NCBI GenBank assembly: GCA_947450325.1 | Contig: CANFUT010000008.1 | Coordinates: 30,211-94,210 of the forward strand | Source: Flavobacteriia bacterium | Lineage (GTDB): Bacteria > Bacteroidota > Bacteroidia > Flavobacteriales_D > Crocinitomicaceae | Direction of reading: 5' to 3' | Length of the DNA stretch: 64,000 bases | Shown: positions 1 through 64,000 of the stretch, one piece after another | Numbering within the stretch: the stretch's first letter is position 1 | How the letters are laid out: the number at the start of each line of letters is the position of its first letter | The notes under the pieces: model-generated | The model's database searches: none | The model's input: the letters and a program-made list of their open reading frames with translations, nothing else | Told to the model about the DNA's origin: nothing | Program-made: the position numbers and the translations under genes

Positions 1-29
1 CTTAATTTCGCGCATGTCTTTTTAGGCAT

Positions 30-3000
30 TTGCAAATCGAAAATATGGAAAAAGTAGAACCTTATAAGCCAATAAATAAAGTTAGAATTGTTACTGCAGC
101 GTCACTTTTTGATGGTCACGATGCAGCAATCAATATCATGCGTAGAATTATTCAAGCGACTGGTTGTGAAGTGATTCATTTAGGACATGACCGTTCTGTA
201 GAAGAAGTGGTTGATTGTGCGATTCAAGAAGATGCACAAGCGATTGCGATGACTTCCTATCAAGGCGGTCATACTGAGTACTTCAAGTACATGTATGATT
301 TATTGCGCGAAAAAGGAGCGCCGCACATCAAAATTTTTGGTGGTGGAGGTGGAACAATTCTTCCTGTAGAAATCGAAGAATTAGAAGCTTACGGAATTAC
401 ACGTTTGTATCACCCAGACCATGGACGTGCGATGGGATTGCAAGGAATGATCAATGACATGATTCAACGTTGTGATTTTCCGGTTGGAACAGGTTTGACG
501 AATGAAGTAAGTTTACTTGCTGACAAAAATGTTCCAGCGATTGCAAGAGTTATTTCAGCTGCGGAAAATTATCCTGCTGAATCTCAGAAATTATTGGAAG
601 AAGTTCACGCCATTGCAGAAAAGAATGATGTTCCTGTTTTAGGGATTACTGGAACTGGTGGAGCGGGAAAATCTTCATTGGTGGATGAATTGGTTCGCAG
701 ATTTTTGGTTGATTTTCCAACAAAAGAAATTGCAGTTGTTTCCGTAGATCCATCGAAAAGAAAAACGGGCGGTGCCTTATTGGGAGATAGAATCAGAATG
801 AATTCCATCAAAAGTGACCGTGTTTATATGCGTTCATTGGCAACAAGACAGTCGAATTTGGCTTTGTCGAAACACGTTGCTGAAGCGATTTTAGTATTGA
901 AAGCTGCAAATTACGATTTGATTATTTTGGAAACTTCTGGAATTGGTCAATCGGATACAGAAATTTTAGATCATTCAGATGTTTCTTTGTATGTGATGAC
1001 GCCAGAATATGGTGCTGCAACGCAATTAGAGAAAATTGATATGTTGGATTTTGCAGATGTGATTGCATTGAATAAATTCGACAAAAGAGGTGCGTTGGAT
1101 GCATTGAGAGATGTTAGAAAACAATACCAAAGAAACCACAATTTGTGGGACGAATCGGTTGATTCTATGCCTGTTCATGGAACGATTGCTTCTCAGTTCA
1201 ACGATCCAGGAATGAATTCTTTGTACAAAGTAATCATTGATAAAGTCAAAGAAAGAACTGGCGCAAAATTGGATTCTTCTTTCGAAATCACGAAAGAAAT
1301 GTCTGAGAAAATTTACGTAATTCCACCAGAAAGAACGAGATATTTATCCGAAATTTCAGAAAACAACCGTGCTTACGACAAATGGGTAAACCAACAAGCT
1401 GAAGTTGCGGAGAAATTATATGGATTGACTAAATCAATCGAAACATTGCAAGATTCCTCGATTGATGACAAAGACAGATTGATTAAAGGTTTACAAGAAT
1501 CGCTTGAAAAAGTAAAATTGGATTTTGACCCAAAAAACTGGGCGATTTTAGAGAATTGGGAAGCTAAAAAATCGACATATAAAAATCCAGTTTTCGAGTT
1601 TAAAGTAAGAGATAAGGTTCTTAAATTAGATACGCATACAGAATCACTTTCACATTCTCAAATCCCAAAAGTGGTGCTTCCAAAATACCAATCTTGGGGA
1701 GATATTTTGAGATGGAATTTACAAGAAAATGTTCCTGGTGAATTTCCTTACACTGCAGGATTGTTTCCTTTCAAAAGAGAAGGGGAAGATCCAACAAGAA
1801 TGTTTGCCGGAGAAGGTGGACCGGAGAGAACGAACAAACGTTTTCACTATGTAAGTTTGGGAATGCCTGCAAAACGTTTGTCAACAGCTTTTGATTCTGT
1901 GACTTTATATGGAAATGATCCAGATTTACGTCCAGATATTTATGGAAAAATCGGAAATTCAGGCGTTTCTATTTGCTGTTTAGATGATGCGAAAAAATTG
2001 TATTCAGGTTTCGATTTGAGTCATGCAATGACTTCGGTTTCAATGACAATAAACGGTCCAGCGCCGATGTTGTTGGGATTCTTTATGAACGCAGCCATTG
2101 ACCAAAATTGTGAAAAATACATCAAAGCAAATGGTTTAGAAGCTGAAATTGAAGCGAAAATCAAAGCCATTTACGACGCTAAAGGAACACCTCGTCCGCA
2201 ATATCAAGGCGAATTGCCTCAAGGAAATGACGGACTTGGTTTGATGTTGCTTGGAGTGACTGGAGACCAAGTTTTGCCAGCTGATGTGTACGAAAAAATC
2301 AAAGCAGAAACTTTGATGCAAGTTCGTGGAACTGTGCAAGCAGATATTTTGAAAGAAGATCAAGCACAAAACACTTGTATTTTCTCAACTGAATTTGCGC
2401 TGCGTTTGATGGGTGACGTACAACAATATTTTATTGACAAAGGAGTAAGAAATTTCTATTCAGTATCGATTTCAGGTTACCACATTGCAGAAGCGGGAGC
2501 AAATCCAATCACGCAATTGGCATTTACCTTAGCGAATGGTTTCACGTATGTTGAGTATTACTTGAGTCGTGGAATGAGCATCAATGATTTTGGACCGAAT
2601 TTATCGTTCTTTTTCTCCAACGGAATTGATCCTGAATATGCGGTGATTGGTCGCGTTGCTCGTAAGATTTGGGCGAAAGCAATGGCTAAGAAATACGGCG
2701 CTAATTCTCGTGCACAAATGTTGAAATACCACATTCAAACTTCTGGTAGATCATTGCATGCGCAGGAAATTGATTTCAATGATATTCGTACAACTTTGCA
2801 AGCTTTGTATGCGATTTATGACAATTGTAATTCATTGCACACGAATGCTTATGACGAAGCAATTACAACACCAACTGAAGAATCAGTGAGAAGAGCGATG
2901 GCGATTCAATTGATTATCAATAGAGAATTGGGATTGGCGAAAAACGAAAATCCATTGCAAGGTTCATTCATCATAGATGAATTGACTGAATTGGTGGAAG

Positions 3001-3425
3001 AAGCTGTATTGTTAGAATTTGACCGAATCACTGAGCGAGGTGGCGTACTTGGTGCGATGGAAACGATGTATCAACGTTCTAAAATTCAAGAAGAATCATT
3101 GTATTATGAAACTTTGAAACATACAGGTGAATTTCCAATTATTGGGGTGAACACTTTCTTGAGCTCTAAAGGTTCTCCTACAGTTGAGCCGAAAGAAGTG
3201 ATTCGCGCAACTGAAGAAGAAAAACAATACCAAATTTCAATGTTGTCTGCGTTGCAAAGTGGAAACAAAGATTTGACTTTGAGCAATATTGAAAAAGTGC
3301 AAGAAGCAGCTGTTCAAAATAAAAACATGTTTGAGCAATTGATGGAAACTTGTAAAACGGCTTCATTGGGTCAGATTACACAGGCTTTGTTTGAGGTCGG
3401 TGGACAGTATCGTCGAAATATGTAG
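30..3425 (+). CDS. icmF: fused isobutyryl-CoA mutase (B12-binding domain + MeaB-like GTPase + acyl-CoA mutase barrel)
   Basis: 1131-aa ORF with an N-terminal cobalamin-binding '[12 protein letters not shown]'. The centre has a P-loop '[12 protein letters not shown]' and NKxD 'ALNKFD' (MeaB/ArgK-type G protein), followed by a C-terminal mutase barrel. The track start is TTG; the ATG at 45 is more likely. Confidence 0.9.
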
Positions 3426-3528
3426 AAAATTGAATTTGGATGAATCTATAAATACTTAAATGTATGTTTTACAATGTTTTAGCATTCATCTAAATTCATC
3501 CAAATTTAATCAAATTCACCTTTGGTTA

Positions 3529-3543
3529 ACTAAATGTTGACTA
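3529..3543 (+). repeat. putative attL core (ACTAAATGTTGACTA)
   Basis: Exact 15-mer repeated at 19215-19229; positions were read directly from the sequence. Confidence 0.7.
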
Positions 3544-3588
3544 GAATACTTTTTTTGTTTACATTTGACTTGTTTATAAAACAATAAT

Positions 3589-4818
3589 ATGGCAACAATA
3601 AAGTACTTACTTCAAAGTGATAAGGAAAACTCAAATATATATCTTCGATACTCAGTTGGAAGAGCTTCTGTTTGGAAAAGGAAGACAGGTTTTGTTATTA
3701 ACTCAAAAAATTGGAGTGTAGACAAAGCTCAACCAATACAAAAAACAGATGAATTAAAAGCTTTAAAATTTAAGTTAGACAAGTTAGCTATTTTTATAAA
3801 TGAGGCTTATAATAAAGCAATTAGCACAGGCGATGAAATTGATGGTGATTGGTTACAATACCAGATAGATTTATTTAATAATAAAATCGTTGTTGTTGAC
3901 CTAGATGTATTAACTAATGCTATTGATTATTACATTGCTAAAGGCGACAAATTAACAAGCGGTTCAATTAAAAATTTAGAGAACTTTAAAATATTTTTCA
4001 TTAATTATGAAAAAGATTGTTTGAGAGGTAAGTCAATTTTGATTCGAAATATCAATTTGAATTTTATTGATACTTTTAAAAGTCATTTTTTGCAAAAAGG
4101 TTATTCGCCTAATTATATTGGTACTTATTTATCTTTACTAATATCAGTAGTAAATAAAACATCATTAAGCGGAATTCCTACACATCCAGAGTTCAGTCAA
4201 ATTAAAGCTATAAAAAAAACAAAAGAACCAGATGAAATAATCATTCTAACCGAAGAAGAACAATTATTAATTAAAAATACAGAATTAACACGTGAAGCTT
4301 TAATTAATGCAAGAAAGTGGTTGTTATTAGGTTGTTTGATTGGGCAGAGAGCTGGTGATTTGCTGAACTTAACCGAGAATAATATTAAAGAATATAAGGG
4401 TGTTAAAGTAATTGAGTTAAAACAAAAAAAAACTGGAAAGTTAATGTCGATTGGTTTGTTTCCAGATGCAGTTGAAATTATTGAAAGTGGGTTTCCTTAT
4501 AAAATTAATTTAGAGCATTTTAATAAATATTGTAAAGAGATTTGTAAAGAGGCTAAAATTAATACTTTGGTAAAAGGTAAAATGCGAATTAACAATACCA
4601 GAATCTTGACCCCTGGTGTTTATGAGAAGTGGCAAGTTATAAGTTCTCATGTTTGTAGGCGTTCATTTGCTACTAATTTTTATTCTAAAATACCAACACC
4701 TTTTTTAATGAGTGCCACAGGACACAGTACAGAAGAAATGTTTCTACGATATATAGGTAAAGCTTCTAATGAGAATGCTTTTCAAATGATTGATTACTTT
4801 AATAAGATAAATAATTAA
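3589..4818 (+). CDS. tyrosine site-specific integrase (Bacteroidota phage-integrase type)
   Basis: 409 aa with C-terminal catalytic signature 'GQRAGDL' (Arg), 'HVCRRSFATN' (HxxR) and 'GHSTEEMFLRYI' (His..Tyr). The N-terminal half is typical of arm/SAM-like DNA-binding domains. Confidence 0.9.
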   Translation: MATIKYLLQSDKENSNIYLRYSVGRASVWKRKTGFVINSKNWSVDKAQPIQKTDELKALKFKLDKLAIFINEAYNKAISTGDEIDGDWLQYQIDLFNNKIVVVDLDVLTNAIDYYIAKGDKLTSGSIKNLENFKIFFINYEKDCLRGKSILIRNINLNFIDTFKSHFLQKGYSPNYIGTYLSLLISVVNKTSLSGIPTHPEFSQIKAIKKTKEPDEIIILTEEEQLLIKNTELTREALINARKWLLLGCLIGQRAGDLLNLTENNIKEYKGVKVIELKQKKTGKLMSIGLFPDAVEIIESGFPYKINLEHFNKYCKEICKEAKINTLVKGKMRINNTRILTPGVYEKWQVISSHVCRRSFATNFYSKIPTPFLMSATGHSTEEMFLRYIGKASNENAFQMIDYFNKINN

Positions 4819-4824
4819 AAACTT

Positions 4825-5544
4825 ATGACCGAATTTGAATTGTTTGATTTTTTTGAGAATTACGAGCATCAACCTCCTTTTTTAACTACAAAAAAAATCT
4901 ATGAGCTAACTAATAATCTCGATTTACATTTGTTAGTTGCTTTGCGTAAAGACTTTAGAAGGTACTATTTGAAAAAAGCCTTACAACTTGTAAAAGATTT
5001 TGAATCTGGTGTTCCAGGAGAGTACAATTATAAATATAATATGGGAGTTAATTTAATTCAAATATATAATAACAATAGGATTGATAAAATTAATATCACG
5101 AACGATACTCTTGATAATATTGTTTGGTCACTTTCTGAGAAAGATTTTGATTTAGCCGAAATTATCTTTGAAGGAATGGCTGATTTTCTATTTGAGATTG
5201 ATGAATTGATTAGATATAAAGAAAGCGGTTTTACTAAACTATCAATAGAAGCAGAAGACGAACTAATTGATTATAGTGAAAGTAATTATTCTTCTAAAAT
5301 AATCTTTTTAGAAAAATTAGGTGTAATCAAATTTCTTAAAGAAAAAACTCCGTTTAACACTTCAACAAACAGTTTAGCTAACGCTCTAAGCGGCGTTACA
5401 GGGGTAAATCCTTCAACCTTACAACCAATGTTGAACGCTATGTTAAGTGATGGTGTATCAATAAAAAACAATCCTTTAAAATCAAAAAAAACTGTAAATA
5501 TTGTATTAACTAAGTTGGCAAATATTGGATTCAAAATAGACTAA
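4825..5544 (+). CDS. hypothetical protein (island-encoded)
   Basis: 239-aa ORF starting 7 bp after the integrase stop on the same strand. No motif recognised. Confidence 0.5.
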   Translation: MTEFELFDFFENYEHQPPFLTTKKIYELTNNLDLHLLVALRKDFRRYYLKKALQLVKDFESGVPGEYNYKYNMGVNLIQIYNNNRIDKINITNDTLDNIVWSLSEKDFDLAEIIFEGMADFLFEIDELIRYKESGFTKLSIEAEDELIDYSESNYSSKIIFLEKLGVIKFLKEKTPFNTSTNSLANALSGVTGVNPSTLQPMLNAMLSDGVSIKNNPLKSKKTVNIVLTKLANIGFKID

Positions 5545-5706
5545 ATTTTATATATATTTCCATTAATGAATAATATCTCAACATTCATTTTAGCCATAAT
5601 TCGTTCCTTTTATTGTTGGGTCAACCTATTTGGGTCGAGGACCAGAAAAATATGTTTTGTTTTTCTAACTGATGCGTGATTGCGATTCGAGTCTTTTTCA
5701 TGTCAA

Positions 5707-6009
5707 TTAGTTTAAACAAAATTCATAGTCAATCCCTAACATGTTTTTCTTCTTGTGGAAGTGGAGCATCAGATAAATGCTTCCGTTCTCGACCATAAAT
5801 TTGAAATACAGAACGTTACTTATGTATTTACCGAAAACTTTTCCAAGTTTACTTTGGTCGACTAGAATGTTTTCGGGTAATCGAAATTCAATCAACGTTT
5901 CAACGGGTGACGTTCCAGTAAGTGTCATATCACTGTACACTTCAAAGTGATGACATTTGTACCGCCTTGCAAGTTCCATATAGATTCTTGATAAGTTTAC
6001 TCCGAACAT
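5707..6009 (-). CDS. hypothetical small protein downstream of the serine recombinase
   Basis: 100-aa ORF overlapping the recombinase stop by 13 nt (possible coupling). No motif recognised. Confidence 0.3.
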   Translation of the reverse strand: MFGVNLSRIYMELARRYKCHHFEVYSDMTLTGTSPVETLIEFRLPENILVDQSKLGKVFGKYISNVLYFKFMVENGSIYLMLHFHKKKNMLGIDYEFCLN

Positions 6010-6743
6010 ACAATTACTTTTTTTCTGATTTTTGCTACGGTTGCTAATGAAACATCATAAAGCTTAACACATTCTCTGACACTAAATCCTTTCTTCAACC
6101 CTTCGACCACTTTTGGGTATTTGGAAATGAAAATAGCTTCTTCTTCCTTGCTATTCTTTGGTCTACCACAGTGGATATTTTTCGCTTTGGCTTGATTCAT
6201 ACCAGACCGAATCCTCTCAATTAGGTTTCTGCGCTCGTTCTTTGCGAAAAGGCTAAGCATGTGGAGCATCATTTCTGTTTGGAAGCTGATTTCGCCTTGT
6301 TCATTCAACGTTTCTGTGTTAAGGTCTTGGAGGTAAATGCTGATACCTTGTTGATGTAGCTCTTCAACTAGCTTTAATGTTTGAATCGTGGAGCGACCTA
6401 AACGAGATACCTCAGAACACAGTACTTTTTTGAACTTTCCATCCTTTGCCTCAGCAAGAAGTTGTTGAACTCCTAATCTTTCGTGATTGTCTTTTGCGCC
6501 CGAAATTTTTTCTGAGATAACGCTAACAACTTCATAGTTGAATTTATCGGCAACTTTTTTGAGGTCGGATATCTGTCGATTGAAGTCCTGTTCATCCGAA
6601 CTTACTCTGGCAAAAATAGCCACTGGAATTTTTCTCATACTGTTATAAAAAAAGGGTTTAACAATATCGAGGTCATTTTGCTGGGATTGAACCACCTTTT
6701 TTGTCCTCTTTGCTGTTATGCCAAAAGGTTTTCCTTTTTTCAT
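5997..6743 (-). CDS. serine recombinase (resolvase/invertase family)
   Basis: 'VAIFARVSSDEQDFNRQISDL' contains the catalytic Ser motif, with 'SRLGRS' and a C-terminal HTH 'SVRECVKLYDVSLATVAKI'. The probable true start is the internal ATG at 6638 (MRKIPVAIFARVSS). Confidence 0.85.
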   Translation of the reverse strand: MKKGKPFGITAKRTKKVVQSQQNDLDIVKPFFYNSMRKIPVAIFARVSSDEQDFNRQISDLKKVADKFNYEVVSVISEKISGAKDNHERLGVQQLLAEAKDGKFKKVLCSEVSRLGRSTIQTLKLVEELHQQGISIYLQDLNTETLNEQGEISFQTEMMLHMLSLFAKNERRNLIERIRSGMNQAKAKNIHCGRPKNSKEEEAIFISKYPKVVEGLKKGFSVRECVKLYDVSLATVAKIRKKVIVCSE

Positions 6744-6760
6744 AACAACTTTGTAAAGAT

Positions 6761-6807
6761 TCCAGGTATTTTTGGATTACGCAAGAAATCGGACTAAAAT
6801 CCTGGAT
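6761..6807. promoter_or_regulatory. imperfect palindrome upstream of the serine recombinase (possible res/operator site)
   Basis: TCCAGGTATTTT (6761-6772) faces AAAATCCTGGA (6797-6807). The arms match 11/12 with a 24-nt spacer. Confidence 0.3.
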
Positions 6808-6856
6808 TTCAATTAAATAAAATATTTTAACCCGATATTTATCTATAAAACGAACT

Positions 6857-7258
6857 ATGAAAAAACAAACAATAAAATTGGATTGTGGTCACGAAGTTGA
6901 AGTAATCGCAATTGACATTAGAAGAACTTACGGTGAAATTTTGGTTGGGTCACCGTGCTTTGAGGATAACTTTCATGTATATGAAAATCTGAAAGCACCA
7001 GAGTATTGGGGAAAGCGTAAAACCGTGATGAATCAAGAGAGTTTTAACTTAGATTTGAAACACTTCAAGAAATACACCGTTTATCTTTGGCTTTCTTCAA
7101 GCAAAAGTATTGATGACCCGTTTCAAAAATTCGATGGTTCTGAATTGGTAGTTGTTTGGGCAATAGATGACCTGTTCTCATTTTCAATCAATTCACTAAT
7201 TGAAGAAGGCATCAAAGATTTTGATTGGGAAAGCTATGCTATTAATTTAGAATTATAA
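6857..7258 (+). CDS. hypothetical protein
   Basis: 133-aa ORF divergent from the recombinase. No motif recognised. Confidence 0.45.
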   Translation: MKKQTIKLDCGHEVEVIAIDIRRTYGEILVGSPCFEDNFHVYENLKAPEYWGKRKTVMNQESFNLDLKHFKKYTVYLWLSSSKSIDDPFQKFDGSELVVVWAIDDLFSFSINSLIEEGIKDFDWESYAINLEL

Positions 7259-7272
7259 ATGATTTATTGGTC

Positions 7273-7455
7273 TCATTTTTCTATTAATTTCTCATTAATA
7301 TCATAACTTTCAATTATTGAGTTTTTTAATTTCAGATTTTCATTTATTTTGACATTGTTATTTGGTAAACTATTGTTATTACCGTTGCTTTGTTTATTAC
7401 TAGAAATTAATGCAATTATATAAAAAGAAAAAATATTAGACTTAGTAGTATTCAT
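7273..7455 (-). CDS. possible small membrane protein (60 aa), translationally coupled to the upstream MORN gene
   Basis: Its ATG overlaps the MORN-gene stop (TAATG). It has one hydrophobic segment 'IFSFYIIALISS' and a low-complexity Asn-rich tail, so it may be spurious. Confidence 0.3.
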   Translation of the reverse strand: MNTTKSNIFSFYIIALISSNKQSNGNNNSLPNNNVKINENLKLKNSIIESYDINEKLIEK

Positions 7456-9095
7456 TATTTGAAAAATAAGTCATTAGCAAACTTCCCCTCTGTATTTAGT
7501 TTATCTACTATAATTTGAGGATAAAAAGAATAATCTTCACCATAACTGACTATTCCACCTACAGATATAATAATGTTATTGTTTGCATCTAAATTAATTG
7601 TTTGAACCATTGCATTTTTTTTAGCAATTACTTTACTACAGCAGATTTTTTGCGTCAATTTGTCTACAACAATAATTTTGGGGTTTGGAAATCCTTTATA
7701 ACCAGAATTCTTTGTAAAACCTCCTATTATAATGAAATTTTCAAATTCGTTAATGTGTTTGATTTCAATGTCATTTAATGTTATTGACCAAGATTTTTCA
7801 ATATTTTTATTGTAAAAATCCAATGTAATTTCATCATTTACTTTGTAATAGTTTGCAAATTCATTTGAATATGGCAAATAAAAATACCCTCCAGAAAAGA
7901 TTTCTTCATTTATTATTCTATTTTTTTCCAAATATTTACCTCGATTAAAAAACGAATTAGATTTAATTTTTGTAGAATAATCTAATTTGTTAATAATTAT
8001 TGGCAAAACAAATTCTCCATTTACAGCTCTCAAAAAAACGTATATGTAGTTATCATTTTGGATTATATTTGAAATAGAATAAAAATTCGTTTCGTATGAT
8101 GCTCCATTTTTGTTTCCCTTATATTTTAAACATATTCCTTGGGTAGCATTGATTCCTAGATTTATAAATGACGATGAAATTTTTGTTAGGTCAATTTTTC
8201 GATATTTAATTGCACTTTTATACTCACATATAAATAAATAGGTTTTATTATCATAAGTAGATTCTGCAAGAAACCCAGCGATACCATTTCCTAATTTTAC
8301 AACTCCAGTTTGAAAAGTCTCAATTTCACCATTATTTGATTTTAGCTCAAACTTATCTAGAATTTTATCTTGTGTAAAAGTTGGAATATCCGTACCATTT
8401 TCTAAATGAATTTCATTTAATTCAACATATCCATTTTTTTGGGAAGAGAAATAGACAGAATTTAATTTGCTTGAATTACAATCATAAATATTTATTTCTT
8501 GTGAATTGTAATAAAACTTAGAATCATTTAATGGCGTTTTTAATTTTCTTTCTCCGTACAGGTCACTTATTTTGTTTTCAAATCTGTTAATACTAATTAA
8601 ATGATTTCCATAACTATCCATAAAACCATCTGTGGGAACACCAAACATAATTGATAATATACTTTTATCATTTGAAATAGTACTTCTAAATGATTTCAAA
8701 TTATATCTATATTCTTTCTGAATTGGGTCTGCATATAAAATAATATTATAATTCGCTCCATCAATTTTTGTATAATCTAATGTTTTAGTCGTCACAGGAA
8801 TTTCCTTATCACCAGAAAAATATTTAAAACTTACACAGACATTATTTTCCCATTTTCCTATTCTATAATCTCCATTAGCATAATAATATGTTGCGTCTCC
8901 ATCAAACTTATCAAGTTTCCAATTTCCAGAATATCTATCGCCATTATTGAAATAGTAATTTCCAAATCCATTTCTATAACCGTTTAATAAATTACCAATG
9001 TATTTATCACCATTCATATATTTAATAGTGTCTTGAGAATAACATGAAAAATTTATTAAAAGAACTGTATAAATTGTAAAAAATATTTTTTTCAT
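7455..9095 (-). CDS. secreted MORN-repeat protein with large uncharacterised C-terminal domain
   Basis: Signal-like N-terminus 'MKKIFFTIYTVLLINFSCYS'. Tandem MORN units follow: 'YMNGDKYIGNLLNGYRNGFGNYYFNNGDRYSGNWKLDKFDGDATYYYANGDYRIGKW'. Confidence 0.75.
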   Translation of the reverse strand: MKKIFFTIYTVLLINFSCYSQDTIKYMNGDKYIGNLLNGYRNGFGNYYFNNGDRYSGNWKLDKFDGDATYYYANGDYRIGKWENNVCVSFKYFSGDKEIPVTTKTLDYTKIDGANYNIILYADPIQKEYRYNLKSFRSTISNDKSILSIMFGVPTDGFMDSYGNHLISINRFENKISDLYGERKLKTPLNDSKFYYNSQEINIYDCNSSKLNSVYFSSQKNGYVELNEIHLENGTDIPTFTQDKILDKFELKSNNGEIETFQTGVVKLGNGIAGFLAESTYDNKTYLFICEYKSAIKYRKIDLTKISSSFINLGINATQGICLKYKGNKNGASYETNFYSISNIIQNDNYIYVFLRAVNGEFVLPIIINKLDYSTKIKSNSFFNRGKYLEKNRIINEEIFSGGYFYLPYSNEFANYYKVNDEITLDFYNKNIEKSWSITLNDIEIKHINEFENFIIIGGFTKNSGYKGFPNPKIIVVDKLTQKICCSKVIAKKNAMVQTINLDANNNIIISVGGIVSYGEDYSFYPQIIVDKLNTEGKFANDLFFK

Positions 9096-9191
9096 ATAAA
9101 CTGATTAACTTTCCTTACCCTTGTATTTCCAAGGGAATAATTTTTGTTGAGACTTATTATTGATTTTTCAATCCTTATTTGGTGTAAACAT

Positions 9192-10262
9192 TTAATTTGG
9201 AATATAATATCCTTTCCCAATCAATGTTATTATTGATTTTTTTGGCACTTTAAAAACAAGGTCAATTTGACTTCCTTTTTTTAAGGTTAAATACTTGTTA
9301 TCATCTAATAATAATTCGGTATTATTTTTTGTTTTTATGGGTTTAATTATTTTATTATTACATTCTAAGGCTAAATAGTTAATGTAACTAACTTCCTTTT
9401 TTTCTTCTTTGATTCGAACAATTAATTCTTCTGATTTAGAAATCCCTATATTTAGCTTTTGTGTCTCTTCTGATTTTTTACCAATTAAATTTCTAATTAT
9501 TTCACCTTTATATATAAATCTGTTTCCATTTTTTACATAAACAAAAGGACATGCGGCTATTATTTCCGACTCTTGACCTATAGATATTTCAATGTTCTCG
9601 ATAAAAAACTTGTTTAATCGATATTTGCCAATTGTTTCTGGATTTCTATTGTGAATTATATCAAACTCTTTATCACGAAAATTTATTACCCCACCACTAT
9701 AACCAGAACTTGTGATTTGTGTTTGGGTAATTAAATTTCTACCAAAATTTCTATAAATTAAATGTATTGCTGAAGGGTCTTCTACAGCTTTTTCATATTG
9801 TGTAACTAATAATTCTTTTAAAGAATCTGATTTGTCAATATCTATGATTTTAAATGAGACTTTATAGTTAGAATCATTTGAAATAGACCGATTCAATATA
9901 ATATCCTCTGATAAATCATTAATAAATACTCTAGCCAAATATGCCCCGTAAGATTCTTCATCATTTTCTTTTTTTTGAAAGAAATTTTCATCTAACACAA
10001 CAACTTTAATTTTTTCATTTATTCCGTCACCATTTAAATCTTCGTTATTAGATTGCCATATTATTTGAGTTGAATCAACTCCTTTTCTGTAGCTCTTTAT
10101 TAAAAATTCACTATTATCATCACGTTCTTTTAATAATTCACTTTCATCGTACTGAAAATCACTTTCAGAAATATCATTTTTGCACGAGCAAACTGTCACT
10201 ATAATAAAAAATAGCAACATAAAATTCATTTTATTATCGTTTAACAAATTCATATTTAACAA
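9192..10262 (-). CDS. hypothetical lipoprotein
   Basis: Lipobox-like 'MNFMLLFFIIVTVCSC' (likely start at 10229) and a 'DLNGDGINEKI' calcium/FG-GAP-like motif. It lies in the same operon direction as its neighbours. Confidence 0.6.
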   Translation of the reverse strand: MLNMNLLNDNKMNFMLLFFIIVTVCSCKNDISESDFQYDESELLKERDDNSEFLIKSYRKGVDSTQIIWQSNNEDLNGDGINEKIKVVVLDENFFQKKENDEESYGAYLARVFINDLSEDIILNRSISNDSNYKVSFKIIDIDKSDSLKELLVTQYEKAVEDPSAIHLIYRNFGRNLITQTQITSSGYSGGVINFRDKEFDIIHNRNPETIGKYRLNKFFIENIEISIGQESEIIAACPFVYVKNGNRFIYKGEIIRNLIGKKSEETQKLNIGISKSEELIVRIKEEKKEVSYINYLALECNNKIIKPIKTKNNTELLLDDNKYLTLKKGSQIDLVFKVPKKSIITLIGKGYYIPN

Positions 10263-10264
10263 AA

Positions 10265-10774
10265 TTAATAGATTACAATAGGCTCAGTGTTCCTATATGA
10301 AGTGTCAAAACCTTTTGACCAACTTTCTTTCAGAATTGTAACTCTTCCTTTGTTTTGAATGACGTAATAAATATTTATTTTAATTTCTTCTTCACCTCTG
10401 TTATTAACTATTTTGCTTTCAATAACAGCTTTTTTTAAGATAATTTCACCTCTATATTCTGGTGTAGGAAAGCTTTTAACCTCCTTATTATTTGAAATAT
10501 CAACATATAAATCATCTACAAAGTTTTGACCAGCCATATCTGTAGATTCACAATTAAAAACATCAATAATTGTTTTTTCATTCTTCTTGTTCTCGTAAAG
10601 AACATAGCACTCTCCATTTCCAAAGTCAGAAGAATTCACATTGTATTTTGTAATAAATGAAATTTGATTGTCAGTAGTCTGATTTAACTTGTCATCAGCT
10701 TTTTTGTTATTGCACCCAGTTGTCAATAATGTGATTAATAGAAAAAAGAAAAAGTTTAATTTAGGAAATAGCAT
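10265..10774 (-). CDS. hypothetical lipoprotein
   Basis: 'FFFFLLITLLTTGCNNKK' lipoprotein signal. The gap to the next gene is 2 bp. Confidence 0.6.
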   Translation of the reverse strand: MLFPKLNFFFFLLITLLTTGCNNKKADDKLNQTTDNQISFITKYNVNSSDFGNGECYVLYENKKNEKTIIDVFNCESTDMAGQNFVDDLYVDISNNKEVKSFPTPEYRGEIILKKAVIESKIVNNRGEEEIKINIYYVIQNKGRVTILKESWSKGFDTSYRNTEPIVIY

Positions 10775-10856
10775 ATTTGAATCTTTTAAAGAAACAAAAG
10801 TATTAATCTAACTAGAAGCAAATTCCATCAATTAGTTAACGTATGGATTTCGTAAT

Positions 10857-13800
10857 TTATCGCAAAGGAATTGTAACGACTACAGTAGTGCCTCCTTTCG
10901 AATTTTGTTGAATATCAATCAATTTAGTGAAGGATTCATTAAGTAGATTTATTCTTTCGTTTACTAAACGAATCCCTTTTGATTCTTTCGAATGTAATTC
11001 TTTTGAATCTATTCCTTTACCATTATCAACTATTTGACAAATCAAGCTTTCATATTGGATTTCAAAGGCAATTGTAACTTCGGGTGCTGTTGATTTAGCA
11101 TCAAACGCATGCACAAAAACATTTTCTAAAATCGGTTGTATTAGCATCGGAGGAACTTCTATCTCTTGAATATCGATATTTGGAGTTGTTACAATCTGAT
11201 ATTTAACTTTTATTTTTCGTCTTAAATTTTCAAGCTCAATATATCTCGTTAAATACTCAATATCTTCATTTAATCGAACACTCGTTCTTTGTGAAAAATT
11301 CAAGGTTTGTCGCATCATTTTTGAAAATTCTCCTATGTACCAAAGTGCATCATCGGTTTGATTATCAATTACAAAATTCTGGATGGAGTTCATGGCATTA
11401 AACACAAAATGCGGATTCATTTGACTTTGTAATGCTTGCAATTTCGTTTCGGCAATGCGTTTCTCTAATTCAGCTTTGTGTTTGATATTTTTGATTTTGC
11501 GTTTTACATAAATGAAAATCGTAACAATTAAAACCAAAGCCAAAAACCCAATGAACCAACCCGTTTGCCAAAATGGAGGATAAATAGTGAAACTCATTGT
11601 GGTTGGTGCTATAATCTCGTTAGTACCTATGTTCTTCCCCTCAATTATAAGTTGGTATTTTCCACTTTTTAAACCATACAATTTGATGTTTTTTTCAGAG
11701 GTATAAGAACTCCAATTGTCAGTTAATCCAACAATCTTGTATCGGTAATAATTCTTGTTCGAATTATAAATATTGTTGCTGTTAAAGTAAATTTCTAGAT
11801 TGTTTTCATAGTGTTTTAAATAAAGCTTACGATTAATCGAAACCTCTTTTTGATTGATTTTTAGTTGGTTGATTCGAATTGGACTATTTACTTTTTGTTG
11901 TTTTAATATTTTCAAAAGGTCTAAAGAAATCAATCCATTATCGTAAGAAACCAATATTCTTTTGTTTTTATAGTCAATTTGAGCATCGGAATAACGTGAT
12001 AGTTGAAGTCCTTCGTCTCCATCAATGAACTTAACACATTTATAATTTTTTAATAATGTGATTCCTCGGTTCGTACCTACTAGATAGTAGCCACCATACT
12101 GTTGAATAAAGAAAATAGAGTTTCCAATTATTTCTTCATCGGCTAATAAAACTTTCAAATGATGTAGTTTTTGATTTTTCCATCGACTGAAATAGATTTT
12201 CCCGTTAACAGTTCCAGTTATAATGTTTTGCTGGTCATCTACAATAACATCAGTGATATTTTTATCGGATAAAAATCCTAAATCGGTCATTGATTTTAAA
12301 ACTCCTTTTTCGAATAGTAGCAATCCTTTACTATAAGATGCTATCCACAATCCATTTTTTGATTTACTAATCTTTGTAGCATCAACACCGAATGGTTTTC
12401 CTTTATATAGTATTTTCTTGTATTGCTCCAAATTTTGAATTGGGATGCGATAACCAAAATTGTAGTTCTGGCTTAGTAAAATATTTTTTGAATCTATGAA
12501 ATCAAATACGCCTCCCGTCTCTTGAAGATATTGAAACTTAATAATCTTTAAATTATCATTCAAAGCAATTAAACCATAATTGGTCATTGCCCAGATAGTT
12601 CCAAATTCATCTTGCTTGATAGAATTGCAAACAAAGTTTTTTGACTTCTTTAAAAAGATTTTAAGCCAACTATTATCGGAGTCGAATCTGTTTTTGATGA
12701 GTTTCAAAATTTCAGTGGTGAGCTTTTCATTAGTAAGCACTGTGACACCGTTCGTTGGATTCTTTTTAGCTATAAAATTGTTTCCTCCGTACCAAATACA
12801 ACCTTTACTGTCAATCCAAAAACTATTGATTTCGGGTTTGTCTACACCAAGCTCCTCCTTGTCAAAATAACTTATTTTTTGACTTAAATCAATTGCAAAC
12901 AATCCTTTATCAACCGAACCCGCCCATAATTGCTCAGTTGTTTGGTCATAATATAAACACCAAAATTGACTAGTTGGTAAATGCAGTTGCTTTGACAAAT
13001 CGGTTAATTTTCCGTTTTGAAGTTTAAAAATGCCTCCAGTTGGTGTGTTTACCTCCCAACATGATGTGTAAACTGATTTTTCTTTATCCATTGCAAAATC
13101 CCAAATGACAGGACATTTGCCGAAGCTTTGCTTTTGATTTGTTTTAAGGTTTTGAACCTCCAATTCATTTAAAAAATTTCGATTATAAAAATTGTCCCCA
13201 TCAATGAAGCCAGAGTAATTGATTGTTTTTGGGTTACGATATTTTACAACTTTTGAATTTTCTATATTGTTTTTGCTAATCTTTAACTCATAAAGGTTTT
13301 CATGGTTGATACCAAAGATAATTTTACCTCGGTGGTTTGAAATAAAATTTACTTGAAAATTCCCAAATGGATTATTCGTTTTAAAATCAAAGTTTTTAAA
13401 CTTTTTGCCATCAAAAACACTCAATCCGTCCTCTGTTCCAAAGACCATGCAATTGTCTTTTTCAGAAAAATACATGCTTCTGACCGCATCATGAACCAAG
13501 CCTTGTTTTTTAGAGTAATACGTAAACTTTTTGCCATCATATTTAGCAATACCATTTCCGTAAACCGAAAGCCAAATATTACCTTGATTGTCCTCTACTA
13601 TTTTTCGAATCAAATTATATTTAAGTCCTTCTGCTTCTCCAATAATTTTAAAATATGCTCCATCATATAAGCACAAGCCTGTTTCGGTTGCAATCCACAA
13701 TAATCCATTAGAGTCTTTGAATAAGCAAGTAATTGAATTTCCTGGCAACCCATTAGAAATAGTGAAGTTCTTTACGGTTTGTCCTAGAGAAATAAAGAAG

Positions 13801-13859
13801 AAAAAAAAGAAAACAAAACTAAGCGTTTGTTTTTTGAGTAATAGCATTGATAAATTCAT
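10857..13859 (-). CDS. sensor histidine kinase, periplasmic beta-propeller/Y_Y_Y type with LytS-like kinase core
   Basis: Repeated propeller-type segments are followed by the TM 'WFIGFLALVLIVTIFIYV'. The kinase core shows 'QSQMNPHFVFNAMNSIQNF' (LytS/His_kinase motif) and a C-terminal HATPase 'DNGKGI'. The ORF extends to 13919; the signal-like 'MNLSMLLL' start at 13859 is preferred. Confidence 0.85.
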   Translation of the reverse strand: MNLSMLLLKKQTLSFVFFFFFFISLGQTVKNFTISNGLPGNSITCLFKDSNGLLWIATETGLCLYDGAYFKIIGEAEGLKYNLIRKIVEDNQGNIWLSVYGNGIAKYDGKKFTYYSKKQGLVHDAVRSMYFSEKDNCMVFGTEDGLSVFDGKKFKNFDFKTNNPFGNFQVNFISNHRGKIIFGINHENLYELKISKNNIENSKVVKYRNPKTINYSGFIDGDNFYNRNFLNELEVQNLKTNQKQSFGKCPVIWDFAMDKEKSVYTSCWEVNTPTGGIFKLQNGKLTDLSKQLHLPTSQFWCLYYDQTTEQLWAGSVDKGLFAIDLSQKISYFDKEELGVDKPEINSFWIDSKGCIWYGGNNFIAKKNPTNGVTVLTNEKLTTEILKLIKNRFDSDNSWLKIFLKKSKNFVCNSIKQDEFGTIWAMTNYGLIALNDNLKIIKFQYLQETGGVFDFIDSKNILLSQNYNFGYRIPIQNLEQYKKILYKGKPFGVDATKISKSKNGLWIASYSKGLLLFEKGVLKSMTDLGFLSDKNITDVIVDDQQNIITGTVNGKIYFSRWKNQKLHHLKVLLADEEIIGNSIFFIQQYGGYYLVGTNRGITLLKNYKCVKFIDGDEGLQLSRYSDAQIDYKNKRILVSYDNGLISLDLLKILKQQKVNSPIRINQLKINQKEVSINRKLYLKHYENNLEIYFNSNNIYNSNKNYYRYKIVGLTDNWSSYTSEKNIKLYGLKSGKYQLIIEGKNIGTNEIIAPTTMSFTIYPPFWQTGWFIGFLALVLIVTIFIYVKRKIKNIKHKAELEKRIAETKLQALQSQMNPHFVFNAMNSIQNFVIDNQTDDALWYIGEFSKMMRQTLNFSQRTSVRLNEDIEYLTRYIELENLRRKIKVKYQIVTTPNIDIQEIEVPPMLIQPILENVFVHAFDAKSTAPEVTIAFEIQYESLICQIVDNGKGIDSKELHSKESKGIRLVNERINLLNESFTKLIDIQQNSKGGTTVVVTIPLR

Positions 13860-14580
13860 CTTTTTTTCTAATTGAAACTGGGAGTTTTTGCCCCATAATA
13901 AGTTCAACAAATTGCTCATTACCTTTGGTAAATCGCTTGATAAAATTCATGTTTACCAAATAGGATTTGTGAATTCTGAAAAATAGTTCAGAAGGTAAAA
14001 TCTCCTCGAAATGTTTTAGTGTTTTTGAAGTTGTAATACTTGAACCGCTTGTCAAATGAAATTTGGCATAATTATTCTGCGCCTCCAAATAAATGATAGT
14101 ATTGAACTTTACGAATTCAAATCCTGTTTCTGTAGCGATTGCAATTTTTTTATGTGCAGTATCACCCGAATCAATGTTTTCAATTAAAATGTTTAATTGT
14201 GTTTCTTGATTTTCTTTTTTATTCTTCTGTTCAAATCGATTCACTGCTCCCAACAAATCAATATAGTTGATTGGTTTTAACAAATAATCCAATGCGCTTC
14301 TTTTTATAGCGTCAATGGCATACTCGGAATGTGCGGTAGTGAAAATTACCTCAAAATTGATTTCCTTGATTTCTTTAAATAGCTCAAAGCCATTTTTGTT
14401 TGGCATCTGTATGTCCAAAAAAACCAAATCTGGTTGATGTTCTTCAATTGCTTTAACCGCATCATCAATGTTTTCGCAAGTTTTACAAATGTGAAATTTG
14501 TTTGGAAAATAACGCTTAAGCATTTTCTCCAGAAATTCACTTGCATTGTGTTCGTCATCGATTATTATCGTTTTTATCAT
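13819..14580 (-). CDS. LytTR-family response regulator
   Basis: Receiver domain 'IIIDDE...DLVFLDIQMP'. C-terminal LytTR domain 'YLEAQNNYAKFHL...FRIHKSYLVNMNFI'. Confidence 0.9.
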   Translation of the reverse strand: MIKTIIIDDEHNASEFLEKMLKRYFPNKFHICKTCENIDDAVKAIEEHQPDLVFLDIQMPNKNGFELFKEIKEINFEVIFTTAHSEYAIDAIKRSALDYLLKPINYIDLLGAVNRFEQKNKKENQETQLNILIENIDSGDTAHKKIAIATETGFEFVKFNTIIYLEAQNNYAKFHLTSGSSITTSKTLKHFEEILPSELFFRIHKSYLVNMNFIKRFTKGNEQFVELIMGQKLPVSIRKKDEFINAITQKTNA

Positions 14581-14621
14581 TGAGCAAAAGTATAATTATC
14601 TAATTTGTAAATGGAATATGA

Positions 14622-14654
14622 TTAGTTATCGTTGGCTATCATCTAGTTATCGTT
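14622..14654 (-). promoter_or_regulatory. pair of direct repeats with 21-bp phasing upstream of the LytTR operon (candidate LytTR boxes)
   Basis: TTAGTTATCGTT is at 14622-14633 and CTAGTTATCGTT at 14643-14654. On the coding strand they lie about 42-74 nt upstream of the regulator ATG. A TACTTTTG (TAnnTTTG) -7-like box sits at 14585-14592. Confidence 0.5.
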
Positions 14655-14962
14655 TTGCAAATCAGCCAAAAATACAACTGTAAAATAATTTTTCAATTAT
14701 TATTTTCGGAAAAATCAAAAGAGTGATTACATCATTTGATAGTAAATGTTATGGATTTAAAATTTGACTCGTATTTGCTGTAAGGGTCATAGAGTTGGTG
14801 CGTGTGCGTAACAGGTACAAAAAGGTACATTTAAAACGATTAAACGAATGATTTTGCGCCAAAAAATTTACCAAAAATTTTTTATCGAAAACCATCAAGT
14901 GGCGCAATTAGTATCTATACGGGGAAGGGCTACCCGTTTGGAGGGTAACCCAGTTTTAACAG

Positions 14963-15367
14963 TTAAGCTTTTTTTAAATGCTTTCTAATCATTGCAATCA
15001 AGGTCGGAATGATAGGTCTTATATCGATTGAATAGCGAATCCTTGCTGGATAATTATGTATTTGAATTATACTGGTAGAGACTACCCGATTATTGAACAA
15101 CAATACAACAGTAATATGGTCCTCGTCTCTGGTCTTTGAGATATCCTCATTAGTACTGGTTGAATTGTACTTAGAATATAGGTATTTCAAAGTTTCTGAT
15201 TTCAAATGGTTTTTAATCATGACAGTTACTGACCTAATTATATTTATTGCAATTCCGAACTCAACATCATCCTTTTTGAAATTGTGGTCCTCAAAGTAAC
15301 GCTGACAAATTATTTTGCCTCTGTAATTTAGGTTTAATTCGAATTGATTTTTCATGTTTACTTTCAT
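14963..15367 (-). CDS. hypothetical protein
   Basis: 134-aa ORF isolated in a 1.36-kb otherwise noncoding stretch. No motif recognised. Confidence 0.4.
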   Translation of the reverse strand: MKVNMKNQFELNLNYRGKIICQRYFEDHNFKKDDVEFGIAINIIRSVTVMIKNHLKSETLKYLYSKYNSTSTNEDISKTRDEDHITVVLLFNNRVVSTSIIQIHNYPARIRYSIDIRPIIPTLIAMIRKHLKKA

Positions 15368-15485
15368 ATTATTTTAGTTTAAATTAAACCGAAAAATAGG
15401 ACTTTCAATTTGCATGGGCTGGGTAACTTCCTTTAGGTTGGGTAAATAAAACACTAACCATCCTTGGTAGGTTGATGTGGATTTT

Positions 15486-15645
15486 GGCTTCGCCTTAATT
15501 CATTGATTACTATAAAAAGGCTTCGCCTTGCTCTTCGTTGAAGTGAGTATTCGCTTCGCTATTGATATTTATAAGTACAATTATTGTATCAAAAGGATTT
15601 GAAAATTGTTGGCGATGTATCGAAGCCTATGCGAAGATACTCGCT
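15486..15645. repeat. iteron-like GCTTCG(C) repeats arranged as inverted sets around an AT-rich core (origin-like)
   Basis: GGCTTCGCCTT occurs at 15486-15496 and 15519-15529 (33-bp period). TCGCTTCGCT is at 15551-15560, with inverted CGAAGCC at 15621-15627 and GCGAAG at 15631-15636. GAGTATTCGC (15545-15554) is mirrored by GCGAAGATACTC (15631-15642). Confidence 0.45.
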
Positions 15646-15944
15646 AAAACAATTTTCCAAATTCATATCAATATAAAAATACACTCACCTCACGGAGTGT
15701 TTTATTATACTTATATAGTATATGGTATAATAATTACACCTACAATTGGCGTATTTATTATACCATTAAAAGCTTTTTAACTAAAAATTTCAACTTAGAC
15801 TTTACATTTTGGGTCGTAGTGATATATTTATAGATAAGTAATGTGATTCAACTGTACAGACATTGCTTTCGGTTGCTGGGGAGTTAATTACCCCAGCTTT
15901 CCTTACCGAAAAAGGAAAAATAATGAGGAAATAAAAACAATCAA

Positions 15945-16718
15945 ATGAAAAACAAAACTGTTATCAGAAAAGTAAATGTGAACGGTCAGTTCACTACAAT
16001 ACATAATTCAATATTAAGAGACAAGCGATTATCACCCAACGGATTTAGACTACTAGTTAATATTTTGTCAGATTCTGATGAAAATTTCAAACTATCACCA
16101 ACCGTATACTGCGACAGACTTGGAATAACCAAAACGACATTTTTAAATGCAATAACAAATCTCGAAGAATGCGGTTACCTAAAACGTGAAGATTCAAAAA
16201 TAGATAAATCAAAAAATCACTATATAGTTTCCGAATTCGGAAATCTTAACCCAAATCAAGAGACTGATATAGATACTGCGCATTCTGAATCACCTTCAAC
16301 AGAGAACAGTGCTGTAGAATCAAATCAAACACAATCAGAAAAAGATTCTCAAGAGTTTGATGAATATTTATACTCTATAGAAAGATTAATGAATTATGAA
16401 GAATTTGAGAATCTTTTGCTAAATAAATGGGTGCCAGAATTACAAAATGTCAATAAAGCTGAACTAAAAAAACATGTAGATGCTTATCTAGTGGGTTTTT
16501 ACAATGAATGTCTTGCGCTTGCCAAAAATCCAGGGAAGCACCCTAAAGCATTAAAAGACTATAAAGACTTGCTAAAAAAAGAGATTTTCACAAATCACAA
16601 CTTAGAAATTAATGCAAGAAACAAATGGTCTATCTTATCCCTTACAAAACACAAGAAACCTTTTAAAACAGATTTTGAAACAGAAATGGGTGATTACTAT
16701 GAAAACCCAAGAGATTAA
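15945..16718 (+). CDS. hypothetical protein with N-terminal winged-helix/HTH (possible replication initiator or regulator)
   Basis: 'NGFRLLVNILSDS...YCDRLGITKTTFLNAITNLEECGYLKRED' resembles wHTH domains of Rep/DnaD-like proteins. It lies immediately downstream of the iteron-like region. Confidence 0.5.
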   Translation: MKNKTVIRKVNVNGQFTTIHNSILRDKRLSPNGFRLLVNILSDSDENFKLSPTVYCDRLGITKTTFLNAITNLEECGYLKREDSKIDKSKNHYIVSEFGNLNPNQETDIDTAHSESPSTENSAVESNQTQSEKDSQEFDEYLYSIERLMNYEEFENLLLNKWVPELQNVNKAELKKHVDAYLVGFYNECLALAKNPGKHPKALKDYKDLLKKEIFTNHNLEINARNKWSILSLTKHKKPFKTDFETEMGDYYENPRD

Positions 16719-16865
16719 AATTTTTTAAAAAAAATAATTTTAACAGTAATTAAAGGTACTTATAAGCAATTATTAATGTAATGTACATGTAGTTTATTTG
16801 TTGAATAATTCTTTTAGGGAATCCCTAAATTATCCCTAAGATTCATTTGTGCCATAATCTTAAAA

Positions 16866-17144
16866 ATGGTAGATATGAATAACCAAATTTTTTTAAACGG
16901 CATTACAATTGAGCAATTAGCCGAGGCATTAAAATTCTTAATGCAAAATCAAACCAGCATGCAAGAACCTCATCTTGAGAATGATTTTATCACTAGGGAA
17001 GAGGTTTGTAGATTGCTGTCTTTCAATTTAACTAGCCTTTGGAAACACACGAAAAGTGGAAGGTTAAAATCCTACGGTATAGGTAATCGAATTCTATATA
17101 AGCGTTCGGAAGTATTATCAGCGGTTACACCAATTAATCACTAA
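16866..17144 (+). CDS. excisionase/AlpA-like helix-turn-helix DNA-binding protein (HTH_17 type)
   Basis: 'ITREEVCRLLSFNLTSLWKHTKSGRLKSYGIGNRILYKRSEV' is the typical MerR-superfamily excisionase-like HTH. It is 92 aa. Confidence 0.7.
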   Translation: MVDMNNQIFLNGITIEQLAEALKFLMQNQTSMQEPHLENDFITREEVCRLLSFNLTSLWKHTKSGRLKSYGIGNRILYKRSEVLSAVTPINH

Positions 17145-17148
17145 GAAG

Positions 17149-18186
17149 ATGGAAAAGATGAATAATAATTTAGAAAATCTTAGTAAGGTTATTGACTTGG
17201 CTATGAATGAGGATAATCAACAATTCGAGAATCAATCTAATGTTGGGTTGTTTACATCCAAAACTGCAAACAAATGGATTGAAGAAGCAAAAAATCGACC
17301 AATCCCCAAAATGTTGTTTGGAGAGTTTTGGTTTGAAGGAGAGGTTTGTATTTTGTTTTCTGATACCAATTTAGGTAAATCTATTTTGGCTGTGCAAATT
17401 GGAAATAGTATTAGTAAAAATGAAGAAATAAAAGGATTTAGATTAGAAGCACCGAAACAATTGATTCTGTATTTTGATTTTGAATTGTCCGATAAACAAT
17501 TTGAAAATCGATATTCAACTGACTATACAGAACACTACAGCTTTGATGAGAATTTCATTAGAATTGAAATGAATAGTGATGCAATGCTTCCAGATGGTAA
17601 AAACTTTGAAGATTTTCTTATTTTTTCTTTGGAACAGTCAATCATTAACACTAATGCCAAGGTTATTATTTTAGATAATATTACCTTTTTGAAAAGTGGA
17701 ACTGAATCGGCTAAGGATGCACTACCATTGATGAAAGACTTAAAATCATTGAAGAACAAATACGGCTTATCTATTCTGGTTTTGGCTCACACGCCAAAAA
17801 GAGATTTATCCAAAGCAATTTCAAGAAATGATTTAGCTGGAAGTAAAATGCTAATCAACTTTTGTGATAGTTCCTTTACAATTGGAGAAAGTTCTAAGGA
17901 TAAAAATTTGCGATATATCAAGCAAATTAAGCAAAGAAATACTGAGAATATTTATAATGCCGAAAACGTTTGTGTATGTGAAATTAAGAAGCAACAAAGT
18001 TTTCTTGGATTTGAACTTATTGAATATAGTTCAGAAAGTGAACATCTGAAAAATTTTACTGAACAAGACAGAGAGAGTATTATTGAAGAGGTTAAACTAT
18101 TAAGTGATGAAGGCAAAACCCAGAGGGAAATATCAGCAGAACTTGGGATTTCATTAGGTGCTGTAAACAAATATTTAAGAATGTAA
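17149..18186 (+). CDS. AAA/RecA-like ATPase (replicative-helicase-like, AAA_25 type) with C-terminal HTH
   Basis: Walker A 'SDTNLGKS', Walker B 'VIILDNITF' and C-terminal 'TQREISAELGISLGAVNKYL'. Confidence 0.7.
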   Translation: MEKMNNNLENLSKVIDLAMNEDNQQFENQSNVGLFTSKTANKWIEEAKNRPIPKMLFGEFWFEGEVCILFSDTNLGKSILAVQIGNSISKNEEIKGFRLEAPKQLILYFDFELSDKQFENRYSTDYTEHYSFDENFIRIEMNSDAMLPDGKNFEDFLIFSLEQSIINTNAKVIILDNITFLKSGTESAKDALPLMKDLKSLKNKYGLSILVLAHTPKRDLSKAISRNDLAGSKMLINFCDSSFTIGESSKDKNLRYIKQIKQRNTENIYNAENVCVCEIKKQQSFLGFELIEYSSESEHLKNFTEQDRESIIEEVKLLSDEGKTQREISAELGISLGAVNKYLRM

Positions 18187-18192
18187 TATTAA

Positions 18193-19116
18193 TTGTTCAC
18201 GATGTTCACGAATAAAACCATGAACATCGTGAACATTATGAACAAAATCAAAATGAAACAGTATAGATATTTTTTAGACAAAAGCAGTAAAAAGTTTGTG
18301 TGTCCCAAGTGTCAAAAAAGAACCTTTGTAAAATATTACGATTTTGAAACACAGGGCTATTTAAGCGATGATTTCGGTCGATGTGATAGAGAAACCAACT
18401 GTCGCTATCATAATTCACCCAAAGGCTTAATTTGTGGGGCTTTTGAAGTTAAAGAAGCAAGGCAATCTTATCATGATTTTGATTTAGTTAAAAAAAGTTG
18501 TCGCAACCATAAGTCGAATAATTTGATAAAATTTTTGGAAACAATATTTACAATTGATGAGGTTCGAGAGGTTGTTTCAAAGTACTTTATTGGAACTTCA
18601 ATGTTTTGGGGTGGAGCAACAATATTTTGGCAGATTGATAATGAACAAAAAGTAAGACACGGAAAGGTCATGCTATTCAATCAAAATACAGGTAAACGAA
18701 TGAAAAAAGAAGATGGAAAAGCCTATATAAGTAGCATTCGAAGTTTATTAAAGTTAAAGGACTTCAATATAAAGCAATGTTTGTTTGGGTTACATTTAGT
18801 TGGTGAAGAAAACAAAAAGACAATTGCTATTGTTGAAAGTGAAAAGACCGCAATAATAATGAGCATTTTTAAACCAGAGTTAATTTGGTTAGCAACAGGT
18901 ATGAAAAGCGGTTTTAATTTTGAACTACTCAAACCAATCATTAAATATAAAATAGTTGCTTTTCCAGATAAATGCGAATATGATGATTGGTTAAAGAAAG
19001 CAATAGAGTTGAATAACATCGGGTTTAAAATAATAGTCAATGATTGGTTAGAACATACAGATTTTGCAAAGGGGACAGACCTCGCAGATGTGTACATAAA
19101 TTCTTTGATAGATTAG
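18193..19116 (+). CDS. Toprim-domain primase-like protein with N-terminal zinc finger
   Basis: 'CPKCQKRTFVKY...CDRETNCRYH' is Zn-finger-like. 'IAIVESEKTAIIMS' (Toprim Glu) and 'AFPDKCEYDDW' are also present. The likely true start is the ATG at 18238 (MNKIKMKQYRYF). Confidence 0.65.
   Translation: MFTMFTNKTMNIVNIMNKIKMKQYRYFLDKSSKKFVCPKCQKRTFVKYYDFETQGYLSDDFGRCDRETNCRYHNSPKGLICGAFEVKEARQSYHDFDLVKKSCRNHKSNNLIKFLETIFTIDEVREVVSKYFIGTSMFWGGATIFWQIDNEQKVRHGKVMLFNQNTGKRMKKEDGKAYISSIRSLLKLKDFNIKQCLFGLHLVGEENKKTIAIVESEKTAIIMSIFKPELIWLATGMKSGFNFELLKPIIKYKIVAFPDKCEYDDWLKKAIELNNIGFKIIVNDWLEHTDFAKGTDLADVYINSLID
18194..18235. promoter_or_regulatory. perfect 15-bp inverted repeat built from four GTTCAC half-sites
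   Basis: TGTTCACGATGTTCA (18194-18208) faces TGAACATCGTGAACA (18221-18235) across a 12-nt spacer. It sits between the ATPase stop (18186) and the probable primase ATG (18238). Confidence 0.6.
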
Positions 19117-19138
19117 ATATTTACTTAACCGCAATTAA

Positions 19139-19173
19139 GAGAGGGTTTCCAATTTGGAACCCTCTTTTTTTTT
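19139..19173 (+). terminator. rho-independent terminator after the primase gene
   Basis: AGAGGGTTTCC-aattt-GGAACCCTCT is followed by T9. Confidence 0.7.
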
Positions 19174-19214
19174 ATCTTTGACCAATAATAATTTCTATGT
19201 TGAATTTTTTGCTG

Positions 19215-19229
19215 ACTAAATGTTGACTA
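19215..19229 (+). repeat. putative attR core (ACTAAATGTTGACTA)
   Basis: Exact copy of 3529-3543. It is partly reiterated locally (TGACTAAA-TGTTGACTAAA). Confidence 0.7.
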
Positions 19230-19284
19230 AATCAAGTTTAAATATTAGTAAATACGGTATCAAATTACATAGAAGAAATATGTA

Positions 19285-20490
19285 ATGAGAGATTCAAAAA
19301 TATTTATCCAATTGAAAAAAATCCCAAGGGCGCAAGTCTATTTTGGGATTTTTTTCATTTTGTTTGTGGCTTTGATGGAATTTGTAGAAATCAAAAATCA
19401 TAAATTTTGGACAAATGATTTTGAAGTTTATTACAGTGCCACGAAAGATTATTTTTCTGGAAACAATCCTTACGTCAAAAACTACGGGTTAGATACGGGC
19501 TTTTTTAAGTATCCGCCGACAACCTTGTATTTCTTTGGTTTAGCGATTTTGATGAAGTACTTTTTTGCGCAACTCATTCACATTGTCATTCTTTCAATTT
19601 CCTTTTTGATTTCGATTATTCTTTTGAAGAAAGTTATCTTCTTTGATTCAGAAAAGTCTCAAAAATCAACTTTCGGAATTTACTTTTTCGGTTTCATTTT
19701 CATTGTCATTCACATTGCGAGGGAATTTCACATGGGAAATGTTAATCTGATTTTGTTGGGACTTTTTTCATTTGGATTGTGGTATTTGAAACAGCAAAAG
19801 CAATTGTATGTTGCGATTTTTTGGAGCATCATGGTGGTTTTGAAACCGATTGTTATTTTGGCATTTATTCCACTCTTTTTCTTCAAACAATGGAGAACTA
19901 TGATTTATATGGTGATATTAGGATTGCTTTTTTTGGCATTACCAATTGTGTTTAGCGGATGGAATGGAAATATGCTTTTGTGGAAATTTTGGTTTGCATC
20001 GGTAGCCAAACACGGTCAATATTTGTCGAGTGAAAATTCACTTACATATTTGACTGAAATTTATTTCCACATCAAATCTGCTTGGATTCCCTCATTGATC
20101 GGCCTTTTCATCTTGGTTTTAGCCATGTTGATTTCCATTTTTAAGGGAAGGAAAACGAATCGAGATATTATTATTTGGTCAATCGTTTTATTAGCATTTA
20201 CACCAAATTTCTTTGTTACTGATACTGAGCATTTTGTTTTGAGTTTGCCCTTGTTGTTGCTTTTGGTTTTTGAAATTATGAAAACTAACAATATAATTTA
20301 TTGGATTCTATTTGTACTTTTGGTCGCGCCATTTTCTTTGAATTCAAATGATATTTTAGGTCGAAATATTTCTGATTTCCTTGATAAAATTGGCTTAATG
20401 GGAATTTCAAACATTGGCTTTATATGTTTTTTCCTCGTTCTTTATTTTAAACAAATCCCTCAAAAAGAAGTCAGCAAGAGTAGCAATTGA
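19285..20490 (+). CDS. polytopic membrane protein, GT87/DUF2029-like glycosyltransferase (tentative)
   Basis: 401 aa with more than 10 predicted TM helices. The architecture is typical of polyprenyl-phosphate-dependent glycosyltransferases, but the family assignment is from memory only. Confidence 0.5.
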   Translation: MRDSKIFIQLKKIPRAQVYFGIFFILFVALMEFVEIKNHKFWTNDFEVYYSATKDYFSGNNPYVKNYGLDTGFFKYPPTTLYFFGLAILMKYFFAQLIHIVILSISFLISIILLKKVIFFDSEKSQKSTFGIYFFGFIFIVIHIAREFHMGNVNLILLGLFSFGLWYLKQQKQLYVAIFWSIMVVLKPIVILAFIPLFFFKQWRTMIYMVILGLLFLALPIVFSGWNGNMLLWKFWFASVAKHGQYLSSENSLTYLTEIYFHIKSAWIPSLIGLFILVLAMLISIFKGRKTNRDIIIWSIVLLAFTPNFFVTDTEHFVLSLPLLLLLVFEIMKTNNIIYWILFVLLVAPFSLNSNDILGRNISDFLDKIGLMGISNIGFICFFLVLYFKQIPQKEVSKSSN

Positions 20491-20512
20491 CTTCAAGTAA
20501 AAAATCACTTTA

Positions 20513-22762
20513 ATGAAATTTTCTTTATTTATCTCTATTTTCACCATTGTTTCAATTCAATTTGCAAAAGCACAATCTCCAATTATCCCGACTCCAGTAA
20601 CACATGTGTTTGCGGATGGGAAAATTGAGTTAAGTGAAAAATTATCGATTAATTCCAACAATTTACCTATAAAATTGAAAGACTATTTGGTCGGAGAATT
20701 GGAAAATACTTTTGCACTTTCTGCAGAAATCGATACGTTGGCAGGGATGGTTGAATTCAAAAAAATCGCCAATACACCTAAAGATTTTTATTCGATCAAT
20801 GTTGCAGAAAAAATCACGATTACCTACAGTTCTGATGCAAGTTGTTTTTACGCACTCAATTCATTTTTGCAGTTATTGCAATTTGAGGAAGATCATTTTG
20901 TGATTCAAAAAGCTTTTATTCAGGATTTTCCGAATTTTCAATGGCGCGGTTTGCATTTGGATGTGAGTAGACATTTCTTTGGTGTTGATGAGGTCAAACG
21001 TTACATTGATTTGATGTCGCTTTACAAGTTCAACGTTTTACATTGGCATTTGACCGATGATCAAGGTTGGAGAATTGAGATTAAAAAATACCCGAAATTG
21101 ACTGAAATTGGCGGTTTTCGCGACAGCACTTTGATTGGTCACTACAACGATATTCCACATAAATTTGAAAAAAAGAAAGTAGGAGGATTTTATACTCAAG
21201 ACGAAATAAAAGAGATTGTTAAATACGCCCAAGATCGATTTATCACTGTTGTGCCTGAGATCGAAATGCCAGGTCATGCGCGAGCAGCTTTAGCAGCTTA
21301 TCCAGAGTATTCATGCACAGGAAAGCAATTGCCTGTAGCTTCAGAATGGGGCGTTTTTGATGATATTTTTTGTTCAAAACCTGAAACGATTGATTTTTTA
21401 AAGAATGTTTTGGAAGAAGTTTTGACCTTGTTTCCTTCTGAATACATTCATATTGGTGGCGATGAAGCGCCCAAAACAAATTGGAAAGCTTGTGCCAAGT
21501 GCCAGAAGATTATAAGCGAAAATCATTTGAAAGACGAACATCAGTTGCAAAGTTATTTTATCCAGCAAATCGATAATTATTTGACTTCGAAGGGAAGAAA
21601 AATGATTGGTTGGGACGAGATTTTGGAAGGTGGACTTTCAACGAATGCCGCCGTGATGTCTTGGAGAGGAGAAGCTGGCGGAATCGAGGCTGCTAAATTG
21701 AATCATTATGTCGTGATGTCGCCAACTGAATTTTGCTATTTTGATTATTATCAAAGCAGTCATCCAGCGGAACCGATTGCGATTGGCGGTTTTTTACCGA
21801 TAGAAAAAGTTTATCAATTCAATCCATGTCCTGCTTCGTTAACGAATGAAGAAAAGAGTTACATTTTAGGCGGTCAAGCCAATTTATGGACGGAATATAT
21901 TGCCGATATAGAAGCTGCTGAATATATGACTTATCCGCGCGCATTGGCAATGTCACAAGTGCTTTGGTGCAAAGAAAAGCCGACTTTTGAGGTTTTTGAA
22001 AAAACGTTGATTGACCATCAAATTGGATTCTTGAAAAAGCATGGTGTGATTTTTTCTCCTGCTTTGTTTTATCCTGAAATGGAAGTTTTTCCTTCTGCGA
22101 AAGGCTTAAAAGTTCATTTTAAAGGTACTGTGGGCAATGACAAGTTTAATGTTTTGCAAACCATTGATGACAAAGAAGCTGTAGAAGATAGAATTTTAGG
22201 AATTAATGATACTTTGTCTTTTGAAAGAAGTTTGACTTCACAAAACATTCATTTTGAAATTTCTCCCGATGAAACATACGAGTTTGAGCACACGCCATTT
22301 GATTTGAAAATTCATGCTGCTATTGGGTTGCCTATTAAGTTTTTGACACAGCCAAATTCAAAATACAGCAATCATGGAGAATTGGCTTTGGTTGATGGAA
22401 TCAAAGGTCATCGACCATGGAAAGGAAATGAATGGCTTGGTTTTGATGTTGATACCATTTCATGGATTGTTGATTTGAAAAAAATCAGTGTGATAGAAAG
22501 CGTCGACCTTGGTTTTTTAGATGCGCAAGGTTCGTGGATTTATTTGCCAGAATCAATACAAATTTATGTTTCCAATGATCAAAAGAAATGGACTTCATTA
22601 CCCAAAGGAATTCCGATTGAAAACTATCATCAATTGGTAAAGAAAAGCGGAAGATATATCAAAGTTAAAATCATAGCAAAAAATAAAATTCCTCTTGGTT
22701 TCCCTGGTGAAGGTTCGCATCCATGGACTTTTATCGATGAAATGGAAATAAAATTCAAGTAG
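20513..22762 (+). CDS. beta-N-acetylhexosaminidase (GH20) with C-terminal carbohydrate-binding-like domain
   Basis: 'HWHLTDDQGWRIEIKKYP' and 'IHIGGDEAPK' (catalytic D-E), with the signal peptide 'IFTIVSIQFAKAQ'. Confidence 0.9.
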   Translation: MKFSLFISIFTIVSIQFAKAQSPIIPTPVTHVFADGKIELSEKLSINSNNLPIKLKDYLVGELENTFALSAEIDTLAGMVEFKKIANTPKDFYSINVAEKITITYSSDASCFYALNSFLQLLQFEEDHFVIQKAFIQDFPNFQWRGLHLDVSRHFFGVDEVKRYIDLMSLYKFNVLHWHLTDDQGWRIEIKKYPKLTEIGGFRDSTLIGHYNDIPHKFEKKKVGGFYTQDEIKEIVKYAQDRFITVVPEIEMPGHARAALAAYPEYSCTGKQLPVASEWGVFDDIFCSKPETIDFLKNVLEEVLTLFPSEYIHIGGDEAPKTNWKACAKCQKIISENHLKDEHQLQSYFIQQIDNYLTSKGRKMIGWDEILEGGLSTNAAVMSWRGEAGGIEAAKLNHYVVMSPTEFCYFDYYQSSHPAEPIAIGGFLPIEKVYQFNPCPASLTNEEKSYILGGQANLWTEYIADIEAAEYMTYPRALAMSQVLWCKEKPTFEVFEKTLIDHQIGFLKKHGVIFSPALFYPEMEVFPSAKGLKVHFKGTVGNDKFNVLQTIDDKEAVEDRILGINDTLSFERSLTSQNIHFEISPDETYEFEHTPFDLKIHAAIGLPIKFLTQPNSKYSNHGELALVDGIKGHRPWKGNEWLGFDVDTISWIVDLKKISVIESVDLGFLDAQGSWIYLPESIQIYVSNDQKKWTSLPKGIPIENYHQLVKKSGRYIKVKIIAKNKIPLGFPGEGSHPWTFIDEMEIKFK

Positions 22763-22845
22763 ATTTTATGATAAATTGAATTTTAATTTGAAATAATTAT
22801 TAAATTAGTAACGAGTTATTTAACCGCTTAAATTACTTGTTACTG

Positions 22846-23457
22846 ATGATTCCACTTCGCATTGTATTTCTTTTATTTATTTCGATGAATACAGTTTTCG
22901 TTTTTTCACAAGGTGGAAAGAAAATGGAAGCATTGAAAAAGATTGCTTCGGTGAATCAAGCTGAATCTTACATTCAACGCAACGGACCAACTTCAGCACG
23001 AATTGGAAATTTCAGTAGAATAATTGACTCCGTGGAGTATAAGGAAATAGAAGCCAATTATAAAATAGGAGATATCTTTTATTACAAAAAAGCAACGATC
23101 AAAATAATTGGTAATGCGATTGAACCTTTGGCACGCTGTCAATATATTTTTTTTGATGGAAATAAATTGTCTAAATCAGAAATCGATTCACTAAGGAATG
23201 ATATCATGTCAAAATTTAGTGCTGGTGTTCCTTTTAAAAATTTATCCAATCAATTTTCAATGGAAGGTAAATTAAATGGAGGTGATTCAGGTTGGGTTCA
23301 TAAAATTAAATTTGGAAATCTCTTTTGTAATGAATTGACTTATAGGAAGATTGGTGATATTTATTTATTTAACAATACTGAGAAAAAAGCATTTTACGTC
23401 GTTCTAAAAACCCATTCAGATTTATACGCTGATAGTTGGTTGTATGTAGCCATGTAA
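22846..23457 (+). CDS. secreted protein with parvulin (PpiC)-like PPIase segment (tentative)
   Basis: It has a signal peptide. 'NGGDSGWVHKIKFGNLFCNEL...IGDIYLF' resembles the GGDLGWF core of PpiC-type rotamases. The track start at 22837 is TTG. Confidence 0.45.
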   Translation: MIPLRIVFLLFISMNTVFVFSQGGKKMEALKKIASVNQAESYIQRNGPTSARIGNFSRIIDSVEYKEIEANYKIGDIFYYKKATIKIIGNAIEPLARCQYIFFDGNKLSKSEIDSLRNDIMSKFSAGVPFKNLSNQFSMEGKLNGGDSGWVHKIKFGNLFCNELTYRKIGDIYLFNNTEKKAFYVVLKTHSDLYADSWLYVAM

Positions 23458-23597
23458 AATTGGAAAAACACGAAAAAAAATAATTTGGATAGGATTGCCA
23501 TTATGTCAGTAAAAAAGGTGTGGCAAAGAATTTGTATTTCAAATTTGATTCATTAATTTTATCCTTTGAAACATAGGATATTTAAAAAACACAAATT

Positions 23598-23915
23598 ATG
23601 GCATTAGAAATTACAGATGCAAACTTTGAAGAGCTTGTATTGAAAGCAGACAAACCGGTAGTAGTAGATTTTTGGGCAGAATGGTGTGGACCATGTCGCA
23701 TGATTGGACCAGTTATTGAAGAAATGGCTACTGAATATGATGGAAAAGCAATTATTGGAAAAGTAAATGTTGACCAAAATCCAGGAGTATCAGCTCAATT
23801 TGGTGTTAGAAATATTCCAACAATCATTTTTGTAAAAGGAGGTGAAGTTGTTGACAAATCTGTTGGTGCAGTTCCAAAAGCGCAATTGGTTTCGAAATTA
23901 GACGCTTTGATTTAA
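23598..23915 (+). CDS. trxA: thioredoxin
   Basis: 105 aa with the 'WAEWCGPCR' active site. Confidence 0.95.
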   Translation: MALEITDANFEELVLKADKPVVVDFWAEWCGPCRMIGPVIEEMATEYDGKAIIGKVNVDQNPGVSAQFGVRNIPTIIFVKGGEVVDKSVGAVPKAQLVSKLDALI

Positions 23916-23933
23916 TCAAACTTATATTTTAGT

Positions 23934-23966
23934 AAAACGGCTAGAGAAATTTAGCCGTTTTTTTTG
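23934..23966 (+). terminator. rho-independent terminator after trxA
   Basis: AAACGGCTA-gagaaat-TAGCCGTTT is followed by a T-run. Confidence 0.8.
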
Positions 23967-24039
23967 TGACTAAAAATAACCATTTTCAAGACTTATTTTT
24001 AGCTTAATTAAGCTTATATTTGCCCAAAATTAACAGTAA

Positions 24040-24726
24040 ATGAAGACATTTTTAGACAGGTTAAAAATATATGCCATTGGGTTTGGAATCGGGATGATAT
24101 TTGTCTTTTTCTTTTTCCAAAATAGAGGTTGCAGTTGGTTGCCTGACAATAGAGTTAAAAATTCCATTTTAGACAGAATCATTGTAGTGCAATCCGATAT
24201 TGACAAGGAATTAAGTGCAAAAGGAATTACCCATTCTACAATAATTAGTCTATTGAACGATGGAGATGTAGATTTTTCCAAAAGCAAGAAAGATGGGGAG
24301 TCAAAAATTTACATGGTTTCGAAAGACAATATTAAATTATTTTTCACTTTGCCGAATGAAAGTTTTATTTCCGAAGTAAGATTGGCAAACGTACCTGTTA
24401 AATCGATCAAAAACTCCTCAAGAGGAAATGGAAAATTAATTCATTTCCCAAAAGACGATGAGTTGGTTTTTGCAGATACGACCAAATTAGTTAGTTGTCA
24501 ACAACAGGCATTTGGGATGATCGAAAACAGAAAGATTTTGAAAAGTTTGAAGAAAAATGGAGTAATTGATTTTGAAAAATCAGATTTCAATGTAAAACCT
24601 AAAGCAATTCAATATTTATTTTTCAATGATGTAAAAGGTAGAAAAATTGGTGCTACTGCTGTTTGGTATAAAAATAAAATCAGCATCGATCAATTTGATT
24701 TGCCTTTTGAAACTGATTGTCAATAG
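24040..24726 (+). CDS. hypothetical membrane-anchored protein
   Basis: 228 aa with the N-terminal TM 'IYAIGFGIGMIFVFFFF'. No motif recognised. Confidence 0.55.
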   Translation: MKTFLDRLKIYAIGFGIGMIFVFFFFQNRGCSWLPDNRVKNSILDRIIVVQSDIDKELSAKGITHSTIISLLNDGDVDFSKSKKDGESKIYMVSKDNIKLFFTLPNESFISEVRLANVPVKSIKNSSRGNGKLIHFPKDDELVFADTTKLVSCQQQAFGMIENRKILKSLKKNGVIDFEKSDFNVKPKAIQYLFFNDVKGRKIGATAVWYKNKISIDQFDLPFETDCQ

Positions 24727-24800
24727 AAATTAGTCGAAATTTGTTAATAAAACATAACAGAAGAATAGACTACTTTCCATTCTTTTTTTAATTTTGAACA

Positions 24801-25841
24801 ATGGAATTTTCTGCAGAACAAATCGCTGGGATATTATCGGGAGATATTGAAGGCAATGCTGATGTAAAAGTAAATAATCTTTCGAAAATTGAGGAAGGTA
24901 CTTCTGGCACATTGTCTTTCCTTTCGAATCCTAAATACGAAGAATATATTTACAAAACAGGCGCAAGTATTTGCATTGTGAACAAGACTTTTGTTCCAAA
25001 CAAACCTTTGCCTGATACGCTAACTTTGGTGAAAGTAGATGATGCTTATTCATGTTTTGCAAAGTTGTTGGAATTTTACGATTCCATGAGACAAAAACCT
25101 GCCAAAATAGAACAACCATCGCATATTTCTGAAACTGCCAAACTTGGTGAAAACATTTACCTTGGAGCGTTTGCTTACATTGGTGAAAACGTTATCATCG
25201 GAAATAATGTAAAAATCTACCCAAATGTTTACATTGGTGACAATGCTAAAATTGGTGACAATACAACGCTATTTCCAGGCGCAATGGTTTACCACGAATG
25301 TGTAGTTGGTCAAAATTGTATCATTCATGCTGGGGCGGTAATTGGTGCTGATGGTTTTGGTTTTGCTCCTGATGAAAATGGAGAATACCAAAAAGTTCCT
25401 CAAATCGGAAATGTTATTTTAGAAGATTTTGTTGAAATTGGATCAAATACGACAATCGATCGCGCAACATTGGGTTCTACCATTTTGCGAAGAGGTGTGA
25501 AAATTGACAATTTAGTGCAAATTGCGCACAACGTTGAAATTGGAAAAAATACAGCTTTGGCTGCCCAAGTGGGTGTTGCCGGTTCTGCTAAAATTGGCGA
25601 AAATGTTCAAATTGGTGGACAAGCAGGAATTTCAGGACATTTACACATTGCCAACGGTACAAGAATTGTTGCTCAGTCAGGAATTCCAAGTTCAGTTAAA
25701 AAAGCAGATACTTTGATGGGTTCACCAGGAATTCCATTGGAAGATTTCAAGAAATCCTATTTTGGATTTAGAAAATTACCGTTCATTTTGACAAAGTTGA
25801 ATGAATTGGATCAAAAATTAAAATCACTTACAAAAGATTAA
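24801..25841 (+). CDS. lpxD: UDP-3-O-(3-hydroxyacyl)glucosamine N-acyltransferase
   Basis: 346 aa with left-handed beta-helix hexapeptide repeats after an LpxD N-terminal domain. It sits in the conserved lpxD-lpxC/fabZ-lpxA order. Confidence 0.9.
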
Positions 25842-25849
25842 CTTATAGA

Positions 25850-27250
25850 ATGGCTGATAAGCAAAAGACCCTCAAAGATGTTGTGAAACTCACAGGAATT
25901 GGACTTCACACAGGAGAAAAAGTAAACATGGAAATTTGTCCAGCTCCTGACAATCATGGATACAAATTTCAACGTGTTGATGTTGAAGGAGAGCCTACAA
26001 TTAAAGCAGACGTTGATCTAGTTGTAGCTACAGATAGAGGAACAACTTTAGAGCAAAATGGCGTAAGAGTTTACACGACTGAACACGTTTTGGCGGCGCT
26101 TTACGGAATGGAAATCGACAATGCCTTAATCAAAATTGATGGTCCTGAGATTCCAATTATGGATGGAAGTTCATGGTTATTCATTCAAGCCATTGAAAAA
26201 GTTGGTTTAGTTGAACAAGAAGCTGATAGAAATTATTTCGAACTGACTGAAAATATTCCTTGGGAAGATGCGGAAAAAGGCATTGAGTTTTTAGCTGTTC
26301 CTGATAATCATTACAGAATTACAGTAATGGTTGATTACAATTCACCAGTTTTGGGTACTCAGCACGCAAGTATGTACCACATCGGCGAATTTAAAGAGAA
26401 CATTTCGAGATGTAGAACATTTGTTTTCTTACGTGAATTGGAATTTTTAGCGAAAAATAATTTAATCAAAGGTGGAGATTTAGACAATGCCATCGTATTG
26501 GTAGATCGCTTGGATATTTCACAAGAAGAATTAGATCGTTTGGCGAAATTGCTTGGAAAAGAAGAATTGAAAATCCAATTTGATGGAATTGGCGTTTTAA
26601 ACAGTTCTAAACTTCAATATGAAAATGAGCCTGCTAGACATAAATTATTAGATATAGTTGGAGATTTAGCGTTGATAGGAAGACCTTTGAAAGCGCACAT
26701 TTTGGCTGCAAGACCAGGTCATTCTGGAAATGTTCGATTTGCAAAAGTGCTGAAAGATCAAATCAAAAAGCAAGAAGGAGCAGGGAAAACTTTTGATTTA
26801 ACAAAAGAACCGCTTTACAATATCAATGACATCGAAAAATTATTGCCACACAGATATCCATTTTTATTGGTGGATAAAGTGATGGAAATCACTGAAGATT
26901 CAATCGTTGGTGTGAAAAATGTGACTATGAACGAGCCGATGTTTCAAGGTCATTTTCCAGGAAATCCAGTTTTTCCGGGAGTATTACAAATTGAAGCAAC
27001 TGCGCAAGTTGGTGGAATTTTCGCTTTGAGTAAAGTAGATGAACCTGAGTTTTATTCAACTTATTTCATGAAAATCGACAATGTTAAATTCAAACAAAAA
27101 GTATTGCCAGGTGATACTTTGGTTTTTGATTTAAAGTTGATTACACCGATGAGAAGAGGTTTAGTGCACATGGCTGGGAAAGCATATGTGAATGGAAAAT
27201 TGGTTATGGAAGCTGAAATGCTTGCACAAGTTATCAAAGACAGAGTATAG
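25850..27250 (+). CDS. lpxC/fabZ: bifunctional UDP-3-O-acyl-GlcNAc deacetylase / 3-hydroxyacyl-ACP dehydratase
   Basis: The N-terminal LpxC part shows 'GIGLHTGEKV' and 'HKLLDIVGDLAL'. The C-terminal FabZ part shows 'LLPHRYPFLLVDKV' and 'FQGHFPGNPVFPGVL'. This fusion is typical of Bacteroidota. Confidence 0.95.
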   Translation: MADKQKTLKDVVKLTGIGLHTGEKVNMEICPAPDNHGYKFQRVDVEGEPTIKADVDLVVATDRGTTLEQNGVRVYTTEHVLAALYGMEIDNALIKIDGPEIPIMDGSSWLFIQAIEKVGLVEQEADRNYFELTENIPWEDAEKGIEFLAVPDNHYRITVMVDYNSPVLGTQHASMYHIGEFKENISRCRTFVFLRELEFLAKNNLIKGGDLDNAIVLVDRLDISQEELDRLAKLLGKEELKIQFDGIGVLNSSKLQYENEPARHKLLDIVGDLALIGRPLKAHILAARPGHSGNVRFAKVLKDQIKKQEGAGKTFDLTKEPLYNINDIEKLLPHRYPFLLVDKVMEITEDSIVGVKNVTMNEPMFQGHFPGNPVFPGVLQIEATAQVGGIFALSKVDEPEFYSTYFMKIDNVKFKQKVLPGDTLVFDLKLITPMRRGLVHMAGKAYVNGKLVMEAEMLAQVIKDRV

Positions 27251-28027
27251 ATGATTAGTCCTTTATCAAATATTTCTTCGGATGCAAAATTGGGAGAAAA
27301 TGTAGTTGTAGATTCGTTTTCTACGATTTTCGAAGATGTAGTTATTGGTGATGGAACTAGAATTCATCCCAATGTGACCATCTATCCAGGCACAAGAATT
27401 GGCCAAAATTGCGAAATTTTTCCAGGTGCTGTCATTGGCGTTATTCCTCAAGACTTGAAGTTTGATGGCGAATATACAACCGTTGAAATTGGCGATAATA
27501 CCAAAATCAGAGAATGTGTTACCATACACAGAGGAACTTCTGATAAAATGAAAACTTCTATCGGAAAAAATTGTTTGTTAATGACTTACGTGCACATCGC
27601 TCATGACTGTCAAATTGGAAACAATGTGATTTTGGCAAGCTATGTTGGACTTTCTGGTCACGTTACGATTGATGATTATGCCATTTTAGAAGGAAAAGTT
27701 GCCGCTCAACAGTTTGTTCGCATTGGCGCGCATAGTTTTATCGGTGGCGCTTCGTTGGTTAGAAAAAATGTTCCTCCTTACATCAAAGCTGCTAGAGAAC
27801 CTTTGACATTTGCGGGAGTGAATTCAGTTGGGTTGAGAAGACGTGGATTGACAGATGCTGACGTTCGTGAAATAGAAGACATTTACCGCGCTATTTACGT
27901 GCAGAACAACAACATTTCGAAAGGAATAGAATTGGTTAAAGAAACGATGCCAGAGACGGCAATTCGCAAAGAAATATTGGATTTCATTGAAGGTTCCGAC
28001 AAAGGAATCATCAGAGGAATGATCTAA
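27251..28027 (+). CDS. lpxA: acyl-ACP--UDP-GlcNAc O-acyltransferase
   Basis: 258 aa with hexapeptide repeats and a C-terminal helical domain. Its start abuts the lpxC/fabZ stop. Confidence 0.9.
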   Translation: MISPLSNISSDAKLGENVVVDSFSTIFEDVVIGDGTRIHPNVTIYPGTRIGQNCEIFPGAVIGVIPQDLKFDGEYTTVEIGDNTKIRECVTIHRGTSDKMKTSIGKNCLLMTYVHIAHDCQIGNNVILASYVGLSGHVTIDDYAILEGKVAAQQFVRIGAHSFIGGASLVRKNVPPYIKAAREPLTFAGVNSVGLRRRGLTDADVREIEDIYRAIYVQNNNISKGIELVKETMPETAIRKEILDFIEGSDKGIIRGMI

Positions 28028-28108
28028 AAATAAATTGATTGCATAGGAAATTTGAAATTGAGTCATTCAGTTTCAAATTTTTTGTTTGTAATCGTCAACA
28101 TTTTCAGC

Positions 28109-29560
28109 ATGAATAGAGGAGAAGTTATTGAATTAGAAATCACAGGATTTGCTTTTGGAGGAAATGGTATTGCAAAAATCCCAACGGAAGAAGGCGATTA
28201 TGTCGTTTTTGTAGAAAATGCATTTCCTGGACAAATTGTAAAAGCGAAAGTCGAAAAAAAGAAAAAACGCTACGCTGAATGCAAATTGATTGAAGTGATC
28301 AAGCGTTCTCCATTGGAAGTTTCATCGGACTTTCAAGAAATTTCTGGTGCACCTTACATTTTTGTTCCTATCAAAGTGCAAGAAGAATGGAAAAAATCAA
28401 CGACTTTAGATTTATACAAAAGGATCGCTGATATTCAAGAAATTGATTCGGTTTTTGATACATTTGTTTCATCTCCATTGGATTACAATTACCGAAATAA
28501 AATGGAATACAGCTTTTCCAGCATCGAACACGATGTGATTTCGGGAGAAGAAAAAGATGGCGCTTTCGCTTTGGGATTCAAAAGAAGAGGAACTTGGTGG
28601 AAAGTCGAAAATTTGAACAAAGAGAGCGGTTTGTTTGATGCTCAGTGGGAGAATTTACTGATTGAAGTGCGTGATTTCTTGAAAGCGACAGATTTGCCAG
28701 CTTGGCATCCACCGCAAAAAACGGGATTTTTCAGACACATTGTAGTTAGAAAATCCTTTTTTCAAGATCAATTGTTGATCAATTTAGTGACTTCATCAGA
28801 AGGCGTTAAACAATTTGATGTCAACGCTTTTTCTCAATTTCTGCAAGATAAATTAGGAAAAAGATTGGCTGGTTTTCAGCATACGGTAAATGACAATGTT
28901 GCTGACAGAGCGAAAATCGAAAATGGAAACAATCAACTTGTTTATGGGGAAGAAAAAGTGATTGAACAATTGCTAGGTCTTCAGTTTGAAATCAGCATGG
29001 AAAGCTTTTTTCAGACGAATCCGAAAAGTGCAGAATTGTTGTACAACAAAGCGTTAGATTACGTTTTCGAGGAGAATCCATTGGATGGAAAAGTGGTGAT
29101 GGATTTGTTTTGTGGTACAGGAACAATCGGTCAGATTTTGTCGCAACGCGCGAAGAACGTCAAAATCATTGGCGTTGATATCGTGGAAGAAGCCATCGTT
29201 GATGCGAAGAAAAATGCGCGTAGAAACGGCATTGAAGGCATTCAATTTTACGCGGCGGATGTTGGAAAATTTTTGTTGGAATATCCACAATATGAGGGGA
29301 AAATTGGAACCATCGTTTTAGATCCACCGAGGGCTGGAATTGCGCCAAAAACCTTGAGAAAAGTCATGCGTTTAGGTGCTGATAGAATCGTTTACATTTC
29401 TTGTAATCCAGCGACGCAAGCGCGAGATACAGAGCAGTTGCAATTGGCAGGTTATCAATTAGAAAAATTGTCTTTTGTGGATCAATTTCCACATACAAGT
29501 CATATTGAAGCAATTGCGAAGTTTGTGAAAACAGATAAATTCAATGTGGAGTTGATTTGA
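28109..29560 (+). CDS. rlmD: 23S rRNA (uracil-C5)-methyltransferase RlmD/RumA family
   Basis: N-terminal TRAM-like domain 'GEVIELEITGFAFGGNGIAK', SAM motif 'DLFCGTGTIG' and 'YISCNPATQARD'. The ORF is open from 28052, but MNRGEV at 28109 is the likelier start. Confidence 0.85.
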   Translation: MNRGEVIELEITGFAFGGNGIAKIPTEEGDYVVFVENAFPGQIVKAKVEKKKKRYAECKLIEVIKRSPLEVSSDFQEISGAPYIFVPIKVQEEWKKSTTLDLYKRIADIQEIDSVFDTFVSSPLDYNYRNKMEYSFSSIEHDVISGEEKDGAFALGFKRRGTWWKVENLNKESGLFDAQWENLLIEVRDFLKATDLPAWHPPQKTGFFRHIVVRKSFFQDQLLINLVTSSEGVKQFDVNAFSQFLQDKLGKRLAGFQHTVNDNVADRAKIENGNNQLVYGEEKVIEQLLGLQFEISMESFFQTNPKSAELLYNKALDYVFEENPLDGKVVMDLFCGTGTIGQILSQRAKNVKIIGVDIVEEAIVDAKKNARRNGIEGIQFYAADVGKFLLEYPQYEGKIGTIVLDPPRAGIAPKTLRKVMRLGADRIVYISCNPATQARDTEQLQLAGYQLEKLSFVDQFPHTSHIEAIAKFVKTDKFNVELI

Positions 29561-29597
29561 GCTTGAATTTTTTGTAATTTAGACAAAACTAAATTTC

Positions 29598-30236
29598 ATG
29601 TTCAAATATCTTTTTTCACTAACGGTTTTGTTTTGTTCGCTTTCGGTTACAAGCCAAGATACCTTGTTTTTGAATCCTCCAATGGCGCGAAACTCGGTTT
29701 ATTTGGAAGTTTTTGGACAAGGATTGTACAATTCACTTTCTTACGATCGCATTTTGTTTCCTGAGTTTAGAGTAAAACACAGCGCGACGATCGGATTGAC
29801 TTTTATTCCACCTATCGGTTACATGCAAGTAGTGGCGATTCCAGTTTCATACAATTTTATTTTCGGTCAAAGAAAACATCATTTGGAATTGGGTTTGGGA
29901 TTTACGCCGATGATTTTCAAGGAAATTGGTATTCAGAGTACTTTTTATGAACAGGATAATTTTGGAACTGTAACAAGTGTTACAGAGAAGGTCGACAACG
30001 TAAATTTGTTTTTCTACCTGACACCTAAAATTGGTTACCGTTTTCAAAAACCTGAAGGTGGATTTTTCTTCCGTGCAACACTTACACCACCAGTCGCAGG
30101 AATAAATATTTGGAGGTATAATTCTACAAGTTCCTATTCGCAATCGCCGTACACTGAACTTTTTACCAATGCAGCATTTTTCGGTAGCCGCATTTATCCC
30201 TGGGCTGGTCTCAGTTTTGGGTATACTTTTGACTAA
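29598..30236 (+). CDS. hypothetical secreted/outer-membrane protein
   Basis: Signal peptide 'LTVLFCSLSVTSQ' and a beta-strand-rich, aromatic-rich composition. Confidence 0.55.
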   Translation: MFKYLFSLTVLFCSLSVTSQDTLFLNPPMARNSVYLEVFGQGLYNSLSYDRILFPEFRVKHSATIGLTFIPPIGYMQVVAIPVSYNFIFGQRKHHLELGLGFTPMIFKEIGIQSTFYEQDNFGTVTSVTEKVDNVNLFFYLTPKIGYRFQKPEGGFFFRATLTPPVAGINIWRYNSTSSYSQSPYTELFTNAAFFGSRIYPWAGLSFGYTFD

Positions 30237-31303
30237 AAATCCAAGGTCATTTGCGTGGCAATTTCTTCTGCTTCCTGCTGAAATCCTGAGATTTGAAATC
30301 CGATCAATCTAATCGGTTTTGAAAGTGGCAACACTTGTTCCATCAATAATTTCCCTGTTTCTTCCACTGAATTTTTTGAAATGAAACGATTGTTTTTGGT
30401 TGTCGAACGCGTGATTTGCGTGAAATCGTTGTATTTCAATTTGATGTTCAATGTTTTTCCACTTTGACCAAATTTCTGGTACCTGGTCCAAAGTCGTTCT
30501 AGAATAAGGTTTGCCTGCATTCTAAATTTCGTTGAGTCAAAAATGTCTAACTCAAAGGTGCTTTCCACCGCGATGCTTTTTCTTTCGCGCTCTGATTCCA
30601 CATTTCTGTTGTCGATTCCTCGCGCGATGTTGTAGAAATATTTTCCTGATTTGCCAAAATGATCTATTAAAAATTCAAGGCTGAAATTTCTCAACGTTTT
30701 GCCATTCGTGATTCCCAATTCGTGCATTTTCAAAGCTGTCACTTTGCCGACACCGAAAAAACGCTCTATCGGAAGCGTATTGATGAAATTGATTCCTTCC
30801 TTGGGGCGAATGATGTAAAGTCCATCTGGTTTGTCTTGATCTGAAGCCATTTTCGCCAAAAACTTGTTGTACGAAACGCCAGCCGAAGCAATCAAATTTA
30901 GCTCGTTTTTGATGTCATTTTTGATGGATTGCGCGATGAACGTGGCAGAATTTAAATCAATTTTATTGAAAGTCACATCCAAAAACGCTTCGTCGAGCGA
31001 AAGTGGCTCAATCTCGTCGGTGTAACGAGAGAAAATCTCATGAATGGCGTTTGAAATTTCTTTGTAGCGCTCAAATCGTGGTCTCACAAAAATCAATTGC
31101 GGACATTTTTTCGCCGCAATCTTGGAACTCATCGCCGATTTCACCCCAAATTTCCGCGCTTCATAACTGGCGGCGGCAATCACACCGCGTTCCGCATTTC
31201 CGCCGACGGCAACCGGTTTTCCGCGCAAATCAGGATTATCCAATTGTTCCACGGAAGCAAAAAAAGCGTCCATGTCAATGTGAATAATTTTGCGGAGTTC
31301 CAT
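30233..31303 (-). CDS. dinB: DNA polymerase IV (Y-family)
   Basis: 'IIHIDMDAFFASVEQ' and 'SLDEAFLDVT'; 356 aa. A TACTTTTG -7-like box at 31308-31315 sits just upstream of the ATG. Confidence 0.95.
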   Translation of the reverse strand: MELRKIIHIDMDAFFASVEQLDNPDLRGKPVAVGGNAERGVIAAASYEARKFGVKSAMSSKIAAKKCPQLIFVRPRFERYKEISNAIHEIFSRYTDEIEPLSLDEAFLDVTFNKIDLNSATFIAQSIKNDIKNELNLIASAGVSYNKFLAKMASDQDKPDGLYIIRPKEGINFINTLPIERFFGVGKVTALKMHELGITNGKTLRNFSLEFLIDHFGKSGKYFYNIARGIDNRNVESERERKSIAVESTFELDIFDSTKFRMQANLILERLWTRYQKFGQSGKTLNIKLKYNDFTQITRSTTKNNRFISKNSVEETGKLLMEQVLPLSKPIRLIGFQISGFQQEAEEIATQMTLDF

Positions 31304-31337
31304 GAATCAAAAGTAAGGATTATTGGTGTGATAAAGG

Positions 31338-31437
31338 TTGGGTTTTTTAAAATTGCATGTTGGTTGATTGCAGTGTTTTTCGGGTTGTAAGTGATTCTAA
31401 CAGATAAAATCACTTCGGTGGAAGTTGGATTTTTTTG
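31338..31437 (-). repeat. dinB-upstream repeat module, copy A (with hairpin 31389-31415)
   Basis: It shares TTGCAGTGTTTTT(C/G)CGG(G/T)TGTAAGTGATTCTAAC(A/G)GATAAAATCACTT with copies at 33969-34077 and 36147-36220. The last 8 codons and stop of ORF 31410..32459 lie inside it. Confidence 0.8.
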
Positions 31438-32459
31438 GTAATTCTTTTAAATTCTACTAATCTAATTTTATTACCTTCTTTTATAATCACACCATTTAAA
31501 AATCGACTATTAATTGGAAAGATATTGTTATTATTTTGAATATCTCGCACGGCTCCATACCAAGAAACTTTATTTATAATTGTGTCTAAAACAATTGGTT
31601 TTCTATTATTGAAATACCCCAAGTAAGTATTTTTATTGTCTGAAAAAAAATGGTAAAGTTGATTTTTACTCACAAAAGCTCCAATAATCATAATGTCTAT
31701 TGTATCGACTAATACCTCAAAGCCTTTATCGTATCCTATAGGATGTTTGATTTCATAATTTCTAGGGTCTTTCGAATATATATCATACCAAGCACAGTCT
31801 AAAAGTTGACTTTTCTGCTTTATTTCATAAAGCTTTTTGGGGTCGTTAATTTTGATCACTTTCGAAAAACCAGAACCATGAGGAAGTGAAGATGTTACAT
31901 AATATGAACCTTTTATTTTATTTACAGATTTAATACTTGTTGCTTCACAACTATAGGTTTTTCTGGTTTTTTTATCTTTGAAATAAACAGCTCCTCCAAA
32001 TTCTCCGCGACTACAAGATTTAATAATGAATTGATTGTCTTCATAAATTGGATAATTTAATTGATAACTCTTATAATTTGTTACGTCCTCTTTTGGTAGC
32101 GATTTGTAAAAATTCCATCGATTGTTTCTCCAATATTTAACAGTGTAAGAATCTGTTACAAACAAAGTATCTTCAGATGTCCAAATCGATTTTACGAATT
32201 TGAGATCAGAGTTCAATAAAATAGTTTTTGCCCTTTCTAAGTTAAATGATTTGTCAAATAAACCAATATTAAAAGAAGTATCATCATAATTTTCAAAATT
32301 GCATATATAACCGTTTTCAAATTGAATAATTTCTTTAACTTCGAATGGCAGTATTACCTCTGATTTTTCGATCACAAAATTTTCAGGAATAAATTCTCCT
32401 ACTTTCTCAGAACAAGAAAGAATAGACAAGATTATTAATATTATTATGGTGTATTTCAA
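31410..32459 (-). CDS. hypothetical lipoprotein (cassette 1)
   Basis: 'IIILIILSILSCSEK' lipobox; 349 aa. No catalytic motif recognised. Confidence 0.6.
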   Translation of the reverse strand: MKYTIIILIILSILSCSEKVGEFIPENFVIEKSEVILPFEVKEIIQFENGYICNFENYDDTSFNIGLFDKSFNLERAKTILLNSDLKFVKSIWTSEDTLFVTDSYTVKYWRNNRWNFYKSLPKEDVTNYKSYQLNYPIYEDNQFIIKSCSRGEFGGAVYFKDKKTRKTYSCEATSIKSVNKIKGSYYVTSSLPHGSGFSKVIKINDPKKLYEIKQKSQLLDCAWYDIYSKDPRNYEIKHPIGYDKGFEVLVDTIDIMIIGAFVSKNQLYHFFSDNKNTYLGYFNNRKPIVLDTIINKVSWYGAVRDIQNNNNIFPINSRFLNGVIIKEGNKIRLVEFKRITKKIQLPPK

Positions 32460-32470
32460 TTGCTAAATGT

Positions 32471-32995
32471 TTAATACCCTTTCTTCTGCAATTCTACTGT
32501 ATCAACTACAAATCCTATTGCCAACAAAATTAAGCCAATTAAACTTAGCAAAAACATTGGACCAGCAAAAGGCCAATGCTGAATCCTAAAAATGTAACAG
32601 ATAATTGAAATCAATATTCCAATTAATTGCGGGACATTAGCACGTTCTGATTTGGGCTTTTTCAAATTGATATCCCAAACTTCTATTGCTAACCAAGTGC
32701 TACCTGAAACGGCAAGAATGATTAGGAAAAATACCAAATTATTCATTTTGTACATCGCAAATACACTAAAGAATACCCAAGATAAAACCATAATTACTTT
32801 TGCTAAATCCTTGATGTTTTTTGATTGCTTTAATCCGTATCGTATCGCATATAGCACTCCAATTGCAATGAAGCTGGTTAGCCTGATCTCAAAATTAATT
32901 GACCAATGTTGGATTTTAAACACATAACCAATTGCCAAAATACAAAGTGCAAGAGCTAAAAGAATAAGAATTATTTTATTTTGTTTGCTAACCAT
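32471..32995 (-). CDS. hypothetical polytopic membrane protein (cassette 1)
   Basis: 174 aa with about 5-6 TM helices. It has a repeated 'F(K/R)IQHW' motif reminiscent of GldL-type N-terminal hairpins. Confidence 0.6.
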   Translation of the reverse strand: MVSKQNKIILILLALALCILAIGYVFKIQHWSINFEIRLTSFIAIGVLYAIRYGLKQSKNIKDLAKVIMVLSWVFFSVFAMYKMNNLVFFLIILAVSGSTWLAIEVWDINLKKPKSERANVPQLIGILISIICYIFRIQHWPFAGPMFLLSLIGLILLAIGFVVDTVELQKKGY

Positions 32996-33091
32996 GTACT
33001 ATTATTTAATCGATACTTATGCTGCAAAGCTAATTAAAACATAGTATGTTTTTTTTATACTATTCATCTTTGTTTAATGTAGTGCTTTGAA

Positions 33092-33178
33092 ATTTCCGCG
33101 CAAATCAGGATTGTCCAATTGCTCCACGGAAGCAAAAAAAGGGTCCATGTCCATGTGAATAATCTTGCGAAGTTCTAT
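33092..33178 (-). pseudogene. relic 5' fragment of dinB (~29 codons), start codon mutated
   Basis: TTTCCGCGCAAATCAGGATTGTCCAATTGCTCCACGGAAGCAAAAAAAGGGTCCATGTCCATGTGAATAATCTTGCGAAGTTCTAT matches the intact gene at 31217-31303. The position of the CAT (ATG) reads TAT (ATA). Confidence 0.8.
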
Positions 33179-33262
33179 GAATCAAAATTAAGGATTATTG
33201 GTGTGATTTAGGTTGAGGTTTTTCGCAACTTGAATGCAAGATGATGACAGTTTTTTCTGTGC
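33092..33262 (-). repeat. dinB-upstream repeat module, copy B (includes dead dinB 5' fragment; no hairpin)
   Basis: It aligns by eye to 31217-31385 at roughly 85-90% identity, then diverges into the mazF 3' end. Confidence 0.8.
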
Positions 33263-33277
33263 CTAAATATCAGTCCA

Positions 33278-33640
33278 TCAGTCTAAATCGACAATAATCG
33301 ACAAATTCTCTTTGATTTTCTCAATTAAATCTGTTGGAATTGATCCTATTTTTTTAATTAATCTTTTATTGTCTATCGCTCGAATTTGATCTATCATGAT
33401 ATCGCAGTGCTCCTGTAAATTCGCCATTCCTTTTTTTAGATGTACTCTTAAAATGTCGGAATCACTTTGAACGTTTGTTGTTATTGGACAAACAATAGTT
33501 GAAGGATGTGGAAGCTTATTTAACAAATTAGTTTGCACTACAAGAACTGGTCTTGTTTTTCCAGGTTCTGTTCCAATTTGTGGATTCAAGTCGGCTATCC
33601 AAATATCGTACTGCTCAATCTGCATAGTCCATGTTTTCAA
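33278..33640 (-). CDS. mazF: MazF/PemK-family endoribonuclease toxin (cassette 2)
   Basis: 'IWIADLNPQIGTEPGKTRPVLVVQ' PemK signature. It overlaps the upstream antitoxin gene, and the likely start is MQIEQYD at 33625. Confidence 0.85.
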   Translation of the reverse strand: MKTWTMQIEQYDIWIADLNPQIGTEPGKTRPVLVVQTNLLNKLPHPSTIVCPITTNVQSDSDILRVHLKKGMANLQEHCDIMIDQIRAIDNKRLIKKIGSIPTDLIEKIKENLSIIVDLD

Positions 33641-33845
33641 AGTCCTTTAGAACGTTCATCGAATCTTTTTTGACTAACTCAGATTCAACTTTAAGTCTTT
33701 TTTCTAAAATTTGTCTTTTTTGAACTTTATTATAATAGTCAAGTGCTTCGTTGATATACCTATTCCTTGGCATGCTAATTTTTGATAGAATCTTTTCAGT
33801 TTCTCCAAATATTGAATCATCTATTTTTAAGGATACAGTTTTCAT
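33615..33845 (-). CDS. ribbon-helix-helix antitoxin (cassette 2)
   Basis: 76 aa. 'KTVSLKIDDSIFGETEKI...RNRYINEALDYY' is an RHH/CopG-like N-terminus, located directly upstream of mazF. Confidence 0.7.
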   Translation of the reverse strand: MKTVSLKIDDSIFGETEKILSKISMPRNRYINEALDYYNKVQKRQILEKRLKVESELVKKDSMNVLKDFENMDYAD

Positions 33846-33968
33846 ATACTTTTATTTGATATCATAAAGGTATATCTTTTTTGTATATATTTTTATATTG
33901 AGACGCAATTTTTTTGTGCATGCAGCACAATTCATTTTCTTTTTCCTTACGATGGGACTTGTAGATTG

Positions 33969-34077
33969 CGGTTTTTTTTTTTTTTTCAAATTGCGTGTTG
34001 GACGCTTGCAGTGTTTTTGCGGGTGTAAGTGTTTCTAACGGATAAAATCACTTAGTTGGAAAGTGGATTTTTGGGAT
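33969..34077 (-). repeat. dinB-upstream repeat module, copy C (hairpin 34026-34054; contains T15 tract)
   Basis: It aligns to 31338-31437. T15 at 33972-33986 replaces the T6 of copy A, and the left hairpin arm has a 1-nt deletion. Confidence 0.8.
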
Positions 34078-34149
34078 CTATTTTTTTGTTCACTCAGAAG
34101 ACAAAAGAAATTTAAAGTTCTTTTTACTATAGTTTTAATATATCACCGC

Positions 34150-35277
34150 TTACAATTTTTGTCTGCTAATCAATTTTAATTGTTTGTCAATAGTGTCTAA
34201 CAAACCATTTGAAAATGTATCGCCGTTCAATTTCCAAAACATCAAGCCACCTAATTTTTTGTCAATGGCATATTGCGTTTTTAGCGCTACTGAAGCTTTG
34301 TCATCAAACGTTACAAAGATTTTTTGTTCTAAATTGTATAAATACGGTGCTTTGGCAATACTGTCCCAATAGTAATTAAAACCTTCTTTTTCAGTGTAAT
34401 TTTCAATTAACTGATTATAATTGACATTTGATTTAAATTTACCTGGCTGACCTAAACCATTGTTTAAACTGTCAACATTTTGCACAACAAATGAATAAAA
34501 TGCAGCACCTATTACTATCTTATTCAAGGGCACTCCTAAACTATCCAAATAGTTAACGGATTTATCTATACTTTCGGATTGATAGGGAGAAGAGAATAAT
34601 GCTGTGTGGTGGCCCGTATGACCACTTTTATCGGAAGGTAAACCGTAAGTCATTAAATTCACAAAGTCAACTAAGGGCATTACATTTTTCCAATCAATAG
34701 ATAAATCAATAAATTCTTTAAATGAATTTGCATCGAAACTGATTTCTGATTTTTTTGGCAGGCTTCTCTTCAGTTCTTGTAAAAGTGCTGTAAAATTTTG
34801 TTTGTCGTTTGGAGATGCCTTGTGGTTTTTATATCCACCGATTACAGGACTTTCCCAATCAATATCAATACCGTCTGCATGATATTCTGCTAACATTTCT
34901 TTCACAGAAATTGCAAATTCTTTCCGACCTGCGTCAGTTGAAAAAACATCTGAACAAGTTTCACATCCGCCCCAACCACCTATAGAAACGAGTACTTTTA
35001 AATGCGGATATGTTTTCTTTAATTCAATACAACGTTTTAATGTGTTTTTGCTATCCTCATTTTTGAAGCCAATTTTATTTCCTTGAAGATAAGTAAAACA
35101 GTAAATGAGATGTGTTAATTTTTCATACTCGAACTTCTCAACCTCTTTTATATCCCCGCGATAAAAACCAACAACTCGAAAAGAATTTGTCTTATTTGAG
35201 TGTTTTCGTACCCGTGTTTGAGAATTACAATTAAAAGTAATTATCAACAGCAAAATTAGAACTGATTTAATTTTCAT
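34150..35277 (-). CDS. GH18 chitinase-like glycoside hydrolase, secreted (cassette 3)
   Basis: 'ADGIDIDWE' (DxxDxDxE catalytic motif), with the signal peptide 'SVLILLLIITFNCNSQ'. Confidence 0.85.
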   Translation of the reverse strand: MKIKSVLILLLIITFNCNSQTRVRKHSNKTNSFRVVGFYRGDIKEVEKFEYEKLTHLIYCFTYLQGNKIGFKNEDSKNTLKRCIELKKTYPHLKVLVSIGGWGGCETCSDVFSTDAGRKEFAISVKEMLAEYHADGIDIDWESPVIGGYKNHKASPNDKQNFTALLQELKRSLPKKSEISFDANSFKEFIDLSIDWKNVMPLVDFVNLMTYGLPSDKSGHTGHHTALFSSPYQSESIDKSVNYLDSLGVPLNKIVIGAAFYSFVVQNVDSLNNGLGQPGKFKSNVNYNQLIENYTEKEGFNYYWDSIAKAPYLYNLEQKIFVTFDDKASVALKTQYAIDKKLGGLMFWKLNGDTFSNGLLDTIDKQLKLISRQKL

Positions 35278-35418
35278 TTGTCTATGCGAGTTTCTTTATT
35301 GTATTATCTCGTTGGCTTAGCTGATGTGATTTTTCCATGCACAAAAATGTACTAAAAAAAGCAAACAACTTACCGGAAAATTAGCCTAGAACTATAGCAA
35401 ATGTTAGCAATAGGCTTT

Positions 35419-35982
35419 TTATTGATAGAATTCATCGTCTTCTTTTTGATAACCTTCATAATAATATGATTGTTCAATTCCTTTAAAGATGACTTCTCTG
35501 TTGTCAATTTCGTTCGTTAAGTTTTGACTAAGCAAAGTTCTTAATTCCAAATCGTTGATTGGACTTCTTTCCATTGCTTGTAGGTAAAGTGTTTTATCTA
35601 CAAATTGCCAGTTTACTAATTTTTTTAGTCTGGTTTTTAAAATCATATCGAGCCAAATTCTCATTGTTCTTCCATTTCCTTCCAGAAAAGGATGGGCAAT
35701 ATTCATTTCAGTATATTTCGCAATAATTTCTTCGAAACTACTTTCTGGCATTTGCTCGATTTTTACTAATATTTCGTTTAAGTACAATGCATTTGCAAAT
35801 CGAAAACCGCCTTTTGAAATGTTTAGCGTTCTAACTTTTCCTGCAAAATCATCTAATCGATCAAATAAATAATGATGAATGTTCTGTAAACCTTTTGTTG
35901 TTCCAATTTCGATTTTTTCAATATCATTGGAATCAAACAAACGATAAGCATTTTCTAAACTTTCCTTATCAATATTCTTCAT
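35419..35982 (-). CDS. fic: Fic-domain protein, class III-like (C-terminal autoinhibitory motif) (cassette 3)
   Basis: '[12 protein letters not shown]' = HxFx(D/E)GNGRxxR. The C-terminal 'SYYYEG' fits the (S/T)xxxE(G/N) inhibitory motif. It is 187 aa. Confidence 0.85.
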
Positions 35983-36146
35983 TTAAAATCAGATTTTAAT
36001 TTATCTGTTTATTGTCAAAAATACTTCAAAAGTTTCTCTTTTACGCATAAAGTAACTACTTTTTAGTCAATTATTCTTGGAATAAATCTAGCATTTAATG
36101 CTGACAAAAATTAAAAATGTGCTTTCGTTACATGAATGTTACAATA

Positions 36147-36220
36147 TGGACGCTTGCAGTGTTTTTGCGGTTGTAAGTGATTCTAACGGATAAAATCACT
36201 TAGGTGGAAATTGAATTTTA
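36147..36220 (-). repeat. dinB-upstream repeat module, copy D (hairpin 36174-36202)
   Basis: TGGACGCTTGCAGTGTTTTTGCGGTTGTAAGTGATTCTAACGGATAAAATCACTTAGGTGGAA. It has a 9-bp stem TAAGTGATT/AATCACTTA. Confidence 0.8.
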
Positions 36221-36260
36221 CCTAAGATTCATTGAATCAATTCCTGTTCATATTACTTCT

Positions 36261-36836
36261 CTATTCAAATGTAATCTTCAATACCTGCCCGTCTTTTTCC
36301 TTGCTCGGACTGAAAACACAATAGATGGTTTTTCCTTTTAAAGTTGAGAGAGATGCAATTCCGACTCCTGGCTTAACATAGATACTCTCAACAGTGCGCA
36401 CGCCAATCCAATCGTTTGGATTTTTTACATAAACTTTGTCAAAACGCACGAATTGTTCGTCATCTGCATATGCGTATAAGCAGTGATAACCATCATCAAC
36501 GAATTTACCGACCGCTATATCAAGATTGTAGTTCTTTTCATCTTCGGCAAAAGTTTGGGACGATTCAAAACAAGTTAATCTGTCTTTTTGATTCAATAAT
36601 ACTTGTGTGTAAGCTGTAGAATCAAAGCTACAATTTAGGAAAACAGCGTCCGTATTGACAGTGTGAAAAGTGAAATTAAAAGGCTGTGTCTTCAAAGTTA
36701 TTTCGTGCGTTCCTTCTGGAATTTGGAGACTGTCTGACCCTTGAACGATCGTGAGAAATGTTTGTTTAGTGCTGTCTTGCTGTCCGAAAGAGATTGAAGT
36801 TATAAGTAGACTTAAAAGTAGAATATTAAATTTCAT
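36261..36836 (-). CDS. hypothetical secreted protein (cassette 4)
   Basis: Signal peptide 'NILLLSLLITSISFGQ'; 191 aa. Confidence 0.55.
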   Translation of the reverse strand: MKFNILLLSLLITSISFGQQDSTKQTFLTIVQGSDSLQIPEGTHEITLKTQPFNFTFHTVNTDAVFLNCSFDSTAYTQVLLNQKDRLTCFESSQTFAEDEKNYNLDIAVGKFVDDGYHCLYAYADDEQFVRFDKVYVKNPNDWIGVRTVESIYVKPGVGIASLSTLKGKTIYCVFSPSKEKDGQVLKITFE

Positions 36837-36842
36837 TTGACT

Positions 36843-37430
36843 TTAGTTTTTCACACAACGAACAGCAAAACCACTTACACGATAAAAACCTAATTGAACA
36901 ACCCCTGCTTGATCGGGTTTAAGATTCATTGTCCAAGCAGCTGGATCTAGAGCCACTTCGGAAGTCCACCAAGTTGCACCACGTGGGTTTCGAATTTCTC
37001 CATTTGTTCCTTTTTCTGGCGCTGGAATTGCTGAAAATCCACTTGAATTATCCGCGCCTGTATTTGGTGCTTTCCATTTTTCAAGTGATTTCATTTTATT
37101 TCCCGCGCTTTCGACACCTCCTAAATATGTAATTAATTCGTTCCATTCTGCAACAGTTGGAATGTGCCAACCTGCTGGACATGCTTCAAAAGCAGATTCG
37201 TAGGTGTACATTCTTCCATATGTTTCACATTCATGACACCAACTTTTTTCAACTTCATAATTTAAGTTCTCAGCAAACCACCATTGATTACCAATTTTAA
37301 CTGTAATGTATTCTTGTTTATCTCGTGGATCGACAAATGTGTCGAATTTGGGTGTCGAACTTTGATCCCCCGTAAATGAGAAAAGGAAAGTTAAAATGAG
37401 TGTTACTACCGATATTTTGAAAATTTTCAT
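36843..37430 (-). CDS. FISUMP-domain protein (Fibrobacter succinogenes major paralogous domain) (cassette 4)
   Basis: 'WWFAENLNY', 'GRMYTY' and 'CPAGWHIPTVAEWNELI' are hallmarks of the TIGR02145-type domain. Confidence 0.7.
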   Translation of the reverse strand: MKIFKISVVTLILTFLFSFTGDQSSTPKFDTFVDPRDKQEYITVKIGNQWWFAENLNYEVEKSWCHECETYGRMYTYESAFEACPAGWHIPTVAEWNELITYLGGVESAGNKMKSLEKWKAPNTGADNSSGFSAIPAPEKGTNGEIRNPRGATWWTSEVALDPAAWTMNLKPDQAGVVQLGFYRVSGFAVRCVKN

Positions 37431-37488
37431 TTTAAATAAAATTCTTAAAATTAAAGTTTGCTAGGCTGACGCTAAAATGCAACCAACC

Positions 37489-37851
37489 TCAAATCGTCTG
37501 CAAAATCTGCCCCAATCGAATCAACTCATTTTTCACTTGATTCATTCCAATAAGACCACCTGACATTCCTGAGCTTTCTTGTCTCACAGCCAATTTTATT
37601 TCATCAGAATCACTGGAGCCACCAGTAACAATCGTGAATTTGAAATATTTTACAAACGCACCAAAAAGGATGCGCATTACTCTGTTTCCCTTTGTATACA
37701 CCGCATGACCAATTTGTCCTTCTTTCATAGTATAGCCAGAGGACACTAGTAATTGATCTATTTTTTTATCCAATTCATCTTTTGAAATTCCTGAATAAAC
37801 GTGAACAAAATTTGATTTAGTAGTGACATCGTTTTTAATAAAATAACCCAT
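37489..37851 (-). CDS. hypothetical protein (cassette 4)
   Basis: 120-aa ORF on the same strand as its neighbours. No motif recognised. Confidence 0.45.
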   Translation of the reverse strand: MGYFIKNDVTTKSNFVHVYSGISKDELDKKIDQLLVSSGYTMKEGQIGHAVYTKGNRVMRILFGAFVKYFKFTIVTGGSSDSDEIKLAVRQESSGMSGGLIGMNQVKNELIRLGQILQTI

Positions 37852-37917
37852 TTTGAATCGTTTTCATGTTTGTCCGATAAAAATAGAATAAATAATGCAA
37901 ATCATTAGCGTCCGCTT

Positions 37918-38207
37918 AAAATCTTTTGTTCCTTTTGCTTGATCAAAACGAACCCAAAAATCAAGGCTGAGTCATCAAGTTAAAGCGCAAATTATCGAAC
38001 GAAATAAAATTCTTTCCTCAAGCGCTTTATTTTAAAAGGTTCTGAAAACGTGATTTTGTCGGTGATCTACTCCACTAGCGTTGCGTAGCTTCCTCCAAAA
38101 GTCTACTTTTTCAGTGCGCCTTTAAAACCCTTTCTTCCAAGGCCGATTGTCTAAAACTATTAATTTACGCACCGCAGAGTTTAAATTACCGCCAACAATT
38201 TGACTCA
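37918..38207 (-). repeat. ~290-bp structured intergenic repeat, copy 1 (reverse orientation)
   Basis: It is the reverse complement of the 48477-48786 and 52153-52460 copies. Shared blocks include CGGCCTTGGAAGAAAGG, CTGAAAATGTAGACTTTTGGAGGAAGCTA, AAATAAAGCGCTTGA and TTTGCGCTTTAACTTGATGACTCAGCCTTGATTTTTGGGTTCGTTTTGATCAAGCA. Confidence 0.85.
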
Positions 38208-38235
38208 TTATTTTTACAGGAACAAAAAGCAATTT

Positions 38236-38622
38236 TTAAAGATAAGCTTGATTCCGCAATTTAATCTGCAAAAACCATTCATAATTAAAATTCCTTGTTC
38301 TATCGAAAATGGTGAAGCTATCCAGTACGAAACCAATGAAAAACTGACCGAAAGTGAGCATCTTGACAACGCCTAAACCAACTTCACCCAAAACAAAGCG
38401 ATCAACGCCAAAAATACCCAGTGGAAACGCCGTCCAAAATAGGGTGGAAGGGTTCTTGAAAGGAATGAGTTGAAATGTATCAAAATCTGCTTCATTCAAG
38501 CCAAGCATGTAATCTTTTACAGCATCCCAAGCAACGCTAGGAAAATAGTTTTCATGGAAAATGAAATATGCCTGGACATCATTTTTTCTTTTTTGTGTTG
38601 GTGGATTTTCGCTTGTATTCAT
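38236..38622 (-). CDS. TM2-domain membrane protein
   Basis: 'AFPLGIFGVDRFVLGEVGLGVVKMLT' is a TM2-type double-helix motif. Confidence 0.65.
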   Translation of the reverse strand: MNTSENPPTQKRKNDVQAYFIFHENYFPSVAWDAVKDYMLGLNEADFDTFQLIPFKNPSTLFWTAFPLGIFGVDRFVLGEVGLGVVKMLTFGQFFIGFVLDSFTIFDRTRNFNYEWFLQIKLRNQAYL

Positions 38623-38757
38623 TTTTTAGGTGATTGTCAAATTCCTTTTAAACGTTGCTCAAATATGCAATTTTCACAGGGAAAGAACAACTTTATTTTT
38701 CATAGCTGATGCACAACGCTTTGCAAATAAGTTGCTTATTTATTGTAATATATATTT

Positions 38758-39543
38758 TTATTCTTTTTTAAATTTAATAATCACGTTAGACAAAGTTACT
38801 TTTTGATCCTTATTAAATACATTTAATATCTCAATCAATTCAAGGTCAAAATGCTTTCCTTTTGAGTTTGGATGAAGCGTTTTTTTAGGCCATCTCATTG
38901 AAAATAAAGTCTCCCAATTATCTTGACCGTTTTTTATTTCCATTTTTAGCGTATTTGACGTTAAGAAGTATCTACCCGAATGATTGATTCCATTGATTGA
39001 CACACTTAAACTATCATTATTAAAGAAACTAATTTTGGTACTATATGCACTAAATACAGAATCTAAGATTTGATCATCTTTGTCAAACGGAATCATTTTT
39101 TCCTTTATCCAAGTTCCAATAAGCAAAGATTTTAGTTGTTTAAGATTACCATCCTCACATTGACATTTTCCAAAGGGAACGGGATCTATAGGTTTTATTT
39201 TACCGATTGATGACTTAATGAAATTACCATTTTTATCGTATTTTTCTTTAACTACTTTTGAAGGTTGCAAAAGTAACGTCCATGTATTCACATCATCTAA
39301 AAAACCTTTTTCCTTCAATTCCCCATTTCTATAATACTTTTCGTAAGGACCATACAAAAAACCATGCACATAAGTTTTGTATAATTTTGGTTTTCCATTG
39401 GAATAGTATTTGAAGACTTTTCCGTGAAGACATGTGTTAGAGTCAATAGAATTCGGAATAACATCTTGACCAAAGGATTGTCCCATGCTAAAAACTAGTA
39501 TCAATATTGTAACGTAGCTCTTCATTTGCAGATTATAATGCAT
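38758..39543 (-). CDS. secreted protein with YwqK/MORN-variant repeats
   Basis: 'KVFKYYSNGKPKLYKTYVHGFLYGPYEKYYRNGELKEKGF' (YwqK-antitoxin-like repeats). The signal peptide suggests a start at MKSYVTIL (39525). Confidence 0.55.
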   Translation of the reverse strand: MHYNLQMKSYVTILILVFSMGQSFGQDVIPNSIDSNTCLHGKVFKYYSNGKPKLYKTYVHGFLYGPYEKYYRNGELKEKGFLDDVNTWTLLLQPSKVVKEKYDKNGNFIKSSIGKIKPIDPVPFGKCQCEDGNLKQLKSLLIGTWIKEKMIPFDKDDQILDSVFSAYSTKISFFNNDSLSVSINGINHSGRYFLTSNTLKMEIKNGQDNWETLFSMRWPKKTLHPNSKGKHFDLELIEILNVFNKDQKVTLSNVIIKFKKE

Positions 39544-39552
39544 ATTCCTTTA

Positions 39553-40134
39553 TCATTTAATTTTGAAAGTTTTTAGCGATTGAAGCATAATTGACATATT
39601 TTTCTTTAAATCTTCAGTTTGAGACGCTTCTGCTGTAAGGAAGTAAAAAAATCCTTGTTCATCACTGTTCAAAATGAAACTAATTATTTCCGTTTCACCG
39701 TAATTTCCAGTATTTGATTTAGTATGAATGAAATAGGCAGGATAACTTAATACATCTGTTTTTCCCGATTCTACCATTTTTAATCCCTTAGATTGATTTT
39801 TTGATAATTTTAATAAGTAATTATATTCAGTTTGTAAGTTGTTTGAATTACTTTGGCTTTTGATTTTTTGAATAGAAATCACATCAAAATGACCACCTTT
39901 ATCGGCTGGTGAAATTGCATTTGCCATGATAATCATGTTCTTTCCATCACAATCTTCATCTTCACTTTTCCAATTCCACCAAATAGGAATCATAAGAGAG
40001 AAACTATTGGAATCCAATACCACTTTTTGCTTTTCAAATTCAACAGTAGTATCAATGAATTGATTTAAAGTAATGTCTTCCTGAGCACAAGAACTAAGTG
40101 CAAATAGAAAAAGAAATATAGAGAAATAGTTCAT
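39553..40134 (-). CDS. hypothetical lipoprotein
   Basis: 'IFLFLFALSSCAQ' lipobox; 193 aa. Confidence 0.55.
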   Translation of the reverse strand: MNYFSIFLFLFALSSCAQEDITLNQFIDTTVEFEKQKVVLDSNSFSLMIPIWWNWKSEDEDCDGKNMIIMANAISPADKGGHFDVISIQKIKSQSNSNNLQTEYNYLLKLSKNQSKGLKMVESGKTDVLSYPAYFIHTKSNTGNYGETEIISFILNSDEQGFFYFLTAEASQTEDLKKNMSIMLQSLKTFKIK

Positions 40135-40164
40135 AAGTAGTTTAACGTTTTTGATTACGACATT

Positions 40165-40337
40165 CCGCCGCCTTAATGTTAAGTTGTAAATATATTGAAT
40201 TATCCTTTTAGTAAATTCTGACTTAGAAAAATAAAACCAGCTATTGAGTGAAATCAGCTGTTATGTATCTTAAAAATTTGTCTCATAAAGTGACGCTGTC
40301 GCCCACCACAATCAATGGCATTTTAGTGCCGGTCATA
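40165..40337 (-). repeat. decayed duplicate of the helicase 3' end plus its downstream sequence
   Basis: Block 40182-40212 matches 41061-41091 (AGTTGTAAATATA..GAATTATCCTTTTAGT). Block 40287-40335 matches 41213-41262 (AAAGTGAC.CTGTCGCCCACCACAATCAAT.GC.TTTT.G.GC.GGTCAT), which is helicase coding sequence. Confidence 0.75.
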
Positions 40338-41007
40338 CAAATTTCGATTCTCTTGTTAATTTACTTTTGTCTAAGTTCAAGTCATTACAGAACCAGTCAG
40401 TCAATACTTTTTCAATCTCACTTCTGTTAAATGACTTTGGGTTTCGTCTTGATTTTAGATAATTTTCTCTTGTCATTTTTTCGGCAACTTGTCCAACGCT
40501 TTGCAAGTCAAGTTTGTTTCCGATTTTATTTACTAACCAAAGTCCAGCGATTGAAAAACCAAGTCCTAAAAGTCCGATTTGCCAATTAAAGTAAAGTCCA
40601 ATTAAAGATGCGATAAAAATAGTTGCCAGTGTTCCTGTAACCCAATGAGGCGGGCGCAAAATGTTAAGTTTAAAACCTAAATGTTTTTCTAATTTCTTAG
40701 TTCTTGAACGTCTGCTTTGTCGTGGTAAAAGGTCAACAAGAATGGAATCAGGCGAAATTGTTTTACTGTCAATTTGAAGTGTTGTTGATATTGCATCACG
40801 AAGTTTGTAAAATGCTTGTTGGCTTGTGCAATCGTCTGAATTGTCAAGCTGGATTTTGTTTGCAATGTGGTCGCAAAGTTGTCCAAAGGTCGTAATTTGC
40901 AATAACTCATCACCAACAAACTTGATGTCAAATGAATCCTCAACTTTTTCAAGTAAGTCTTCAAGGTCTTCAAAGTCGATATCTTTAAGTTCGTATTCTG
41001 CTGTCAT
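40333..41007 (-). CDS. hypothetical membrane protein with ACP-like N-terminal domain lacking the phosphopantetheine Ser
   Basis: 'DFEDLEDLLEKVEDSFDIKFVGDELLQITTFGQLCDHI' resembles ACP helices II-IV without a DSL serine. Two TM helices follow: 'TLATIFIASLIGLYF' and 'LLGLGFSIAGLWLV'. Confidence 0.5.
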   Translation of the reverse strand: MTAEYELKDIDFEDLEDLLEKVEDSFDIKFVGDELLQITTFGQLCDHIANKIQLDNSDDCTSQQAFYKLRDAISTTLQIDSKTISPDSILVDLLPRQSRRSRTKKLEKHLGFKLNILRPPHWVTGTLATIFIASLIGLYFNWQIGLLGLGFSIAGLWLVNKIGNKLDLQSVGQVAEKMTRENYLKSRRNPKSFNRSEIEKVLTDWFCNDLNLDKSKLTRESKFV

Positions 41008-41127
41008 AGTATTTCTTGTAACTTGCCGCAGATTTACGCAATAGCGGCAACTTCGTAGTTAGTTGTAAATATATAGAATTATCCTTTTAGTGCTTTCCGG
41101 CTGAGAAAATTAAAACCATTTCCAAAC

Positions 41128-43011
41128 CTACCCCATAAACTCCCAAGCACTCCCATAACTCCCCACACTTTCACTGTGCAACAAAAACGCTCCAAAAAAC
41201 GGATCGTTGCCAAAAGTGACACTGTCGCCCACCACAATCAATTGCGTTTTGGCGCGGGTCATGGCGACGTTCATTCGGCGGTAATCTTTCAGGAATCCCA
41301 AATTGCATTCGTCGTTGGAGCGTACGAGGGAAATGAAGACAATTTCGCATTCTTGTCCTTGAAAGCTGTCCACGGTGGAGATGCGCAGGTTTTTGGGGAA
41401 ACGTTCTTTTGCGAGCGCCACTTGACCAGAGTAGGGCGTAATCAAGGCGCAATGGTCGAGGTTGAATTGGTTTTGCTCCATGATTTTTTCGATGATTTCC
41501 AGTTCGCCCACGTTCGATAAACTGCCACTTTCAGACGCTTGTTCCTCTTGAAAACCAGTTCCTGCGGTGTCGAAATATTGAAAATGAATGCCTGTGTTTT
41601 GCAGAAACGGCGGTGTTTCCAATTTTCCTTCGTAGAAATAATTATTCGGAAAATCTACAATCGCTTGTCGCATGCGGTATTGCGTTCGGAGCAGGTATTT
41701 TTGCGGATGTTTTTCGAGCATCACTTCCAAAAAGGATTTGTTGTAGCCGTTTTTCATCGCTTGCTCTGAAATCACAGTCGGCGGCAATTGCAAATGATCT
41801 CCAGCCAACACCAAACGTTGCACATTTTTGATCGCCACCCAAGCCAAACTTTCCAAACATTGTCCTGCTTCGTCAATCAACAAGGTGTTGAATTCCATTT
41901 TTTGCAGCGATTTGTCGTTCAAACCAACAGGTGTTCCGCAGATTACTTTGGTTTCAGAAATCCATTTTTCAGCATAAAAATCTTGCAAGGCGCGAATTTC
42001 TTTGCGGATGTTTTTCACTTCTTGAATCAACAATTTGCGCTGATCGCGGTCGTCTTTGCCAAAATGACGTTTGTATTGGTGCGACATTTTGCGGTATTCT
42101 TCCGCTTGGATGCGCATTTTTTTGATTTGCTTTTGCTCGTTTCCAAGCGCCATTTTCCCTTCCAAGGTATAAGGCAAAAGTTCAGGCGACATTTTGGTTT
42201 GATTGCCAATTCTCAGTGTCGAAATACCTTGTTTGATGAGTTGCAAAGCGATGTGATCTGTGGCAGCATTGCTCGGCGCGCAAACCAATACTTTTTCGCC
42301 ATTTTTGACCAATTCCGCAATCGACGCCACCAAAGTCGTTGTTTTTCCAGTTCCCGGAGGACCGTGAACAATCACAATCGGTTCATTTCCATTGATTTTC
42401 GAAAGCGCTTCTTGCTGACTTTCATTCAGTTTTTCGTTGATTTCAACGGCATGTTTTTTAGGTTCGGGCAAAAAATCGGCGTTATTTTGGTGCACATACG
42501 TGAAAAATGGAAATGCATCAGCAGATTTTCCGTTGTCCAAAGATTGCAAAACGGCAGTGATGATTTCCTGCGTTTTGGTGTCGGGCGTCAATTTGATTCC
42601 TACACCGTGGTCTTCGATCCAATCTGGAAAATCGGGCGCAAAAATGCGTGCTTCGCCATTGCCACCGTTGATTCCGAGTAAAATTCCCTTGATGGAAGTT
42701 TCATTTTCAAAAAACAATTCGATGGCAGTTCCGTCTCTGAAATTGTCGGTTTGTTGACTTTGCGGAATCTTGAACGAAAATTCGGGATATTCCGCAAAAC
42801 CGTAAGATTTTCGTGTGATTTTAATCGGATGCAAGGCCAATCCATCTCTTTTCAAACTTTTGATTCCGCCAGCATCTTTGACAGAAAATCGTTCAACTTG
42901 TGCTTTTTCTTCAAGTATTAAATTGTCAAGTAAAAACTGAATGTGCGGATCTTTGGCTTGCATGGAATGAATTTGACGCAAATTTCGTAGAATTTTCGGA
43001 AGCTTTGCCAA
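41128..43011 (-). CDS. SF1 helicase, Upf1/DNA2-like (AAA_11/AAA_12 type)
   Basis: 'VHGPPGTGKTTT', 'LLIDEAGQ', 'GDHLQLPPT', 'TVDSFQGQECEIVFISLVRSN' and 'NVAMTRAK'. Confidence 0.85.
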   Translation of the reverse strand: MAKLPKILRNLRQIHSMQAKDPHIQFLLDNLILEEKAQVERFSVKDAGGIKSLKRDGLALHPIKITRKSYGFAEYPEFSFKIPQSQQTDNFRDGTAIELFFENETSIKGILLGINGGNGEARIFAPDFPDWIEDHGVGIKLTPDTKTQEIITAVLQSLDNGKSADAFPFFTYVHQNNADFLPEPKKHAVEINEKLNESQQEALSKINGNEPIVIVHGPPGTGKTTTLVASIAELVKNGEKVLVCAPSNAATDHIALQLIKQGISTLRIGNQTKMSPELLPYTLEGKMALGNEQKQIKKMRIQAEEYRKMSHQYKRHFGKDDRDQRKLLIQEVKNIRKEIRALQDFYAEKWISETKVICGTPVGLNDKSLQKMEFNTLLIDEAGQCLESLAWVAIKNVQRLVLAGDHLQLPPTVISEQAMKNGYNKSFLEVMLEKHPQKYLLRTQYRMRQAIVDFPNNYFYEGKLETPPFLQNTGIHFQYFDTAGTGFQEEQASESGSLSNVGELEIIEKIMEQNQFNLDHCALITPYSGQVALAKERFPKNLRISTVDSFQGQECEIVFISLVRSNDECNLGFLKDYRRMNVAMTRAKTQLIVVGDSVTFGNDPFFGAFLLHSESVGSYGSAWEFMG

Positions 43012-43096
43012 TTAAACTTAAAATACGCGCTCAATATTTGGTAACTGGTTCAATGATTGCATTTTTGAACGTATTTTACCATAAAATTCCACGATA

Positions 43097-45110
43097 TTGA
43101 ACAATCAAGAAAAAGAAAAACAATCGCTTCACGCAATATTTCGAAAATTAGCGCAAGACAGTGAAGATGAAGAATTGCGGTTCTTGATTGATTTGGTGAA
43201 TTACTTCCGACCGAAAGGAAAAAGTCAGAATCAGTATTTTTCAATTCGAGCATTGATCGATTTTTTGAATGAAAATCCAACATTCATTGATCCTTTTCGG
43301 GCTTATTTGTACGAAGTTTTTGAAGGAAAAACGTTCAGAAATCTGCTTTCAGACGCAGGAATTTTGCAAAACACGCACTTTTTTCAAGAAATCAAGAAAA
43401 GGTCGATTGCCAAGATTTTACCGTTTCAACCAGATAGAAATACGCTTGAATTTGTATTGAATCAAATTTTTTATTCGCGGAAAGATTACGATTGGTTGTC
43501 TAAGATTCCGACAGATGAAATGCTCGCACTGTATGAATTGTTGCAGTTGGGTTCGATGTACGACCGCAAAACGGAGCAATCGATGCTCAATGAGTTGCTG
43601 CAATCGATGCGATTGATCATGCAACGAATGAGCGGCAGGGCCTTGGAAACGGATGTCATCAAAATGATTCCAGAATATGAAAATTACGACAGTCCTTTTG
43701 AAGTCTTGGAGAAAGAATTTGATTTGATTGAAGCCACGTTGATTTCCGATGAAACGTATTTTTTGAATTCCGAGGATATTGATTACAAGCAGATTAATAT
43801 CATTTTGGTTCAATGCGAAGATTTTGTCAATCAAGCATATAAAAACAGTTCGCGCTTCGGAATTTCATTGAATGTGAATCAAAGTTTATTGAGAATTAGA
43901 CAACAGATTAAAAGACTGAAATCCATTTTTCCGTATTTGGTACTTGATTTAGAAGAAGATAAAAAGCTCAAAAGCGTTTCTTTTTTCCTGTGTTTGGTGA
44001 AATACAATTGCATGAAAAACAACGTGCGCAAATTGATCAATGAAAGCACGCAGTTGATTGCCTACGAAATCACGCAACACACGGCAAAAACGGGTGAACA
44101 TTACATCACCAAAGGAAGCAATGAATATTTCAACATGTTGTCCAGCGCGATTGGCGGCGGCGTGATTGTGGGAATTTTGTGCGTGATAAAATTGTTGCTT
44201 TCTAAGGTGGAAACGAGCGATTTTGGTCATGCGATTTTGTACAGTTTAAATTATGCGATTGGATTTACAGCGATTTATTTGTTGGGTTACACCTTGGCAA
44301 CAAAACAACCAGCAATGACGGCAGCGGCCTTGATTCAGTCCATTGAAAAAGACCAATTCAATACCAAAGACCAAAAATATAAATCCTTCGCGAATTTATT
44401 TGCAAGGCTTTTTCGTTCGCAGTTTATTGCGTTTGTCGGCAATGTGATTTTCGCTTTTCCGGTGGCACTTTTGATTATTTATGGCGTTGATTACGCTTTT
44501 GGATTGTCGATTCCCGATGAAAAATGGGATCATTTGTTGACTGATTTAAGTCCGATTCATTCCGCGGCGATTTTCCATGCGGCGATTGCAGGATTGTTCT
44601 TGTTCCTGTCGGGAATTATTTCTGGAAGTGTTTCCAATTCAAACAAGCACAACAAATTGTATTTCAGAATTCAAGAAAATCCGACCTTGAAAATGAGTTT
44701 TGGAAAACGAAAAACGGCGCAAATTGCCCAATGGTTTGAACGACGATGGGCGGGAGTTTCTTCCAACATTTGGTTTGGCTTTTTTCATGGGAACAACCGC
44801 TTCCATCGGCATCTTTTTGGGACTGAATTTAGACATTCGCCACATCACTTTTGCCAGCGGAAATCTCGCTTTGGGATTGTACGGAAATGGTTTTCAAATT
44901 TCAAATTCCATGCTTTTTTGGGGCATTTTTGGCATTGGAATTATCGGCTTTGTCAATTTTATCGTCAGCTTTTTACTGTCGCTTTTCCTCGCTTTTCGTT
45001 CGCGAAATATCCCAACAAGCGACTTGAGATTTTTATTCAAAGCCGTTTGGAATCATTTCAAAGCGCATCCGATGTTGTTTTTCTTTCCGGTCAGATCCAA
45101 AAGAAATTGA
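43097..45110 (+). CDS. large polytopic membrane protein (resembles the 'putative site-specific recombinase transmembrane protein' family; tentative), apparently frameshifted
   Basis: Frame 1 is plausible up to about 44785 and then turns into His/Arg/Phe-rich nonsense. The ORF 44700..45110 in another frame continues with a TM-like sequence. Removing one T from T6 (44780-44785) joins ...NIWFGFF to MGTTASIGIFLGLNLDIRHITF.... Confidence 0.6.
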
Positions 45111-46304
45111 TTATGAAACCAAATTAGATTCTCTGTCAAATCGTTTGTAAGAAAACAAAATCGCAAGCAAAGCCAAACTGGTCATGACGCCAAAACTTAA
45201 AAGCAACAATCCTATATCAAGTGTTCCTGCAATCAATTCTTTGGTTGCCAAAACGACATTTACGACTGGAATACAAGCTGTAATTGCATTCAATTCAATT
45301 CCTGGGAAAAATCCGACCATCGCAGGTAAAATCATCACCATATTCAACGGCGTGATAATACTTTGCGCTTCTTTGAAACTTTTCGCGTAAACGGTAATTG
45401 GAATCATGACACCTGCGAAAAATACGATCAATGGAATCAGTAGCAAGTACATCAACAAGATAAATTTTACGGTCAAAATTTGATGGATAATCTCCAACAA
45501 TTTTGGATCCTTAACAATTTGAAAAACTTCGATGGAGAGAAAAATTCCCAATAGAGTGAAAGTTGCCGCCATGACACCTGATAGCACCACAACGCCCATT
45601 TTTCCTAGTAAAATTTGCAATCTTGAAACGGGAGTTGTCAGCAAAGTTTCCAATGTTCCGCGTTCTTTTTCACCTGTAAAAAGGTCAATCGCAGGATACA
45701 TGCAACCGATAAATCCAAAAACGATGAACAAGTAAGGCAAAAATCCACCGATTAATTTTCCGACTGTTTCTTTGTCTGAAGCGACATTTCTGTAGTCAAA
45801 AGCAATCGGAGACAAGGAAGCAGGATCTACTTTCAACGCAACATATCGTTTTGCCTTTTCCATTTCCTCAAAAGCGTTTAAAAATGTTTCGGCGCGCTCT
45901 TTCATGCCGAGTTCGGTTGCGTTGAAGAAAACTTTGAATTTGGAAGTTTTATTTTCAATGGAATTTTTGGCAAAATCTTCAGGCACAAAAACGCCAAACT
46001 GCAGTCTGTTTTCTTGCACGTGTTTTTGAACAGTTGCTGAATCGTGGTAAACAAAAACCTTTTTCTTACCGAGTATTTTCGGCATGTTTTCGATGGTTTT
46101 TACAAAATTCATGTTTTCTGGCGTCACGACAATTCCGATATTCACCGTTTTGTTGGCAACATCTTTGGCGAATCCTTCTGAGACTTTCAAAAATACCGTC
46201 ATAATCACAGGAAAGATAAAAATAGGAATGACAATCATGGTCATCAATGTTCTTCTATCTCTCAGTGTATCTTTGAGTTCTTTCTTAAAAATAGTTGAAA
46301 TCAT
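45111..46304 (-). CDS. ABC-2 type transporter permease (NatB-like)
   Basis: 397 aa with an N-terminal TM, a large extracytoplasmic loop and 5 C-terminal TMs. It overlaps the ATPase gene stop by 4 nt. Confidence 0.8.
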   Translation of the reverse strand: MISTIFKKELKDTLRDRRTLMTMIVIPIFIFPVIMTVFLKVSEGFAKDVANKTVNIGIVVTPENMNFVKTIENMPKILGKKKVFVYHDSATVQKHVQENRLQFGVFVPEDFAKNSIENKTSKFKVFFNATELGMKERAETFLNAFEEMEKAKRYVALKVDPASLSPIAFDYRNVASDKETVGKLIGGFLPYLFIVFGFIGCMYPAIDLFTGEKERGTLETLLTTPVSRLQILLGKMGVVVLSGVMAATFTLLGIFLSIEVFQIVKDPKLLEIIHQILTVKFILLMYLLLIPLIVFFAGVMIPITVYAKSFKEAQSIITPLNMVMILPAMVGFFPGIELNAITACIPVVNVVLATKELIAGTLDIGLLLLSFGVMTSLALLAILFSYKRFDRESNLVS

Positions 46305-47098
46305 ACCGTTTTATTTTCGTTGATTATTCTAATAAATTCTGCGGTCAAATTGGGCGTTTGCATTTCACTTCTGAAATTTTCCATTGTTCCTTGGTGTACA
46401 ATTTTTCCTTGGTGCACAATCGCTAAATCGTCGCACAACAAATCCACTTCACTCATGATGTGACTCGAAAAAATGACCGTTTTTCCTTGGTCTTTGCAAT
46501 CGCGAATCAATTTGATGATATTTTCTGCCGTGATGACATCCAAACCACTTGTTGGCTCATCGAAAATCACAATTTCTGGGTCGTGAATCATCGTTCTGCA
46601 AATGGAAACTTTTTGTTTCATTCCAGTACTCAATTTTCCAATGCGTTTGTTTTGAAAGTGATTCATGTCCAATAAATCGTACAATCTATTTTTTCGCTCA
46701 GTGAAATCCGCTTTTGAAACGCCGTACAAATTAGCATAATATTCAATGATTTCATTCGGCGTCAATCTTGCGTACAAGCCAGTTGAACCAGTCAAAAATC
46801 CAATTTTTTTGCGTGCTTCCTGCGGATTAGCAATTGCGTCGATTCCAGCAATGGTAATTGAACCGTTCGTTGGTTTGAAAAGCGTTGAAAGCATGCGCAT
46901 CGTAGTGGTTTTTCCCGCGCCATTTGGTCCAAGGAGCGAAAATATTCTACCAGGTTCACACGAAAAGCTGATGTCATCCACAGCCACTGCGATTTTAGAA
47001 TCTGTTGCCAATTCTTTGCGTTGCTGCTTGGACAATTCAAATTCTTTTCGAAGATTTTTAACTTCAATCATAGCATCAATTTGAGTAGTATGAAACAA
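46301..47098 (-). CDS. ABC transporter ATP-binding protein (NatA-like)
   Basis: 'LLGPNGAGKTTT', 'LSTGMKQKV' and 'VIFDEPTSGLD'. The likely start is MIEVKNL at 47071. Confidence 0.9.
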   Translation of the reverse strand: MFHTTQIDAMIEVKNLRKEFELSKQQRKELATDSKIAVAVDDISFSCEPGRIFSLLGPNGAGKTTTMRMLSTLFKPTNGSITIAGIDAIANPQEARKKIGFLTGSTGLYARLTPNEIIEYYANLYGVSKADFTERKNRLYDLLDMNHFQNKRIGKLSTGMKQKVSICRTMIHDPEIVIFDEPTSGLDVITAENIIKLIRDCKDQGKTVIFSSHIMSEVDLLCDDLAIVHQGKIVHQGTMENFRSEMQTPNLTAEFIRIINENKTV

Positions 47099-47106
47099 TT
47101 TTAGGA

Positions 47107-48327
47107 TTACATTCCTAAAACCAGTAATTCAATATTTTTATATTTCAGATTAAAAACTTTGCCTAAAACTTCGCTGGTGAGCGTGCCTTTATACATGTAA
47201 ACGCCAGTTCTAAATCCGATGTCATTTTTGATTAATTCTTTGCAACCACCTTGATTTCCCATTTCCAATAGAATAGGAGAGAAGATGTTAGAAAGTGCAA
47301 ACGAAGCCGTTCTAGAAACCCTTGAAGCAATGTTTGGAACACAATAGTGAATGACTTCGTGTTTTGTAAATGTTGGATTGTTGTGATTGGTAACTTCCGA
47401 AGTTTCAAAACAACCGCCTTGGTCGATGCTCACGTCCACAATCACAGAACCTGCTTTCATGTCCATCACCATTTCTTCTGTCACGATACAAGGCGTTCTT
47501 CCCAAAGGAGCACGAATCGCACCGATGACAACGTCCGCTCTTTTAATCGATTTTGCCAAGACTTTTGGTTGCAATACGGAAGTGAAAATTCTTGTTCCAA
47601 TGTTGTTTTGCAAACGTCTCAATTTGGACAATGAACTGTCAAAAACCTTCACAGAAGCTCCTAAACCTAGCGCTGCTCTAACCGCAAATTCACCAACTGT
47701 TCCAGCGCCAATTACTACAACTTCTGTTGGTTGAACACCTGCAACGCCGCCCAGCATGATTCCTTTTCCACTTTCGAATGCAGAAAGTAATTCCGCAGCA
47801 ATTAAAATCGAAGTTGTTCCAGCAATTTCACCCATCGTTCTCACGACTGGATAAACGCCTTCTTCGTCTTGGATGTAATCCCAAGCAACTGCAGTGATTT
47901 TCTTTTGCATCAATTTTTGCAAAATTTCCTTTGGTTGCACAGAGATTTGCAAAGCAGAAATTAGCGTTTGATTTCCTGACATCAATTCCACTTCTTCCTC
48001 AGAAGGAGGAGCTACTTTGAAAATAATGTCACATTTGAAAATTTCTTTGATGTCGTAACAAATTTCAGCACCAGCTTCGCTGTATTCAGAATCCGAAAAA
48101 TTGGATAATTCGCCACTTTTGGTTTCAATCAAAACGCGGTGACCATTGGCAACTAACAATGATACAGCCTCAGGAACAAGCGCAACTCTTTTTTCTTGAA
48201 AGGATGTTTCCTTCGGAATCCCAATATTCAAATTTCCTTTTTTCCTAGCGATTTCAAGCATTTCTTCTTTTGGAAGTAAACTGCCTTCGCTGATAAGCTG
48301 TTTCAGAATATTCGGATCTGTAATCAT
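47107..48327 (-). CDS. alanine dehydrogenase/PNT-family NAD-binding dehydrogenase
   Basis: 406 aa with Rossmann motif 'VVVIGAGTVGEFA' and AlaDH/PNT N- and C-domain architecture. Substrate was not determinable by eye. Confidence 0.7.
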   Translation of the reverse strand: MITDPNILKQLISEGSLLPKEEMLEIARKKGNLNIGIPKETSFQEKRVALVPEAVSLLVANGHRVLIETKSGELSNFSDSEYSEAGAEICYDIKEIFKCDIIFKVAPPSEEEVELMSGNQTLISALQISVQPKEILQKLMQKKITAVAWDYIQDEEGVYPVVRTMGEIAGTTSILIAAELLSAFESGKGIMLGGVAGVQPTEVVVIGAGTVGEFAVRAALGLGASVKVFDSSLSKLRRLQNNIGTRIFTSVLQPKVLAKSIKRADVVIGAIRAPLGRTPCIVTEEMVMDMKAGSVIVDVSIDQGGCFETSEVTNHNNPTFTKHEVIHYCVPNIASRVSRTASFALSNIFSPILLEMGNQGGCKELIKNDIGFRTGVYMYKGTLTSEVLGKVFNLKYKNIELLVLGM

Positions 48328-48476
48328 GTTATTTCACAAGTTATTGTTCGACGTTTGTTTGAGTATTACGAATATACATGCAAAAATCCGTTTATTCAAT
48401 ACCGTTTGCGTAATTTTTTAATCGCAAACACTGTTGGCTATAAAAAAAATATTTTTGCTGATTATTAGCAATAAGT

Positions 48477-48786
48477 TAAATTGTTTAAGATTATTTAAAA
48501 ATTGCGGGTCTTAGATTAGTGGTTTTAGATAATCGGCCTTGGAAGAAAGGTTTTTATAAGTGCGCTGAAAATGTAGACTTTTGGAGGAAGCTACGAAGTG
48601 TCAGCGTAGTAGATCACCGACACTTCCGAAGGATGCAGCGAAGCTAAAATCACGTTTTCAGAAGCTTATAAAATAAAGCGCTTGAGGAATGAATTTTATT
48701 TCGTGCGAGAATTTGCGCTTTAACTTGATGACTCAGCCTTGATTTTTGGGTTCGTTTTGATCAAGCAAAAGGAACAAAAGATTTAT
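48477..48786 (+). repeat. ~290-bp structured intergenic repeat, copy 2
   Basis: See copy 1. It has internal complementary pairs CTGAAAA/TTTTCAG, AAAGCGC/GCGCTTT, CTACG/CGTAG and CTTGAT/ATCAAG. Confidence 0.85.
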
Positions 48787-48812
48787 GTAAATAATAAGAT
48801 TCAAAAGGTTTT

Positions 48813-49241
48813 TTAACCTTGTGGAACTTCTTCCCAAGTGAAAACGCGATTCAAATCTTCATTCAATCGGATTTTTACAAAAAGCGTGTTTTCAGGAAGT
48901 AAATGCAAAACCTTGTCAGGCCATTCAATGAAGCAAATTCCGCCACCATAAATCATTTCTTCAATGCCGATGTCAAATGCTTCTTCTTCAGAATTTAATC
49001 GGTATAAATCGAAGTGAAAAACGGAACCGTAAAACGGACTTTTGTATTCATTTACAAGCGAATAAGTTGGTGAACCATTGGTGTTTTCGATTCCCATTGC
49101 GCGCAAAATATTTTGGATGAAAGTTGTTTTTCCAGCGCCCATTTGACCATCAAAAGCAACAACGGTTGTCTCGCCTAAATTGTCCAAAAGCGATTTGGCA
49201 ACTGCTGGCAAATCGTATATATTTTCTACCACAAATTCCAT
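48813..49241 (-). CDS. tsaE: tRNA t6A37 biosynthesis ATPase TsaE
   Basis: 142 aa with the 'GQMGAGKTTF' P-loop. Confidence 0.85.
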   Translation of the reverse strand: MEFVVENIYDLPAVAKSLLDNLGETTVVAFDGQMGAGKTTFIQNILRAMGIENTNGSPTYSLVNEYKSPFYGSVFHFDLYRLNSEEEAFDIGIEEMIYGGGICFIEWPDKVLHLLPENTLFVKIRLNEDLNRVFTWEEVPQG

Positions 49242-49256
49242 GAATGAAAACCTTCT

Positions 49257-50801
49257 TTATTTTGCGTGCAAAACTACAAAAGGAATGCATAATTCTTCCA
49301 AAGAAATTCCACCATGTTGAAATGTATTGCCGTAATAATTGACAAAATGATTGTAATTATTAGGATAAACGAAAAAGTCATTCTCTTTGGCAAATACAAA
49401 TTCATCTGAAAGCGAAGTTTTTGGTAAAAATGCTTCTTGCGGATGTTTCACTTGGAAAACATCTTTTTCCTTGTAGCTCAAATTTCGTCCAACTTTGTAT
49501 CTCAAATTTGAATTGGTATTTCTATCGCCCACAATTTTCACTGGATTGTTGACTTTCACCGTTCCGTGGTCTGTTGTAATGACCACTTTGGCGCCAGTAT
49601 CCGCAATCTTTTTGAAAATTTCTTGTAGTGGCGAATGCTCAAACCAAGAAACGGTCAACGATCTGTAAGCAGCTTCATCGTCCGCCAATTCGCGAATCAT
49701 TTCCATTTCTGTTCGTGCGTGAGAAAGCATGTCGACAAAATTGTAGACAATTACATTTAAATCATTTTCTTTCAATTGATTGAATTGATCTAACAATTTT
49801 TTTCCTGCTTCGTTGTTGGTGATTTTATTGTAAGACCATTTTCCGGTTTTACCCAATCTGGTCAAGTTTGCATCCAAAAACTCTTTTTCGTGCATGTTTT
49901 TTCCACCTTCTTCGTCTTCGCTGAGCCAAAGTTTCGGGAATTTCTTCTGAATTTCGGAAGGCATTAATCCAGCAAACAAAGCGTTTCTTGCGTAGTGTGT
50001 TGCAGTTGGTAAAATGCTCAAAATCATTTCTTCTTGATCGATATTGAAGTATTTGGAAACGATTGGTTTTAAAATTTGCCATTGGTCGTATCTCAAATTG
50101 TCGATGACAACCATATATACTTTGCCTTCATTCATCAGGGGTGCAACTTTGTCTTTGATGACGGTGTGAATCATTTGTGGCGCATCTTCGTCGCCATTTA
50201 CCCAAGATAAATAGTTTTTCTCGATGTATTTGGCAAATAAAGTATTGGCTTCTTTTTTCTGCATCGCCAAAATCTCGGTCATTCCTTGGTCTTCGATTTT
50301 GTCTAATTCCAATTCCCAATAAACCAATTTTTTGTACAATTCAATCCATTCTTCAATGTCAAGACGTCCGTTCAACTGCATTCCCAATTGTCGGAATTCT
50401 TGTTGATAGTTGGAATTCGTTTTTTGTGAAACCAATTTGCTGTGGTCCAAATTTTTCTTCAAACAAAGCAAAATCTGATTTGGATTCACAGGCTTGATGA
50501 GGTAATCAGCGATTTTTCCACCAATGGCTTCTTCCATGATGGATTCTTCCTCGCTTTTGGTAATCATCACAACTGGAACGAGCGGTTTTTCTTCCTTGAT
50601 TCTTGTCAAGGCTTCAAGACCAGAAATTCCGGGCATATTTTCATCTAAGAAGATGATATCAAAATGTTTATCTCTACTTTTTTCGACTGCTTCCGCGCCA
50701 TTATTTACAGTTTCAACTGAATATCCTTTAGATTCTAAAAATAGAATGTGTGGTTTTAGTAAATCAATTTCGTCGTCTGCCCAAAGAATTTTCGCTTGCA
50801 T
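49257..50801 (-). CDS. porX: PorX-type response regulator (receiver + PglZ/alkaline-phosphatase-like domain)
   Basis: Receiver domain 'ILWADDEIDLL...IIFLDENMPGISG'. The C-terminal PglZ-like domain contains 'VVITTDHGTV'. It is 514 aa. Confidence 0.8.
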   Translation of the reverse strand: MQAKILWADDEIDLLKPHILFLESKGYSVETVNNGAEAVEKSRDKHFDIIFLDENMPGISGLEALTRIKEEKPLVPVVMITKSEEESIMEEAIGGKIADYLIKPVNPNQILLCLKKNLDHSKLVSQKTNSNYQQEFRQLGMQLNGRLDIEEWIELYKKLVYWELELDKIEDQGMTEILAMQKKEANTLFAKYIEKNYLSWVNGDEDAPQMIHTVIKDKVAPLMNEGKVYMVVIDNLRYDQWQILKPIVSKYFNIDQEEMILSILPTATHYARNALFAGLMPSEIQKKFPKLWLSEDEEGGKNMHEKEFLDANLTRLGKTGKWSYNKITNNEAGKKLLDQFNQLKENDLNVIVYNFVDMLSHARTEMEMIRELADDEAAYRSLTVSWFEHSPLQEIFKKIADTGAKVVITTDHGTVKVNNPVKIVGDRNTNSNLRYKVGRNLSYKEKDVFQVKHPQEAFLPKTSLSDEFVFAKENDFFVYPNNYNHFVNYYGNTFQHGGISLEELCIPFVVLHAK

Positions 50802-50851
50802 TGCTTGTAATTTTTTAATTTTGATAAATTATTGACTCTAAATATATTCAA

Positions 50852-52093
50852 TTGCGACCAATTCTCAACAGAAATAACAAGAAGAAAATCTTTAACGACC
50901 CAGTGTACGGTTTTATTACAGTTCCTGACGAGTTTATTTTCGATTTGATCGAACATCCGTTTTTTCAACGTTTAAGAAGAATCAATCAGCTTGGATTGAC
51001 GCATTTGGTTTATCCTGGCGCATTGCACACAAGGTTTCATCACGTCTTGGGCGCCATGCATTTAATGTCGCTGGCAGTGGCTACTATTCGCCGAAAAGGA
51101 CATGAAATCACAGAAGAGGAGGAAAGAGCGGTTTTGATTGCGATTTTACTGCACGATATCGGTCACGGACCATTTAGTCATGCGCTGGAATATGACATCG
51201 TGAACAAAGTCAGTCACGAAGATATTTCTGGATTTTTCATTCAACGTTTGAGTCAAGAATTTGATGGAAAATTGGATTTAGCTTTGTTGGTTTTTCAAAA
51301 TAAATATTCTAAAAAACCTTTTTTATATCAATTGGTTTCTAGTCAATTGGATATGGATCGAATGGATTATTTGAACCGCGATAGTTTTTATACTGGCGTC
51401 ACAGAAGGTCAAATTGGTTCAGATCGCATCATCGAAATGCTGAATGTACATCAAGGAAATTTGGTGTTGGAAGAAAAAGCGATTTATTCAGTTGAGAAGT
51501 TTTTGGTAGCGCGTCGATTCATGTATTGGCAAGTATATTTGCACAAAACGGTAGTTTCTGCTGAATTTATGTTGATTCACATTTTGCGAAGAGCCAAAGA
51601 ATTGATCATTAAAGGCGAGACTTTATTTGCAAGTCCAGCGCTGATGTATTTTTTGACGAATAACATTGAACACGCAGATTTTATAGATAATCCTGTAACT
51701 TTAGAAACTTTCGCACAATTGGATGATTTCGACATCATGTGTGCAGTAAAAGTTTGGCAAAATCATTCTGACAAAGTGCTTTCACTTTTATCGCAAAAAT
51801 TGGTCAATAGAGATTTATTCAAAATTGAAGTTTCAAAAGAGCCTTTTGGTCCTGATAGAATTTTATTGGAGAAAGAATTAGTCAGAGACAAATTTGGTTT
51901 AAATGATGATGAAGTAGATTTCTTTGTTTACTCTGAAATTTTGACAAACAATGCGTATAACCAAAACAAGCAAACAATCAATTTATTGATGAAAAATGGA
52001 GAAATTATCGATGCTTCAAAAGCTTCAGATAATTTGAATATTTCCGCATTGGCACAACCAGTGACGAAGTATTGTTTATGTTATCCAGTTTGA
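50852..52093 (+). CDS. HD-domain phosphohydrolase (dNTPase-like)
   Basis: 'RFHHVLGAMHL' and 'LLHDIGHGPFSH'. The track start is TTG. Confidence 0.8.
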   Translation: MRPILNRNNKKKIFNDPVYGFITVPDEFIFDLIEHPFFQRLRRINQLGLTHLVYPGALHTRFHHVLGAMHLMSLAVATIRRKGHEITEEEERAVLIAILLHDIGHGPFSHALEYDIVNKVSHEDISGFFIQRLSQEFDGKLDLALLVFQNKYSKKPFLYQLVSSQLDMDRMDYLNRDSFYTGVTEGQIGSDRIIEMLNVHQGNLVLEEKAIYSVEKFLVARRFMYWQVYLHKTVVSAEFMLIHILRRAKELIIKGETLFASPALMYFLTNNIEHADFIDNPVTLETFAQLDDFDIMCAVKVWQNHSDKVLSLLSQKLVNRDLFKIEVSKEPFGPDRILLEKELVRDKFGLNDDEVDFFVYSEILTNNAYNQNKQTINLLMKNGEIIDASKASDNLNISALAQPVTKYCLCYPV

Positions 52094-52152
52094 TTTTTAA
52101 TATTCAAAACTTTCCAAGAAAAAAATAGTTTATTCATGTAAATGACTAAAAT

Positions 52153-52460
52153 AAGATTGTTTAAGACGATTTAAATACTGCGGGACTTAAATTTGAGTTT
52201 TCAGACTTCCGGCCTTGGAAGAAAGGTTTTTAAAGGTGCACTGAAAATGTAGACTTTTGGAGGAAGCTAAGAAGCGTTAGCGGATTAGATCACCGACAAA
52301 ATCAGGTTTTCAGAAGCTTTTAAAATAAAGCGCTTGACACGATAAATTTATTTCGTGCGAAAATTTGCGCTTTAACTTGATGACTCAGCCTTGATTTTTG
52401 GGTTCGTTTTGATCAAGCACCGCGCAAGCAGCCACGAAGTGAAAAGGAACAAAAAATTTT
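52153..52460 (+). repeat. ~290-bp structured intergenic repeat, copy 3
   Basis: It is co-linear with copy 2. It has a ~25-nt internal deletion and a ~22-nt insertion (CCGCGCAAGCAGCCACGAAGTG) near the 3' end. Confidence 0.85.
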
Positions 52461-52481
52461 AGGTAAAAGATAATTTGACAT

Positions 52482-52520
52482 AAAAAAAAACGGCTTTAGA
52501 ATTTCTAAAGCCGTTTTTTC
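52482..52520. terminator. bidirectional rho-independent terminator
   Basis: A9-CGGCTTTAGA-attt-CTAAAGCCG-T6. It lies downstream of both the HD gene (+) and the metalloprotease gene (-). Confidence 0.8.
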
Positions 52521-52533
52521 GTTTTTATGATTC

Positions 52534-55500
52534 TTATTTCAAAATCTGAATTTTCTTCACAACTTGATTGCTTGCATTAGAAATTCTTACTGTGTAATTT
52601 CCAGCAGCATAAGCTGATAAATTGATATTTGTTTTAGCATTTTCAACTTTCCAGCTTCCAACCAATCTTCCAGCTTCGTCTCTCAATTCGATATTTTGGT
52701 ATTTCGAAAGATTTTCGCCTTCAATCGTCATCCAACCTTCTACTGGATTTGGATACAAAATTAATAAATCGTCATTTTGTTGATCTTCAAGTCCTGCACA
52801 ACCGCTCACGATAATTTGACCAGTGACAGATTTTGTACAACCATTTTGAGTTACTGAATAAGTAATTGTTTTTGTTCCAATTCCCGCTGTCGCTGGGTTG
52901 AAGTTTGAACCTGATACACCTGTTCCAGAGTAAGTTCCTCCAGCTGGTGTTCCTTGCGTCAATGCAAATGCGGGATTGTAATTACAAACTGTTGGAAAAG
53001 CAGAAAGTGCTGTATTTGGCAAAGGATTTACTGTAATTGTTACACTCGCAGATGCTGTACAATTAGTAACGCCAGTTACTGTATAAGTAGTTGTCGTCGT
53101 TGGTGAAACCGTAATTGAACTGGTAGTTTGTCCACCTGTCCAAGTGTAGCTTGATCCGCCAGCGGCAGTCAATGTAGCACTTGATCCTGCACAAATTGTT
53201 GCATTCGCTGGATTTGAAGTCAAAGTAACATTTTGATTTACAGTTGCAACTACCGCTGTTCTTGCAGATGTACAACCAGAATTCGTAGCAGAAACATAGT
53301 AAGTTGTCGTAGCAGAAATAGATGGAGTGGTAAATGCTGCGCCTGTTCCAATGGATGCTCCACCTGTTGAAGCAGTATACCAGTTCAATGTACCAGCAGA
53401 AGCAGTTGCTGCTAAATTCACAGTTCCAGTTCCACATCTATTTCCTGGCGTTGTACTTGCAACAGTTGGCGTTGGATTTACAGTTAAAACAACCCCTGAT
53501 GAGTTTGTCGTTCCACAAGAATTTGTAGTAACACATCTATATCTGTAAGTTGAAATCGCAGTTGTTGCCCCAGTAATTGTTAATGCGGCCGTTGTTGTAG
53601 TAGAATACGGAGCTGTGTTTGTTAAGTTTGTCCAAGTGGTACCGCCATTCGTACTTACTTGCCATTGGTAAGACGTCGCGTCGGTTGATGCAACGGTAAA
53701 CGATGTATTTGCACTTGCACAAATTGTTGAAGCTGTTGGTTGAGTAGCAATTGCTGGTGCAGATGTGCATCCTGCCGAAATGTATACACCATAATCTTCT
53801 ACATCACCTATTAAAAATGCTGAACCGCAAGTTCTTTTTCCTGATGTAATTGTGGCTGCATCGCTCATCACACGCATTCTCAACAATGCATTTGTCACTG
53901 CTGTTGCTGGAATTGTAACGTTTGCTGAAAGTGTCGTGGTGGTAACAGTTGTTGTAGTACCAATAGCAACTGTTCCAGAATGAACCATTTCACTTGGATT
54001 AGTGAATACACCGTCATTGTTGTAGTCGATGTAAACTTCAAATTTTTGGGCTCCGCTTGGTCCAGCGTTTCCAGTAATTGAGAGATTATAAGTGCTTCCA
54101 GCTTGCACGATCGTATTGTCAGAACAAGTGAAATTCGTATAAGCTGTATTTGTATATTGATCAGTGGTGTTATCGATTGTATTGAATACTACTCGGCTAA
54201 CAGTTTGGGCGTAATTTCCCGAATTGCTTGATGTGGGAGTGCATGCTGTTGTAGTACCGCTGCTCAATACAACAAAATTATTTTCAGTGTGTGTATCAGT
54301 ACCGGCAGCAGTTGTAACAGTTAAAGTTACATTGTAAGAACCAGGAACGGTGAAAGTCATTGTTGGATTTTGAACTGTTGAAGTCAACACGGTTGCTCCG
54401 TTTGTAAAAGTCCAGCTAAATGTAATGTTTGACCAATTTGTTTCAGGTAAGAAAGTATTTGGTACACATGCTGAAATATCCGTAAAAGTAACAGTTTGTC
54501 CAGAGCATATGATTGAATTACTCGCTTGAAAAGCAACAATTGGAGCTGAAACTGGTGTCAATGCTAAATTAGTTGTTGCAAAAAACGAAGCTCTTGGACC
54601 AGAACAAGCTGCTAATGCTCTTGTTTTTTGATTTGCGGTGAACATATTCATGCAATCATCTGAAGAATAATCCATATAATTTCTGGCAAATAATGCATTA
54701 GATGAATTTCCATCACAACTGTTTGTTCCAGTTACGTTACAATCGCTTTGACTTCTCATGTGTCTTGGAATATCTGCACAACAGTCGCCTGCGCCAGATC
54801 CGCAACCATTTGTTGCTGTAGGACAAGTAGTTCCACTTCCATCTCCTTCAAAAGTGTGGTATAAATTCAACGCGTGACCCAATTCGTGCGTAGCAGTCAT
54901 TGAAACACCTGAAGTAAAATTACTAGCCATGATTACTGCGCCATCACTTGATGTTCCGTGTGAACTTGCGAAGTATGCATAACCTTGAACTCCAGCGCCA
55001 CCTTCATTGTTGTCCATTTCTGAAACCAAATAAATATTGTAATATTTCAATTTGTCCCAAGAAGTTACTGCTTTAACTTGCGCATCTGTGATTCCTTGTG
55101 TAGTTGAACTTTGAACTCCATAATTCATGTAAGTTGCATTACCAGTCATACTTACACGGGTAATCCCGTTGGTACAGTTGCCATTTGGATCTCTAACAGC
55201 TAATGCAAATTCTATTTCTACATCAACACCATTTCCATAACCTGCTGTTCCTAAAGTTTTTCTATATCGATTATTCAATTCTTTGATGGCATCGCGAATT
55301 TTTTGATCGCTTACATTTGTTCCAACACCAACAGCTTCGCCTTTGTGAAGCACGTGCACAACAACTGGTATTCTATATTGTGCTGCAGTTTTGGGAGTAG
55401 GTGAATTAGCTATATCTTGAACGTATTGTTCAAACTCTTGCATTCGAGTTGCGTAGGCAGGATCATTCATCATTTGATTGTGAATGATTGCTGAACCACA

Positions 55501-55623
55501 TTTTTCAGTGTTCAACTGATTGAAATTTGCAGGATTGTTTATTTGAGCATTTAAACTTTGGGAGAAAGCAAAAAAAGAAAATGCAAAAACAAACGTTTTA
55601 AGATTTTTAAAACATTTTTTCAT
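52534..55623 (-). CDS. secreted M43-like zinc metalloprotease with GEVED and Ig-like repeat domains and T9SS C-terminal sorting domain
   Basis: 'HELGHALNLYHTF' zinc site, 'GDVEDYGVYI' (GEVED) and Thr/Ala-rich Ig-like repeats. The C-terminus 'LILYPNPV...YTVRISN...KIQILK' is a T9SS CTD. The signal-peptide start MKKCFKNL is at 55623, although the ORF is open to 55659. Confidence 0.85.
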   Translation of the reverse strand: MKKCFKNLKTFVFAFSFFAFSQSLNAQINNPANFNQLNTEKCGSAIIHNQMMNDPAYATRMQEFEQYVQDIANSPTPKTAAQYRIPVVVHVLHKGEAVGVGTNVSDQKIRDAIKELNNRYRKTLGTAGYGNGVDVEIEFALAVRDPNGNCTNGITRVSMTGNATYMNYGVQSSTTQGITDAQVKAVTSWDKLKYYNIYLVSEMDNNEGGAGVQGYAYFASSHGTSSDGAVIMASNFTSGVSMTATHELGHALNLYHTFEGDGSGTTCPTATNGCGSGAGDCCADIPRHMRSQSDCNVTGTNSCDGNSSNALFARNYMDYSSDDCMNMFTANQKTRALAACSGPRASFFATTNLALTPVSAPIVAFQASNSIICSGQTVTFTDISACVPNTFLPETNWSNITFSWTFTNGATVLTSTVQNPTMTFTVPGSYNVTLTVTTAAGTDTHTENNFVVLSSGTTTACTPTSSNSGNYAQTVSRVVFNTIDNTTDQYTNTAYTNFTCSDNTIVQAGSTYNLSITGNAGPSGAQKFEVYIDYNNDGVFTNPSEMVHSGTVAIGTTTTVTTTTLSANVTIPATAVTNALLRMRVMSDAATITSGKRTCGSAFLIGDVEDYGVYISAGCTSAPAIATQPTASTICASANTSFTVASTDATSYQWQVSTNGGTTWTNLTNTAPYSTTTTAALTITGATTAISTYRYRCVTTNSCGTTNSSGVVLTVNPTPTVASTTPGNRCGTGTVNLAATASAGTLNWYTASTGGASIGTGAAFTTPSISATTTYYVSATNSGCTSARTAVVATVNQNVTLTSNPANATICAGSSATLTAAGGSSYTWTGGQTTSSITVSPTTTTTYTVTGVTNCTASASVTITVNPLPNTALSAFPTVCNYNPAFALTQGTPAGGTYSGTGVSGSNFNPATAGIGTKTITYSVTQNGCTKSVTGQIIVSGCAGLEDQQNDDLLILYPNPVEGWMTIEGENLSKYQNIELRDEAGRLVGSWKVENAKTNINLSAYAAGNYTVRISNASNQVVKKIQILK

Positions 55624-55793
55624 AGTTTGAAATTTTAATAGCGTGTGAGCATTTAGCAACCCACATTGTGCAATAGTTAATTTTCTGGTATTAAAATTAA
55701 CATATTTTATTAAAATCTCGAAAAAATATTCAAAATGATATTAACAAGAATTTCACAGTTGAATTTTAGTGAAATTTATTTGGAACATTTTAA

Positions 55794-56750
55794 TTAATTA
55801 GAAAAAAGAGAATCTACAAATTCTTCTTTATTGAAAAGTTGCAAGTCATCGATTCCTTCTCCAACCCCAATGTATTTTACTGGAATTTTCATTTGGTCTG
55901 AAATTCCAATCACAACGCCACCTTTGGCAGTTCCGTCAAGTTTGGTTATTGCCAACGCATTGATTTCAGTTGCAAGCATGAATTGTTTGGCTTGTTCGAA
56001 TGCATTTTGTCCAGTAGAACCATCCAACACCAACAAAACTTCATGTGGAGCACCTGGAATTACTTTTTCCATCACTCTTCTCACTTTACTCAACTCGTTC
56101 ATCAAGTTCACTTTGTTGTGCAATCTTCCTGCGGTATCGATGATAACGACATCCGCTCCTTGAGATTTACCTGATTGCAAAGTATCAAATGCCACTGAAG
56201 CTGGATCTGCGCCCATGCCTTGTTGTACGATTGGAACACCGACTCTTTGTGACCAAATAATCAATTGATCAACGGCTGCAGCTCTAAAAGTATCGGCAGC
56301 ACCCAAAACCACTTTTTTGTTTTGTTGCTTGAACTGATTTGCTAATTTTCCGATGGTAGTCGTTTTTCCAACGCCGTTTACACCAACCACCATAATTACA
56401 TGTGGATCACCATTGTGGTCGGGAAGTGAATAATCGTTTACAGTACTTTTGTCATTTTCAGAGAGTAAAGCTGCAATTTCTTCTTTAAGGACAGTATTCA
56501 ATTCATTTGTTCCCAAAACTTTGTCTCTGGCAACCCTTGCTTCAATTCGGTCAATGATTTTTAAAGTTGTTTCAACTCCAACATCTGATGATATCAAAAT
56601 TTCTTCCAATTCATCCAAAACATCAGCGTCAACTTTCGATTTTCCAACAACAGAACGCGTTAATTTGGTAAGAAAGCTTTGTTTTGTTTTCTCTAAACCC
56701 TTATCAAGCGTTTCTTTTTTTTCTTTTGAAAATAAACCGAAAAATGCCAT
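55794..56750 (-). CDS. ftsY: signal recognition particle receptor FtsY
   Basis: 'GVNGVGKTTTIGKLA', 'DTAGRLH' and 'TKLDGTAKGG'. Confidence 0.95.
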   Translation of the reverse strand: MAFFGLFSKEKKETLDKGLEKTKQSFLTKLTRSVVGKSKVDADVLDELEEILISSDVGVETTLKIIDRIEARVARDKVLGTNELNTVLKEEIAALLSENDKSTVNDYSLPDHNGDPHVIMVVGVNGVGKTTTIGKLANQFKQQNKKVVLGAADTFRAAAVDQLIIWSQRVGVPIVQQGMGADPASVAFDTLQSGKSQGADVVIIDTAGRLHNKVNLMNELSKVRRVMEKVIPGAPHEVLLVLDGSTGQNAFEQAKQFMLATEINALAITKLDGTAKGGVVIGISDQMKIPVKYIGVGEGIDDLQLFNKEEFVDSLFSN

Positions 56751-56883
56751 GTTTTTAATGCTAATTTGTTTGTAGTCGATTGTAAAGGTAATTGATTAAA
56801 TGTGAATTAAAAAATCTTCTATAATTGAAAAAAGCTTCCCAAATTAAAAGGAAGCTTTATATCAATATCAAATTTATAAAGAA

Positions 56884-57040
56884 TTAGTTTTTGTCAAACC
56901 ATTCTTTCACTTTGTCGTTGTGAACGATTTCTTCTTTGAAGGTAAAGTTCCCAGTCTTCGCTGACTTCGACATTTTAATTACCTTTGTGTGCTCTTTTCC
57001 TCCTCCTTTTTGTAAGGATGCTACTACTTTCTTTGCCATA
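56884..57040 (-). pseudogene. DUF4295-like small protein gene, apparently disrupted by a 1-nt frameshift
   Basis: ATG at 57040 reads MAKKVVASLQKGGGK and then stops after 21 codons. The frame shifted by one nucleotide continues KEHTKVIKMSKSAKTGNFTFKEEIVHNDKVKEWFDKN*. The span is 157 nt (156+1), and the gene sits directly after rpmG as in other Bacteroidota. Confidence 0.55.
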
Positions 57041-57048
57041 ACAGATTG

Positions 57049-57237
57049 TTATTTAATTTCTTTATGAACTGTATATCTTTTAAGAATTGGATTAAATTTT
57101 TTAATCTCCATTCTCTCAGGTGTGTTTTTACGATTTTTTGTCGTAATGTAACGAGATGTACCAGGCATTCCTGTTTGTTTGTGCTCTGTACACTCTAAAA
57201 TAACCTGGATTCTATTTCCTTTACTTTTCTTTGCCAT
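57049..57237 (-). CDS. rpmG: 50S ribosomal protein L33
   Basis: '[12 protein letters not shown]...[23 protein letters not shown]'. Confidence 0.95.
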
Positions 57238-57286
57238 TTTCTTTAACTTTAGATTTTACCATTTCGCAATGGGACGAATCAGAATT

Positions 57287-57523
57287 TTACTTAAGATATC
57301 CTTTCTCGCGCGCTTCTTTCAAGCAAGCAGAAATTCCTTTCTTGTTAATATTTCTCAACGCTGAAGTTGAAATTTTCAACGTGATAAAGCTTTCATCTTC
57401 TGGGATGAAAAACTTCTTAGTAACTAAGTTCGGGTAAAACTTACGTTTTGTTTTTCTGTTTGAGTGAGAAACATTGTTCCCAACCATTACTGACTTACCC
57501 GTTAATTGACAAACTCGTGACAT
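57287..57523 (-). CDS. rpmB: 50S ribosomal protein L28
   Basis: 'MSRVCQLTGKSVMVGNNVSHSNRKTKRKFYPNL'. Confidence 0.95.
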   Translation of the reverse strand: MSRVCQLTGKSVMVGNNVSHSNRKTKRKFYPNLVTKKFFIPEDESFITLKISTSALRNINKKGISACLKEAREKGYLK

Positions 57524-57598
57524 CTTATTTTTTTATTTATCCTAATTCTAAAAGCGGGTGCAAAGGAAATCATTATTTCCTTAATACACAAGAATAAT

Positions 57599-58852
57599 TT
57601 ACTTTTTTTCTGTGTAAATGTTTAAAAGTACACATCGGAGTAAATTTAGAGATGCAAAAATAGTCATTTGTACGTTACGTTCTCTATTATCTCCCAAATT
57701 TAATTTCTTAGAAATCACTTTTTCTTTGCTTGCAACTGAAATCCAAATAGTTCCAACCGGAATTTCTTCTGTTCCACCGTCGGGTCCAGCTGTGCCAGAT
57801 GTTGAAATGCAATAATCGACTCCCAACTTTTTCAATCCACCTAACGCCATTTCGCTTACTGTTTGCTCGCTCACAGCTCCGAAATTTTCAAGCGTATCTA
57901 ATTGAACGTTAGCAATTAATTCTTTTAATCTATTGCTGTAGGTCACCAAACTTCCTTGAAAATAATCGGATGCACCAGGGATTTCTGTGATGTATTTCGC
58001 CAAACCTCCAGAAGTGCAACTTTCGACAGTTCCCAGGGTTTTTTGTTGCGATTTTAATAATTTTCCGACAACACCATTTAAAGTTTCATTTTCTTCACCA
58101 AAAACATACATCGGCATTCTTTCTTTCAATTCTTCAAAAAATGCATCAATTTGTGGTGCGTCGATTTCTCCTTTTGATGAGGTAATTCTCAATTTCACCA
58201 TTCCTGGAGAAGGCAAATAAGCCAATCCAAAACCTGCTTCTCGAATGCGATTTTCCCAATCGGCCATTTTATCAGCCAAGTACGATTCTCCCAATCCTGT
58301 GGTTAAAATCGTGCGGTGATACAAAGCGGAAACTTGAAATTTTTGCTGAAATTTTTCCAACAAAAAATCTTTCATCATGCCTTTCATTTCATAAGGAACA
58401 CCAGGTAAACTCACCAAAATAGAGCCGTTTTTTTCGAACCACATGCCTGAAGCTGTTCCGTGAAAATTATGAATGACTTCGCAAGATTTTGGCAAAGCTG
58501 CCTGTTGAGTATTGACATCCAACATCGGACGATTCTTGTTTTTGAAAATCGCTTCGATTCTTTGGAGAACTTCTGCGTTGATTTCCAATGTTGTATCGAA
58601 ATACTGACAAAGTGTGTGTTTGGTGATATCGTCTTTCGTTGGTCCCAAACCGCCAGTTACAATAACCAATTCACTTCGGTTCATCGCTTGGTCGACCGCT
58701 TGCAAAATCGCTTCTTGATCGTCAGCCACAGCAATTCCCCATTTGACGGGAATTCCAATCAGTGAAAGTTCTGCACCAATCCAAGATGCGTTGGTGTTGA
58801 TCGTCTGACCAATCAATAATTCATCACCGATTGAAATTATTTCTGCTTGCAT
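57599..58852 (-). CDS. cinA: competence/damage-inducible protein CinA (MoCF-binding + nicotinamide-nucleotide amidase domains)
   Basis: 'MQAEIISIGDELLIGQTINTNASWIG' is the canonical CinA N-terminus at 58852. The ORF extension to 59167 overlaps the divergent gene and has no homology-like features. Confidence 0.85.
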   Translation of the reverse strand: MQAEIISIGDELLIGQTINTNASWIGAELSLIGIPVKWGIAVADDQEAILQAVDQAMNRSELVIVTGGLGPTKDDITKHTLCQYFDTTLEINAEVLQRIEAIFKNKNRPMLDVNTQQAALPKSCEVIHNFHGTASGMWFEKNGSILVSLPGVPYEMKGMMKDFLLEKFQQKFQVSALYHRTILTTGLGESYLADKMADWENRIREAGFGLAYLPSPGMVKLRITSSKGEIDAPQIDAFFEELKERMPMYVFGEENETLNGVVGKLLKSQQKTLGTVESCTSGGLAKYITEIPGASDYFQGSLVTYSNRLKELIANVQLDTLENFGAVSEQTVSEMALGGLKKLGVDYCISTSGTAGPDGGTEEIPVGTIWISVASKEKVISKKLNLGDNRERNVQMTIFASLNLLRCVLLNIYTEKK

Positions 58853-58913
58853 TGGTATTGTATTTGTTATAGAGTGCAAAAATATTGTAAGTTTGACGAA
58901 AATCTTTAGTAAA

Positions 58914-59651
58914 ATGAGAAAAATAGCAAAAAATGTTTTAATAATTTCATCAGTATGTATGATTGCTGCTTGTGAGGTTTTGGAAGATGCTGCCAATAAA
59001 TTTCCAACTTCGACTTCAACACCTGCTTTATCGAACGGAGAAGTGATTTCTGGATTGAAAGAAGCTTTGCAAATTGGAATCAAAAATTCTGTCAATTTGA
59101 CTTCAGTGACAGACGGATTTTTTAAAAATAGTGCGATCAAATTGCCGTTTCCTGAAGATGCAATCAAAGTGAAACAAAAAGCAATTGATTTAGGAATGTC
59201 AAGTCAAGTTGAAAAATTTGAATTGACTTTGAATCGCGCTGCGGAAGATGCAACCAAAGCTGCCTTGCCGATTTTTGCGGATGCGATTACGAACATGACG
59301 ATTCAAGATGGTTTCAAAATCTTGAATGGGGGAGATGGCGCTGCAACCAAATATTTGAGAGACAATACAACAGCGAAATTAACGGCTGCATTTGCTCCGA
59401 AGGTTGCTGAATCAATCAATAAAGTAAAATTGACGGAATATTGGAATCCGATTATTACCAAATACAACAGTGTGATGGCGATAACTGGTGGACAAAAAAT
59501 GAATCCAGATTTGAATGCTTTTGTGACCGAAAGAGCGATTCTTGGATTATTTAAATTGGTTGAGCAAGAAGAAAATAAAATCCGCAAAGACCCAATGGCG
59601 CGGGTAACTGATATTTTGGTAAAAGTTTTTGGAAGTATCACAGGCAAATAA
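58914..59651 (+). CDS. DUF4197-like lipoprotein
   Basis: 'MRKIAKNVLIISSVCMIAAC' lipobox followed by a helical-repeat body. The family name is recalled from memory. Confidence 0.6.
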   Translation: MRKIAKNVLIISSVCMIAACEVLEDAANKFPTSTSTPALSNGEVISGLKEALQIGIKNSVNLTSVTDGFFKNSAIKLPFPEDAIKVKQKAIDLGMSSQVEKFELTLNRAAEDATKAALPIFADAITNMTIQDGFKILNGGDGAATKYLRDNTTAKLTAAFAPKVAESINKVKLTEYWNPIITKYNSVMAITGGQKMNPDLNAFVTERAILGLFKLVEQEENKIRKDPMARVTDILVKVFGSITGK

Positions 59652-59662
59652 AATCGAACATT

Positions 59663-60523
59663 ATGTATCCAAGTTCTGAGTTGGTATTAAACAAAAATGG
59701 TCAAGTGTATCATTTGGGATTGTCTCCTGAGAATTTAGCTGAAAAAGTTATTTTGGTCGGAGATCAAGACCGCGTAGCTTTGATTTCTGCGTATTTTGAT
59801 TCCATCGAACATCAATCGCATCATAGGGAATTTGTTTGTCACACAGGAATGTATCAAGGCAAACGAATTTCTGTTTTGTCAACGGGAATCGGAACGGACA
59901 ACATTGATATCGTGGTCAATGAATTGGATGCATTGGTGAATATCGACTTGGAAAAAAGAATTGATTTACCAACAAAAACTGCTTTGACTTTGGTGCGAAT
60001 CGGAACTTGTGGCATATTGCAACCAGAAATTCCTGTGCATGCTTACATTCTTTCGACACACGCTTTTGGCTTGGATAACATCGCACATTTTTACGATGTT
60101 TCTTTCACAGACGAAGAATTGAAAATCAATGATTCCTTGATGAATCACTTGAATTTGCCACCAAAAATTCAACCTTATACGATTTCCGCGGATGAAAATT
60201 TGGTGAATGCCTTGCGTTCTGAATTGACGCATGAAGGAATCACTGTTACGAGCAGTGGATTTTATGCGCCACAAGGAAGGAAATTGCGTTTGCCTTTGGC
60301 GACAAAAAATTTGAATGAAAATTTAACTGATTTTCGCTTCGACAATCGAAAAGTAACGAATTTTGAAATGGAAAGTTCGGCGCTTTTTGTCCTAGGGAAA
60401 AACCTTGGACACGCTTGTGCAACGATTTGTTTGGGCGTGGCAAATCGTCCGAATCAACAGTTTTCTAAAGGATATGAAAGTGAAATGAAAGAATTGGTGC
60501 AATACGTTTTAGACAGAATCTAA
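59663..60523 (+). CDS. nucleoside phosphorylase (PNP/UDP family)
   Basis: 'VLSTGIGTDNIDIV', 'RIGTCG' and 'FEMESSALF'. Confidence 0.8.
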   Translation: MYPSSELVLNKNGQVYHLGLSPENLAEKVILVGDQDRVALISAYFDSIEHQSHHREFVCHTGMYQGKRISVLSTGIGTDNIDIVVNELDALVNIDLEKRIDLPTKTALTLVRIGTCGILQPEIPVHAYILSTHAFGLDNIAHFYDVSFTDEELKINDSLMNHLNLPPKIQPYTISADENLVNALRSELTHEGITVTSSGFYAPQGRKLRLPLATKNLNENLTDFRFDNRKVTNFEMESSALFVLGKNLGHACATICLGVANRPNQQFSKGYESEMKELVQYVLDRI

Positions 60524-60918
60524 TTCGCGATGTGCATCATTTTCATTGTTTGTTGATTTTCAGTTTTCAGCTGGTAATAATAAACACCATTCGAGACTTT
60601 CGTAGAATCAAATCGCACGATGTGTTGTCCTGGCTCAAAATCTTTGTCAACAATCACTTCAACGCTGTTGTAGCTTTCGTCTAAAATTTCAAAACATACT
60701 TTTTTAGAATCCAACGAAGTGAAATAAAATTCCAACATTCCTTTGGCAGGATCTTGTTCTAGCGAATTCAATTCACAATACAATGCTTTGTTTGGAACTC
60801 CTTTGTTCATGTAACGAAGCAATCTTTTGTAAAAGATGTAACCAACAATAACAGTGATTGAAGTGTATAAAACACCCAAGGCGATTTTGACAAAACTTAA
60901 TCCGAGGAGAATGAGCAT
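60520..60918 (-). CDS. hypothetical membrane-anchored protein
   Basis: N-terminal TM 'ILLGLSFVKIALGVLYTSITVIVGYIFY'. The C-terminal beta-rich segment 'GVYYYQLKTENQ' is reminiscent of T9SS-CTD/Ig-like folds. Confidence 0.5.
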   Translation of the reverse strand: MLILLGLSFVKIALGVLYTSITVIVGYIFYKRLLRYMNKGVPNKALYCELNSLEQDPAKGMLEFYFTSLDSKKVCFEILDESYNSVEVIVDKDFEPGQHIVRFDSTKVSNGVYYYQLKTENQQTMKMMHIAN

Positions 60919-60928
60919 AATTTTATTT

Positions 60929-61195
60929 TTATAGAGAAATAATACCTTCGATTAAACTGGCTTTTTCATATTTGGCGATGATTGAATCAACGTCTAGCAT
61001 CAATTCTTTCGCGCTGATACTAATGTAAGTTCCTTGACTTGACGGATGCATCACAATTTGTGCGGTATCATCAAACAAAGCATTTGCCAAAGCGATTTTA
61101 TCAGGATGATTTGGAACAATGAATTTAAAAAGGTAAACATTTGGCCACTCTAATAGTTCCAATTGCACCCTTAATTTACCAAACATGTCTTCCAT
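60929..61195 (-). CDS. DUF493 (YbeD-like) protein
   Basis: 88 aa with 'WPNVYLFKFIVPN', typical of the family. Confidence 0.6.
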   Translation of the reverse strand: MEDMFGKLRVQLELLEWPNVYLFKFIVPNHPDKIALANALFDDTAQIVMHPSSQGTYISISAKELMLDVDSIIAKYEKASLIEGIISL

Positions 61196-61776
61196 TAGTA
61201 CTTTTTGAACAACAAAGATAATCGTTTCATTTCTTGAATGAGAATCTCTGGTGGATTGTTTTCAAGTTTTTTTAATTGGTCGAAATTGAATCCGCCGTTT
61301 TGTTGGTAGATTTTAATTCCTTCCAAGATTTCCATAGGATTTGGTTCTTTGGAAACAAGAATGTTAGCATCGATTTCGATTTCCGAAAACCAATGTTCGG
61401 CATTCATTTTTTCTAATTCAAGGAGATTTTTCACCCAAGAAACAAGTTCAAAAGCGTTCTCTGAATTGGATATTTTGGTCTTCATGCGGTTTTTTTCCTC
61501 CTGAAAATGCAAGTAATTTGCTAAAATTTCAGCTTGCGAACCGTTGAATTCCAGTTTCGTTTCGGTGAATTCGACCTTGATGTTGGTCAGTAAGTTATAA
61601 GCATTCCCAATTTTTTCCAATTTGGAAAGTTTGCTTTCAAACAGCTTGAAAATCGGTGTTTTGGAAAGAAAATATTGCTTGAATTCAAAGATTTTCTCTT
61701 CGTAAAGATCAATCAAATCATCTTCATCGAAAGCATCATCCAATTGAAATTCGTGCAGTGCTTCGGTTTTTGTCAT
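61195..61776 (-). CDS. hypothetical protein
   Basis: 193-aa ORF with overlapping start/stop codons on both sides (operon-like). No motif recognised. Confidence 0.5.
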   Translation of the reverse strand: MTKTEALHEFQLDDAFDEDDLIDLYEEKIFEFKQYFLSKTPIFKLFESKLSKLEKIGNAYNLLTNIKVEFTETKLEFNGSQAEILANYLHFQEEKNRMKTKISNSENAFELVSWVKNLLELEKMNAEHWFSEIEIDANILVSKEPNPMEILEGIKIYQQNGGFNFDQLKKLENNPPEILIQEMKRLSLLFKKY

Positions 61777-62525
61777 TCACCTTCGCCTTTATTTCGGCGC
61801 ATTTTGATGTTTAAAAATTCCACCAACAAAGCAAAAACCATCGCAAAGTAAATGTATCCTTTTGGAATGTGTTGACCGAAAGATTCAGCGACTAACAATA
61901 CACCAATCGTTACTAAGAAAGCCAAGGCCAACATTTTGATTGTCGGTCTGTTATTGATAAATTCAGAAATTGGTTTTGCAAATAATAACATAATGCACAT
62001 CGAAATAATCACCGCACCAAAAATGATTACCATCGGATGATTTTTCGGATCGTTGTGACCAATTTCATTCGTCATTCCAATCGCTGTAATAATAGAATCA
62101 AAACTAAAAACGATGTCGATCAATACAATTTGAAGAATCACCGCGCTCATTTTTTGTCTCGTTTTGGTTGAACCGTGCTCAGAGCCTTTCACACTGCTGT
62201 GCATTTCGATGGTACTTTTGTAAATCAAAAACAAACCTCCAGCGAGCAATACCAAATTTTGACCAGTAAATTCTTGATTAAAAACTTCAAATAATGGTTT
62301 GGTCATTCCCATGATGTAAGAAACAACACTCAAAAGCATCAATCTCACCACCAAAGCCAAGGTTAAACCAACATTTCTAGCAAAACGCTTTTTTTCTTTA
62401 GGAAGTTTATCTGTGACAATGGAAATAAAAATGATGTTGTCAATTCCCAACACTATTTCGAGCAATGTTAAAACGACCAAATAAAAAATACCTTCTCCCG
62501 AGAATAAAATTGAAAAATAATCCAT
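61773..62525 (-). CDS. TerC-family integral membrane protein
   Basis: 'LLEIVLGIDNIIFISIV' and a second 'DIVFSFDSIITAIGM' repeat. Confidence 0.85.
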   Translation of the reverse strand: MDYFSILFSGEGIFYLVVLTLLEIVLGIDNIIFISIVTDKLPKEKKRFARNVGLTLALVVRLMLLSVVSYIMGMTKPLFEVFNQEFTGQNLVLLAGGLFLIYKSTIEMHSSVKGSEHGSTKTRQKMSAVILQIVLIDIVFSFDSIITAIGMTNEIGHNDPKNHPMVIIFGAVIISMCIMLLFAKPISEFINNRPTIKMLALAFLVTIGVLLVAESFGQHIPKGYIYFAMVFALLVEFLNIKMRRNKGEGE

Positions 62526-62599
62526 GTTTTGTTTTGTTATTTCACAAAAATAGAATTTAGTTCCGTTATTTCAGTGGATTAAAAAGAGTTTATTTCGAC

Positions 62600-62632
62600 A
62601 AAAAAAATCCCGCCAAGATTTTGACGGGATTT
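62600..62632 (-). terminator. rho-independent terminator
   Basis: The minus strand reads AAATCCCG-tcaaaatcttgg-CGGGATTT followed by T-rich sequence. It lies downstream of ORF 62663..63103. Confidence 0.65.
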
Positions 62633-62662
62633 AGACTTTATAATAAATGTAAAATTCGAATT

Positions 62663-63103
62663 TTACTGCTTGAATGATTTTAAGATAACCAAAGTAGCCA
62701 TGTAAATCGTTTTGTCTCCTTCTGGCTGAGTCAAAGTCAATGTCGTGGCACCTTCAGCATCTGTAGAAACTTCGTACTGGTAAATTTTACCAGAAATTCC
62801 AGATGTTGCATTGAAAGTATAAGTCGTTTCACCGTCCGCATCTGTGTTTTTTACATTTGAGATTTTGTAAATCTGAGAATCAGTTACCAATCCATCAGTT
62901 AGAATGTTGTGCGTCAAATAGCCATCTGCCAATGAAACACTGTAAATTTCATTTACATCATAAGACATCAATTCATCGCCTTCCATGTACATTCCCAAAT
63001 AAGTTTGTACCGTAAAAGCCTTCGAGTTCAAACTTTGCGCGTTGCTCGCAAAAGAAGTTAAAACCACCAATAATATTACCAAAAATGCGTTTGTTCTTTT
63101 CAT
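62663..63103 (-). CDS. hypothetical secreted protein
   Basis: Signal peptide 'FLVILLVVLTSFASNAQ'; 146 aa. Confidence 0.55.
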   Translation of the reverse strand: MKRTNAFLVILLVVLTSFASNAQSLNSKAFTVQTYLGMYMEGDELMSYDVNEIYSVSLADGYLTHNILTDGLVTDSQIYKISNVKNTDADGETTYTFNATSGISGKIYQYEVSTDAEGATTLTLTQPEGDKTIYMATLVILKSFKQ

Positions 63104-63464
63104 CGTTTCATCATTTAAATTGTTGGACCAAACTTATGACAGTTTGCGCTCTTATCCTAATATTACAAGCTGATTTTTGTCACTTGAGGGTCAAAATACT
63201 ACAAATGCATTATTTGGAGACCAAAGACAATAGACCTGAGACAATAGACATTCTAAATATCTTTTAGTCTGATTGATTTAAGTTTGGAAAGAAAGGTCCT
63301 CCCCCTCGGTTCCGGCGCTATCGCTGAGTCTTCAAAAGCTATTGCTTTTTCTCCTCCAAAGGGGGAAGAGTGAAAATCTTTCGATTTTCTTAATTAGAGA
63401 AACCTATAAATTTAAGGTAATTCGTTTTCCCCCTTCGGAGGGGGACTAAGGGGGAGGAAAAAAC

Positions 63465-63513
63465 GAAAATCCCAAGTTTTACGACCCTTTCCGGCCTTAG
63501 CAATAAAAGCGTT
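63465..63513 (+). repeat. 49-bp perfect direct repeat, copy 1
   Basis: GAAAATCCCAAGTTTTACGACCCTTTCCGGCCTTAGCAATAAAAGCGTT, identical to 63621-63669. Confidence 0.9.
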
Positions 63514-63620
63514 CTTTGAGACATTAGACTCGAGACCGAAGACATCAGACTGATTTTTTTTGTCTAAAAATCTAATTTCTTATGCTAAAAGTCAATTAAA
63601 ACATTTTCTACAAACACCAA

Positions 63621-63669
63621 GAAAATCCCAAGTTTTACGACCCTTTCCGGCCTTAGCAATAAAAGCGTT
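63621..63669 (+). repeat. 49-bp perfect direct repeat, copy 2
   Basis: Identical to 63465-63513; start-to-start spacing is 156 bp. Confidence 0.9.
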
Positions 63670-63905
63670 AAGTAAAATTCGGAATGCTTGACGGCCAAAC
63701 AAAAGTACTGTTTGAGCATAGATAAACTTAACAATTTACAATAATCGTGGCTGCGAGTTTACTTTTGTTTAGTCACGCATTTGAATTTTATAGCTTTGAT
63801 TGCGTAGCCTTGATCTTTTTTTTGGTTCTTCTTTTTGCATCAAGGCAAAAAAAAGAACAAATCTTTAAACGGACAACAATTTCGCCCCTGAAGAAAATCC
63901 AGCTT

Positions 63906-64000
63906 TTAGCGACTCACCACCAACTTCTCCACCACAAACCCCTTACTCTCCAAATCCACCACCTTCACAAAATAAATCCCATTCTCCACATCCAACACAA
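63906..64000 (-). CDS. 3' end of a gene encoding a T9SS C-terminal sorting domain (partial, runs off window)
   Basis: The reverse strand translates to ...VLDVENGIYFVKVVDLESKGFVVEKLVVSR*, a typical Por/T9SS CTD terminus. Confidence 0.6.
   Translation of the reverse strand, partial: VLDVENGIYFVKVVDLESKGFVVEKLVVSR

Follow-up and report, generated by a model that had tools for sequence, protein, structure and literature searches.

A site-specific integrative element without recognizable transfer genes at the icmF/GT87 junction of a freshwater Flavobacterium

We found that a 64,000-nucleotide stretch of a freshwater Flavobacterium genome (hereafter the window) contains a 15,860-bp element inserted at the end of icmF. 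The sequence-only reading of this DNA had proposed a mobile, integrase-bounded element, and this proposal is supported by empty sites, found both among relatives and within the same strain, and by a near-identical copy in another host. We are fairly confident that the element is active, site-specific and non-autonomous, a 'hitcher' that probably replicates itself but does not transfer on its own.

Comparison with the empty sites placed the element between two copies of the 10-bp target duplication GAAATATGTA, the attL core at 3415..3424 and the attR core at 19275..19284, which were located using the empty sites, a contig from metagenome X5 and a check of the sequence. The host gene icmF encodes a fused isobutyryl-CoA mutase with MM_CoA_mutase, MeaB and B12-binding domains (Pfam) and is distinct from the T6SS protein of that name. 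The attL core comprises the final icmF codons and the TA of the icmF stop, and the element supplies the G, such that the stop reads TAG. At the other end, the original ATG of GT87 lies at 19285, directly after the attR core, and homology with the element copies in G101 and run X1 stops at 19286. Where the site is empty, the stop of icmF overlaps the start of GT87 (ATGTAATG), which indicates that the target, previously described as lying between icmF and a glycosyltransferase gene, is not intergenic. The target was correctly described as other than a tRNA, as no tRNA was found in positions 1-26000 of the window. GC content is 29.8% in the element versus 34.9% in the genome (G000). An empty site in relatives, a target duplication and presence/absence polymorphism, the general marks of a site-specific integrative element, were thus all found.

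Empty sites reading CGTCGAAACATGTAATGAGAG, with icmF and GT87 overlapping and no 15-mer, were present in G001 and G008, which are sister species of the same genus. The lack of an empty site in any relative, which the sequence-only reading had named as grounds against its proposal, is therefore not the case. The element was not found in any of the nine same-genus species genomes sampled. In metagenome X5, which contains the same strain, one contig, which matches the right flank without differences, joins position 3414 to 19275, and 10 letters at the junction fit both sides; the short side of this contig is 21 letters, matches exactly and agrees with G001 and G008. Depth in X5 was ~3-6 for the element and ~9-11 for the flanks. 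Occupied and empty alleles coexist naturally in one population. Furthermore, runs X1-X3 contained a copy with 11-12 differences over 15.9 kb (99.9% identity) in a host whose icmF differs at 30/171 positions (~17%) and whose right flank is different. The element has spread between species, and because so similar a copy resides alongside a different icmF, this transfer was recent. Related elements, with integrases 96% and 68% identical, occupy the same icmF end in two other Flavobacterium MAGs, and in the element with the 96% integrase the cargo is wholly different and consists of a Type III R-M system. The duplicated core in G101, GACGTAATATGTA, matches the tail of the icmF of that host. The circular junction (attP), for which read evidence had been suggested as a check, was not found in eight metagenome runs, JGI metagenome contigs or IMG/VR.

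The previous extent of 15.7 kb was bounded by an exact 15-bp direct repeat, ACTAAATGTTGACTA, which is indeed present at 3529-3543 and 19215-19229 (expected by chance, 0.02). The 15-mer has two copies in the whole 3.44-Mb genome, both of them this pair, rather than being common genome-wide, a concern raised when it was proposed. However, the copies are set in from the ends of the element, by 104 nt on the left and 38 nt on the right, and they form part of tandem 11-bp units on the plus strand: GTTAACTAAAT and GTTGACTAGAA at 3525..3546, which contain the 15-mer, and GCTGACTAAAT and GTTGACTAAAT at 19211..19232. This paired subterminal layout is shared with seven relatives (G101, L039, L102, L103, L104, L109 and a second element in the same genome, element 2), in which the analogous 11-bp units have other sequences and also lie inside the ends. 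Based on their position and recurrence, we read the tandem units as proposed arm-type integrase sites. That the 15-mer is instead the true att core, and the 104 nt and 38 nt outside it the fossil of an older element, might be argued from its being longer, exact and unique in the genome, but we regard this as very improbable. The deletion observed in the same population takes out all that lies between the 10-bp repeats, not between the 15-mers, and the empty site predicted to consist of icmF, a single 15-mer and the glycosyltransferase gene proved to lack any 15-mer. The outer segments are conserved and travel with the element in G101 and X1-X3, where homology ends at the outer core, and the 15-mer resolves into 11-bp units with analogues in the seven relatives, one of which is bounded by a tRNA-Arg core repeat. 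It is similarly hard to credit that the element is a decayed, immobile remnant, whether a prophage that has become defective or an island inherited vertically and now inactive. No transfer genes or attP junction were detected, which would fit such a remnant, as would a relative in F. aquicola that has lost the large integrase and has one segment inverted. However, the backbone ORFs in the window are all intact, and presence/absence within one population, the copy in the ~17% divergent host and the absence from all nine same-genus genomes argue against a remnant.

The backbone of the element consists of int, orfX, an HTH_17 Xis, an AAA_25 ATPase and a Zn-ribbon/Toprim DUF6371 primase, and the genes listed earlier (tyrosine integrase, serine recombinase, HTH, wHTH, ATPase and Toprim primase) are all present. 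The predicted tyrosine integrase (409 aa; 3589..4818, +; PF13102, PF00589; phrog_1 at 1.6e-23) has an N-terminal extension that precedes its SAM-like domain. Always 3' of int is orfX (u239; 4825..5544, +), which encodes an all-alpha protein without a family match in Pfam, NCBIfam, PHROGs or PADLOC; its AF2 model (mean pLDDT 81.7) has no matching PDB fold, both organism-named members among its 39 homologues are from Flavobacterium, and positional counterparts are present in relatives. A putative small serine recombinase (248 aa; 5997-6743, −; PF00239 at 2.1e-32), whose best NCBIfam matches are Mpi invertase and resolvase types, is overlapped by a 100-aa ORF (5707-6009, −), and this block (5707..6743) has 35% GC. 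The same four libraries returned nothing for a 133-aa ORF (6857..7258, +). The HTH_17 protein (AlpA/excisionase-type; 16866..17144, +; PF12728 at 9.1e-9; phrog_66 excisionase) is kept in relatives and is presumed to be the recombination directionality factor.

Toward the right end lies a portable module of 1.8 kb (14919..16730), which contains u134, an origin-like region and a gene for a wHTH Rep-like protein. The product of u134 (14963-15367, −) had no family match (Pfam, NCBIfam, PHROGs, PADLOC) and no fold match, and the HMM searches that had been suggested for 4825..5544, 6857..7258 and 14963..15367 gave no family match. Between u134 and the wHTH gene, the origin-like intergenic region of 577 bp contains GGCTTCGCCTT twice; the repeats in this region are modest. 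The wHTH protein (15945-16718, +) matches DnaD-like and replication-initiator PHROGs and also a RepA-like initiator from a Gordonia phage. The module is 81-87% identical in nucleotide sequence to its counterpart in serine-integrase islands, which carry BREX or other restriction/helicase-type cargo. Farther right, the AAA_25 (RepA/DnaB-like) ATPase with a C-terminal HTH (17149..18186, +; PF13481 at 2.2e-14; phrog_239 primase/helicase) is 64-69% identical to counterparts on small contigs L102, L103 and L104. The adjacent gene encodes a Zn-ribbon and Toprim-like primase (Zn_ribbon_16 and DUF6371; 18193..19116, +; PF19898 at 3.9e-57, PF21957 at 2.4e-21), in which CPxC..C..C, ESE and PD are invariant (alignment A2). 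A GC-rich hairpin with a T run after it (19140..19173, +), which was read directly in the sequence and is conserved in G101, resembles a terminator and may close the replication operon; terminator and attR follow the primase directly, with no gene between.

The cargo sits between the modules for integration and replication. Genes on the minus strand at 7273..10774 encode two lipoproteins (169 aa and 356 aa) and a secreted MORN-repeat protein of 546 aa, based on lipoprotein/signal sequences in the translations, and include a 60-aa ORF; MORN and Jacalin matches were weak (Pfam), and PADLOC returned no match. A two-component system (10857..14580, −) comprises a predicted sensor kinase with Reg_prop, Y_Y_Y, His_kinase and HATPase_c domains (10857-13919, −) and a LytTR-type response regulator (13819-14580, −), both identified by Pfam. 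Phased TAGTTATCGTT repeats are located at 14623-14654, upstream of the regulator gene. The cargo described from the sequence is thus confirmed, and its genes code for three or four secreted proteins or lipoproteins, a histidine kinase of the propeller type and a LytTR regulator.

Among 21 ORFs, none matched a relaxase, coupling protein or virion family (Pfam, NCBIfam, PHROGs, PADLOC), as the sequence-only reading had also reported. This set comprises all long ORFs of the element together with 7273-7455 and 15562-15780, exclusive of short ORFs nested in longer genes; Pfam covered all 21, the PHROG scan covered 10, and the cargo ORFs were searched with Pfam, NCBIfam and PADLOC. The element lacks a MobP relaxase with an adjacent oriT, as in NBU/Tn4555 elements, and the type IV secretion system, coupling protein and relaxase of an ICE. 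PHROGs, Pfam and tblastn revealed none of the small terminase or capsid morphogenesis genes of PICIs and cfPICIs, and no virion or lysis family (terminase, portal, capsid, tail, lysis) as in a prophage was matched (Pfam, 21 ORFs; PHROG, 10). As tblastn queries, three Bacteroides Mob proteins matched nothing in the element or genome, and the TerS of L103 matched nothing in the window or genome. No pac, cos or oriT site was recognized in the element, its DNA had no similarity to any phage record in the collection searched, and it was not found in IMG/VR. Likewise, no resident helper was detected: G000 has no PF03432 relaxase, PF07863 TraJ, or PF03237 or phrog_979 terminase, whereas each of these searches gave matches in control genomes. 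Among 10 host genomes, PF03432 was absent from nine and PF07863 from all. We infer that the element depends on a helper.

The backbone recurs in elements that differ in their added modules, which are Mob, TerS, capsid genes with TerS, a whole virion module, or none. The ATPase and DUF6371 proteins are 43% and 32% identical, respectively, to those of B. fragilis CP103138.1, a circular cfxA element of 10,057 bp of the Tn4555/NBU type, and the backbone is also homologous to pBUN2, which substantiates the NBU likeness noted previously; this homology was measured against CP103138.1 and pBUN2, not the proteins of NBU1 itself. The noted likeness to satellites also held, in that the backbone recurs in satellite-like and phage contigs: L103 carries TerS and L109 carries a protease, a major head protein and TerS, both having been filed as viral contigs, and L099 has a whole virion module. 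Element 2 is a minimal family member of 6.6 kb at the 3' end of tRNA-Arg, with a 15-bp core repeat and paired 11-bp subterminal repeats. Two other minimal relatives assembled as circles of 6.05 kb and 7.05 kb, assembler terminal repeats are present on the small contigs L102 and L104, and L039 has 11 iterons adjoining a primase and an SF3 D5-type helicase. The 6-7 kb circles and the iterons suggest that the element may replicate after excision; metagenome coverage gave no hint of over-replication. In NBU1, the primase gene sits within the region needed for excision, and the name NBU stands for non-replicating Bacteroides unit (PMC11389934), which suggests that the 'replication module' might serve excision instead.

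We propose that the tyrosine integrase would recombine attP, which would carry a mimic of the final icmF codons, with attB at the icmF stop/GT87 start overlap, duplicating ~10 bp and keeping both reading frames. The integrase N-domain would bind the tandem GYTRACTAAAT units as arm-type sites, and the HTH_17 protein would act as excisionase. On the circle, the wHTH Rep-like initiator may act at the adjacent origin-like region, joined by the AAA_25 helicase-like ATPase and the primase, and the serine recombinase probably resolves multimers. Movement between cells would require an external agent. Given that the element has no TerS, Mob, pac, cos or oriT and no similarity to phage DNA, its route is a guess. 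We tentatively lean toward a satellite- or PICMI-like route, in which a phage, probably a non-resident one, would package the element into its particles. Self-integration after generalized transduction, vesicle transfer or transformation, with no dedicated route, is possible and somewhat less likely, and conjugative mobilization through an unrecognized oriT is unlikely. Under the latter, the element would be a relaxase-less integrative mobilizable element (iOriT type), an assignment that we consider equally doubtful, with an oriT nicked by the relaxase of an entering or co-resident conjugative element whose T4SS carries it, as for NBU1 and Tn4555 with CTnDOT and CTn341. Relaxase-less IMEs are documented (PMC5704250, PMC11389934), and the closest characterized homologues, of the Tn4555/NBU type, are conjugatively mobilized (PMC5704250). 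However, a Mob gene follows the primase in annotated CP103138.1 and pBUN2, where the present element has a terminator and attR, and no Mob homologue adjoins the primase in the Flavobacteriaceae relatives examined. The scarcity of PF03432 and PF07863 in the host genomes and the lack of an oriT-like sequence also argue against an iOriT element.

Among known systems, elements of the NBU1/NBU2/Tn4555 type share the order of tyrosine integrase, HTH_17 excisionase, AAA ATPase (or DUF3987) and DUF6371 Zn-ribbon/Toprim protein, with PF00589, PF13102, PF12728 and the homologous ATPase-DUF6371 pair all found here. They also share cargo between modules and insertion at a gene 3' end that regenerates the target gene, which for NBU1 is tRNA-Leu. 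In contrast, the present element has no Mob relaxase or recognizable oriT, targets the end of a protein gene rather than a tRNA and adds the Rep-like/origin module and a serine recombinase, and no CTnDOT-type conjugative element is found in any host examined here. Phage satellites (PICI, cfPICI, PICMI, VEIME) resemble it in combining an integrase, an AlpA-type HTH (AlpA/Stl-type regulator in PICI and cfPICI) and a primase/helicase replication module with small size and variable accessory or defence cargo, and through the backbone relatives L103 and L109. Unlike those satellites, it has no TerS, capsid-redirection gene, identified pac/cos or known helper. Of the P4 core genes (psu, delta, sid and the alpha primase-helicase), the first three should have homologues in head, packaging or capsid-size families, none of which was matched by any ORF in the general PHROG and Pfam scans; the sole primase/helicase match was the generic phrog_239 on the AAA_25 protein. 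Tycheposons are tyrosine-recombinase elements with niche-adaptive cargo and optional primase/helicase modules whose planktonic hosts are without conjugation systems. By description, they are like the present element in recombinase, cargo, primase/helicase module and planktonic host, and unlike it in integrase and replication families and in their mostly tRNA targets. The Prochlorococcus tycheposons are cited in PMC11876622. Some VEIME subgroups have serine and tyrosine recombinases together (PMC9618062), and PICMIs, like the present element, are without capsid-remodelling genes (PMC10803314). The Riemerella anatipestifer 10K genomic island, from the Flavobacteriales, has an IntN1-like integrase and inserts site-specifically at tRNA-Arg, by description like element 2, and its excision into a circle was demonstrated experimentally. 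It differs in its 53-bp att site and in an integrase that alone is enough for excision, and no primase/helicase is mentioned in the text searched (PMC6764341).

We conclude that the element is an interesting, not unprecedented, relative of Bacteroides NBU/Tn4555 elements and phage satellites. One possible if speculative extension is that a Bacteroidota chassis (int, orfX, HTH_17 Xis, helicase, DUF6371 primase and paired 11-bp arm repeats) is used interchangeably with Mob, TerS, capsid and TerS, virion or nothing. As the 'naked' form of this chassis, the window element would spread between freshwater Flavobacterium species via a DNA signal alone on a non-resident, possibly virulent phage, and its Rep/origin module would be swapped with serine-integrase defence islands. 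A large 2023 satellite survey reported no capsid and TerS satellites for Bacteroidota (PMC10085698). The element offers a tractable case, with base-exact att sites, natural occupied and empty alleles, what appears to be a very recent inter-species transfer and a 6.6-kb relative in the same genome, and its integrase and attP could be put to use for single-copy integration in Flavobacterium genetics. Because planktonic freshwater Flavobacteria are mostly without conjugative elements, how genomic islands move among them is a question worth asking. Finally, the shared backbone links Bacteroides NBU/Tn4555 elements to phage satellites, which suggests that the conjugative and phage 'hitchers' of Bacteroidota are modular variants of one chassis.

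In the sequence-only reading, the element was bracketed by an exact 15-bp direct repeat, ACTAAATGTTGACTA. Both copies are indeed exact (3529-3543 and 19215-19229), with 0.02 expected by chance in the window, and the rest of the 3.44-Mb genome has none, which indicates that the repeat is not common genome-wide. When the joined flanks of the element were searched against 60 relatives, icmF and the GT87 gene were found adjacent in five same-genus genomes, with an overlap between the genes (…CGTCGAAACATGTAATGAGAG…) in G001 and G008, whose empty site does not contain the 15-mer. Comparison of these empty sites with the junctions in the window, which read …CGTC-GAAATATGTA-G AAAATTG… on the left and …ATAGAA-GAAATATGTA-ATGAGAG… on the right, indicates that the insertion is bounded by a 10-bp duplication, GAAATATGTA, at 3415-3424 and 19275-19284, which gives an element of 15,860 bp. 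The element does separate icmF from the glycosyltransferase gene, but the 15-mer is not its boundary, as the duplicated core lies outside it. The element inserted site-specifically with a 10-bp duplication, and both genes were preserved.

We also examined natural populations using Logan contigs of public freshwater metagenomes. A 4.4-kb contig of metagenome run X5 matches 19275-20500 with zero mismatches and opens with 21 letters that end at 3414, with 10 letters fitting both sides of the joint. Read depth in X5 was ~3-6 over the element, roughly half of the ~9-11 over its flanks, and X7, a run that shares its sample with X5, agrees with the empty-site result. Like those of G001 and G008, the X5 empty site has no 15-mer, and the predicted arrangement of icmF, a single 15-mer and the glycosyltransferase gene does not exist. 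We conclude that the empty site occurs in the same strain as the window and that the element has been lost or gained within a natural population. The predicted attP reads ...ACATAGAA-GAAATATGTA-GAAAATTGAATTT... and the predicted attB reads CGTCGAAATATGTAATGAGAG. The circular junction by which the earlier reading would have recognised an excised form was not seen: eight metagenome runs contained no joints of a circle, the predicted attP junction was not found in JGI metagenome contigs or IMG/VR, and the left-end pattern was not found in JGI metagenome contigs. Joints with a short side of 21-26 letters (4278 to 16714 in runs X5 and X8, for example) were set aside as likely k-mer artefacts.

When ORFs were called and scanned with four HMM libraries (Pfam, NCBIfam, PHROG and PADLOC), the gene list of the sequence-only reading was reproduced. 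Downstream of icmF, which encodes a fused isobutyryl-CoA mutase (MM_CoA_mutase, MeaB, B12-binding), lie a tyrosine integrase (3589-4818) and a small serine recombinase (5997-6743), followed by a minus-strand cargo block encoding lipoproteins of 169 aa and 356 aa, a secreted MORN-repeat protein of 546 aa, a 60-aa ORF, a propeller/Y_Y_Y histidine kinase (10857-13919) and a LytTR response regulator (13819-14580). The right part encodes a wHTH protein with matches to DnaD-like and replication-initiator PHROGs (15945-16718), an HTH_17 protein (16866-17144), an AAA_25 ATPase (17149-18186) and a primase-like protein with Zn_ribbon_16 and DUF6371 domains (18193-19116); a terminator-like hairpin (19140-19173) follows the primase gene, and the GT87 glycosyltransferase gene lies downstream of the element. 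GC content is 29.8% for the element versus 34.9% for the genome. No tRNA lies in or beside the region, in line with the non-tRNA site of the earlier reading, and positions 3000-20000 contain no Rfam family at E<=0.1. The ORFs at 4825-5544 (u239), 5707-6009, 6857-7258 and 14963-15367 (u134), in which Mob, capsid-redirecting or regulatory domains had been considered, gave zero matches in the four libraries. For the AF2 models of u239 (mean pLDDT 81.7) and u134 (mean pLDDT 74.9), comparison with PDB folds gave nothing below E=1 and E=0.1, respectively. Upstream of the LytTR regulator gene, TAGTTATCGTT is repeated exactly with 21-bp spacing (14623-14654), consistent with a LytTR box pair and suggestive of autoregulated cargo. 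Ordinarily, the stop of icmF and the start of GT87 overlap, and the two genes are probably co-expressed; in the window, GT87 expression may be changed, as the gene now lies downstream of the terminator-like hairpin.

Arm-type integrase sites are paired, helically phased subterminal repeats on both att arms. The 15-mer belongs to a pair of tandem 11-bp units at either end of the element, GTTAACTAAAT GTTGACTAGAA at 3525-3546 and GCTGACTAAAT GTTGACTAAAT at 19211-19232, which lie 104 nt (left) and 38 nt (right) inside the cores. Paired subterminal repeats with other unit sequences recur in seven relatives: the element of Flavobacterium MAG G101, L039 (GGTTGACTAAT twice), element 2 (the second family member of this genome, with GTGCAAC pairs inside its tRNA-Arg core repeat), and the attP regions of the IMG/VR relatives L102, L103, L104 and L109. 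By analogy, we infer that the tandem units are arm-type integrase sites.

Metagenome runs X1-X3 carry a copy that shows 11-12 differences from the element in 15.9 kb; this copy adjoins an icmF that differs at 30/171 aligned positions, and the right flank diverges from 19286 onward. Hence the element spread recently to another host species. In G101 (EUL_068), an element lies at the icmF stop with backbone proteins that are 84-96% identical (integrase 96%, primase 84%) and different cargo, namely the Mod and Res genes of a Type III R-M system and a tyrosine recombinase of 187 aa. The R-M genes (L038 3064-7698; Mod 670 aa, Res 871 aa) replace the two-component cargo, which indicates that the cargo slot takes defence genes too. 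A 189-aa ORF (L038 8322-8891) with HVH and YLQK motifs, HUH-endonuclease-like by eye and with no Pfam match, sits where the wHTH Rep-like gene would be. A second MAG, GL94 (G102; locus L039), encodes at this icmF end an integrase that is 68% identical. GT87 was not found in a search of G101 and G102, so the right flank there differs or is unassembled. The duplicated core of the G101 element, GACGTAATATGTA, matches that host's own icmF tail, and the attR copy in the window reads GAAGAAATATGTA, the icmF-tail type of species G005; therefore attP holds an icmF-tail mimic, with the crossover inside it. The primase occurs in 9/201 family genomes, including the window's own, and in 0/9 of the same-genus species genomes sampled.

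The icmF/GT87 junction of sister species carries other DNA. In G007 (L016), G005 (L018) and G009 (L019), a 55-66-nt GC-rich hairpin insert occupies the very ATGTA site that the element uses and, like the element, lies between two copies of a short duplication (AAYATGTA, with TAG at the left copy and TAA at the right), and in G003 (L020) the last 27 nt of icmF are duplicated. Shuffled sequence aligned with the element ends as well as the insert did, so we rejected the insert as a scar of the element; it may be a small palindromic insertion at a shared hotspot.

Element 2 is a minimal relative of 6.6 kb at the 3' end of tRNA-Arg(tct) (G000:C11:69222-75843; L061 7222-13843), bounded by a 15-bp core repeat, TCCAAACGGGGTCAC, and encoding an integrase, a 252-aa ORF, an HTH_17-like protein, 117-aa and 400-aa ORFs and a DUF6371 primase. 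The 3,273-bp contig G000:C42, which could represent a third element or a fragment left by repeat collapse, has an integrase gene of this family whose product is 40% identical. In Bacteroides, the 10,057-bp circular cfxA 'plasmid' CP103138.1, which we take to be Tn4555-like, encodes an excisionase, an AAA ATPase (43% identical), DUF6371 (32% identical), a mobilisation protein and an integrase, and pBUN2 encodes HTH, DUF3987, DUF6371, MobC and a relaxase. A Mob homologue adjoining the primase was absent in all Flavobacteriaceae relatives examined. Single-protein IMG/VR scans with the integrase or the primase found nothing. Nor did a collection of 50,697 phage records yield a match to the element by megablast or to the origin-like region by blastn. 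A scan with primase alignment A2 recovered >521 IMG/VR relatives.

Among 80 of these relatives surveyed, the backbone occurs in five forms. Contigs L102 and L104 (6.05 kb and 7.05 kb) have assembler terminal repeats and are circles, with AAA_25 64-69% identical to that of the element and neither Mob nor TerS. L103 (IMGVR_UViG_3300000405_001831; 6.9 kb) has a circularly permuted gene order and adds TerS (PF03592, 2.4e-14), and L109 (IMGVR_UViG_3300012942_000311), an 8.67-kb circle, adds a head-maturation protease, a major head protein and TerS. Both have an NBU-like int-Xis-AAA_25-DUF6371 backbone, and L109 and L103 are candidate cfPICI-like and PICI-like satellites of Bacteroidota, respectively. 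The gene set of L099 (portal, head morphogenesis, TerS, TerL and tape measure) makes it a temperate phage, and the fifth form comprises gut loci with Mob. The helicase slot holds AAA_25, DUF3987, an SF3 D5-type helicase or others; the icmF-targeting L039 element carries the SF3 D5-type. Eleven 21-22-bp iterons (ACCAYTGCAAAAAAA) lie directly downstream of its DUF6371 primase gene (L039 15533-16062). In Flavobacterium aquicola (GCA_003385115.1; L157/L158), a u239-like gene precedes an inverted primase-AAA_25-HTH_17 block, T5orf172, Eco57I and MmeI-type methylase cargo, and then a 187-aa tyrosine recombinase, with no large integrase. This small recombinase, which G101 and L155 have too, may be responsible for inverting the block.

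A 1.8-kb block of the element (14919-16730) comprises u134, the wHTH Rep-like gene and, between them, an origin-like spacer of 577 bp, and it recurs with 81-87% nucleotide identity in otherwise unrelated islands (L150-L154). The islands have a large serine integrase as their basis; L154 carries BREX, and L150-L153 carry SNF2/DUF4391/methylase/SLFN/ResIII cargo. The block is absent from the G101 element. Taken together, its sharing and absence point to a module portable between tyrosine- and serine-integrase elements, and conservation of the spacer argues for a cis-acting function.

The element has no autonomous transfer genes. In its host genome (completeness 99.98%), we found no PF03432 relaxase, PF07863 (CTnDOT-type TraJ), PF03237 (Terminase_6N) or phrog_979 terminase, and control genomes were positive in every search, which indicates that, as judged by these four marker families only, any helper must be external. 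We propose that Int, the arm sites and the HTH_17 Xis would carry out integration and excision and that the excised circle would replicate via the Rep-like, AAA_25 and primase proteins, as suggested by circular relatives, the iterons of one relative and initiator homology. The serine recombinase would resolve multimers, and transfer would require a helper.

How the element travels may be explained in three ways. Conjugative transfer by oriT mimicry seems unlikely, as the relaxase is absent from 9/10 host genomes examined and TraJ from 10/10. That there is no dedicated route is rather doubtful, though a better prospect than mimicry. We favour spread by phage or other particles over both, because relatives repeatedly join the chassis to packaging genes and the hosts are without conjugation systems, while judging even this route somewhat short of an even chance.

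The element works like an NBU/Tn4555-type IME but has no Mob or recognised oriT, which define that class, and works like a minimalist satellite but has no TerS or capsid genes, which define the other. The general kind is already known from relaxase-less IMEs, PICMIs, VEIMEs and tycheposons (PMC5704250, PMC10803314, PMC9618062, PMC11876622, PMC11389934), and a 2023 satellite survey, in which Proteobacteria and Firmicutes accounted for >99.9% of PICIs, did not mention Bacteroidota (PMC10085698). What is new is the icmF-end target, the linking of an NBU-type chassis to satellite or phage modules in Bacteroidota, and a Rep/origin module that the element has in common with serine-integrase islands bearing BREX or other restriction/helicase-type cargo.

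Follow-up and report, generated by a model that had tools for sequence, protein, structure and literature searches.

At hotspots of horizontal gene transfer between core genes, variable genes lie between two anchors without a recombinase, and arrive by homologous recombination, homology-facilitated illegitimate recombination (HFIR, PMC3240628) or Campbell-type integration. Integration that is homologous at one end and illegitimate at the other is known (PMC3240628), as is the generation of partial duplications by transformation (PMC3784515), and such hotspots show mosaic identity, one homologous side with an arbitrary junction on the other, and a duplicated homologous segment. Tandem accretion of integrative elements at a single attachment site yields arrays of cis-mobilisable modules that lie between repeats taken from the target gene and have no recombination genes of their own. 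Integrons and CALIN consist of small co-oriented units with a structured 3' repeat, toxin-antitoxin and accessory cargo and strain-variable content. In the Bacteroidales, rAID-1 arrays carry up to 31 immunity-like genes, with repetitive intergenic sequences, behind a conserved XerD-family recombinase at the head (bioRxiv 10.1101/471110), and the Xer-dependent IMEX occupy a 28-bp site at chromosomal dif, with an 11-6-11 layout and a conserved XerD arm.

Here we describe an array of gene blocks upstream of dinB in a stretch of 64,000 nucleotides (the window), compared with the corresponding region of about 20 related Crocinitomicaceae loci. The interval from a 120-aa gene to dinB serves as a hotspot for accessory genes in a small clade of freshwater Crocinitomicaceae (Flavobacteriales). 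It appears to have arisen through insertions driven by homology, not through new machinery of the integron kind, and the evidence does not support placing it among integrons, rAID or dif/IMEX. All nine ORFs lie on the minus strand, as the first-pass annotation had it, and Pfam and NCBIfam upheld its PemK/MazF, GH18, NmFic-type Fic, FISUMP and DinB assignments (Table 1). The synteny of dinB with the lpxD, lpxC-fabZ and lpxA genes is kept in all relatives, and at the array head stand a conserved TM2-domain gene and the 120-aa gene, which has no Pfam domain. The latter had been counted as one of three unknown or FISUMP proteins of block 4; the FISUMP protein and the 191-aa ORF do belong there, but the 120-aa ORF is conserved flank, not cargo, and the variable array thus ends about 2-8 nt past its stop codon, near 37485. 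This first slot is filled in relatives by 98-, 152-, 154-, 180-, 189-, 199- or 204-aa genes.

Table 1. Features of the dinB-proximal array and its conserved flanks, by position in the window.
Feature	Positions	Strand	Content or basis
dinB (Y-family DNA polymerase IV)	30233-31303	minus	Pfam IMS, IMS_C, IMS_HHH; right-hand hotspot anchor, conserved
Copy A, intact dinB upstream region	31304-31438	minus	U (H 31388-31416), middle segment and promoter-proximal segment
Block 1	31410-33089	minus	174-aa membrane protein 32471-32995; 349-aa lipoprotein-like ORF 31410-32459; leader 32996-33089
Copy B, dinB promoter and 5' coding remnant	33090-33262	minus	Repeat alignment, dinB comparison
Block 2	33278-33981	minus	mazE-like 33615-33845; mazF 33278-33640 (PemK/MazF); leader 33846-33981
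Copy C	33982-34077	minus	U (H 34026-34054) and middle segment; ends about 62 nt after H
Block 3	34150-36146	minus	NmFic-type Fic 35419-35982; GH18 glycosidase 34150-35277; leader 35983-36146
Copy D, minimal U	36147-36228	minus	H 36174-36202; ends 28 nt after H
Block 4 (first slot)	36261-37485	minus	FISUMP protein 36843-37430; 191-aa lipoprotein-like ORF 36261-36836
120-aa gene, left-hand hotspot anchor, conserved	37489-37851	minus	Between-genome similarity breaks 2-8 nt past stop codon

The four proposed copies of the dinB upstream sequence are present on the minus strand, essentially where they had been placed, and are significantly similar: a 30-nt core pattern has 3 matches in the window and 0 in 100 shuffles, a 92-nt family (31343-31434, 33981-34072 and 36129-36220) is 78-85% identical, and a 131-nt pair (31218-31348 and 33093-33223) is 91% identical. 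Copies A, C and D have in common a unit of about 70-95 nt, which we call U, around an almost invariant 29-nt palindrome, H (TAAGTGATTTTATCCGTTAGAATCACTTA). Its arms, TAAGTGATTTT and AGAATCACTTA, flank the asymmetric centre ATCCGTT in an 11-7-11 layout, and by inspection H forms a single 12-bp stem with a 5-nt loop. Among 33 distinct copies of H the mean minor-allele fraction is 0.018, against 0.29-0.36 in the flanks; the copies are alike in sequence with no compensatory pairs, and H is more likely a putative protein-binding site in DNA than an RNA hairpin. All H copies within one array are direct repeats. Upstream of dinB itself, H is centred about 95 nt before the start, outside the presumed promoter, and copy A carries a TAnnTTTG-like box (TACTTTTG) at 31308-31315, 4 nt before the dinB ATG. 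Copy B retains such a box (TAATTTTG) at 33183-33190, beside the former dinB start; both are putative -7-like boxes on the general Bacteroidota promoter consensus.

Every junction was said to carry a copy of the dinB upstream sequence, and indeed each does, but copy B is without the palindromic core. It corresponds to dinB -80 to +86 joined to nt 154-156; ATA replaces the ATG, and 67 nt have been deleted internally between two GCGCGGAAA repeats, which in dinB lie at nt 78-86 and 145-153. The same deletion occurs in the dinB fragments of the window, L112, L006, OZ260085.1, L103 and L109, and a single duplication of the 5' end of dinB was therefore ancestral to the fragments in all six arrays. 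All four combinations of left variant and right junction of this pseudogene were found, and in the window, OZ260085.1, L112 and L103 different blocks meet at the H-less copy.

Across the roughly 20 loci the layout is the same, with the 120-aa gene followed by one to four co-oriented blocks, U and dinB, while the blocks vary among genomes and reappear in fresh combinations; whole blocks are present or absent and re-assorted at the repeats. Just one block is present in L100, L107 and L114. Block 3 sits immediately upstream of dinB in EUL_059 and L102, both of which end in Fic-GH18-U-dinB, and block 1 with its junction recurs in L112 behind another upstream block. OZ260085.1 reads 98aa-U-mazEF-dinB fragment-YhcG nuclease-U-dinB and keeps block 2 plus copy B as a module (93% identity); L006 reads 180aa-U-dinB fragment-GH18-U-dinB, and L109 reads 189aa-BNR-U-dinB fragment-YhcG-U-dinB. 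Identity between the window and EUL_059 is mosaic, at 98.9% in the GH18 block and 92.2% in the neighbouring dinB region. The copies are clearly not dissimilar, and a gene order that is invariant with no further copies elsewhere is clearly not what related genomes show; these were the two outcomes that the first-pass annotation had named as speaking against it.

The nested series that had been noticed among the copies is real. In old copies the upstream edge is constant, at least eight unrelated upstream blocks joining U at nearly one position, 19-22 nt before H, whereas the downstream ends differ, have no common motif and are followed by unrelated sequence. Counted from the end of H they fall at +28 in copy D (before Fic), +62 in copy C (before mazEF) and about +95 in EUL_059, whose copy orthologous to D still holds middle and promoter-like parts; copy B reaches into dinB coding sequence, and dinB fragments end at nt ~156 (before the 174-aa block), 167 (before GH18) or 199 (before YhcG). 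The left flank of a repeat follows the upstream block and the right flank the downstream block, two right-flank segments occur in all four combinations (L113, L104, L102 and L006), and the crossovers in mosaic copies lie outside H, at least one of them 18-28 nt away.

The array was probably built by a series of additive insertions, each anchored at its dinB end by homology through Campbell-type or homology-facilitated illegitimate recombination, a view that we hold with modest confidence. In the array a segment of homology is duplicated, with one side homologous and constant and arbitrary junctions at the other. DNA from a relative would enter with a new gene block, the dinB upstream region and the dinB start, recombine homologously in dinB or its upstream region, and be joined illegitimately at its other end; equivalently, a circularised fragment might integrate by a single Campbell-type crossover. 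The resident copy of the dinB upstream region would therefore stay upstream of the new block as a decaying scar which, unconstrained on its dinB side, would be trimmed from that side into the series D < C < B. The copies would then be portable homology, and thus ordinary homologous recombination could re-assort blocks among strains. We observed directly the repeats, the variation at block level, the deletion common to the pseudogene fragments, the varied junctions and the mosaicism of the copies; how the DNA entered, and that it was joined illegitimately at one side, we infer. The locus thereby resembles other transfer hotspots (PMC3240628) in its variable genes between two anchors without a recombinase, mosaic identity, one homologous side with an arbitrary other junction and duplicated homologous segment, but differs in its ordered series of truncated anchor-upstream copies, in the strictly conserved 29-nt palindrome kept by all copies but one, and in unusually sharp upstream-side edges. 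As in tandem accretion, the modules have no recombination genes of their own and lie between direct repeats that reproduce part of the region of the target gene; an integrase-bearing parent element was, however, not found at the dinB site in our small sample of ~20 genomes, repeat extents vary by module instead of sharing one att core, and the site is the 5' side of a gene.

Some observations count against this account. Independent illegitimate joins should leave upstream edges less sharp than those seen, both at U and at the start of the first slot, 2-8 nt past the 120-aa stop codon, unless selection or deletion trims them to functional edges; H, conserved far above its flanks, is laid out 11-7-11 like the core site of a tyrosine recombinase; and U recurs with similar edges, about 70 nt long, upstream of a tonB-like gene, so that it behaves like a discrete element. 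Related genomes carry H at four further, unrelated loci, intergenic and in either orientation, with only 3 exact copies in the complete 3.9-Mb chromosome OZ260085.1 and 2-5 in the other genomes. At every locus a gene starts 80-190 nt downstream of it, the other linked genes encoding an arginine decarboxylase, a tonB-like protein, a pseudouridine synthase and an M48 peptidase. H sits at unrelated loci as its 29 nt alone, the stop codons of dacB and of the 349-aa ORF upstream of copy A are part of it, and in L009 some 180 nt separate two copies of H. H was not found in other genera, nor in a sister lineage that keeps dacB-speA synteny; searches of plasmid and phage collections for the repeat gave no match, and the dacB-speA and tonB-like H loci held no inserted blocks in 3-4 genomes each. 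H is thus not simply part of the dinB upstream sequence, as had been supposed, but an element in its own right, confined to this clade and strongly conserved in sequence.

Such conservation would suit a site-specific cassette system, in the manner of integrons, rAID-1 or Xer-dependent elements, in which a recombinase acting in trans (tyrosine, Xer-like or other) takes H as its core site, with blocks excised as circles and re-inserted at any H. Elements that rely on a host recombinase bring none of their own (PMC3091885), and the direct repetition of H within an array, the flanks that track their adjoining blocks, the sharp upstream edge of U in many contexts and the several intergenic H copies per genome in both orientations are all compatible with it. 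However, no integrase or resolvase was found inside any of the ~20 related arrays, no recombinase in other H-bearing tiles, and no Phage_integrase match among the window's array ORFs or conserved flanks, in line with the first-pass annotation, which had seen no recombinase in the array. The window's tyrosine integrase (3589-4818) and resolvase (5997-6743) sit in an unrelated integrated element about 25-26 kb from the array, and an ORF of the PF10136 'SpecificRecomb' family lies at 43097-45127. Downstream ends ranging from +28 to dinB nt 199 mean that a fixed crossover point cannot be the cause, and site-specific exchange shuffles flanks without creating second copies of the dinB promoter and the start of its coding sequence. 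Exchange of blocks is just as free at H-less copy B, crossovers fall outside H, inserted blocks are missing from two further H loci, and H is unlike canonical dif; proteobacterial profiles can predict dif sites in Bacteroidetes (PMC3025954). We regard this reading as unlikely, and give still less credence to the version in which a recombinase encoded elsewhere uses H or U as its attachment site to capture and reshuffle small blocks beside dinB, the dinB fragments being by-products of imprecise events. Of the earlier idea of insertion scars, then, the homology-dependent form is supported by blocks being present or absent, by re-assortment at the repeats and by fragments that share one deletion but have different ends, and the integron- or rAID-like form is not supported, given the lack of a recombinase, the unlike junctions, the crossovers outside H and the exchange at copy B.

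The described site-specific systems differ in further respects. The dinB array shares its small co-oriented units, structured 3' repeat, cargo types and strain-variable content with integrons and CALIN, but has no IntI-type recombinase (not required for CALIN), and by inspection H lacks the attC geometry R''(RYYYAAC)-L''...L'-R'(GTTRRRY), the GTTAGAA at its centre and right arm having no complementary RYYYAAC partner. Whereas attC is conserved in structure, the dinB copies are conserved in sequence (85-95% identical), their boundaries are not fixed in site, and the arrays are short, with at most four blocks. With rAID-1 the locus shares the phylum and arrays of small co-oriented genes with repetitive intergenic sequences, but its head has no XerD-family recombinase and its repeats stem from a housekeeping gene's upstream region. 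Its cargo comprises MazEF, NmFic, GH18, FISUMP and unannotated lipoprotein-like ORFs, among which Pfam, NCBIfam and PADLOC recognised no immunity family. Unlike IMEX sites, H is 11-7-11 and has arms unlike canonical dif, and each genome has it at several loci. The window's GC skew tracks gene strand and locates no terminus.

More doubtful again is that U or H is itself mobile or copied, as a small element akin to REPs or MITEs that has spread to the 3' side of several genes, and whose repeated arrival, rather than block insertion, produced the array repeats. H resembles REP elements as a ~29-nt, intergenic, lineage-specific palindrome just after genes in either orientation, and REPs are known join points for duplications; the lone H at unrelated loci, the stop codons that H supplies, the U of same edges at the tonB-like gene, the paired copies of L009 and the absence from other genera and the sister lineage also fit. 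The array copies nevertheless run past U, in nested extents, into the middle segment, promoter and coding start of dinB, and the EUL_059 ortholog of D retains middle and promoter-like parts, so that the array repeats are dinB upstream copies and not independent 70-nt insertions. Moreover, terminal inverted repeats and target-site duplications are lacking, REPs number hundreds of copies against 2-5 exact H copies per genome, and plasmid and phage collections gave no match. Least probable of all is the proposed portable promoter or operator, kept to put blocks under dinB-like (e.g. damage-inducible) control: copy B and its equivalents (L006, L109, EUL_059) keep a TAnnTTTG-like box that could drive the downstream block, and H precedes a gene start at every locus, but copies C and D lack the promoter-proximal part, H lies outside the presumed dinB promoter, the other H-linked genes are not a damage regulon, and the dinB coding fragment is left unexplained.

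Homology-anchored insertion thus remains our preferred account of this hotspot. Should H or U nonetheless prove to be the attachment site of a recombinase encoded elsewhere, the locus would represent an integron-like gene-capture platform in Flavobacteriales without a linked integrase.

Four repeat copies do lie upstream of dinB, A adjoining the gene and D farthest away, as the first-pass annotation had described, albeit with corrections: a repeat search of the window returned a 92-nt family of three members (78-85% identity) and a 131-nt pair (91% identical), and a 30-nt core pattern had three matches in the window against none in 100 shuffles. The minus strand is the coding strand for every gene from dinB to position 37851, and the earlier Pfam and NCBIfam assignments (MazF, GH18, NmFic-type Fic, FISUMP and DinB) stand. 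Copies A, C and D have in common a unit of ~70 nt, here called U, which is composed of ~19-22 nt (AAAAATCCAACTTCCACCT), a 29-nt near-perfect palindrome, H (TAAGTGATTTTATCCGTTAGAATCACTTA), readable as 11-nt inverted arms flanking an asymmetric 7-nt centre, and a further ~22 nt (ACAACCGCAAAAACACTGCAAG). Only in copy A is U followed by a middle segment and then by a promoter-proximal segment. The latter has at its end, 4 nt before the dinB ATG, TACTTTTG, which we take to be a match to the TAnnTTTG -7 box of Bacteroidota promoters; so placed, this box would imply a leaderless or near-leaderless dinB mRNA. Copy B lacks H and consists of dinB positions -80 to +86 fused to nt 154-156, and the -7-like box is preserved in this pseudogene copy as TAATTTTG. 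In addition, a short Cys-rich ORF, MNCAACTKKLRLNIKIYTKKIYLYDIK, lies in the leader of mazEF and is conserved with it in the complete related chromosome OZ260085.1 and in L111; it may encode a leader peptide or have arisen by chance.

Positions of the repeat copies and of other features in the window
Feature	Position	Strand	Remark
Methylmalonyl-CoA mutase gene	30-3425		
Integrated mobile element	3589-19116		between the mutase gene and the GT87/GH20 genes
Tyrosine integrase	3589-4818	+	integrated element
Serine resolvase	5997-6743	-	integrated element
Histidine kinase/LytTR pair	10857-14580		integrated element
AAA_25 protein	17149-18186		integrated element
DUF6371/Zn-ribbon protein	18193-19116		integrated element
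GT87/GH20 genes	from 19285		conserved
dinB	30233-31303	-	
131-nt repeat pair	31218-31348, 33093-33223		
92-nt repeat family	31343-31434, 33981-34072, 36129-36220		
Copy A	~31438 to dinB ATG	-	dinB upstream region
-7-like box, copy A	31304-31315		
Copy B		-	starts later than A; extends into dinB coding sequence; ATG changed to ATA
-7-like box, copy B	33183-33190		
Copy C		-	first ~95 nt in common with A
Copy D		-	first ~80 nt in common with A
Cys-rich ORF, mazEF leader	33855-33938	-	
GH18 block	33982-35298		aligned to L016 1-1317
TM2 gene	38236-38622		
Second variable zone	38623-41127		
Helicase gene	41128-43011		conserved
PF10136 ORF	43097-45127	+	676 aa

About 20 related loci, gathered by exact look-ups of DinB and of the 120-aa protein together with tiles bearing H, have one frame in common: helicase, in places the TM2 gene, the 120-aa gene, variable blocks, U, dinB, tRNA methyltransferase and lpx genes. 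Between the 120-aa gene and dinB, L100, L107 and L114 have one small gene, while the related MAG EUL_059 has 199aa - U (with a promoter-like part) - Fic-GH18 - U; L102, 180aa - U - Fic-GH18 - U; L006, 180aa - U - dinB fragment - GH18 - U; OZ260085.1, 98aa - U - mazEF - dinB fragment - YhcG nuclease - U; L109, 189aa - BNR protein - U - dinB fragment - YhcG - U; and L112, 180aa - U - dinB fragment - 174aa and onwards. The window, with [FISUMP-191aa] - D - [Fic-GH18] - C - [mazEF] - B - [174aa-349aa] - A, holds the longest of these arrays. Thus, blocks differ among relatives at the repeats, and the presence/absence comparison proposed earlier came out positive. In none of the ~20 loci does a U separate the 120-aa gene from the first block, and similarity between genomes stops 2-8 nt past the 120-aa stop codon. 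The arrays of the window and of the ~20 loci contain no recombinase, in agreement with the first-pass annotation, and the integrase and resolvase of the window itself, used as tblastn queries, found no match in these loci. A metagenome scan with DinB yielded only relatives of at most 65% identity, none with U, H or the 120-aa, TM2 or helicase neighbours.

The older copies have one upstream edge and differ in their downstream ends, which lie 28 nt after H in D, 62 nt in C and ~95 nt in the EUL_059 copy orthologous to D; the sequences that follow are unrelated, with no common motif. The dinB fragments likewise end at nt ~156 before the 174-aa block (the window, L112), at nt 167 before GH18 (L006) or at nt 199 before YhcG (OZ260085.1, L103, L109). 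All of them have lost an identical stretch of 67 nt between two GCGCGGAAA repeats, at dinB nt 78-86 and 145-153, and therefore go back to a single ancestral duplication of the dinB 5' end, with truncation or recombination later. Recombination also takes place outside H. Two right-flank segments are present in all four combinations (L113, L104, L102, L006), and each of two left-hand variants of the dinB fragment is seen with the junction at nt 156 as well as with that at nt 199. The block after copy B varies among the window, OZ260085.1, L112 and L103 even though B has no H. The GH18 block is 98.9% identical between the window and EUL_059 as against 92.2% in the adjoining dinB/methyltransferase region, which indicates a recent exchange of this block between lineages.

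Given these repeats, varying blocks, common deletion, variable junctions and mosaics, we consider additive integration in series, with homology on the dinB side as its anchor, to have a somewhat better than even chance of being correct. A fragment from a relative, comprising a block, U and the dinB 5' end, would pair with the resident dinB region, and its far end would be joined illegitimately or, alternatively, the fragment would circularise and integrate by one Campbell-type crossover. The new block would come to lie between dinB and the resident upstream copy, which could then shed the part nearest dinB; this would give a nested series in which decay grows with distance from dinB, from B through C to D, and the copies could then supply homology for re-assortment of the blocks. 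In this scheme, the way the DNA enters and the illegitimate joining of its far end are our inference; for other bacteria, integration that is homologous at one end and illegitimate at the other (PMC3240628) and partial duplications generated by transformation (PMC3784515) are documented.

The homology model fits poorly with three observations, namely the sharp upstream edge of U behind at least eight unrelated blocks, the conservation of H far above that of its surroundings and the occurrence of U as a stand-alone unit elsewhere. On their account, a site-specific model with a trans-acting recombinase deserves some weight, although we think it unlikely: a fixed crossover could neither yield variable downstream ends nor give rise to second copies of the dinB promoter and coding start, exchange also occurs at the H-less copy B, no genome examined has a linked recombinase, and H is unlike dif. 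This last difference also led us to reject a dif or terminus reading; GC skew tracks gene strand and is uninformative on the terminus.

When one genome per species was scanned for the exact pattern, H turned up in 16 tiles belonging to six Crocinitomicaceae MAGs. Outside the dinB locus, it lies at four other site types. In four genomes it covers the stop codon of a D-Ala-D-Ala carboxypeptidase gene and precedes arginine decarboxylase; in three genomes it precedes a tonB-like gene, at a site with the entire ~70-nt U in common; and in reverse orientation it lies twice upstream of a pseudouridine synthase gene and also upstream of an M48 peptidase gene. H is therefore more than the sequence from upstream of dinB described earlier. 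Only three exact matches to H occur on OZ260085.1, a complete chromosome of 3.9 Mb. H upstream of arginine decarboxylase is absent in the other genera of the family examined, and a sister lineage that keeps the carboxypeptidase-decarboxylase synteny lacks it; there, divergence was too great to define an insertion with target duplication. Neither viral, plasmid and phage collections (searched for H and U) nor the literature (searched for the H sequence) gave a match. At L009 3184-3446 (minus strand), two direct H copies, one with the stem-breaking change AAGTGTTTT, lie ~180 nt apart with solely non-coding sequence between them, located between DUF4159 and pseudouridine synthase genes and reversed with respect to both. 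A long, G+C-rich inverted repeat, CCCGATAGC...GGGACGGGACGGGAATA.AGCGGATAGCGGGAAATAGCTCC (L014 2990-3070; L017 3690-3770; L008), directly precedes the U of the tonB locus and seems to represent a repeat family of its own.

In a set of 33 distinct copies, the minor-allele fraction averages 0.018 in H as against 0.29-0.36 in the flanks, a contrast partly favoured by ascertainment, while the arrays from protein look-ups were not chosen on H. We regard H as a clade-restricted, sequence-constrained element. Folded as RNA, it would give a hairpin of 12 bp (-11.2 kcal/mol, z = -7.75). We do not favour a role as RNA, since 20 distinct copies contain no compensatory pair and each change disrupts a pair, the common variant GAAACACTT introduces a mismatch in the stem, and at two loci H is reversed relative to the genes. 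The conservation, together with the first two of these points, makes action at the DNA level more likely. No Rfam family reached its gathering score in the window or overlapped the repeats at E <= 10, and no tRNA or tmRNA was found in the window, which lends no support to a known RNA family or to an att site derived from a tRNA.

That U is a self-spreading REP/MITE-like element would account for the dispersed H copies, and H resembles REP elements in form; it differs from them in copy number, and the dinB-specific extensions of the array copies would be left unexplained, which makes this reading improbable. [quoted passage not shown] An SOS-box reading was rejected on this absence and on the H-linked genes not forming a damage regulon. 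Sigma-70 and terminator consensus matches, from consensuses ill-suited to Bacteroidota, were no commoner than in shuffled sequence.

Elsewhere in the window, the integrated mobile element contains neither an H copy nor a tRNA, and in relatives GT87 adjoins other sequence. A second variable zone without U repeats, compared in L100-L103, L109 and L114, lies between the helicase and TM2 genes and holds 224-, 193- (PsbP_2) and 261-aa genes in the window, a type I restriction-modification system in L102, HEPN_AbiV and FRG proteins in L103 and a DUF723 protein in L100; the same-species contig L001 lacks the 193- and 261-aa genes. Next to the helicase, an ORF matches PF10136 'SpecificRecomb' (E = 1.4e-138), a poorly characterised membrane-protein family whose name says site-specific recombinase. 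It is a conserved neighbour in the window, L100, L101 and L109, and over its C-terminal 114 residues the alignment to relatives shifts to another reading frame; L114 and L115 have no such ORF between the ABC transporter and helicase genes and yet have the U-dinB array.

Among known systems, the dinB locus works like recombinase-free horizontal-transfer hotspots with Campbell-type or homology-facilitated scars and is laid out like tandem accretion arrays. The likeness to integron attC arrays or rAID suggested by the first-pass annotation was not borne out, as integrons and CALIN differ by IntI, attC geometry and a fixed boundary and rAID-1 (10.1101/471110) by its XerD-family recombinase, and the locus also fails the defining features of dif-dependent elements; what survives, on the block variation and variable junctions, is its other suggestion of insertion scars at a dinB hotspot.

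If serial integration is the true explanation, the locus would be an unusually legible record of accessory genes piling up beside a core gene with no dedicated recombinase, in which toxin-antitoxin, Fic, nuclease and glycosidase genes arrive block by block, a progressively decayed scar dates each event, and the scars double as portable homology for exchange between strains. If H, an unassigned element, proves to be a recombination site, the locus would become a new kind of gene-capture system. Under serial integration, it would serve as a natural testing ground, in uncultured freshwater Bacteroidota, for one-ended homologous integration.

Follow-up and report, generated by a model that had tools for sequence, protein, structure and literature searches.

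Integron attC sites are imperfect palindromes of 57–141 bp whose outer ends carry complementary R''(RYYYAAC) and R'(GTTRRRY) boxes; their structure is conserved, with compensatory changes and extrahelical bases, and their sequence varies. Where attC sites are clustered without an integrase, they are named CALIN arrays. To our knowledge, integrons are almost absent in Bacteroidota. The typical cores of dif, lox and att sites have inverted arms of 9–13 bp and an asymmetric centre of 6–8 bp, which is identical between partner sites.

The locus considered here lies in the window, i.e. the whole stretch of 64,000 nt that was analysed, and comprises an island between dinB and a helicase gene in which a short palindrome recurs. 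This palindrome marks the joints of an integrase-free cassette island upstream of dinB and is unlikely to be a switch shared by dinB and the toxin genes. The result removes the tempting but mistaken idea of a translesion polymerase under common regulation with toxin modules.

The palindrome and the island that carries it

The palindrome, TAAGTGATT-CTAAC(A/G)GATAA-AATCACTTA, occurs in the window in three copies in direct orientation (A, C and D, Table 1), with none expected by chance. The exact pattern AAGTGATT-N9-13-AATCACTT matches at 31389–31415 and 36175–36201 (none expected, 100 shuffles). A scan of the 64-kb window with the 29-mer TAAGTGATTCTAACGGATAAAATCACTTA, allowing up to three mismatches, returns exactly three matches (none expected), with two, one and zero mismatches in copies A, C and D, respectively. 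The sequence feature is genuine and not random, and it lies in three of the four junction modules, as the first-pass annotation had stated. All three copies fall within one 92-nt direct-repeat family of 78–85% identity, the 29-bp core being embedded in a repeat of ∼75–95 nt.

Read as double-stranded DNA, the 29-mer has 11-bp inverted arms and a 7-bp asymmetric centre, ATCCGTT. The palindrome is near perfect, with 12 of the 14 positions in each half symmetric, part of them in the ‘loop’. Folded as a single strand, the gene-sense (minus) strand forms a stem that reaches 12 bp, one G·U pair included, with a UCYGU pentaloop; on the opposite strand, a C·A clash holds the stem to 9 bp. On the gene-sense strand, this extends the stem of 8–9 bp with an 11-nt loop that was described initially. 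In copy C, the 1-nt deletion reported earlier proved to be a substitution: the left arm reads GTGTTT, with T in place of A, and both arms are of equal length. Other details of that description hold: the location 86–220 nt upstream of dinB, mazE and fic agrees with the distances measured to the start codons (Table 1), copy A overlaps the stop codon of the preceding ORF (31410–31412, in the right arm) and no T-run follows the palindrome on the transcribed strand.

The genes from dinB through the helicase are all on the minus strand. The island measures ∼9.8 kb, with a GC content of 0.30–0.36 vs 0.35–0.44 in the flanks. Its order in the transcription sense is 191, D, fic, GH18, C, mazEF, B, 174, 349, A and dinB, where numbers designate ORFs and capitals junction modules. 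Several of the seven small ORFs in the distal part have signal-peptide-like N-termini. No recombinase gene was found with Pfam between dinB and the helicase, either in the window or in the complete island of NI882. About half of the block joints are without a palindrome; in the window, none was found at the joints fic/GH18 and 174/B, nor anywhere in 36261–41007. Module B is a decayed 131–164-nt duplicate of the dinB 5' end and promoter, with the start codon mutated to ATA.

Other repeats occur in and around the island. Next to the helicase, the 224-aa gene lies between copies of another direct repeat, GTTGTAAATATAT.GAATTATCCTTTTAGT, and is also flanked by a 50-nt duplicate of the helicase 3' coding end, which mirrors the dinB pseudo-5' end at the opposite island edge. 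A GTTGTAA heptamer is common to both junction repeat families (few cases). A second interspersed repeat of ∼260–290 nt, 81–88% identical between copies, occurs in the window and in L008, L014 and L015; one copy is an insertion between the 120-aa and TM2 genes that three relatives lack. The repeat matches no Rfam family and might represent a MITE or a family of structured RNAs not yet described.

The same two genes, helicase and dinB, bound the island in relatives, with the following contents in transcription order (hp, hairpin): helicase, 423, 165, hp, dinB in MiH; 199, hp, fic, GH18, hp, dinB in EUL_059; 82, hp, mazEF, B' (dinB-remnant), yhcG nuclease, hp, dinB in NI882; 180, hp, B' (dinB-remnant), GH18, hp, dinB in ME2014; 180, hp, fic, mazEF, dinB in RE-26jul; and 180, hp, mazEF, dinB in L033. 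In L020 (DinB 89% identical), a single palindrome lies 18 nt after the helicase stop and ∼85 nt before the dinB ATG, an arrangement that appears to be the empty state of the island. Compared with EUL_059, the window is longer by a 2,638-bp segment that has copies A and C at its ends, and the single hairpin in EUL_059 has the left flank of A joined to the right flank of C. Block 1 is absent in EUL_059, and a yhcG-type nuclease gene takes its place in NI882. In L042, the joints fic/mazE and mazF/dinB have no palindrome. Module B is the old mazF–dinB junction, the undisturbed state of which, mazF next to an intact dinB without a palindrome, persists in L033 and L042.

Table 1. Coordinates of the features discussed, in the window unless another locus is named
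Feature	Position	Strand	Remarks
Integrative element, ∼15.7 kb	3529–19229		genes include HTH_17 excisionase-like, AAA_25 and DUF6371/zinc-ribbon primase-like
15-bp direct repeat ACTAAATGTTGACTA	3529–3543, 19215–19229		bounds the integrative element
Tyrosine integrase gene	3589–4818		in the integrative element
Serine resolvase gene	5997–6743		in the integrative element
dinB (DNA polymerase IV)	30233–31303	-	conserved gene, one island edge
Junction module A	31343–31434	-	native dinB-upstream spacer: palindrome, C-rich tail, distal promoter region
Palindrome copy A, TAAGTGATTCTAACAGATAAAATCACTTC	31388–31416	-	∼85 nt upstream of dinB ATG; upstream ORF stop in right arm
Block 1	31410–32995	-	two function-unknown ORFs (349/339 aa, 174 aa)
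Module B	33093–33256	-	dinB pseudo-5' end (∼90 nt coding), promoter and tail; no palindrome
mazF/mazE	33278–33845	-	toxin–antitoxin block
Junction module C	33981–34072	-	∼50 nt dinB-proximal spacer, palindrome, ∼18 nt; 85% identical to module A
Palindrome copy C	34026–34054	-	arm substitution GTGTTT; 180 nt upstream of mazE; 95 nt past GH18 stop
GH18 glycosidase gene	34150–35277	-	block separable from fic
fic	35419–35982	-	block separable from GH18; fic/GH18 joint without palindrome
Junction module D	36146–36224	-	∼30 nt spacer, palindrome, ∼20 nt
Palindrome copy D, consensus 29-mer	36174–36202	-	191 nt upstream of fic; 58 nt past 191-aa ORF stop
Distal island part	36261–41007	-	seven small ORFs, TM2-domain gene, no palindrome
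Interspersed repeat, ∼260–290 nt	37919–38209	+	copy between 120-aa and TM2 genes
Interspersed repeat, ∼260–290 nt	48470–48784	-	
Interspersed repeat, ∼260–290 nt	52169–52419	-	
Direct repeat around 224-aa gene	40182–40256, 41061–41118		matching segments
Duplicated helicase 3' coding end	40287–40336, 41213–41262		50 nt
SF1 helicase gene (AAA_11/AAA_12)	41128–42963	-	conserved gene, other island edge
PF10136 protein gene	43520–45127	+	535 aa
Canonical bidirectional terminator	52485–52519		perfect 17-bp inverted repeat
Palindrome pair	L009: 3217–3245, 3397–3425		direct, 151 nt apart, no intervening ORF
Flavo-1 RNA (RF01705)	L014: 2978–3066; L017: 3677–3765		50–52 bits, above gathering score

Copies beyond the window and the operator reading

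A one-genome-per-species scan with GTGNTTCTAACNGATAAAATCAC, a pattern in which the loop and most of both arms are fixed, so that sampling is biased for most copies, gave 16 loci in six MAGs (four Crocinitomicaceae, one Flavobacteriia and one labelled Chryseobacterium), with one to four pattern-matching copies per genome. The window organism is represented by identical contigs in three metagenome samples. A scan of JGI metagenomes added one true copy, in a divergent spacer (L024), and returned one apparently unrelated locus in four records (L025–28), GTGGTT...AAACAC, on a contig with ribosomal-protein-like ORFs. Scanned viral contigs contained no palindrome, BLAST of module D against plasmid and phage records gave no match, and a covariance model built from 24 copies detected no further or diverged members in 280 kb.

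Each of the 24 copies lies between genes or, at most, overlaps a stop codon. Besides the dinB locus and the divergent spacer, they occur in four species between genes for a PBP4-type carboxypeptidase and arginine decarboxylase (an arm containing the stop codon), in three species between a TonB-like gene and a Flavo-1 RNA, as two tandem copies between DUF4159 and pseudouridine synthase genes, and singly after an esterase gene; an M48 peptidase is a further neighbour. No function is common to the neighbours across contexts. In L014 and L017, the Flavo-1 RNA is ∼25 nt from the lone palindrome, in the same strand sense and upstream of the TonB-like gene. The two direct palindromes of L009 may be an empty or decayed two-site unit. 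Arginine decarboxylase loci at 86–90% identity have other neighbours and no palindrome.

Between loci, 27–29 of the 29 core positions are identical and the flanks have diverged beyond ∼60%. A weaker likeness extends over ∼20 nt on the dinB-proximal side (CC.CAAAA..CTG) and, in some cases, over ∼18 nt on the other side. Since this ∼20-nt tail is common to copies at different loci, the family has spread by copying and not by convergence. Lone copies are stable in three to four species, with no variable content beside them; placed next to housekeeping genes, they indicate that the repeat alone makes no hotspot. Collectively, the palindrome defines a new repeat family, low-copy, homogeneous and intergenic, which is confined to a narrow clade of Crocinitomicaceae MAGs.

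These distributions bear on the proposal, made in the first-pass annotation, that the palindrome is a dimeric transcription factor operator co-regulating dinB, mazEF and fic. The near-perfect dyad that continues into the ‘loop’ suits an operator, as do the position 85–190 nt upstream of start codons and the restriction of variation to the dyad centre and one half-site position (A/T). Against this, no variation is seen in the 11 central bases, an unusual trait in an operator spacer, and dinB and mazE keep their promoters without the palindrome in close strains. Where DinB is 96% identical (L033, L042 and L044–46), the same dinB promoter directly follows mazF across a spacer of ∼90 nt without palindrome, and in such strains, e.g. 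L042, mazE follows fic with no palindrome between them. Nor is it present at DinB loci of 74–87% identity (L021–23 and L029–31). Its absence upstream of dinB in relatives had itself been named beforehand as an outcome that would refute the proposal. Likewise, the arm variant GTGTTT travels with GH18 upstream, whatever gene lies downstream, the common flanking tail points to copying, and the other copies neighbour genes for arginine decarboxylase, PBP4, the TonB-like protein, pseudouridine synthase and the M48 peptidase. Such unrelated housekeeping neighbours do not make up an SOS or stress regulon.

[quoted passage not shown] Neither is found in the 29-mer, the nearest being GGA-N5-TCA with one mismatch, and so the proposed comparison with published LexA-type motifs gave no match. 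Shared with these operators are the palindromic form and the location upstream of dinB in a Bacteroidota genome; the differences lie in sequence and spacing, in the lack of retention at dinB in relatives (L021–23, L029–31 and the dinB spacer of L033 and L042–46) and in the location of the other copies away from SOS genes. A shared operator for dinB, mazEF and fic is unlikely, and as an account of the palindrome we give this reading very little credence. A sigma-54 promoter reading of TGGACGCTTGCA was rejected, the spacing being wrong.

Origin of the array copies

The locus presents an empty site, nested duplicates, mosaic arrays and breakpoints near the palindrome. The duplicated pieces of the dinB-upstream spacer are nested in length: ∼30 nt in D, ∼50 nt in C, ∼100 nt in the fic-proximal copy of L013, which includes part of the promoter, and >220 nt in B and L006b, where dinB coding sequence accounts for ∼90 nt. 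In the window, L006 and L010, the dinB 5' remnant breaks off at one shared position (window 31218) and carries an identical internal deletion, which indicates a single origin and fits insertion with duplication. At the other island edge, the helicase 3' fragment and the second repeat around the 224-aa gene are without palindrome, which shows that flank duplication on insertion is general here. Taken together, the nested duplicates, the palindrome-less joints and this second-repeat edge suggest that array copies are by-products of a splicing process that copies the target spacer.

Change points between mosaic arrays were mapped by comparison of relatives. The window and L016 share 99.5% identity from the palindrome through GH18 but just 86% over the 44 nt towards dinB. 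With L010, the mazEF tract reaches no further than the far edge of the palindrome. With L019, identity is complete over 134 nt, up to position 7 of the palindrome, and ∼88% beyond. In module B, homology with the intact counterparts is lost at the boundary between hairpin and tail (TTA|C), and the GTGTTT arm accompanies the upstream GH18 in three genomes. The mapped change points place the exchanges within ∼30 nt of the dinB-proximal arm of the palindrome. These positions fit recombination in the longest identical stretch of the module, and a specific cut site would fit equally: the three change points and the truncation of module B are all on one side of the palindrome.

The explanation that we favour, with confidence near the midpoint, is that the palindrome is the core of a rare genus-specific repeat, the array copies being spacer duplicated at insertions, with subsequent recombination between copies. 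One copy would have been native to the helicase–dinB spacer, and in this lineage the spacer would have become a hotspot for the splicing of foreign gene blocks. Each splice would duplicate a piece of the dinB-upstream spacer, of differing length; the resulting direct repeats would then constitute portable homology, and recombination between them would add, remove and swap blocks among strains. The exchange is probably homologous or homology-facilitated illegitimate recombination that needs no dedicated enzyme. As to the primary role of the palindrome, it may be an intergenic 3'-end-type structural or protein-bound element, and not a promoter operator. If this modest account is true, the island is a well-bounded example of integrase-free growth, in which a splice copies the target spacer and the copies guide further exchange, and it would be useful for annotating such hotspots in Bacteroidota.

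The one-sided change points, the lone copies without variable content and the biased sampling count against this mechanism, as does a further observation: passive duplication does not account for a 29-mer kept at 27–29 of 29 positions in unrelated loci. Because the core is kept while the flanks have diverged, something constrains the whole core, its asymmetric centre included. A constraint at the RNA level could be envisaged, with the upstream transcript ending in a stable hairpin that would serve as stabiliser, processing site or insulator and would for that reason be kept with each acquired block. The gene-sense strand folds better than its complement, with z-scores of -2.2 to -4.8 for its 12-bp stem with G·U against 9 bp on the other strand. 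In five of seven contexts, the palindrome follows a co-directional unit, namely the helicase, PBP4, ORF349 (the last two with the stop in an arm), GH18 or the Flavo-1 RNA; moreover, the arm variant travels with the upstream gene, and the island sense strand is without canonical terminators. However, the compensatory changes for which a check had been advised are absent: there are none in 24 copies, and nine of the 24 break the same mid-stem pair without rescue. In L009 (two copies) and L015, the orientation relative to genes is opposite, and a purely structural role leaves the invariant loop unexplained. No U-tract follows the palindrome, although the genome uses canonical terminators, e.g. 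the bidirectional one at 52485–52519 (Table 1), flanked by an A-run and a T-run (AAAAAACGGCTTTAGAA/TTCTAAAGCCGTTTTTT). We regard this RNA 3'-end role as improbable.

Related RNA and coding possibilities were also considered. An intrinsic terminator was rejected, the stem having two G–C pairs and the sense strand continuing as CAACCGCAAAAAC; a terminator scan did not report the palindrome on either strand. Rfam gave no match at the palindromes (whole window at the gathering threshold; 31000–36600 at E ≤ 10), and no tRNA or tmRNA genes were found. A micro-ORF across the module was rejected, as it is not conserved in the lone contexts.

Comparison with recombination sites, REP elements and hotspots

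The constraint on the core could also be that of a recombination site. Under this reading, the 29-mer, with arms TAAGTGATTTT and AGAATCACTTA around ATCCGTT, would serve a dedicated site-specific recombinase, the gene of which would lie elsewhere in the genome, as its core site; the enzyme would cut and rejoin it to insert and excise circular gene blocks in an integron-like manner with no linked integrase. The 11-7-11 layout fits tyrosine-recombinase cores as an architectural match only, and the centre is conserved like the arms: it is identical in 21 of 24 copies, and only its central base varies (C/T, three copies). The direct orientation of all array palindromes at block joints, the A-to-C indel bounded by hairpins and the one-sided change points, with the truncation of B, point the same way, and toxin–antitoxin blocks occur in the island, as in sedentary integrons. 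On the other side, neither of the two complete islands (window and NI882) encodes a recombinase, about half of the joints are without a site, spacer duplicates of 30 to >220 nt are unlike precise exchange, and lone palindromes stay stable in three to four species. The window has a single tyrosine integrase, which is part of a separate element (Table 1); it was rejected as the enzyme of the palindrome because that element has its own, different, 15-bp att. A protein matching PF10136 ‘Site-specific recombinase’ (E 7.5e-112), the gene of which adjoins the helicase and is conserved in L020 and L023, was judged to be a membrane protein with a misleading family name; it also matches a formate/nitrite transporter family and lies outside the island. 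A dedicated recombinase of this kind, with its cut-and-rejoin exchange of circular blocks, is a minority prospect.

It is tempting to go further and to propose that the 29-mer is the crossover core of a cassette-exchange system without linked integrase in Flavobacteriales. It would then be a functional analogue of attC or pdif, with the recombinase encoded elsewhere, a sedentary array beside a translesion polymerase gene and lone copies as unoccupied landing sites. This extended proposal is doubtful. If the 29-mer were a dedicated recombination core, it would represent a new cassette-capture system in Bacteroidota. Duplication of the spacer with recombination between copies, a dedicated site and an RNA 3' end are not mutually exclusive.

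The first-pass annotation had raised a recombination hairpin of the attC or REP type. This stands as far as copies at block joints are in direct orientation with breakpoints at or near them; it falls on the defining features of attC and REP and on the many joints without palindrome. An integron attC was rejected: the palindrome has 29 bp, its outer ends are TAAGTG/CACTTA, R'' and R' boxes are absent, the sole TTCTAAC is in the loop without a partner and the flanks are not complementary. Where attC keeps structure over sequence, nine of 12 pairs are invariant here, none shows a compensatory change and such variation as occurs breaks pairs; where each attC cassette has one site, several block joints here have none; and IntI, optional for a CALIN, is missing, as no recombinase occurs in the window or NI882 islands. 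REP elements are high-copy, and here there are three copies in 64 kb, at one locus, and one to four pattern matches per species genome. No RAYT (Y1 transposase) gene was found beside the palindrome in ∼8 distinct contexts (adjacent genes only). All 24 copies are nonetheless short imperfect extragenic palindromes, as REPs are.

With attC sites and CALINs, the locus shares directly oriented hairpin repeats between promoter-poor accessory blocks, toxin–antitoxin genes included, a repeat that moves with the 3' end of the upstream gene and the lack of an adjacent integrase, as in CALINs. It differs in that the palindrome is nearly invariant in sequence, whereas attC is variable, and in that it also occurs singly beside housekeeping genes. 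Like REP/BIME elements, it is a short imperfect intergenic palindrome, lineage-specific, often just past a stop codon and possibly a hotspot of recombination or insertion; unlike them, it has a handful of copies per genome instead of tens to hundreds, and it has no 5' GTAG-type tetranucleotide. The ∼11-bp inverted arms and an asymmetric centre within 6–8 bp recall dif, lox, att and pdif sites. The Xer-dependent pdif modules of Acinetobacter plasmids are also small blocks, often toxin–antitoxin, bounded by sites without a linked recombinase; in contrast, the palindrome has no sequence similarity to dif, is direct and not alternating, is chromosomal and is missing from many joints. Finally, integrase-free hotspots between core genes resemble the island in their low-GC small accessory genes (toxin–antitoxin, Fic, PDDEXK nuclease and secreted proteins), in a content that differs in every relative and in the absence of mobility genes. 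What distinguishes the dinB–helicase island from such hotspots is the presence of duplicated spacer modules with a conserved palindrome at the joints, together with pseudo-ends of both flanking genes.

Follow-up and report, generated by a model that had tools for sequence, protein, structure and literature searches.

The dispersed repeat copies of the window, by which we mean the whole 64,000-nucleotide stretch of DNA analyzed here, are probably stable, autonomous small-RNA genes of ~220–250 nt that carry a protective 3′ triple helix (triplex) and are not leaders of neighboring genes; we assign this reading a probability of roughly 60%. An initial annotation of this DNA listed a small-RNA gene family, a recombination substrate and a MITE-like mobile sequence as its options, and suggested counting copies genome-wide, scanning Rfam, testing for covariation, and looking for target-site duplications and discrete transcripts. 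The small-RNA option is the one supported by strand-specific covariation, a conserved core with diverged flanks and a metatranscriptome contig, and the MITE option proved half right. The triplex-type 3′ pseudoknot, the phylum-wide superfamily, a second family in the same genome and the mini-inserts as a phenomenon of their own did not feature in that annotation.

Copies of the family and their mini-inserts

Alignment places copy 1 at 37918–38207 on the reverse strand, and copies 2 and 3 at 48477–48786 and 52153–52460 on the forward strand, with the positions and orientations originally proposed. The source genome (3.44 Mb) contains 16 full family copies. Among 10 sampled genomes of the genus, the copy number ranges from 0 to 20, and seven of them hold 11–20 copies; the copy number of this repeat family is far beyond chance. 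The features of the window referred to below are as follows.

37928..38144, reverse strand: conserved RNA core of copy 1, 217 nt, GGCCUUGG...AAAAGGAAC, from alignments and consensus fold
37903..38221, reverse strand: whole segment of copy 1, missing from the orthologous site in the sister genomes G001 and G005; edges approximate
37924..37970, reverse strand: 3′ pseudoknot/triplex module of copy 1, covariance-model match of 67.2 bits
48535..48775, forward strand: conserved RNA core of copy 2, 217 nt plus a 24-nt mini-insert
48429..48800, forward strand: whole segment of copy 2, missing from the orthologous site in G001, G003, G005 and G007
48622..48645, forward strand: 24-nt GC-rich mini-insert ACTTCCGAAGGATGCAGCGAAGCT at the P5/P4 helix junction of copy 2
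48733..48779, forward strand: 3′ pseudoknot/triplex module of copy 2, covariance-model match of 67.2 bits
52211..52450, forward strand: conserved RNA core of copy 3, 217 nt plus a 23-nt mini-insert
52092..52477, forward strand: whole segment of copy 3, replaced by 22 nt in G008 and kept in G001, G005 and G007; edges approximate
52385..52454, forward strand: 3′ module of copy 3 with an insert in loop 3, covariance-model match of 46.7 bits
52419..52441, forward strand: 23-nt mini-insert ACCGCGCAAGCAGCCACGAAGTG of copy 3, between the S1 3′ strand and the S2 3′ strand (pseudoknot loop 3)
63493..63858, forward strand: copy of family 2, body GGCCUUAGCAAUAAAAGCG..., from nhmmer and fold

Within the whole segment of copy 1 are a 5′ region of ~75 nt with weak conservation and a 3′ box, AAAAGAUUUUAAGCGGACG. 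The left edge of the copy 2 segment is sharp and lies immediately 3′ of CGCAAA, and its right edge is ragged. The ~290-bp unit of the initial annotation corresponds to real copies, but it is the 217-nt core that is strongly conserved, and the segment that is present or absent between genomes is larger. Paralogues share ~90% identity over the core and ~55% over the 124 nt upstream, and no pair is near-identical. As had been judged from the sequence, no credible open reading frame is present: the core has stops in all frames, which rejects a small open reading frame as its content. The flanking genes named earlier, encoding TsaE, a PorX-like response regulator with a PglZ domain and an HD-domain protein, were likewise confirmed. 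In the complete genome G001, 11 of approximately 16 copies fall in the interval 2.49–3.00 Mb.

The differences between copies, previously described as block indels, are real and resolve into discrete GC-rich mini-inserts of 24 nt in copy 2 and 23 nt in copy 3. The former consists of two mini-hairpins of the C-GAA-G type; it is missing from the G008 orthologue of copy 2, whose core is otherwise 100% identical, and it recurs at another position within copies L069, L073 and L023. The 23-nt insert occupies the identical structural position in C18_81731, L004 and L069 and also in copies of family 2, and is found in reverse orientation at a different site in C22 and C39.

RNA fold and the 3′ pseudoknot module

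In the fold of the core, a closing helix encloses five to six inner helices, of which one is a hairpin with a GNNA cap, and a pseudoknot follows at the 3′ end. The closing helix P1 pairs the 5′ end (GGCC...) with an ...AGCC segment just 5′ of the tail. The consensus fold of the core comprises 58 predicted pairs, 13 of them with compensatory changes; with the pseudoknot stem S1 added, the total is 63 pairs, with 98.5% of cells paired and double changes at 14 pairs. On each of five measures, 0 of 500 shuffles were as high as observed, and slid controls were 37–51% paired. The complementary segments first noticed by eye (CTGAAAA/TTTTCAG, AAAGCGC/GCGCTTT, CTAC(G)/(C)GTAG and CTTGAT/ATCAAG) are helices of this consensus fold. 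Because G–U pairs are frequent (columns 55–209, 57–207 and 68–174) and the GNNA-capped 2-bp stem covaries (14 and 10 double changes), the fold is strand-specific and RNA-like; the folding energy is −103 kcal/mol for the given strand versus −81 kcal/mol for its reverse complement. The internal loops GGAAGAAAGG, UGGAGGAAGC and GAUCACCGAC of the body are invariant, and the P5b hairpin and the P6 apical region change fast.

In copy 1, the 3′ module consists of S1 (CUUGAU/AUCAAG), loop 1 (L1, UUUUGG) and S2 (GUUCGUUUUG/CAAAAGGAAC). Pair counts for the module were taken from a covariance-model alignment because MAFFT alone misaligns it. S1 and S2 both occur in pseudoknot order, with 94.4% and 96.3% of cells paired, respectively, and S2 covaries at seven of its ten pairs across 50 distinct variants. 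None of 500 module shuffles reached the observed percentage paired, number of double-change cells or covariation score, two measures that count pairs or pair types being unexceptional; slid controls were 42–60% paired.

The three invariant U–A pairs of S2 are those expected in triples, and the length of loop 1 tracks that of S2 (S2 to L1: 9 to 5, 10 to 6, 11 to 6–7, 13 to 9 and 14 to 10). When loop 1 pyrimidines were set along the S2 purine strand under the matching rule of U over A–U and C over G–C, 203 of 226 positions matched in the parallel register +1, compared with 131–168 in other registers. C and G coincide in three family 2 variants, including UUUUUCUUU beside AAAAAGAAA. This register is the signature of a U·A–U/C+·G–C major-groove triplex, and the tail, judged by its sequence, appears to be folded in this way; the signal is in part compositional, setting a U-rich loop against an A-rich strand. 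Four U·A–U triples are predicted for this family and 8–9 triples, including C+·G–C, for the sister family.

Loop 3 measures 0–1 nt against a potential 6-bp S1 and is too short to cross the S1 minor groove, so that coaxial stacking of a full 6-bp S1 on S2 is impossible in the arrangement drawn. Either S1 is merely 3–4 bp long with CAAG as loop, or S1 and S2 alternate. Covariation is absent from the outer S1 pairs, and two variants disrupt them with no compensating change; where the 23-nt insert expands loop 3, the length problem does not arise. C39 and L069 are unable to form the triplex because a palindromic insert stands in place of loop 1.

A covariance model of the 47-nt module matches 89 of 151 Flavobacteriales genomes (44 of 69 genera), more than half of those sampled, and 48 of 201 Bacteroidota genomes, making the module phylum-wide. 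It is attached to differing bodies that have a common closing-helix architecture. In G029, 251-nt units are arranged in tandem arrays, and array units are separated by 27-nt spacers. In the source genome, an nhmmer scan identified at least nine copies of a second family, which combines a closing helix with a 3′ module bearing an 8–9-layer triplex signature; its copy in the window contains an internal insertion of ~155 nt and a module match at 63804–63858. The phage records searched gave no match, and plasmid records gave a single one, a 49-nt module in a Persicobacter plasmid.

Gain and loss, transcription and genomic context

Most of the 16 sites are polymorphic for presence or absence between species whose flanks are 90–99% identical. 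This polymorphism and the variation in copy number within the genus favor the leading alternative, in which the copies are non-autonomous mobile DNA (MITE-, REP- or PATE-like) whose hairpins and triplex-capable end serve single-stranded DNA transposition, the transcript being incidental. The mover could be, for example, one of the Y1/HUH (RAYT-like) transposases of the genome; three Y1_Tnp genes are present, and each is accompanied by REP-like hairpins of its own. The tandem arrays and the matches at contig ends seen in other genomes are also consistent with mobility, and the analogous TwoAYGGAY elements are suspected of mobile-like spread (bioRxiv 10.64898/2026.09.22.753630). An 11-bp direct duplication, TTTAAAATCAA, borders C22; this is, however, the only such case among ~14 filled/empty comparisons, the rest having none or ambiguous A-runs, and no target-site duplication of consistent length was found in them. 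Terminal inverted repeats common to the copies were absent both from a scan of the three window copies, which detected internal helices only and one 10-bp inverted match private to copy 1, and from an alignment of 28 copies. Left edges are ragged, and empty alleles often hold 20–40 nt of filler (~38 nt of unrelated sequence for copy 1) or a partial 5′ region, a pattern that looks like deletion or replacement.

Mobile DNA is further disfavored by the absence of near-identical paralogues and by the low identity of the sequence that moves with the core, while the G–U pairs and the GNNA loop indicate RNA. None of the three Y1_Tnp genes lies near any copy, and their flanks carry short, unrelated hairpins (GCCCC-N4-GGGGC, GCTCC-N4-GGAGC or ATCCC-N3-GGGAT); the genome lacks genes for TnpB, IS110 recombinase and reverse transcriptase. 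A 5′ box (TTGTCGGAYnAAA) and a 3′ box (UAGUCGGACGAUAA) were rejected as recombination sites, since they move together with the element and empty sites lack them. We consider mobile DNA an unlikely explanation. For the MITE option of the initial annotation, this means that copies do come and go between close species, but they share neither terminal inverted repeats nor a target-site duplication, and the paralogues are old and diverged outside the core.

Evidence for expression comes from assembled metatranscriptome contigs, chiefly of one sample. In the sludge metatranscriptome X34, a discrete 248-nt contig corresponds to 37910–38157 (copy 1) with one mismatch, and it is the only contig at least 99% identical to positions 36000–55900 of the window; copies other than copy 1 were not seen among the contigs of this main sample. 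A paralogue contig in X36 terminates precisely at the C of GGAAC. The X34 contig ends 18 nt after this module-end position and an X25 fragment 32 nt after it, so the RNA 3′ end may lie past the triplex. Runs labeled "RNA?" and freshwater metatranscriptomes yielded mostly short core unitigs summed over paralogues and were little informative. A search upstream for a Bacteroidota −33/−7 promoter gave no convincing one: the conserved (A)GUUUUAGAC box, 7–15 nt 5′ of GGCC, falls within the X34 contig and was rejected as a −7 box, and TTG-type −33 candidates have the wrong spacing.

These contigs bear on a second alternative, which we rate lower still: a 3′-UTR or intergenic RNA module co-transcribed with the upstream gene, whose triplex stabilizes the mRNA or insulates convergent transcription in the manner of REP. 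Ten of the 16 copies do lie 30–100 nt after a co-oriented gene and nine face a convergent gene, a triplex pseudoknot would stop 3′ exonucleases regardless of the sequence upstream, and a contig of another copy in X28 has at least 181 nt of upstream sequence attached. The X34 contig, however, begins 13 nt before GGCC and leaves the upstream gene without coverage. A stabilizer needs no conserved, closed, multi-helix body of 170 nt, and tandem units with 27-nt spacers are also at odds with this role. Six of the 16 copies stand behind a divergent gene and are therefore not the 3′ UTR of that gene. Among all 16, no recurrent neighboring gene or fixed orientation to neighbors was found.

The size, rich structure, multicopy dispersal and hypervariable loops of these RNAs resemble those of guide or template RNAs (TnpB/IscB omega RNA, IS110 bridge RNA, retron/DRT template, Ro60 Y RNA or Csr/Rsm sponge), and CGGAC and CGGAU, which are AYGGAY-like, appear in the 5′ and 3′ boxes. 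The source genome, 99.98% complete, nevertheless has zero matches to the TnpB zinc ribbon (PF07282), reverse transcriptase (PF00078), the IS110 DEDD recombinase (PF01548), Ro60 (TROVE, PF05731) and CsrA (PF02599), whereas the control genomes were positive, and no gene recurs beside the copies. This absence of the partner families largely refutes a guide or template role for TnpB, reverse transcriptase, IS110, Ro60 and CsrA and leaves such a role improbable overall. Rfam 15, whose families include TwoAYGGAY (RF01731), SAM-II/V, preQ1-II and HEARO, gave no match at the gathering threshold in the whole window and 11 related loci, and at E ≤ 5–10 only junk matches over copy 2 and nine superfamily loci, in agreement with the earlier remark that the repeat belongs to no named family. 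Least credible is a riboswitch or attenuator that controls the gene downstream as a cis-regulatory leader, which the gene contexts refute. In its favor, a co-oriented 120-aa open reading frame begins 77 nt after copy 1, and triplex pseudoknots are typical of SAM-II, SAM-V and preQ1-II aptamers. Against it, nine of the 16 copies have a convergent gene or a gene end ahead of them, the downstream genes are unrelated, and riboswitch families are unmatched even at E ≤ 10.

Proposed mechanism and comparison with known systems

For autonomous small-RNA genes, we propose that each RNA would end in an H-type pseudoknot whose U-rich loop 1 occupies the major groove of the U–A-rich S2. This 3′ triplex would shield the RNA from 3′-to-5′ exonucleases and set its 3′ end, making the tail a putative bacterial version of the ENE/MALAT1 principle that is encoded in the genome and uses a telomerase/SAM-II-like pseudoknot. 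The RNAs may act in trans: the invariant internal loops of the body most likely bind a protein or another RNA, and specificity may be tuned by the P5b hairpin and the P6 apical region, which change fast and whose variable loops are candidate seeds for pairing with target mRNAs. The family is presumably old, its cores being kept alike by gene conversion and purifying selection; gene conversion could account for much of the high core identity. Whole cassettes, including the upstream region, would be gained and lost between species by recombination and not through a dedicated transposase.

A wider proposal, which we advance tentatively and regard as possible at best, is that the tail is a bacterial, genomically encoded triple-helix cap (U·A–U/C+·G–C in a pseudoknot) that defines a Bacteroidota-wide, probably cross-phylum, superfamily of autonomous multicopy RNAs. 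Such a cap would confer 3′ exonuclease resistance and may be a handle for array processing, copying and re-insertion, so that the genes spread as cassettes without a transposase of their own. If correct, a covariation-supported triplex pseudoknot tail would represent a new structural class in bacterial RNA biology, would offer RNA engineering a natural 47-nt exonuclease-blocking module, and would give a handle on the function and spread of dispersed structured repeats such as TwoAYGGAY. The family lends itself to testing, having 16 copies, a clear fold, sites polymorphic between cultivable freshwater Flavobacteria, and natural "mutants" in which loop 1 is replaced or loop 3 expanded.

TwoAYGGAY (RF01731) comprises dispersed multicopy structured RNAs with a median of 11–23 copies per Pseudomonas genome, large copy-number differences between strains, flanking repeats and a suspected mobile-like expansion; the extended form belongs to Pseudomonadota, its proposed partner is Csr/Rsm, and the main text of the preprint contains neither "triple helix" nor "triplex" (bioRxiv 10.64898/2026.09.22.753630). 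The present family resembles extended TwoAYGGAY in its multicopy dispersal (16 copies), elongated basal stem (P1), additional hairpins (five to six helices) and 3′ pseudoknot, a likeness of architecture without evidence of homology. It differs in that RF01731 is unmatched even at E ≤ 5–10, the core fold lacks AYGGAY loops (the words CGGAC and CGGAU being confined to the flanking boxes), the phylum is a different one and CsrA is absent. With REP/BIME, ERIC, Correia/NEMIS and PIT/BoxC elements, the family shares intergenic, multicopy, structured and strain-variable copies, and RAYT-like genes exist in the genome. REP/REPIN-RAYT elements, by comparison, are 20–40-nt palindromes, single or in inverted doublets, that flank a single-copy RAYT, whereas these copies span ~220–390 nt (about ten times the length of REP), are not palindromic as a whole, are strand-specific with G–U pairs, and do not adjoin RAYT genes.

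The module follows the strand order of telomerase RNA P2b–P3, SAM-II, SAM-V and preQ1-II (S1 5′ strand, U-rich L1, S2 pyrimidine strand, S1 3′ strand, S2 purine strand). As in triplex H-type pseudoknots generally, the purine strand has loop 1 alongside it in parallel orientation, U facing A–U and C facing G–C, and both helices covary, but loop 3 is 0–1 nt here compared with an A-rich 6–8 nt there. Unlike the telomerase and riboswitch pseudoknots, the module lies at the 3′ end of a multicopy RNA, and the Rfam riboswitches are unmatched.

Extended series of base triples are a known feature of the 3′ termini of eukaryotic and viral transcripts such as MALAT1 and PAN. The module resembles ENE/MALAT1/PAN in having an encoded A-rich tract near the 3′ end between two U-rich strands, a likeness based here on primary sequence. 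It differs from them in that the U-rich strands are joined by a 1–3-nt turn within one hairpin loop and do not form the internal loop of a stem, and in that the host is a bacterium. The prokaryotic triple helices covered in a 2026 review are those of riboswitches and group II introns only (PMC13541005). Within Bacteroidota, the FopS small RNAs of Bacteroides thetaiotaomicron have 14 members, with 12–15 copies per genome across Bacteroidaceae, and act together with RbpB through a conserved 5′ seed on susC mRNAs; the paper describes neither a closing helix nor a pseudoknot (PMC11697453). Compared by description, the two families are alike in being multicopy intergenic small-RNA genes of this phylum.

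Multicopy family and its conserved core

The repeat finding is real, and the element is not ordinary repeat DNA. The three stretches singled out in the initial annotation are mutual copies, alignable over ~300 nt with long identical blocks:

37918–38207, minus strand: copy 1
48477–48786, plus strand: copy 2
52153–52460, plus strand: copy 3

The gene calls between copies 2 and 3 were likewise borne out (TsaE, a PorX-like response regulator with a PglZ domain, and an HD-domain protein). A genome-wide count, proposed at the same time, was performed with blastn against the whole assembly (3.44 Mb, 42 contigs) and gave 16 full copies and one fragment of this main family, with an overall identity of 74–84%. 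Among 10 genomes sampled from the genus, seven contain 11–20 copies and three contain none or a fragment. No recurrent gene was found beside main-family copies, and their orientation relative to neighbours is mixed. In the complete genome of a sister species (G001:C1), 11 of ~16 family copies lie within 2.49–3.00 Mb of the 3.91-Mb chromosome, with a strand switch near 2.5–2.6 Mb (minus below, mostly plus above); this positional and strand bias may be connected with the origin or terminus of replication.

Conservation was measured on 28 copies anchored at a 217-nt core, which runs from GGCCUUGG to AAAAGGAAC. Constraint appears to act on this core and not on the whole 290–390-nt segment that differs between genomes, because median paralogue identity is ~90% within the core and ~55% in the 124 nt 5' of it, the latter barely over background at 35% G+C, and because the extracted stretch minus inserts measures 380 nt in nearly every copy. 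A consensus fold of 58 pairs was predicted by RNAalifold from 30 copies.

Helices of the core in the RNAalifold consensus fold
Closing helix: GGC/GCC plus AAG.../CUU...
P2: UUUAAAGGU/GCUUUUAAA
P3: CUGAAAAU/GUUUUCAG
P4: GA-UUUUG/CAAAAUC
P5: CUAC/GUAG, continued by a 2-bp stem with a GNNA tetraloop at its tip
P6: UAAAGCGC/GCGCUUUA; its apical region (~34 nt) is variable
S2: the 3' hairpin of the consensus fold

With the pseudoknot stem S1 added, pair counting showed 98.5% of cells paired, and sliding the partners by 1–3 columns as a control lowered pairing to 37–51%. The check for covariation proposed in the initial annotation was positive, with both-side changes in 14 pairs and 0 of 500 shuffles as high as observed on all five measures. 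The two pairs below the GNNA loop switch between G-C and A-U in 14 sequences and between C-G and U-A in 10. Three core pairs are mostly G-U, where the opposite strand would have C-A mismatches, and folding energy is -103 kcal/mol for the given strand versus -81 for its complement. Given this covariation, the G-U pairs and the better fold of the given strand, the core behaves as a single-stranded molecule that has a function and is read from one of the two strands; RNA is the simplest candidate.

GC-rich mini-inserts of 18–30 nt, composed of C-GAA-G, GCGAAGC or C-GCAA-G mini-hairpins, occupy varied loop positions in different copies and in either orientation. They occur at 48622–48645 and 52419–52441 of the window, on contigs C22, C39 and C18 of the same genome and at loci L069, L070, L073 and L074; the types include ACTTCCGAAGGATGCAGCGAAGCT, ACCGCGCAAGCAGCCACGAAGTG, TCCCGATAGCTATCGGGA and AACTTAGCCGCAGGCGATCTCAGCGAAGCT. 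The inserts are polymorphic between near-identical orthologues and act like minute RNA expansion segments, either mobile or convertible.

The 3' module and its distribution across Bacteroidota

The last 47 nt form a module with the order CCUUGAU-UUUUGG-GUUCGUUUUG-AUCAAG-C-AAAAGGAAC. Its helices, S1 (CUUGAY with RUCAAG) and S2 (GUUCNUUUUG with CAAAANGAAC), overlap in pseudoknot order, the 6-nt loop of the S2 hairpin serving as the 3' strand of S1. Over 16, later 50, distinct variants from many genera, 94–96% of S1 and S2 cells are paired, and 0/500 shuffles equalled the observations for percentage paired, double-change cells or covariation score, in support of both helices. Compensatory changes affect 7 of 10 S2 pairs; the three invariant pairs are all U-A.

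A covariance model built from the module identified it in 89 of 151 Flavobacteriales genomes (44 of 69 genera, 1–28 matches each) and in 48 of 201 Bacteroidota genomes (30 of 109 genera), other classes included. The bodies 5' of the module differ but share one plan. The main-family RNAs are members of a large superfamily of Bacteroidota that is uncatalogued; neither element nor module has an Rfam 15 family, in line with the initial failure to name one. The module alone was also observed at 67559–67607 of CP012863.1, a 358-kb plasmid of Persicobacter sp. JZB09 (Cytophagales).

A second RNA family in the genome holding the window, family 2, has at least 9 copies of ~220 nt. It starts with GGCCUYAGCAAUAAAAGCG, is closed by GCAAU/AUUGC and AAAGC/GCUUU pairs, and ends in the module with an S2 of 13–14 bp. 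One copy covers part of a 650-bp noncoding tract of the window:

63493–63858: family 2 copy with an internal insertion of ~155 nt, a closing helix and the triplex module

In G029, a genome from another Flavobacteriales family, four 251-nt units starting with GGCCUAAGC and ending in the module stand in tandem with spacers of ~27 nt, and several other genomes contain clusters with a 230–390-nt period. Such tandem arrays imply that unit RNAs are processed from a precursor. The G029 array occupies 300–1279 of locus L105 (G029:C46; ~3.9 units), and the same assembly has many more copies at the ends of contigs.

A triplex signature was evaluated on 39 parsed module variants. Loop 1 lengthens with S2 (9 bp/5 nt, 10/6, 11/6–7, 13/9, 14/10). 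With loop 1 parallel to the purine strand at register +1, U stands opposite A or C opposite G at 203 of 226 positions, versus 131–168 in other registers. In family 2, UUUUUCUUU lies alongside AAAAAGAAA, and CUUUUCUUU and GUUUUCUUU alongside (U)AAAAGAAA, with the loop 1 C staying in register with a G-C pair. At the sequence level, this pattern is the one called for by a pyrimidine-motif major-groove triplex, and the specific part of the signal lies in family 2.

Loop 3, at 0–1 nt, is too short to let a 6-bp S1 stack on S2. Covariation in S1 is confined to the junction pair (U-A to C-G, 11 times); an outer pair is broken without compensation in two variants, and CAAG is invariant. Either S1 comprises 3–4 bp and (C)AAG serves as loop 3, or the two helices form alternately. 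In both families, several copies contain a 23-nt insert placed precisely in loop 3, where it would ease the strain on the module.

Gain, loss and mobility

Copy flanks were mapped onto sister genomes, and filled and empty alleles were aligned. Most copy sites are polymorphic despite flank identity of 90–99%. Copy 2 occurs in G000, the genome holding the window, and in G008, and four other genomes lack it; four genomes carry copy 3, in whose place G008 has 22 nt; and the copy on contig C20 occurs in G000 only. The variable segment ends on the right at ...GGAAC or ~25 nt further, past a semi-conserved box AAAAGAUUUUAGUCGGACGAUAA, and its left edge is ragged, 75–130 nt 5' of GGCC. Empty alleles are often filled by 20–40 nt of unrelated sequence or keep part of the 5' region, as C12_84751 does in G005. 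L054 (G008:C35), the orthologue of the C12_84751 site, shares its 5' box CATTTTGTCGGCGAAAAA, behind which another insert of ~150 nt with the palindrome CCGTCGAATTCGACGG takes the place of the RNA gene, marking this site as a swap point for intergenic cassettes.

Near-identical paralogues are absent. Copy 3 differs from its G001 orthologue by 7 changes packed in the 16-nt P5b hairpin, and copy 1 from its G007 orthologue by 5 in a 10-nt stretch of the P6 apical region; elsewhere each pair differs at 2–3 positions. Our reading is that the gene family is old, that gene conversion homogenises and patches it, and that its units are lost through deletion and moved between strains by recombination.

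Unrecognised trans-acting mobilisation of the element is conceivable. Target-site duplications at copy ends, raised in the initial annotation, did not materialise as a general feature: a clean 11-bp duplication accompanies only one copy. An inverted-repeat scan found no terminal inverted repeat common to the copies. Copy 1 has a perfect 10-bp inverted match, left junction to core 3' end, between 38218–38227 and 37924–37933 (TTTTGTTCCT/AGGAACAAAA); other copies have a weaker, similar TTTATTCYT box ~95 nt 5' of GGCC. G000 encodes three RAYT-like Y1 transposases, none near a copy and all with flanking hairpins unlike the element.

Y1_Tnp (RAYT/IS200-like) genes in G000 (157–188 aa, range of the three)
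C12:72934–73278, minus strand: Y1_Tnp gene
C11:16849–17193, plus strand: Y1_Tnp gene
C30:5736–6080, plus strand: Y1_Tnp gene

Each is flanked by its own short GC-rich hairpin family (GCCCC-N4-GGGGC, GCTCC-N4-GGAGC or ATCCC-GAA-GGGAT), low-copy in this genome at 2–12 matches each.

Expression, partner proteins and known systems

Words of the family are present in many freshwater and sludge metatranscriptomes. When contigs of run X34 (74 million letters) were compared with window positions 36000–55900, the sole contig at least 99% identical was 248 nt long and lay on 37910–38157 with one mismatch. It extends from 13 nt before GGCC to 18 nt past GGAAC of copy 1, with copy-1-specific sequence at both ends, and the adjoining genes have no coverage. 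A 168-nt paralogue contig in run X36 has the C of GGAAC as its last base. The initial annotation had proposed checking for discrete transcripts. The remaining runs yielded mixed signals or nothing beyond short unitigs from the conserved core. With moderate strength, these data point to a discrete, relatively abundant RNA without fixing its ends.

In G000 (completeness 99.98%), no match was found for TnpB zinc ribbon, reverse transcriptase, IS110 recombinase, Ro60 or CsrA, each search being positive in named control genomes. The missing partners, the lack of a recurrent neighbour gene and the mixed orientation remove the readings as omega RNA (as far as TnpB is concerned), bridge RNA, retron/DRT template, Y RNA, Csr sponge and cis-leader. 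We consider it probable (roughly 0.6) that the element is a gene family encoding stable, structured small RNAs that end 3' in a triplex-type pseudoknot.

The nearest described system is TwoAYGGAY of Pseudomonadota, a multicopy RNA type that has an extended basal stem, additional hairpins and a pseudoknot at the 3' end, and for which mobile-like spread and Csr/Rsm sponging are suspected (bioRxiv 10.64898/2026.09.22.753630, September 2026). The main family is similar in architecture but not a member, as it does not match that model and has neither AYGGAY loops nor CsrA. The module matches the class of telomerase and SAM-II triplex pseudoknots except in loop 3 and resembles ENE/MALAT1 caps by position; prokaryotic triple helices are listed only in riboswitches and group II introns (2026 review, PMC13541005). 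Within the phylum, FopS of Bacteroides, which acts via a 5' seed, provides a precedent for a multicopy sRNA family (PMC11697453).
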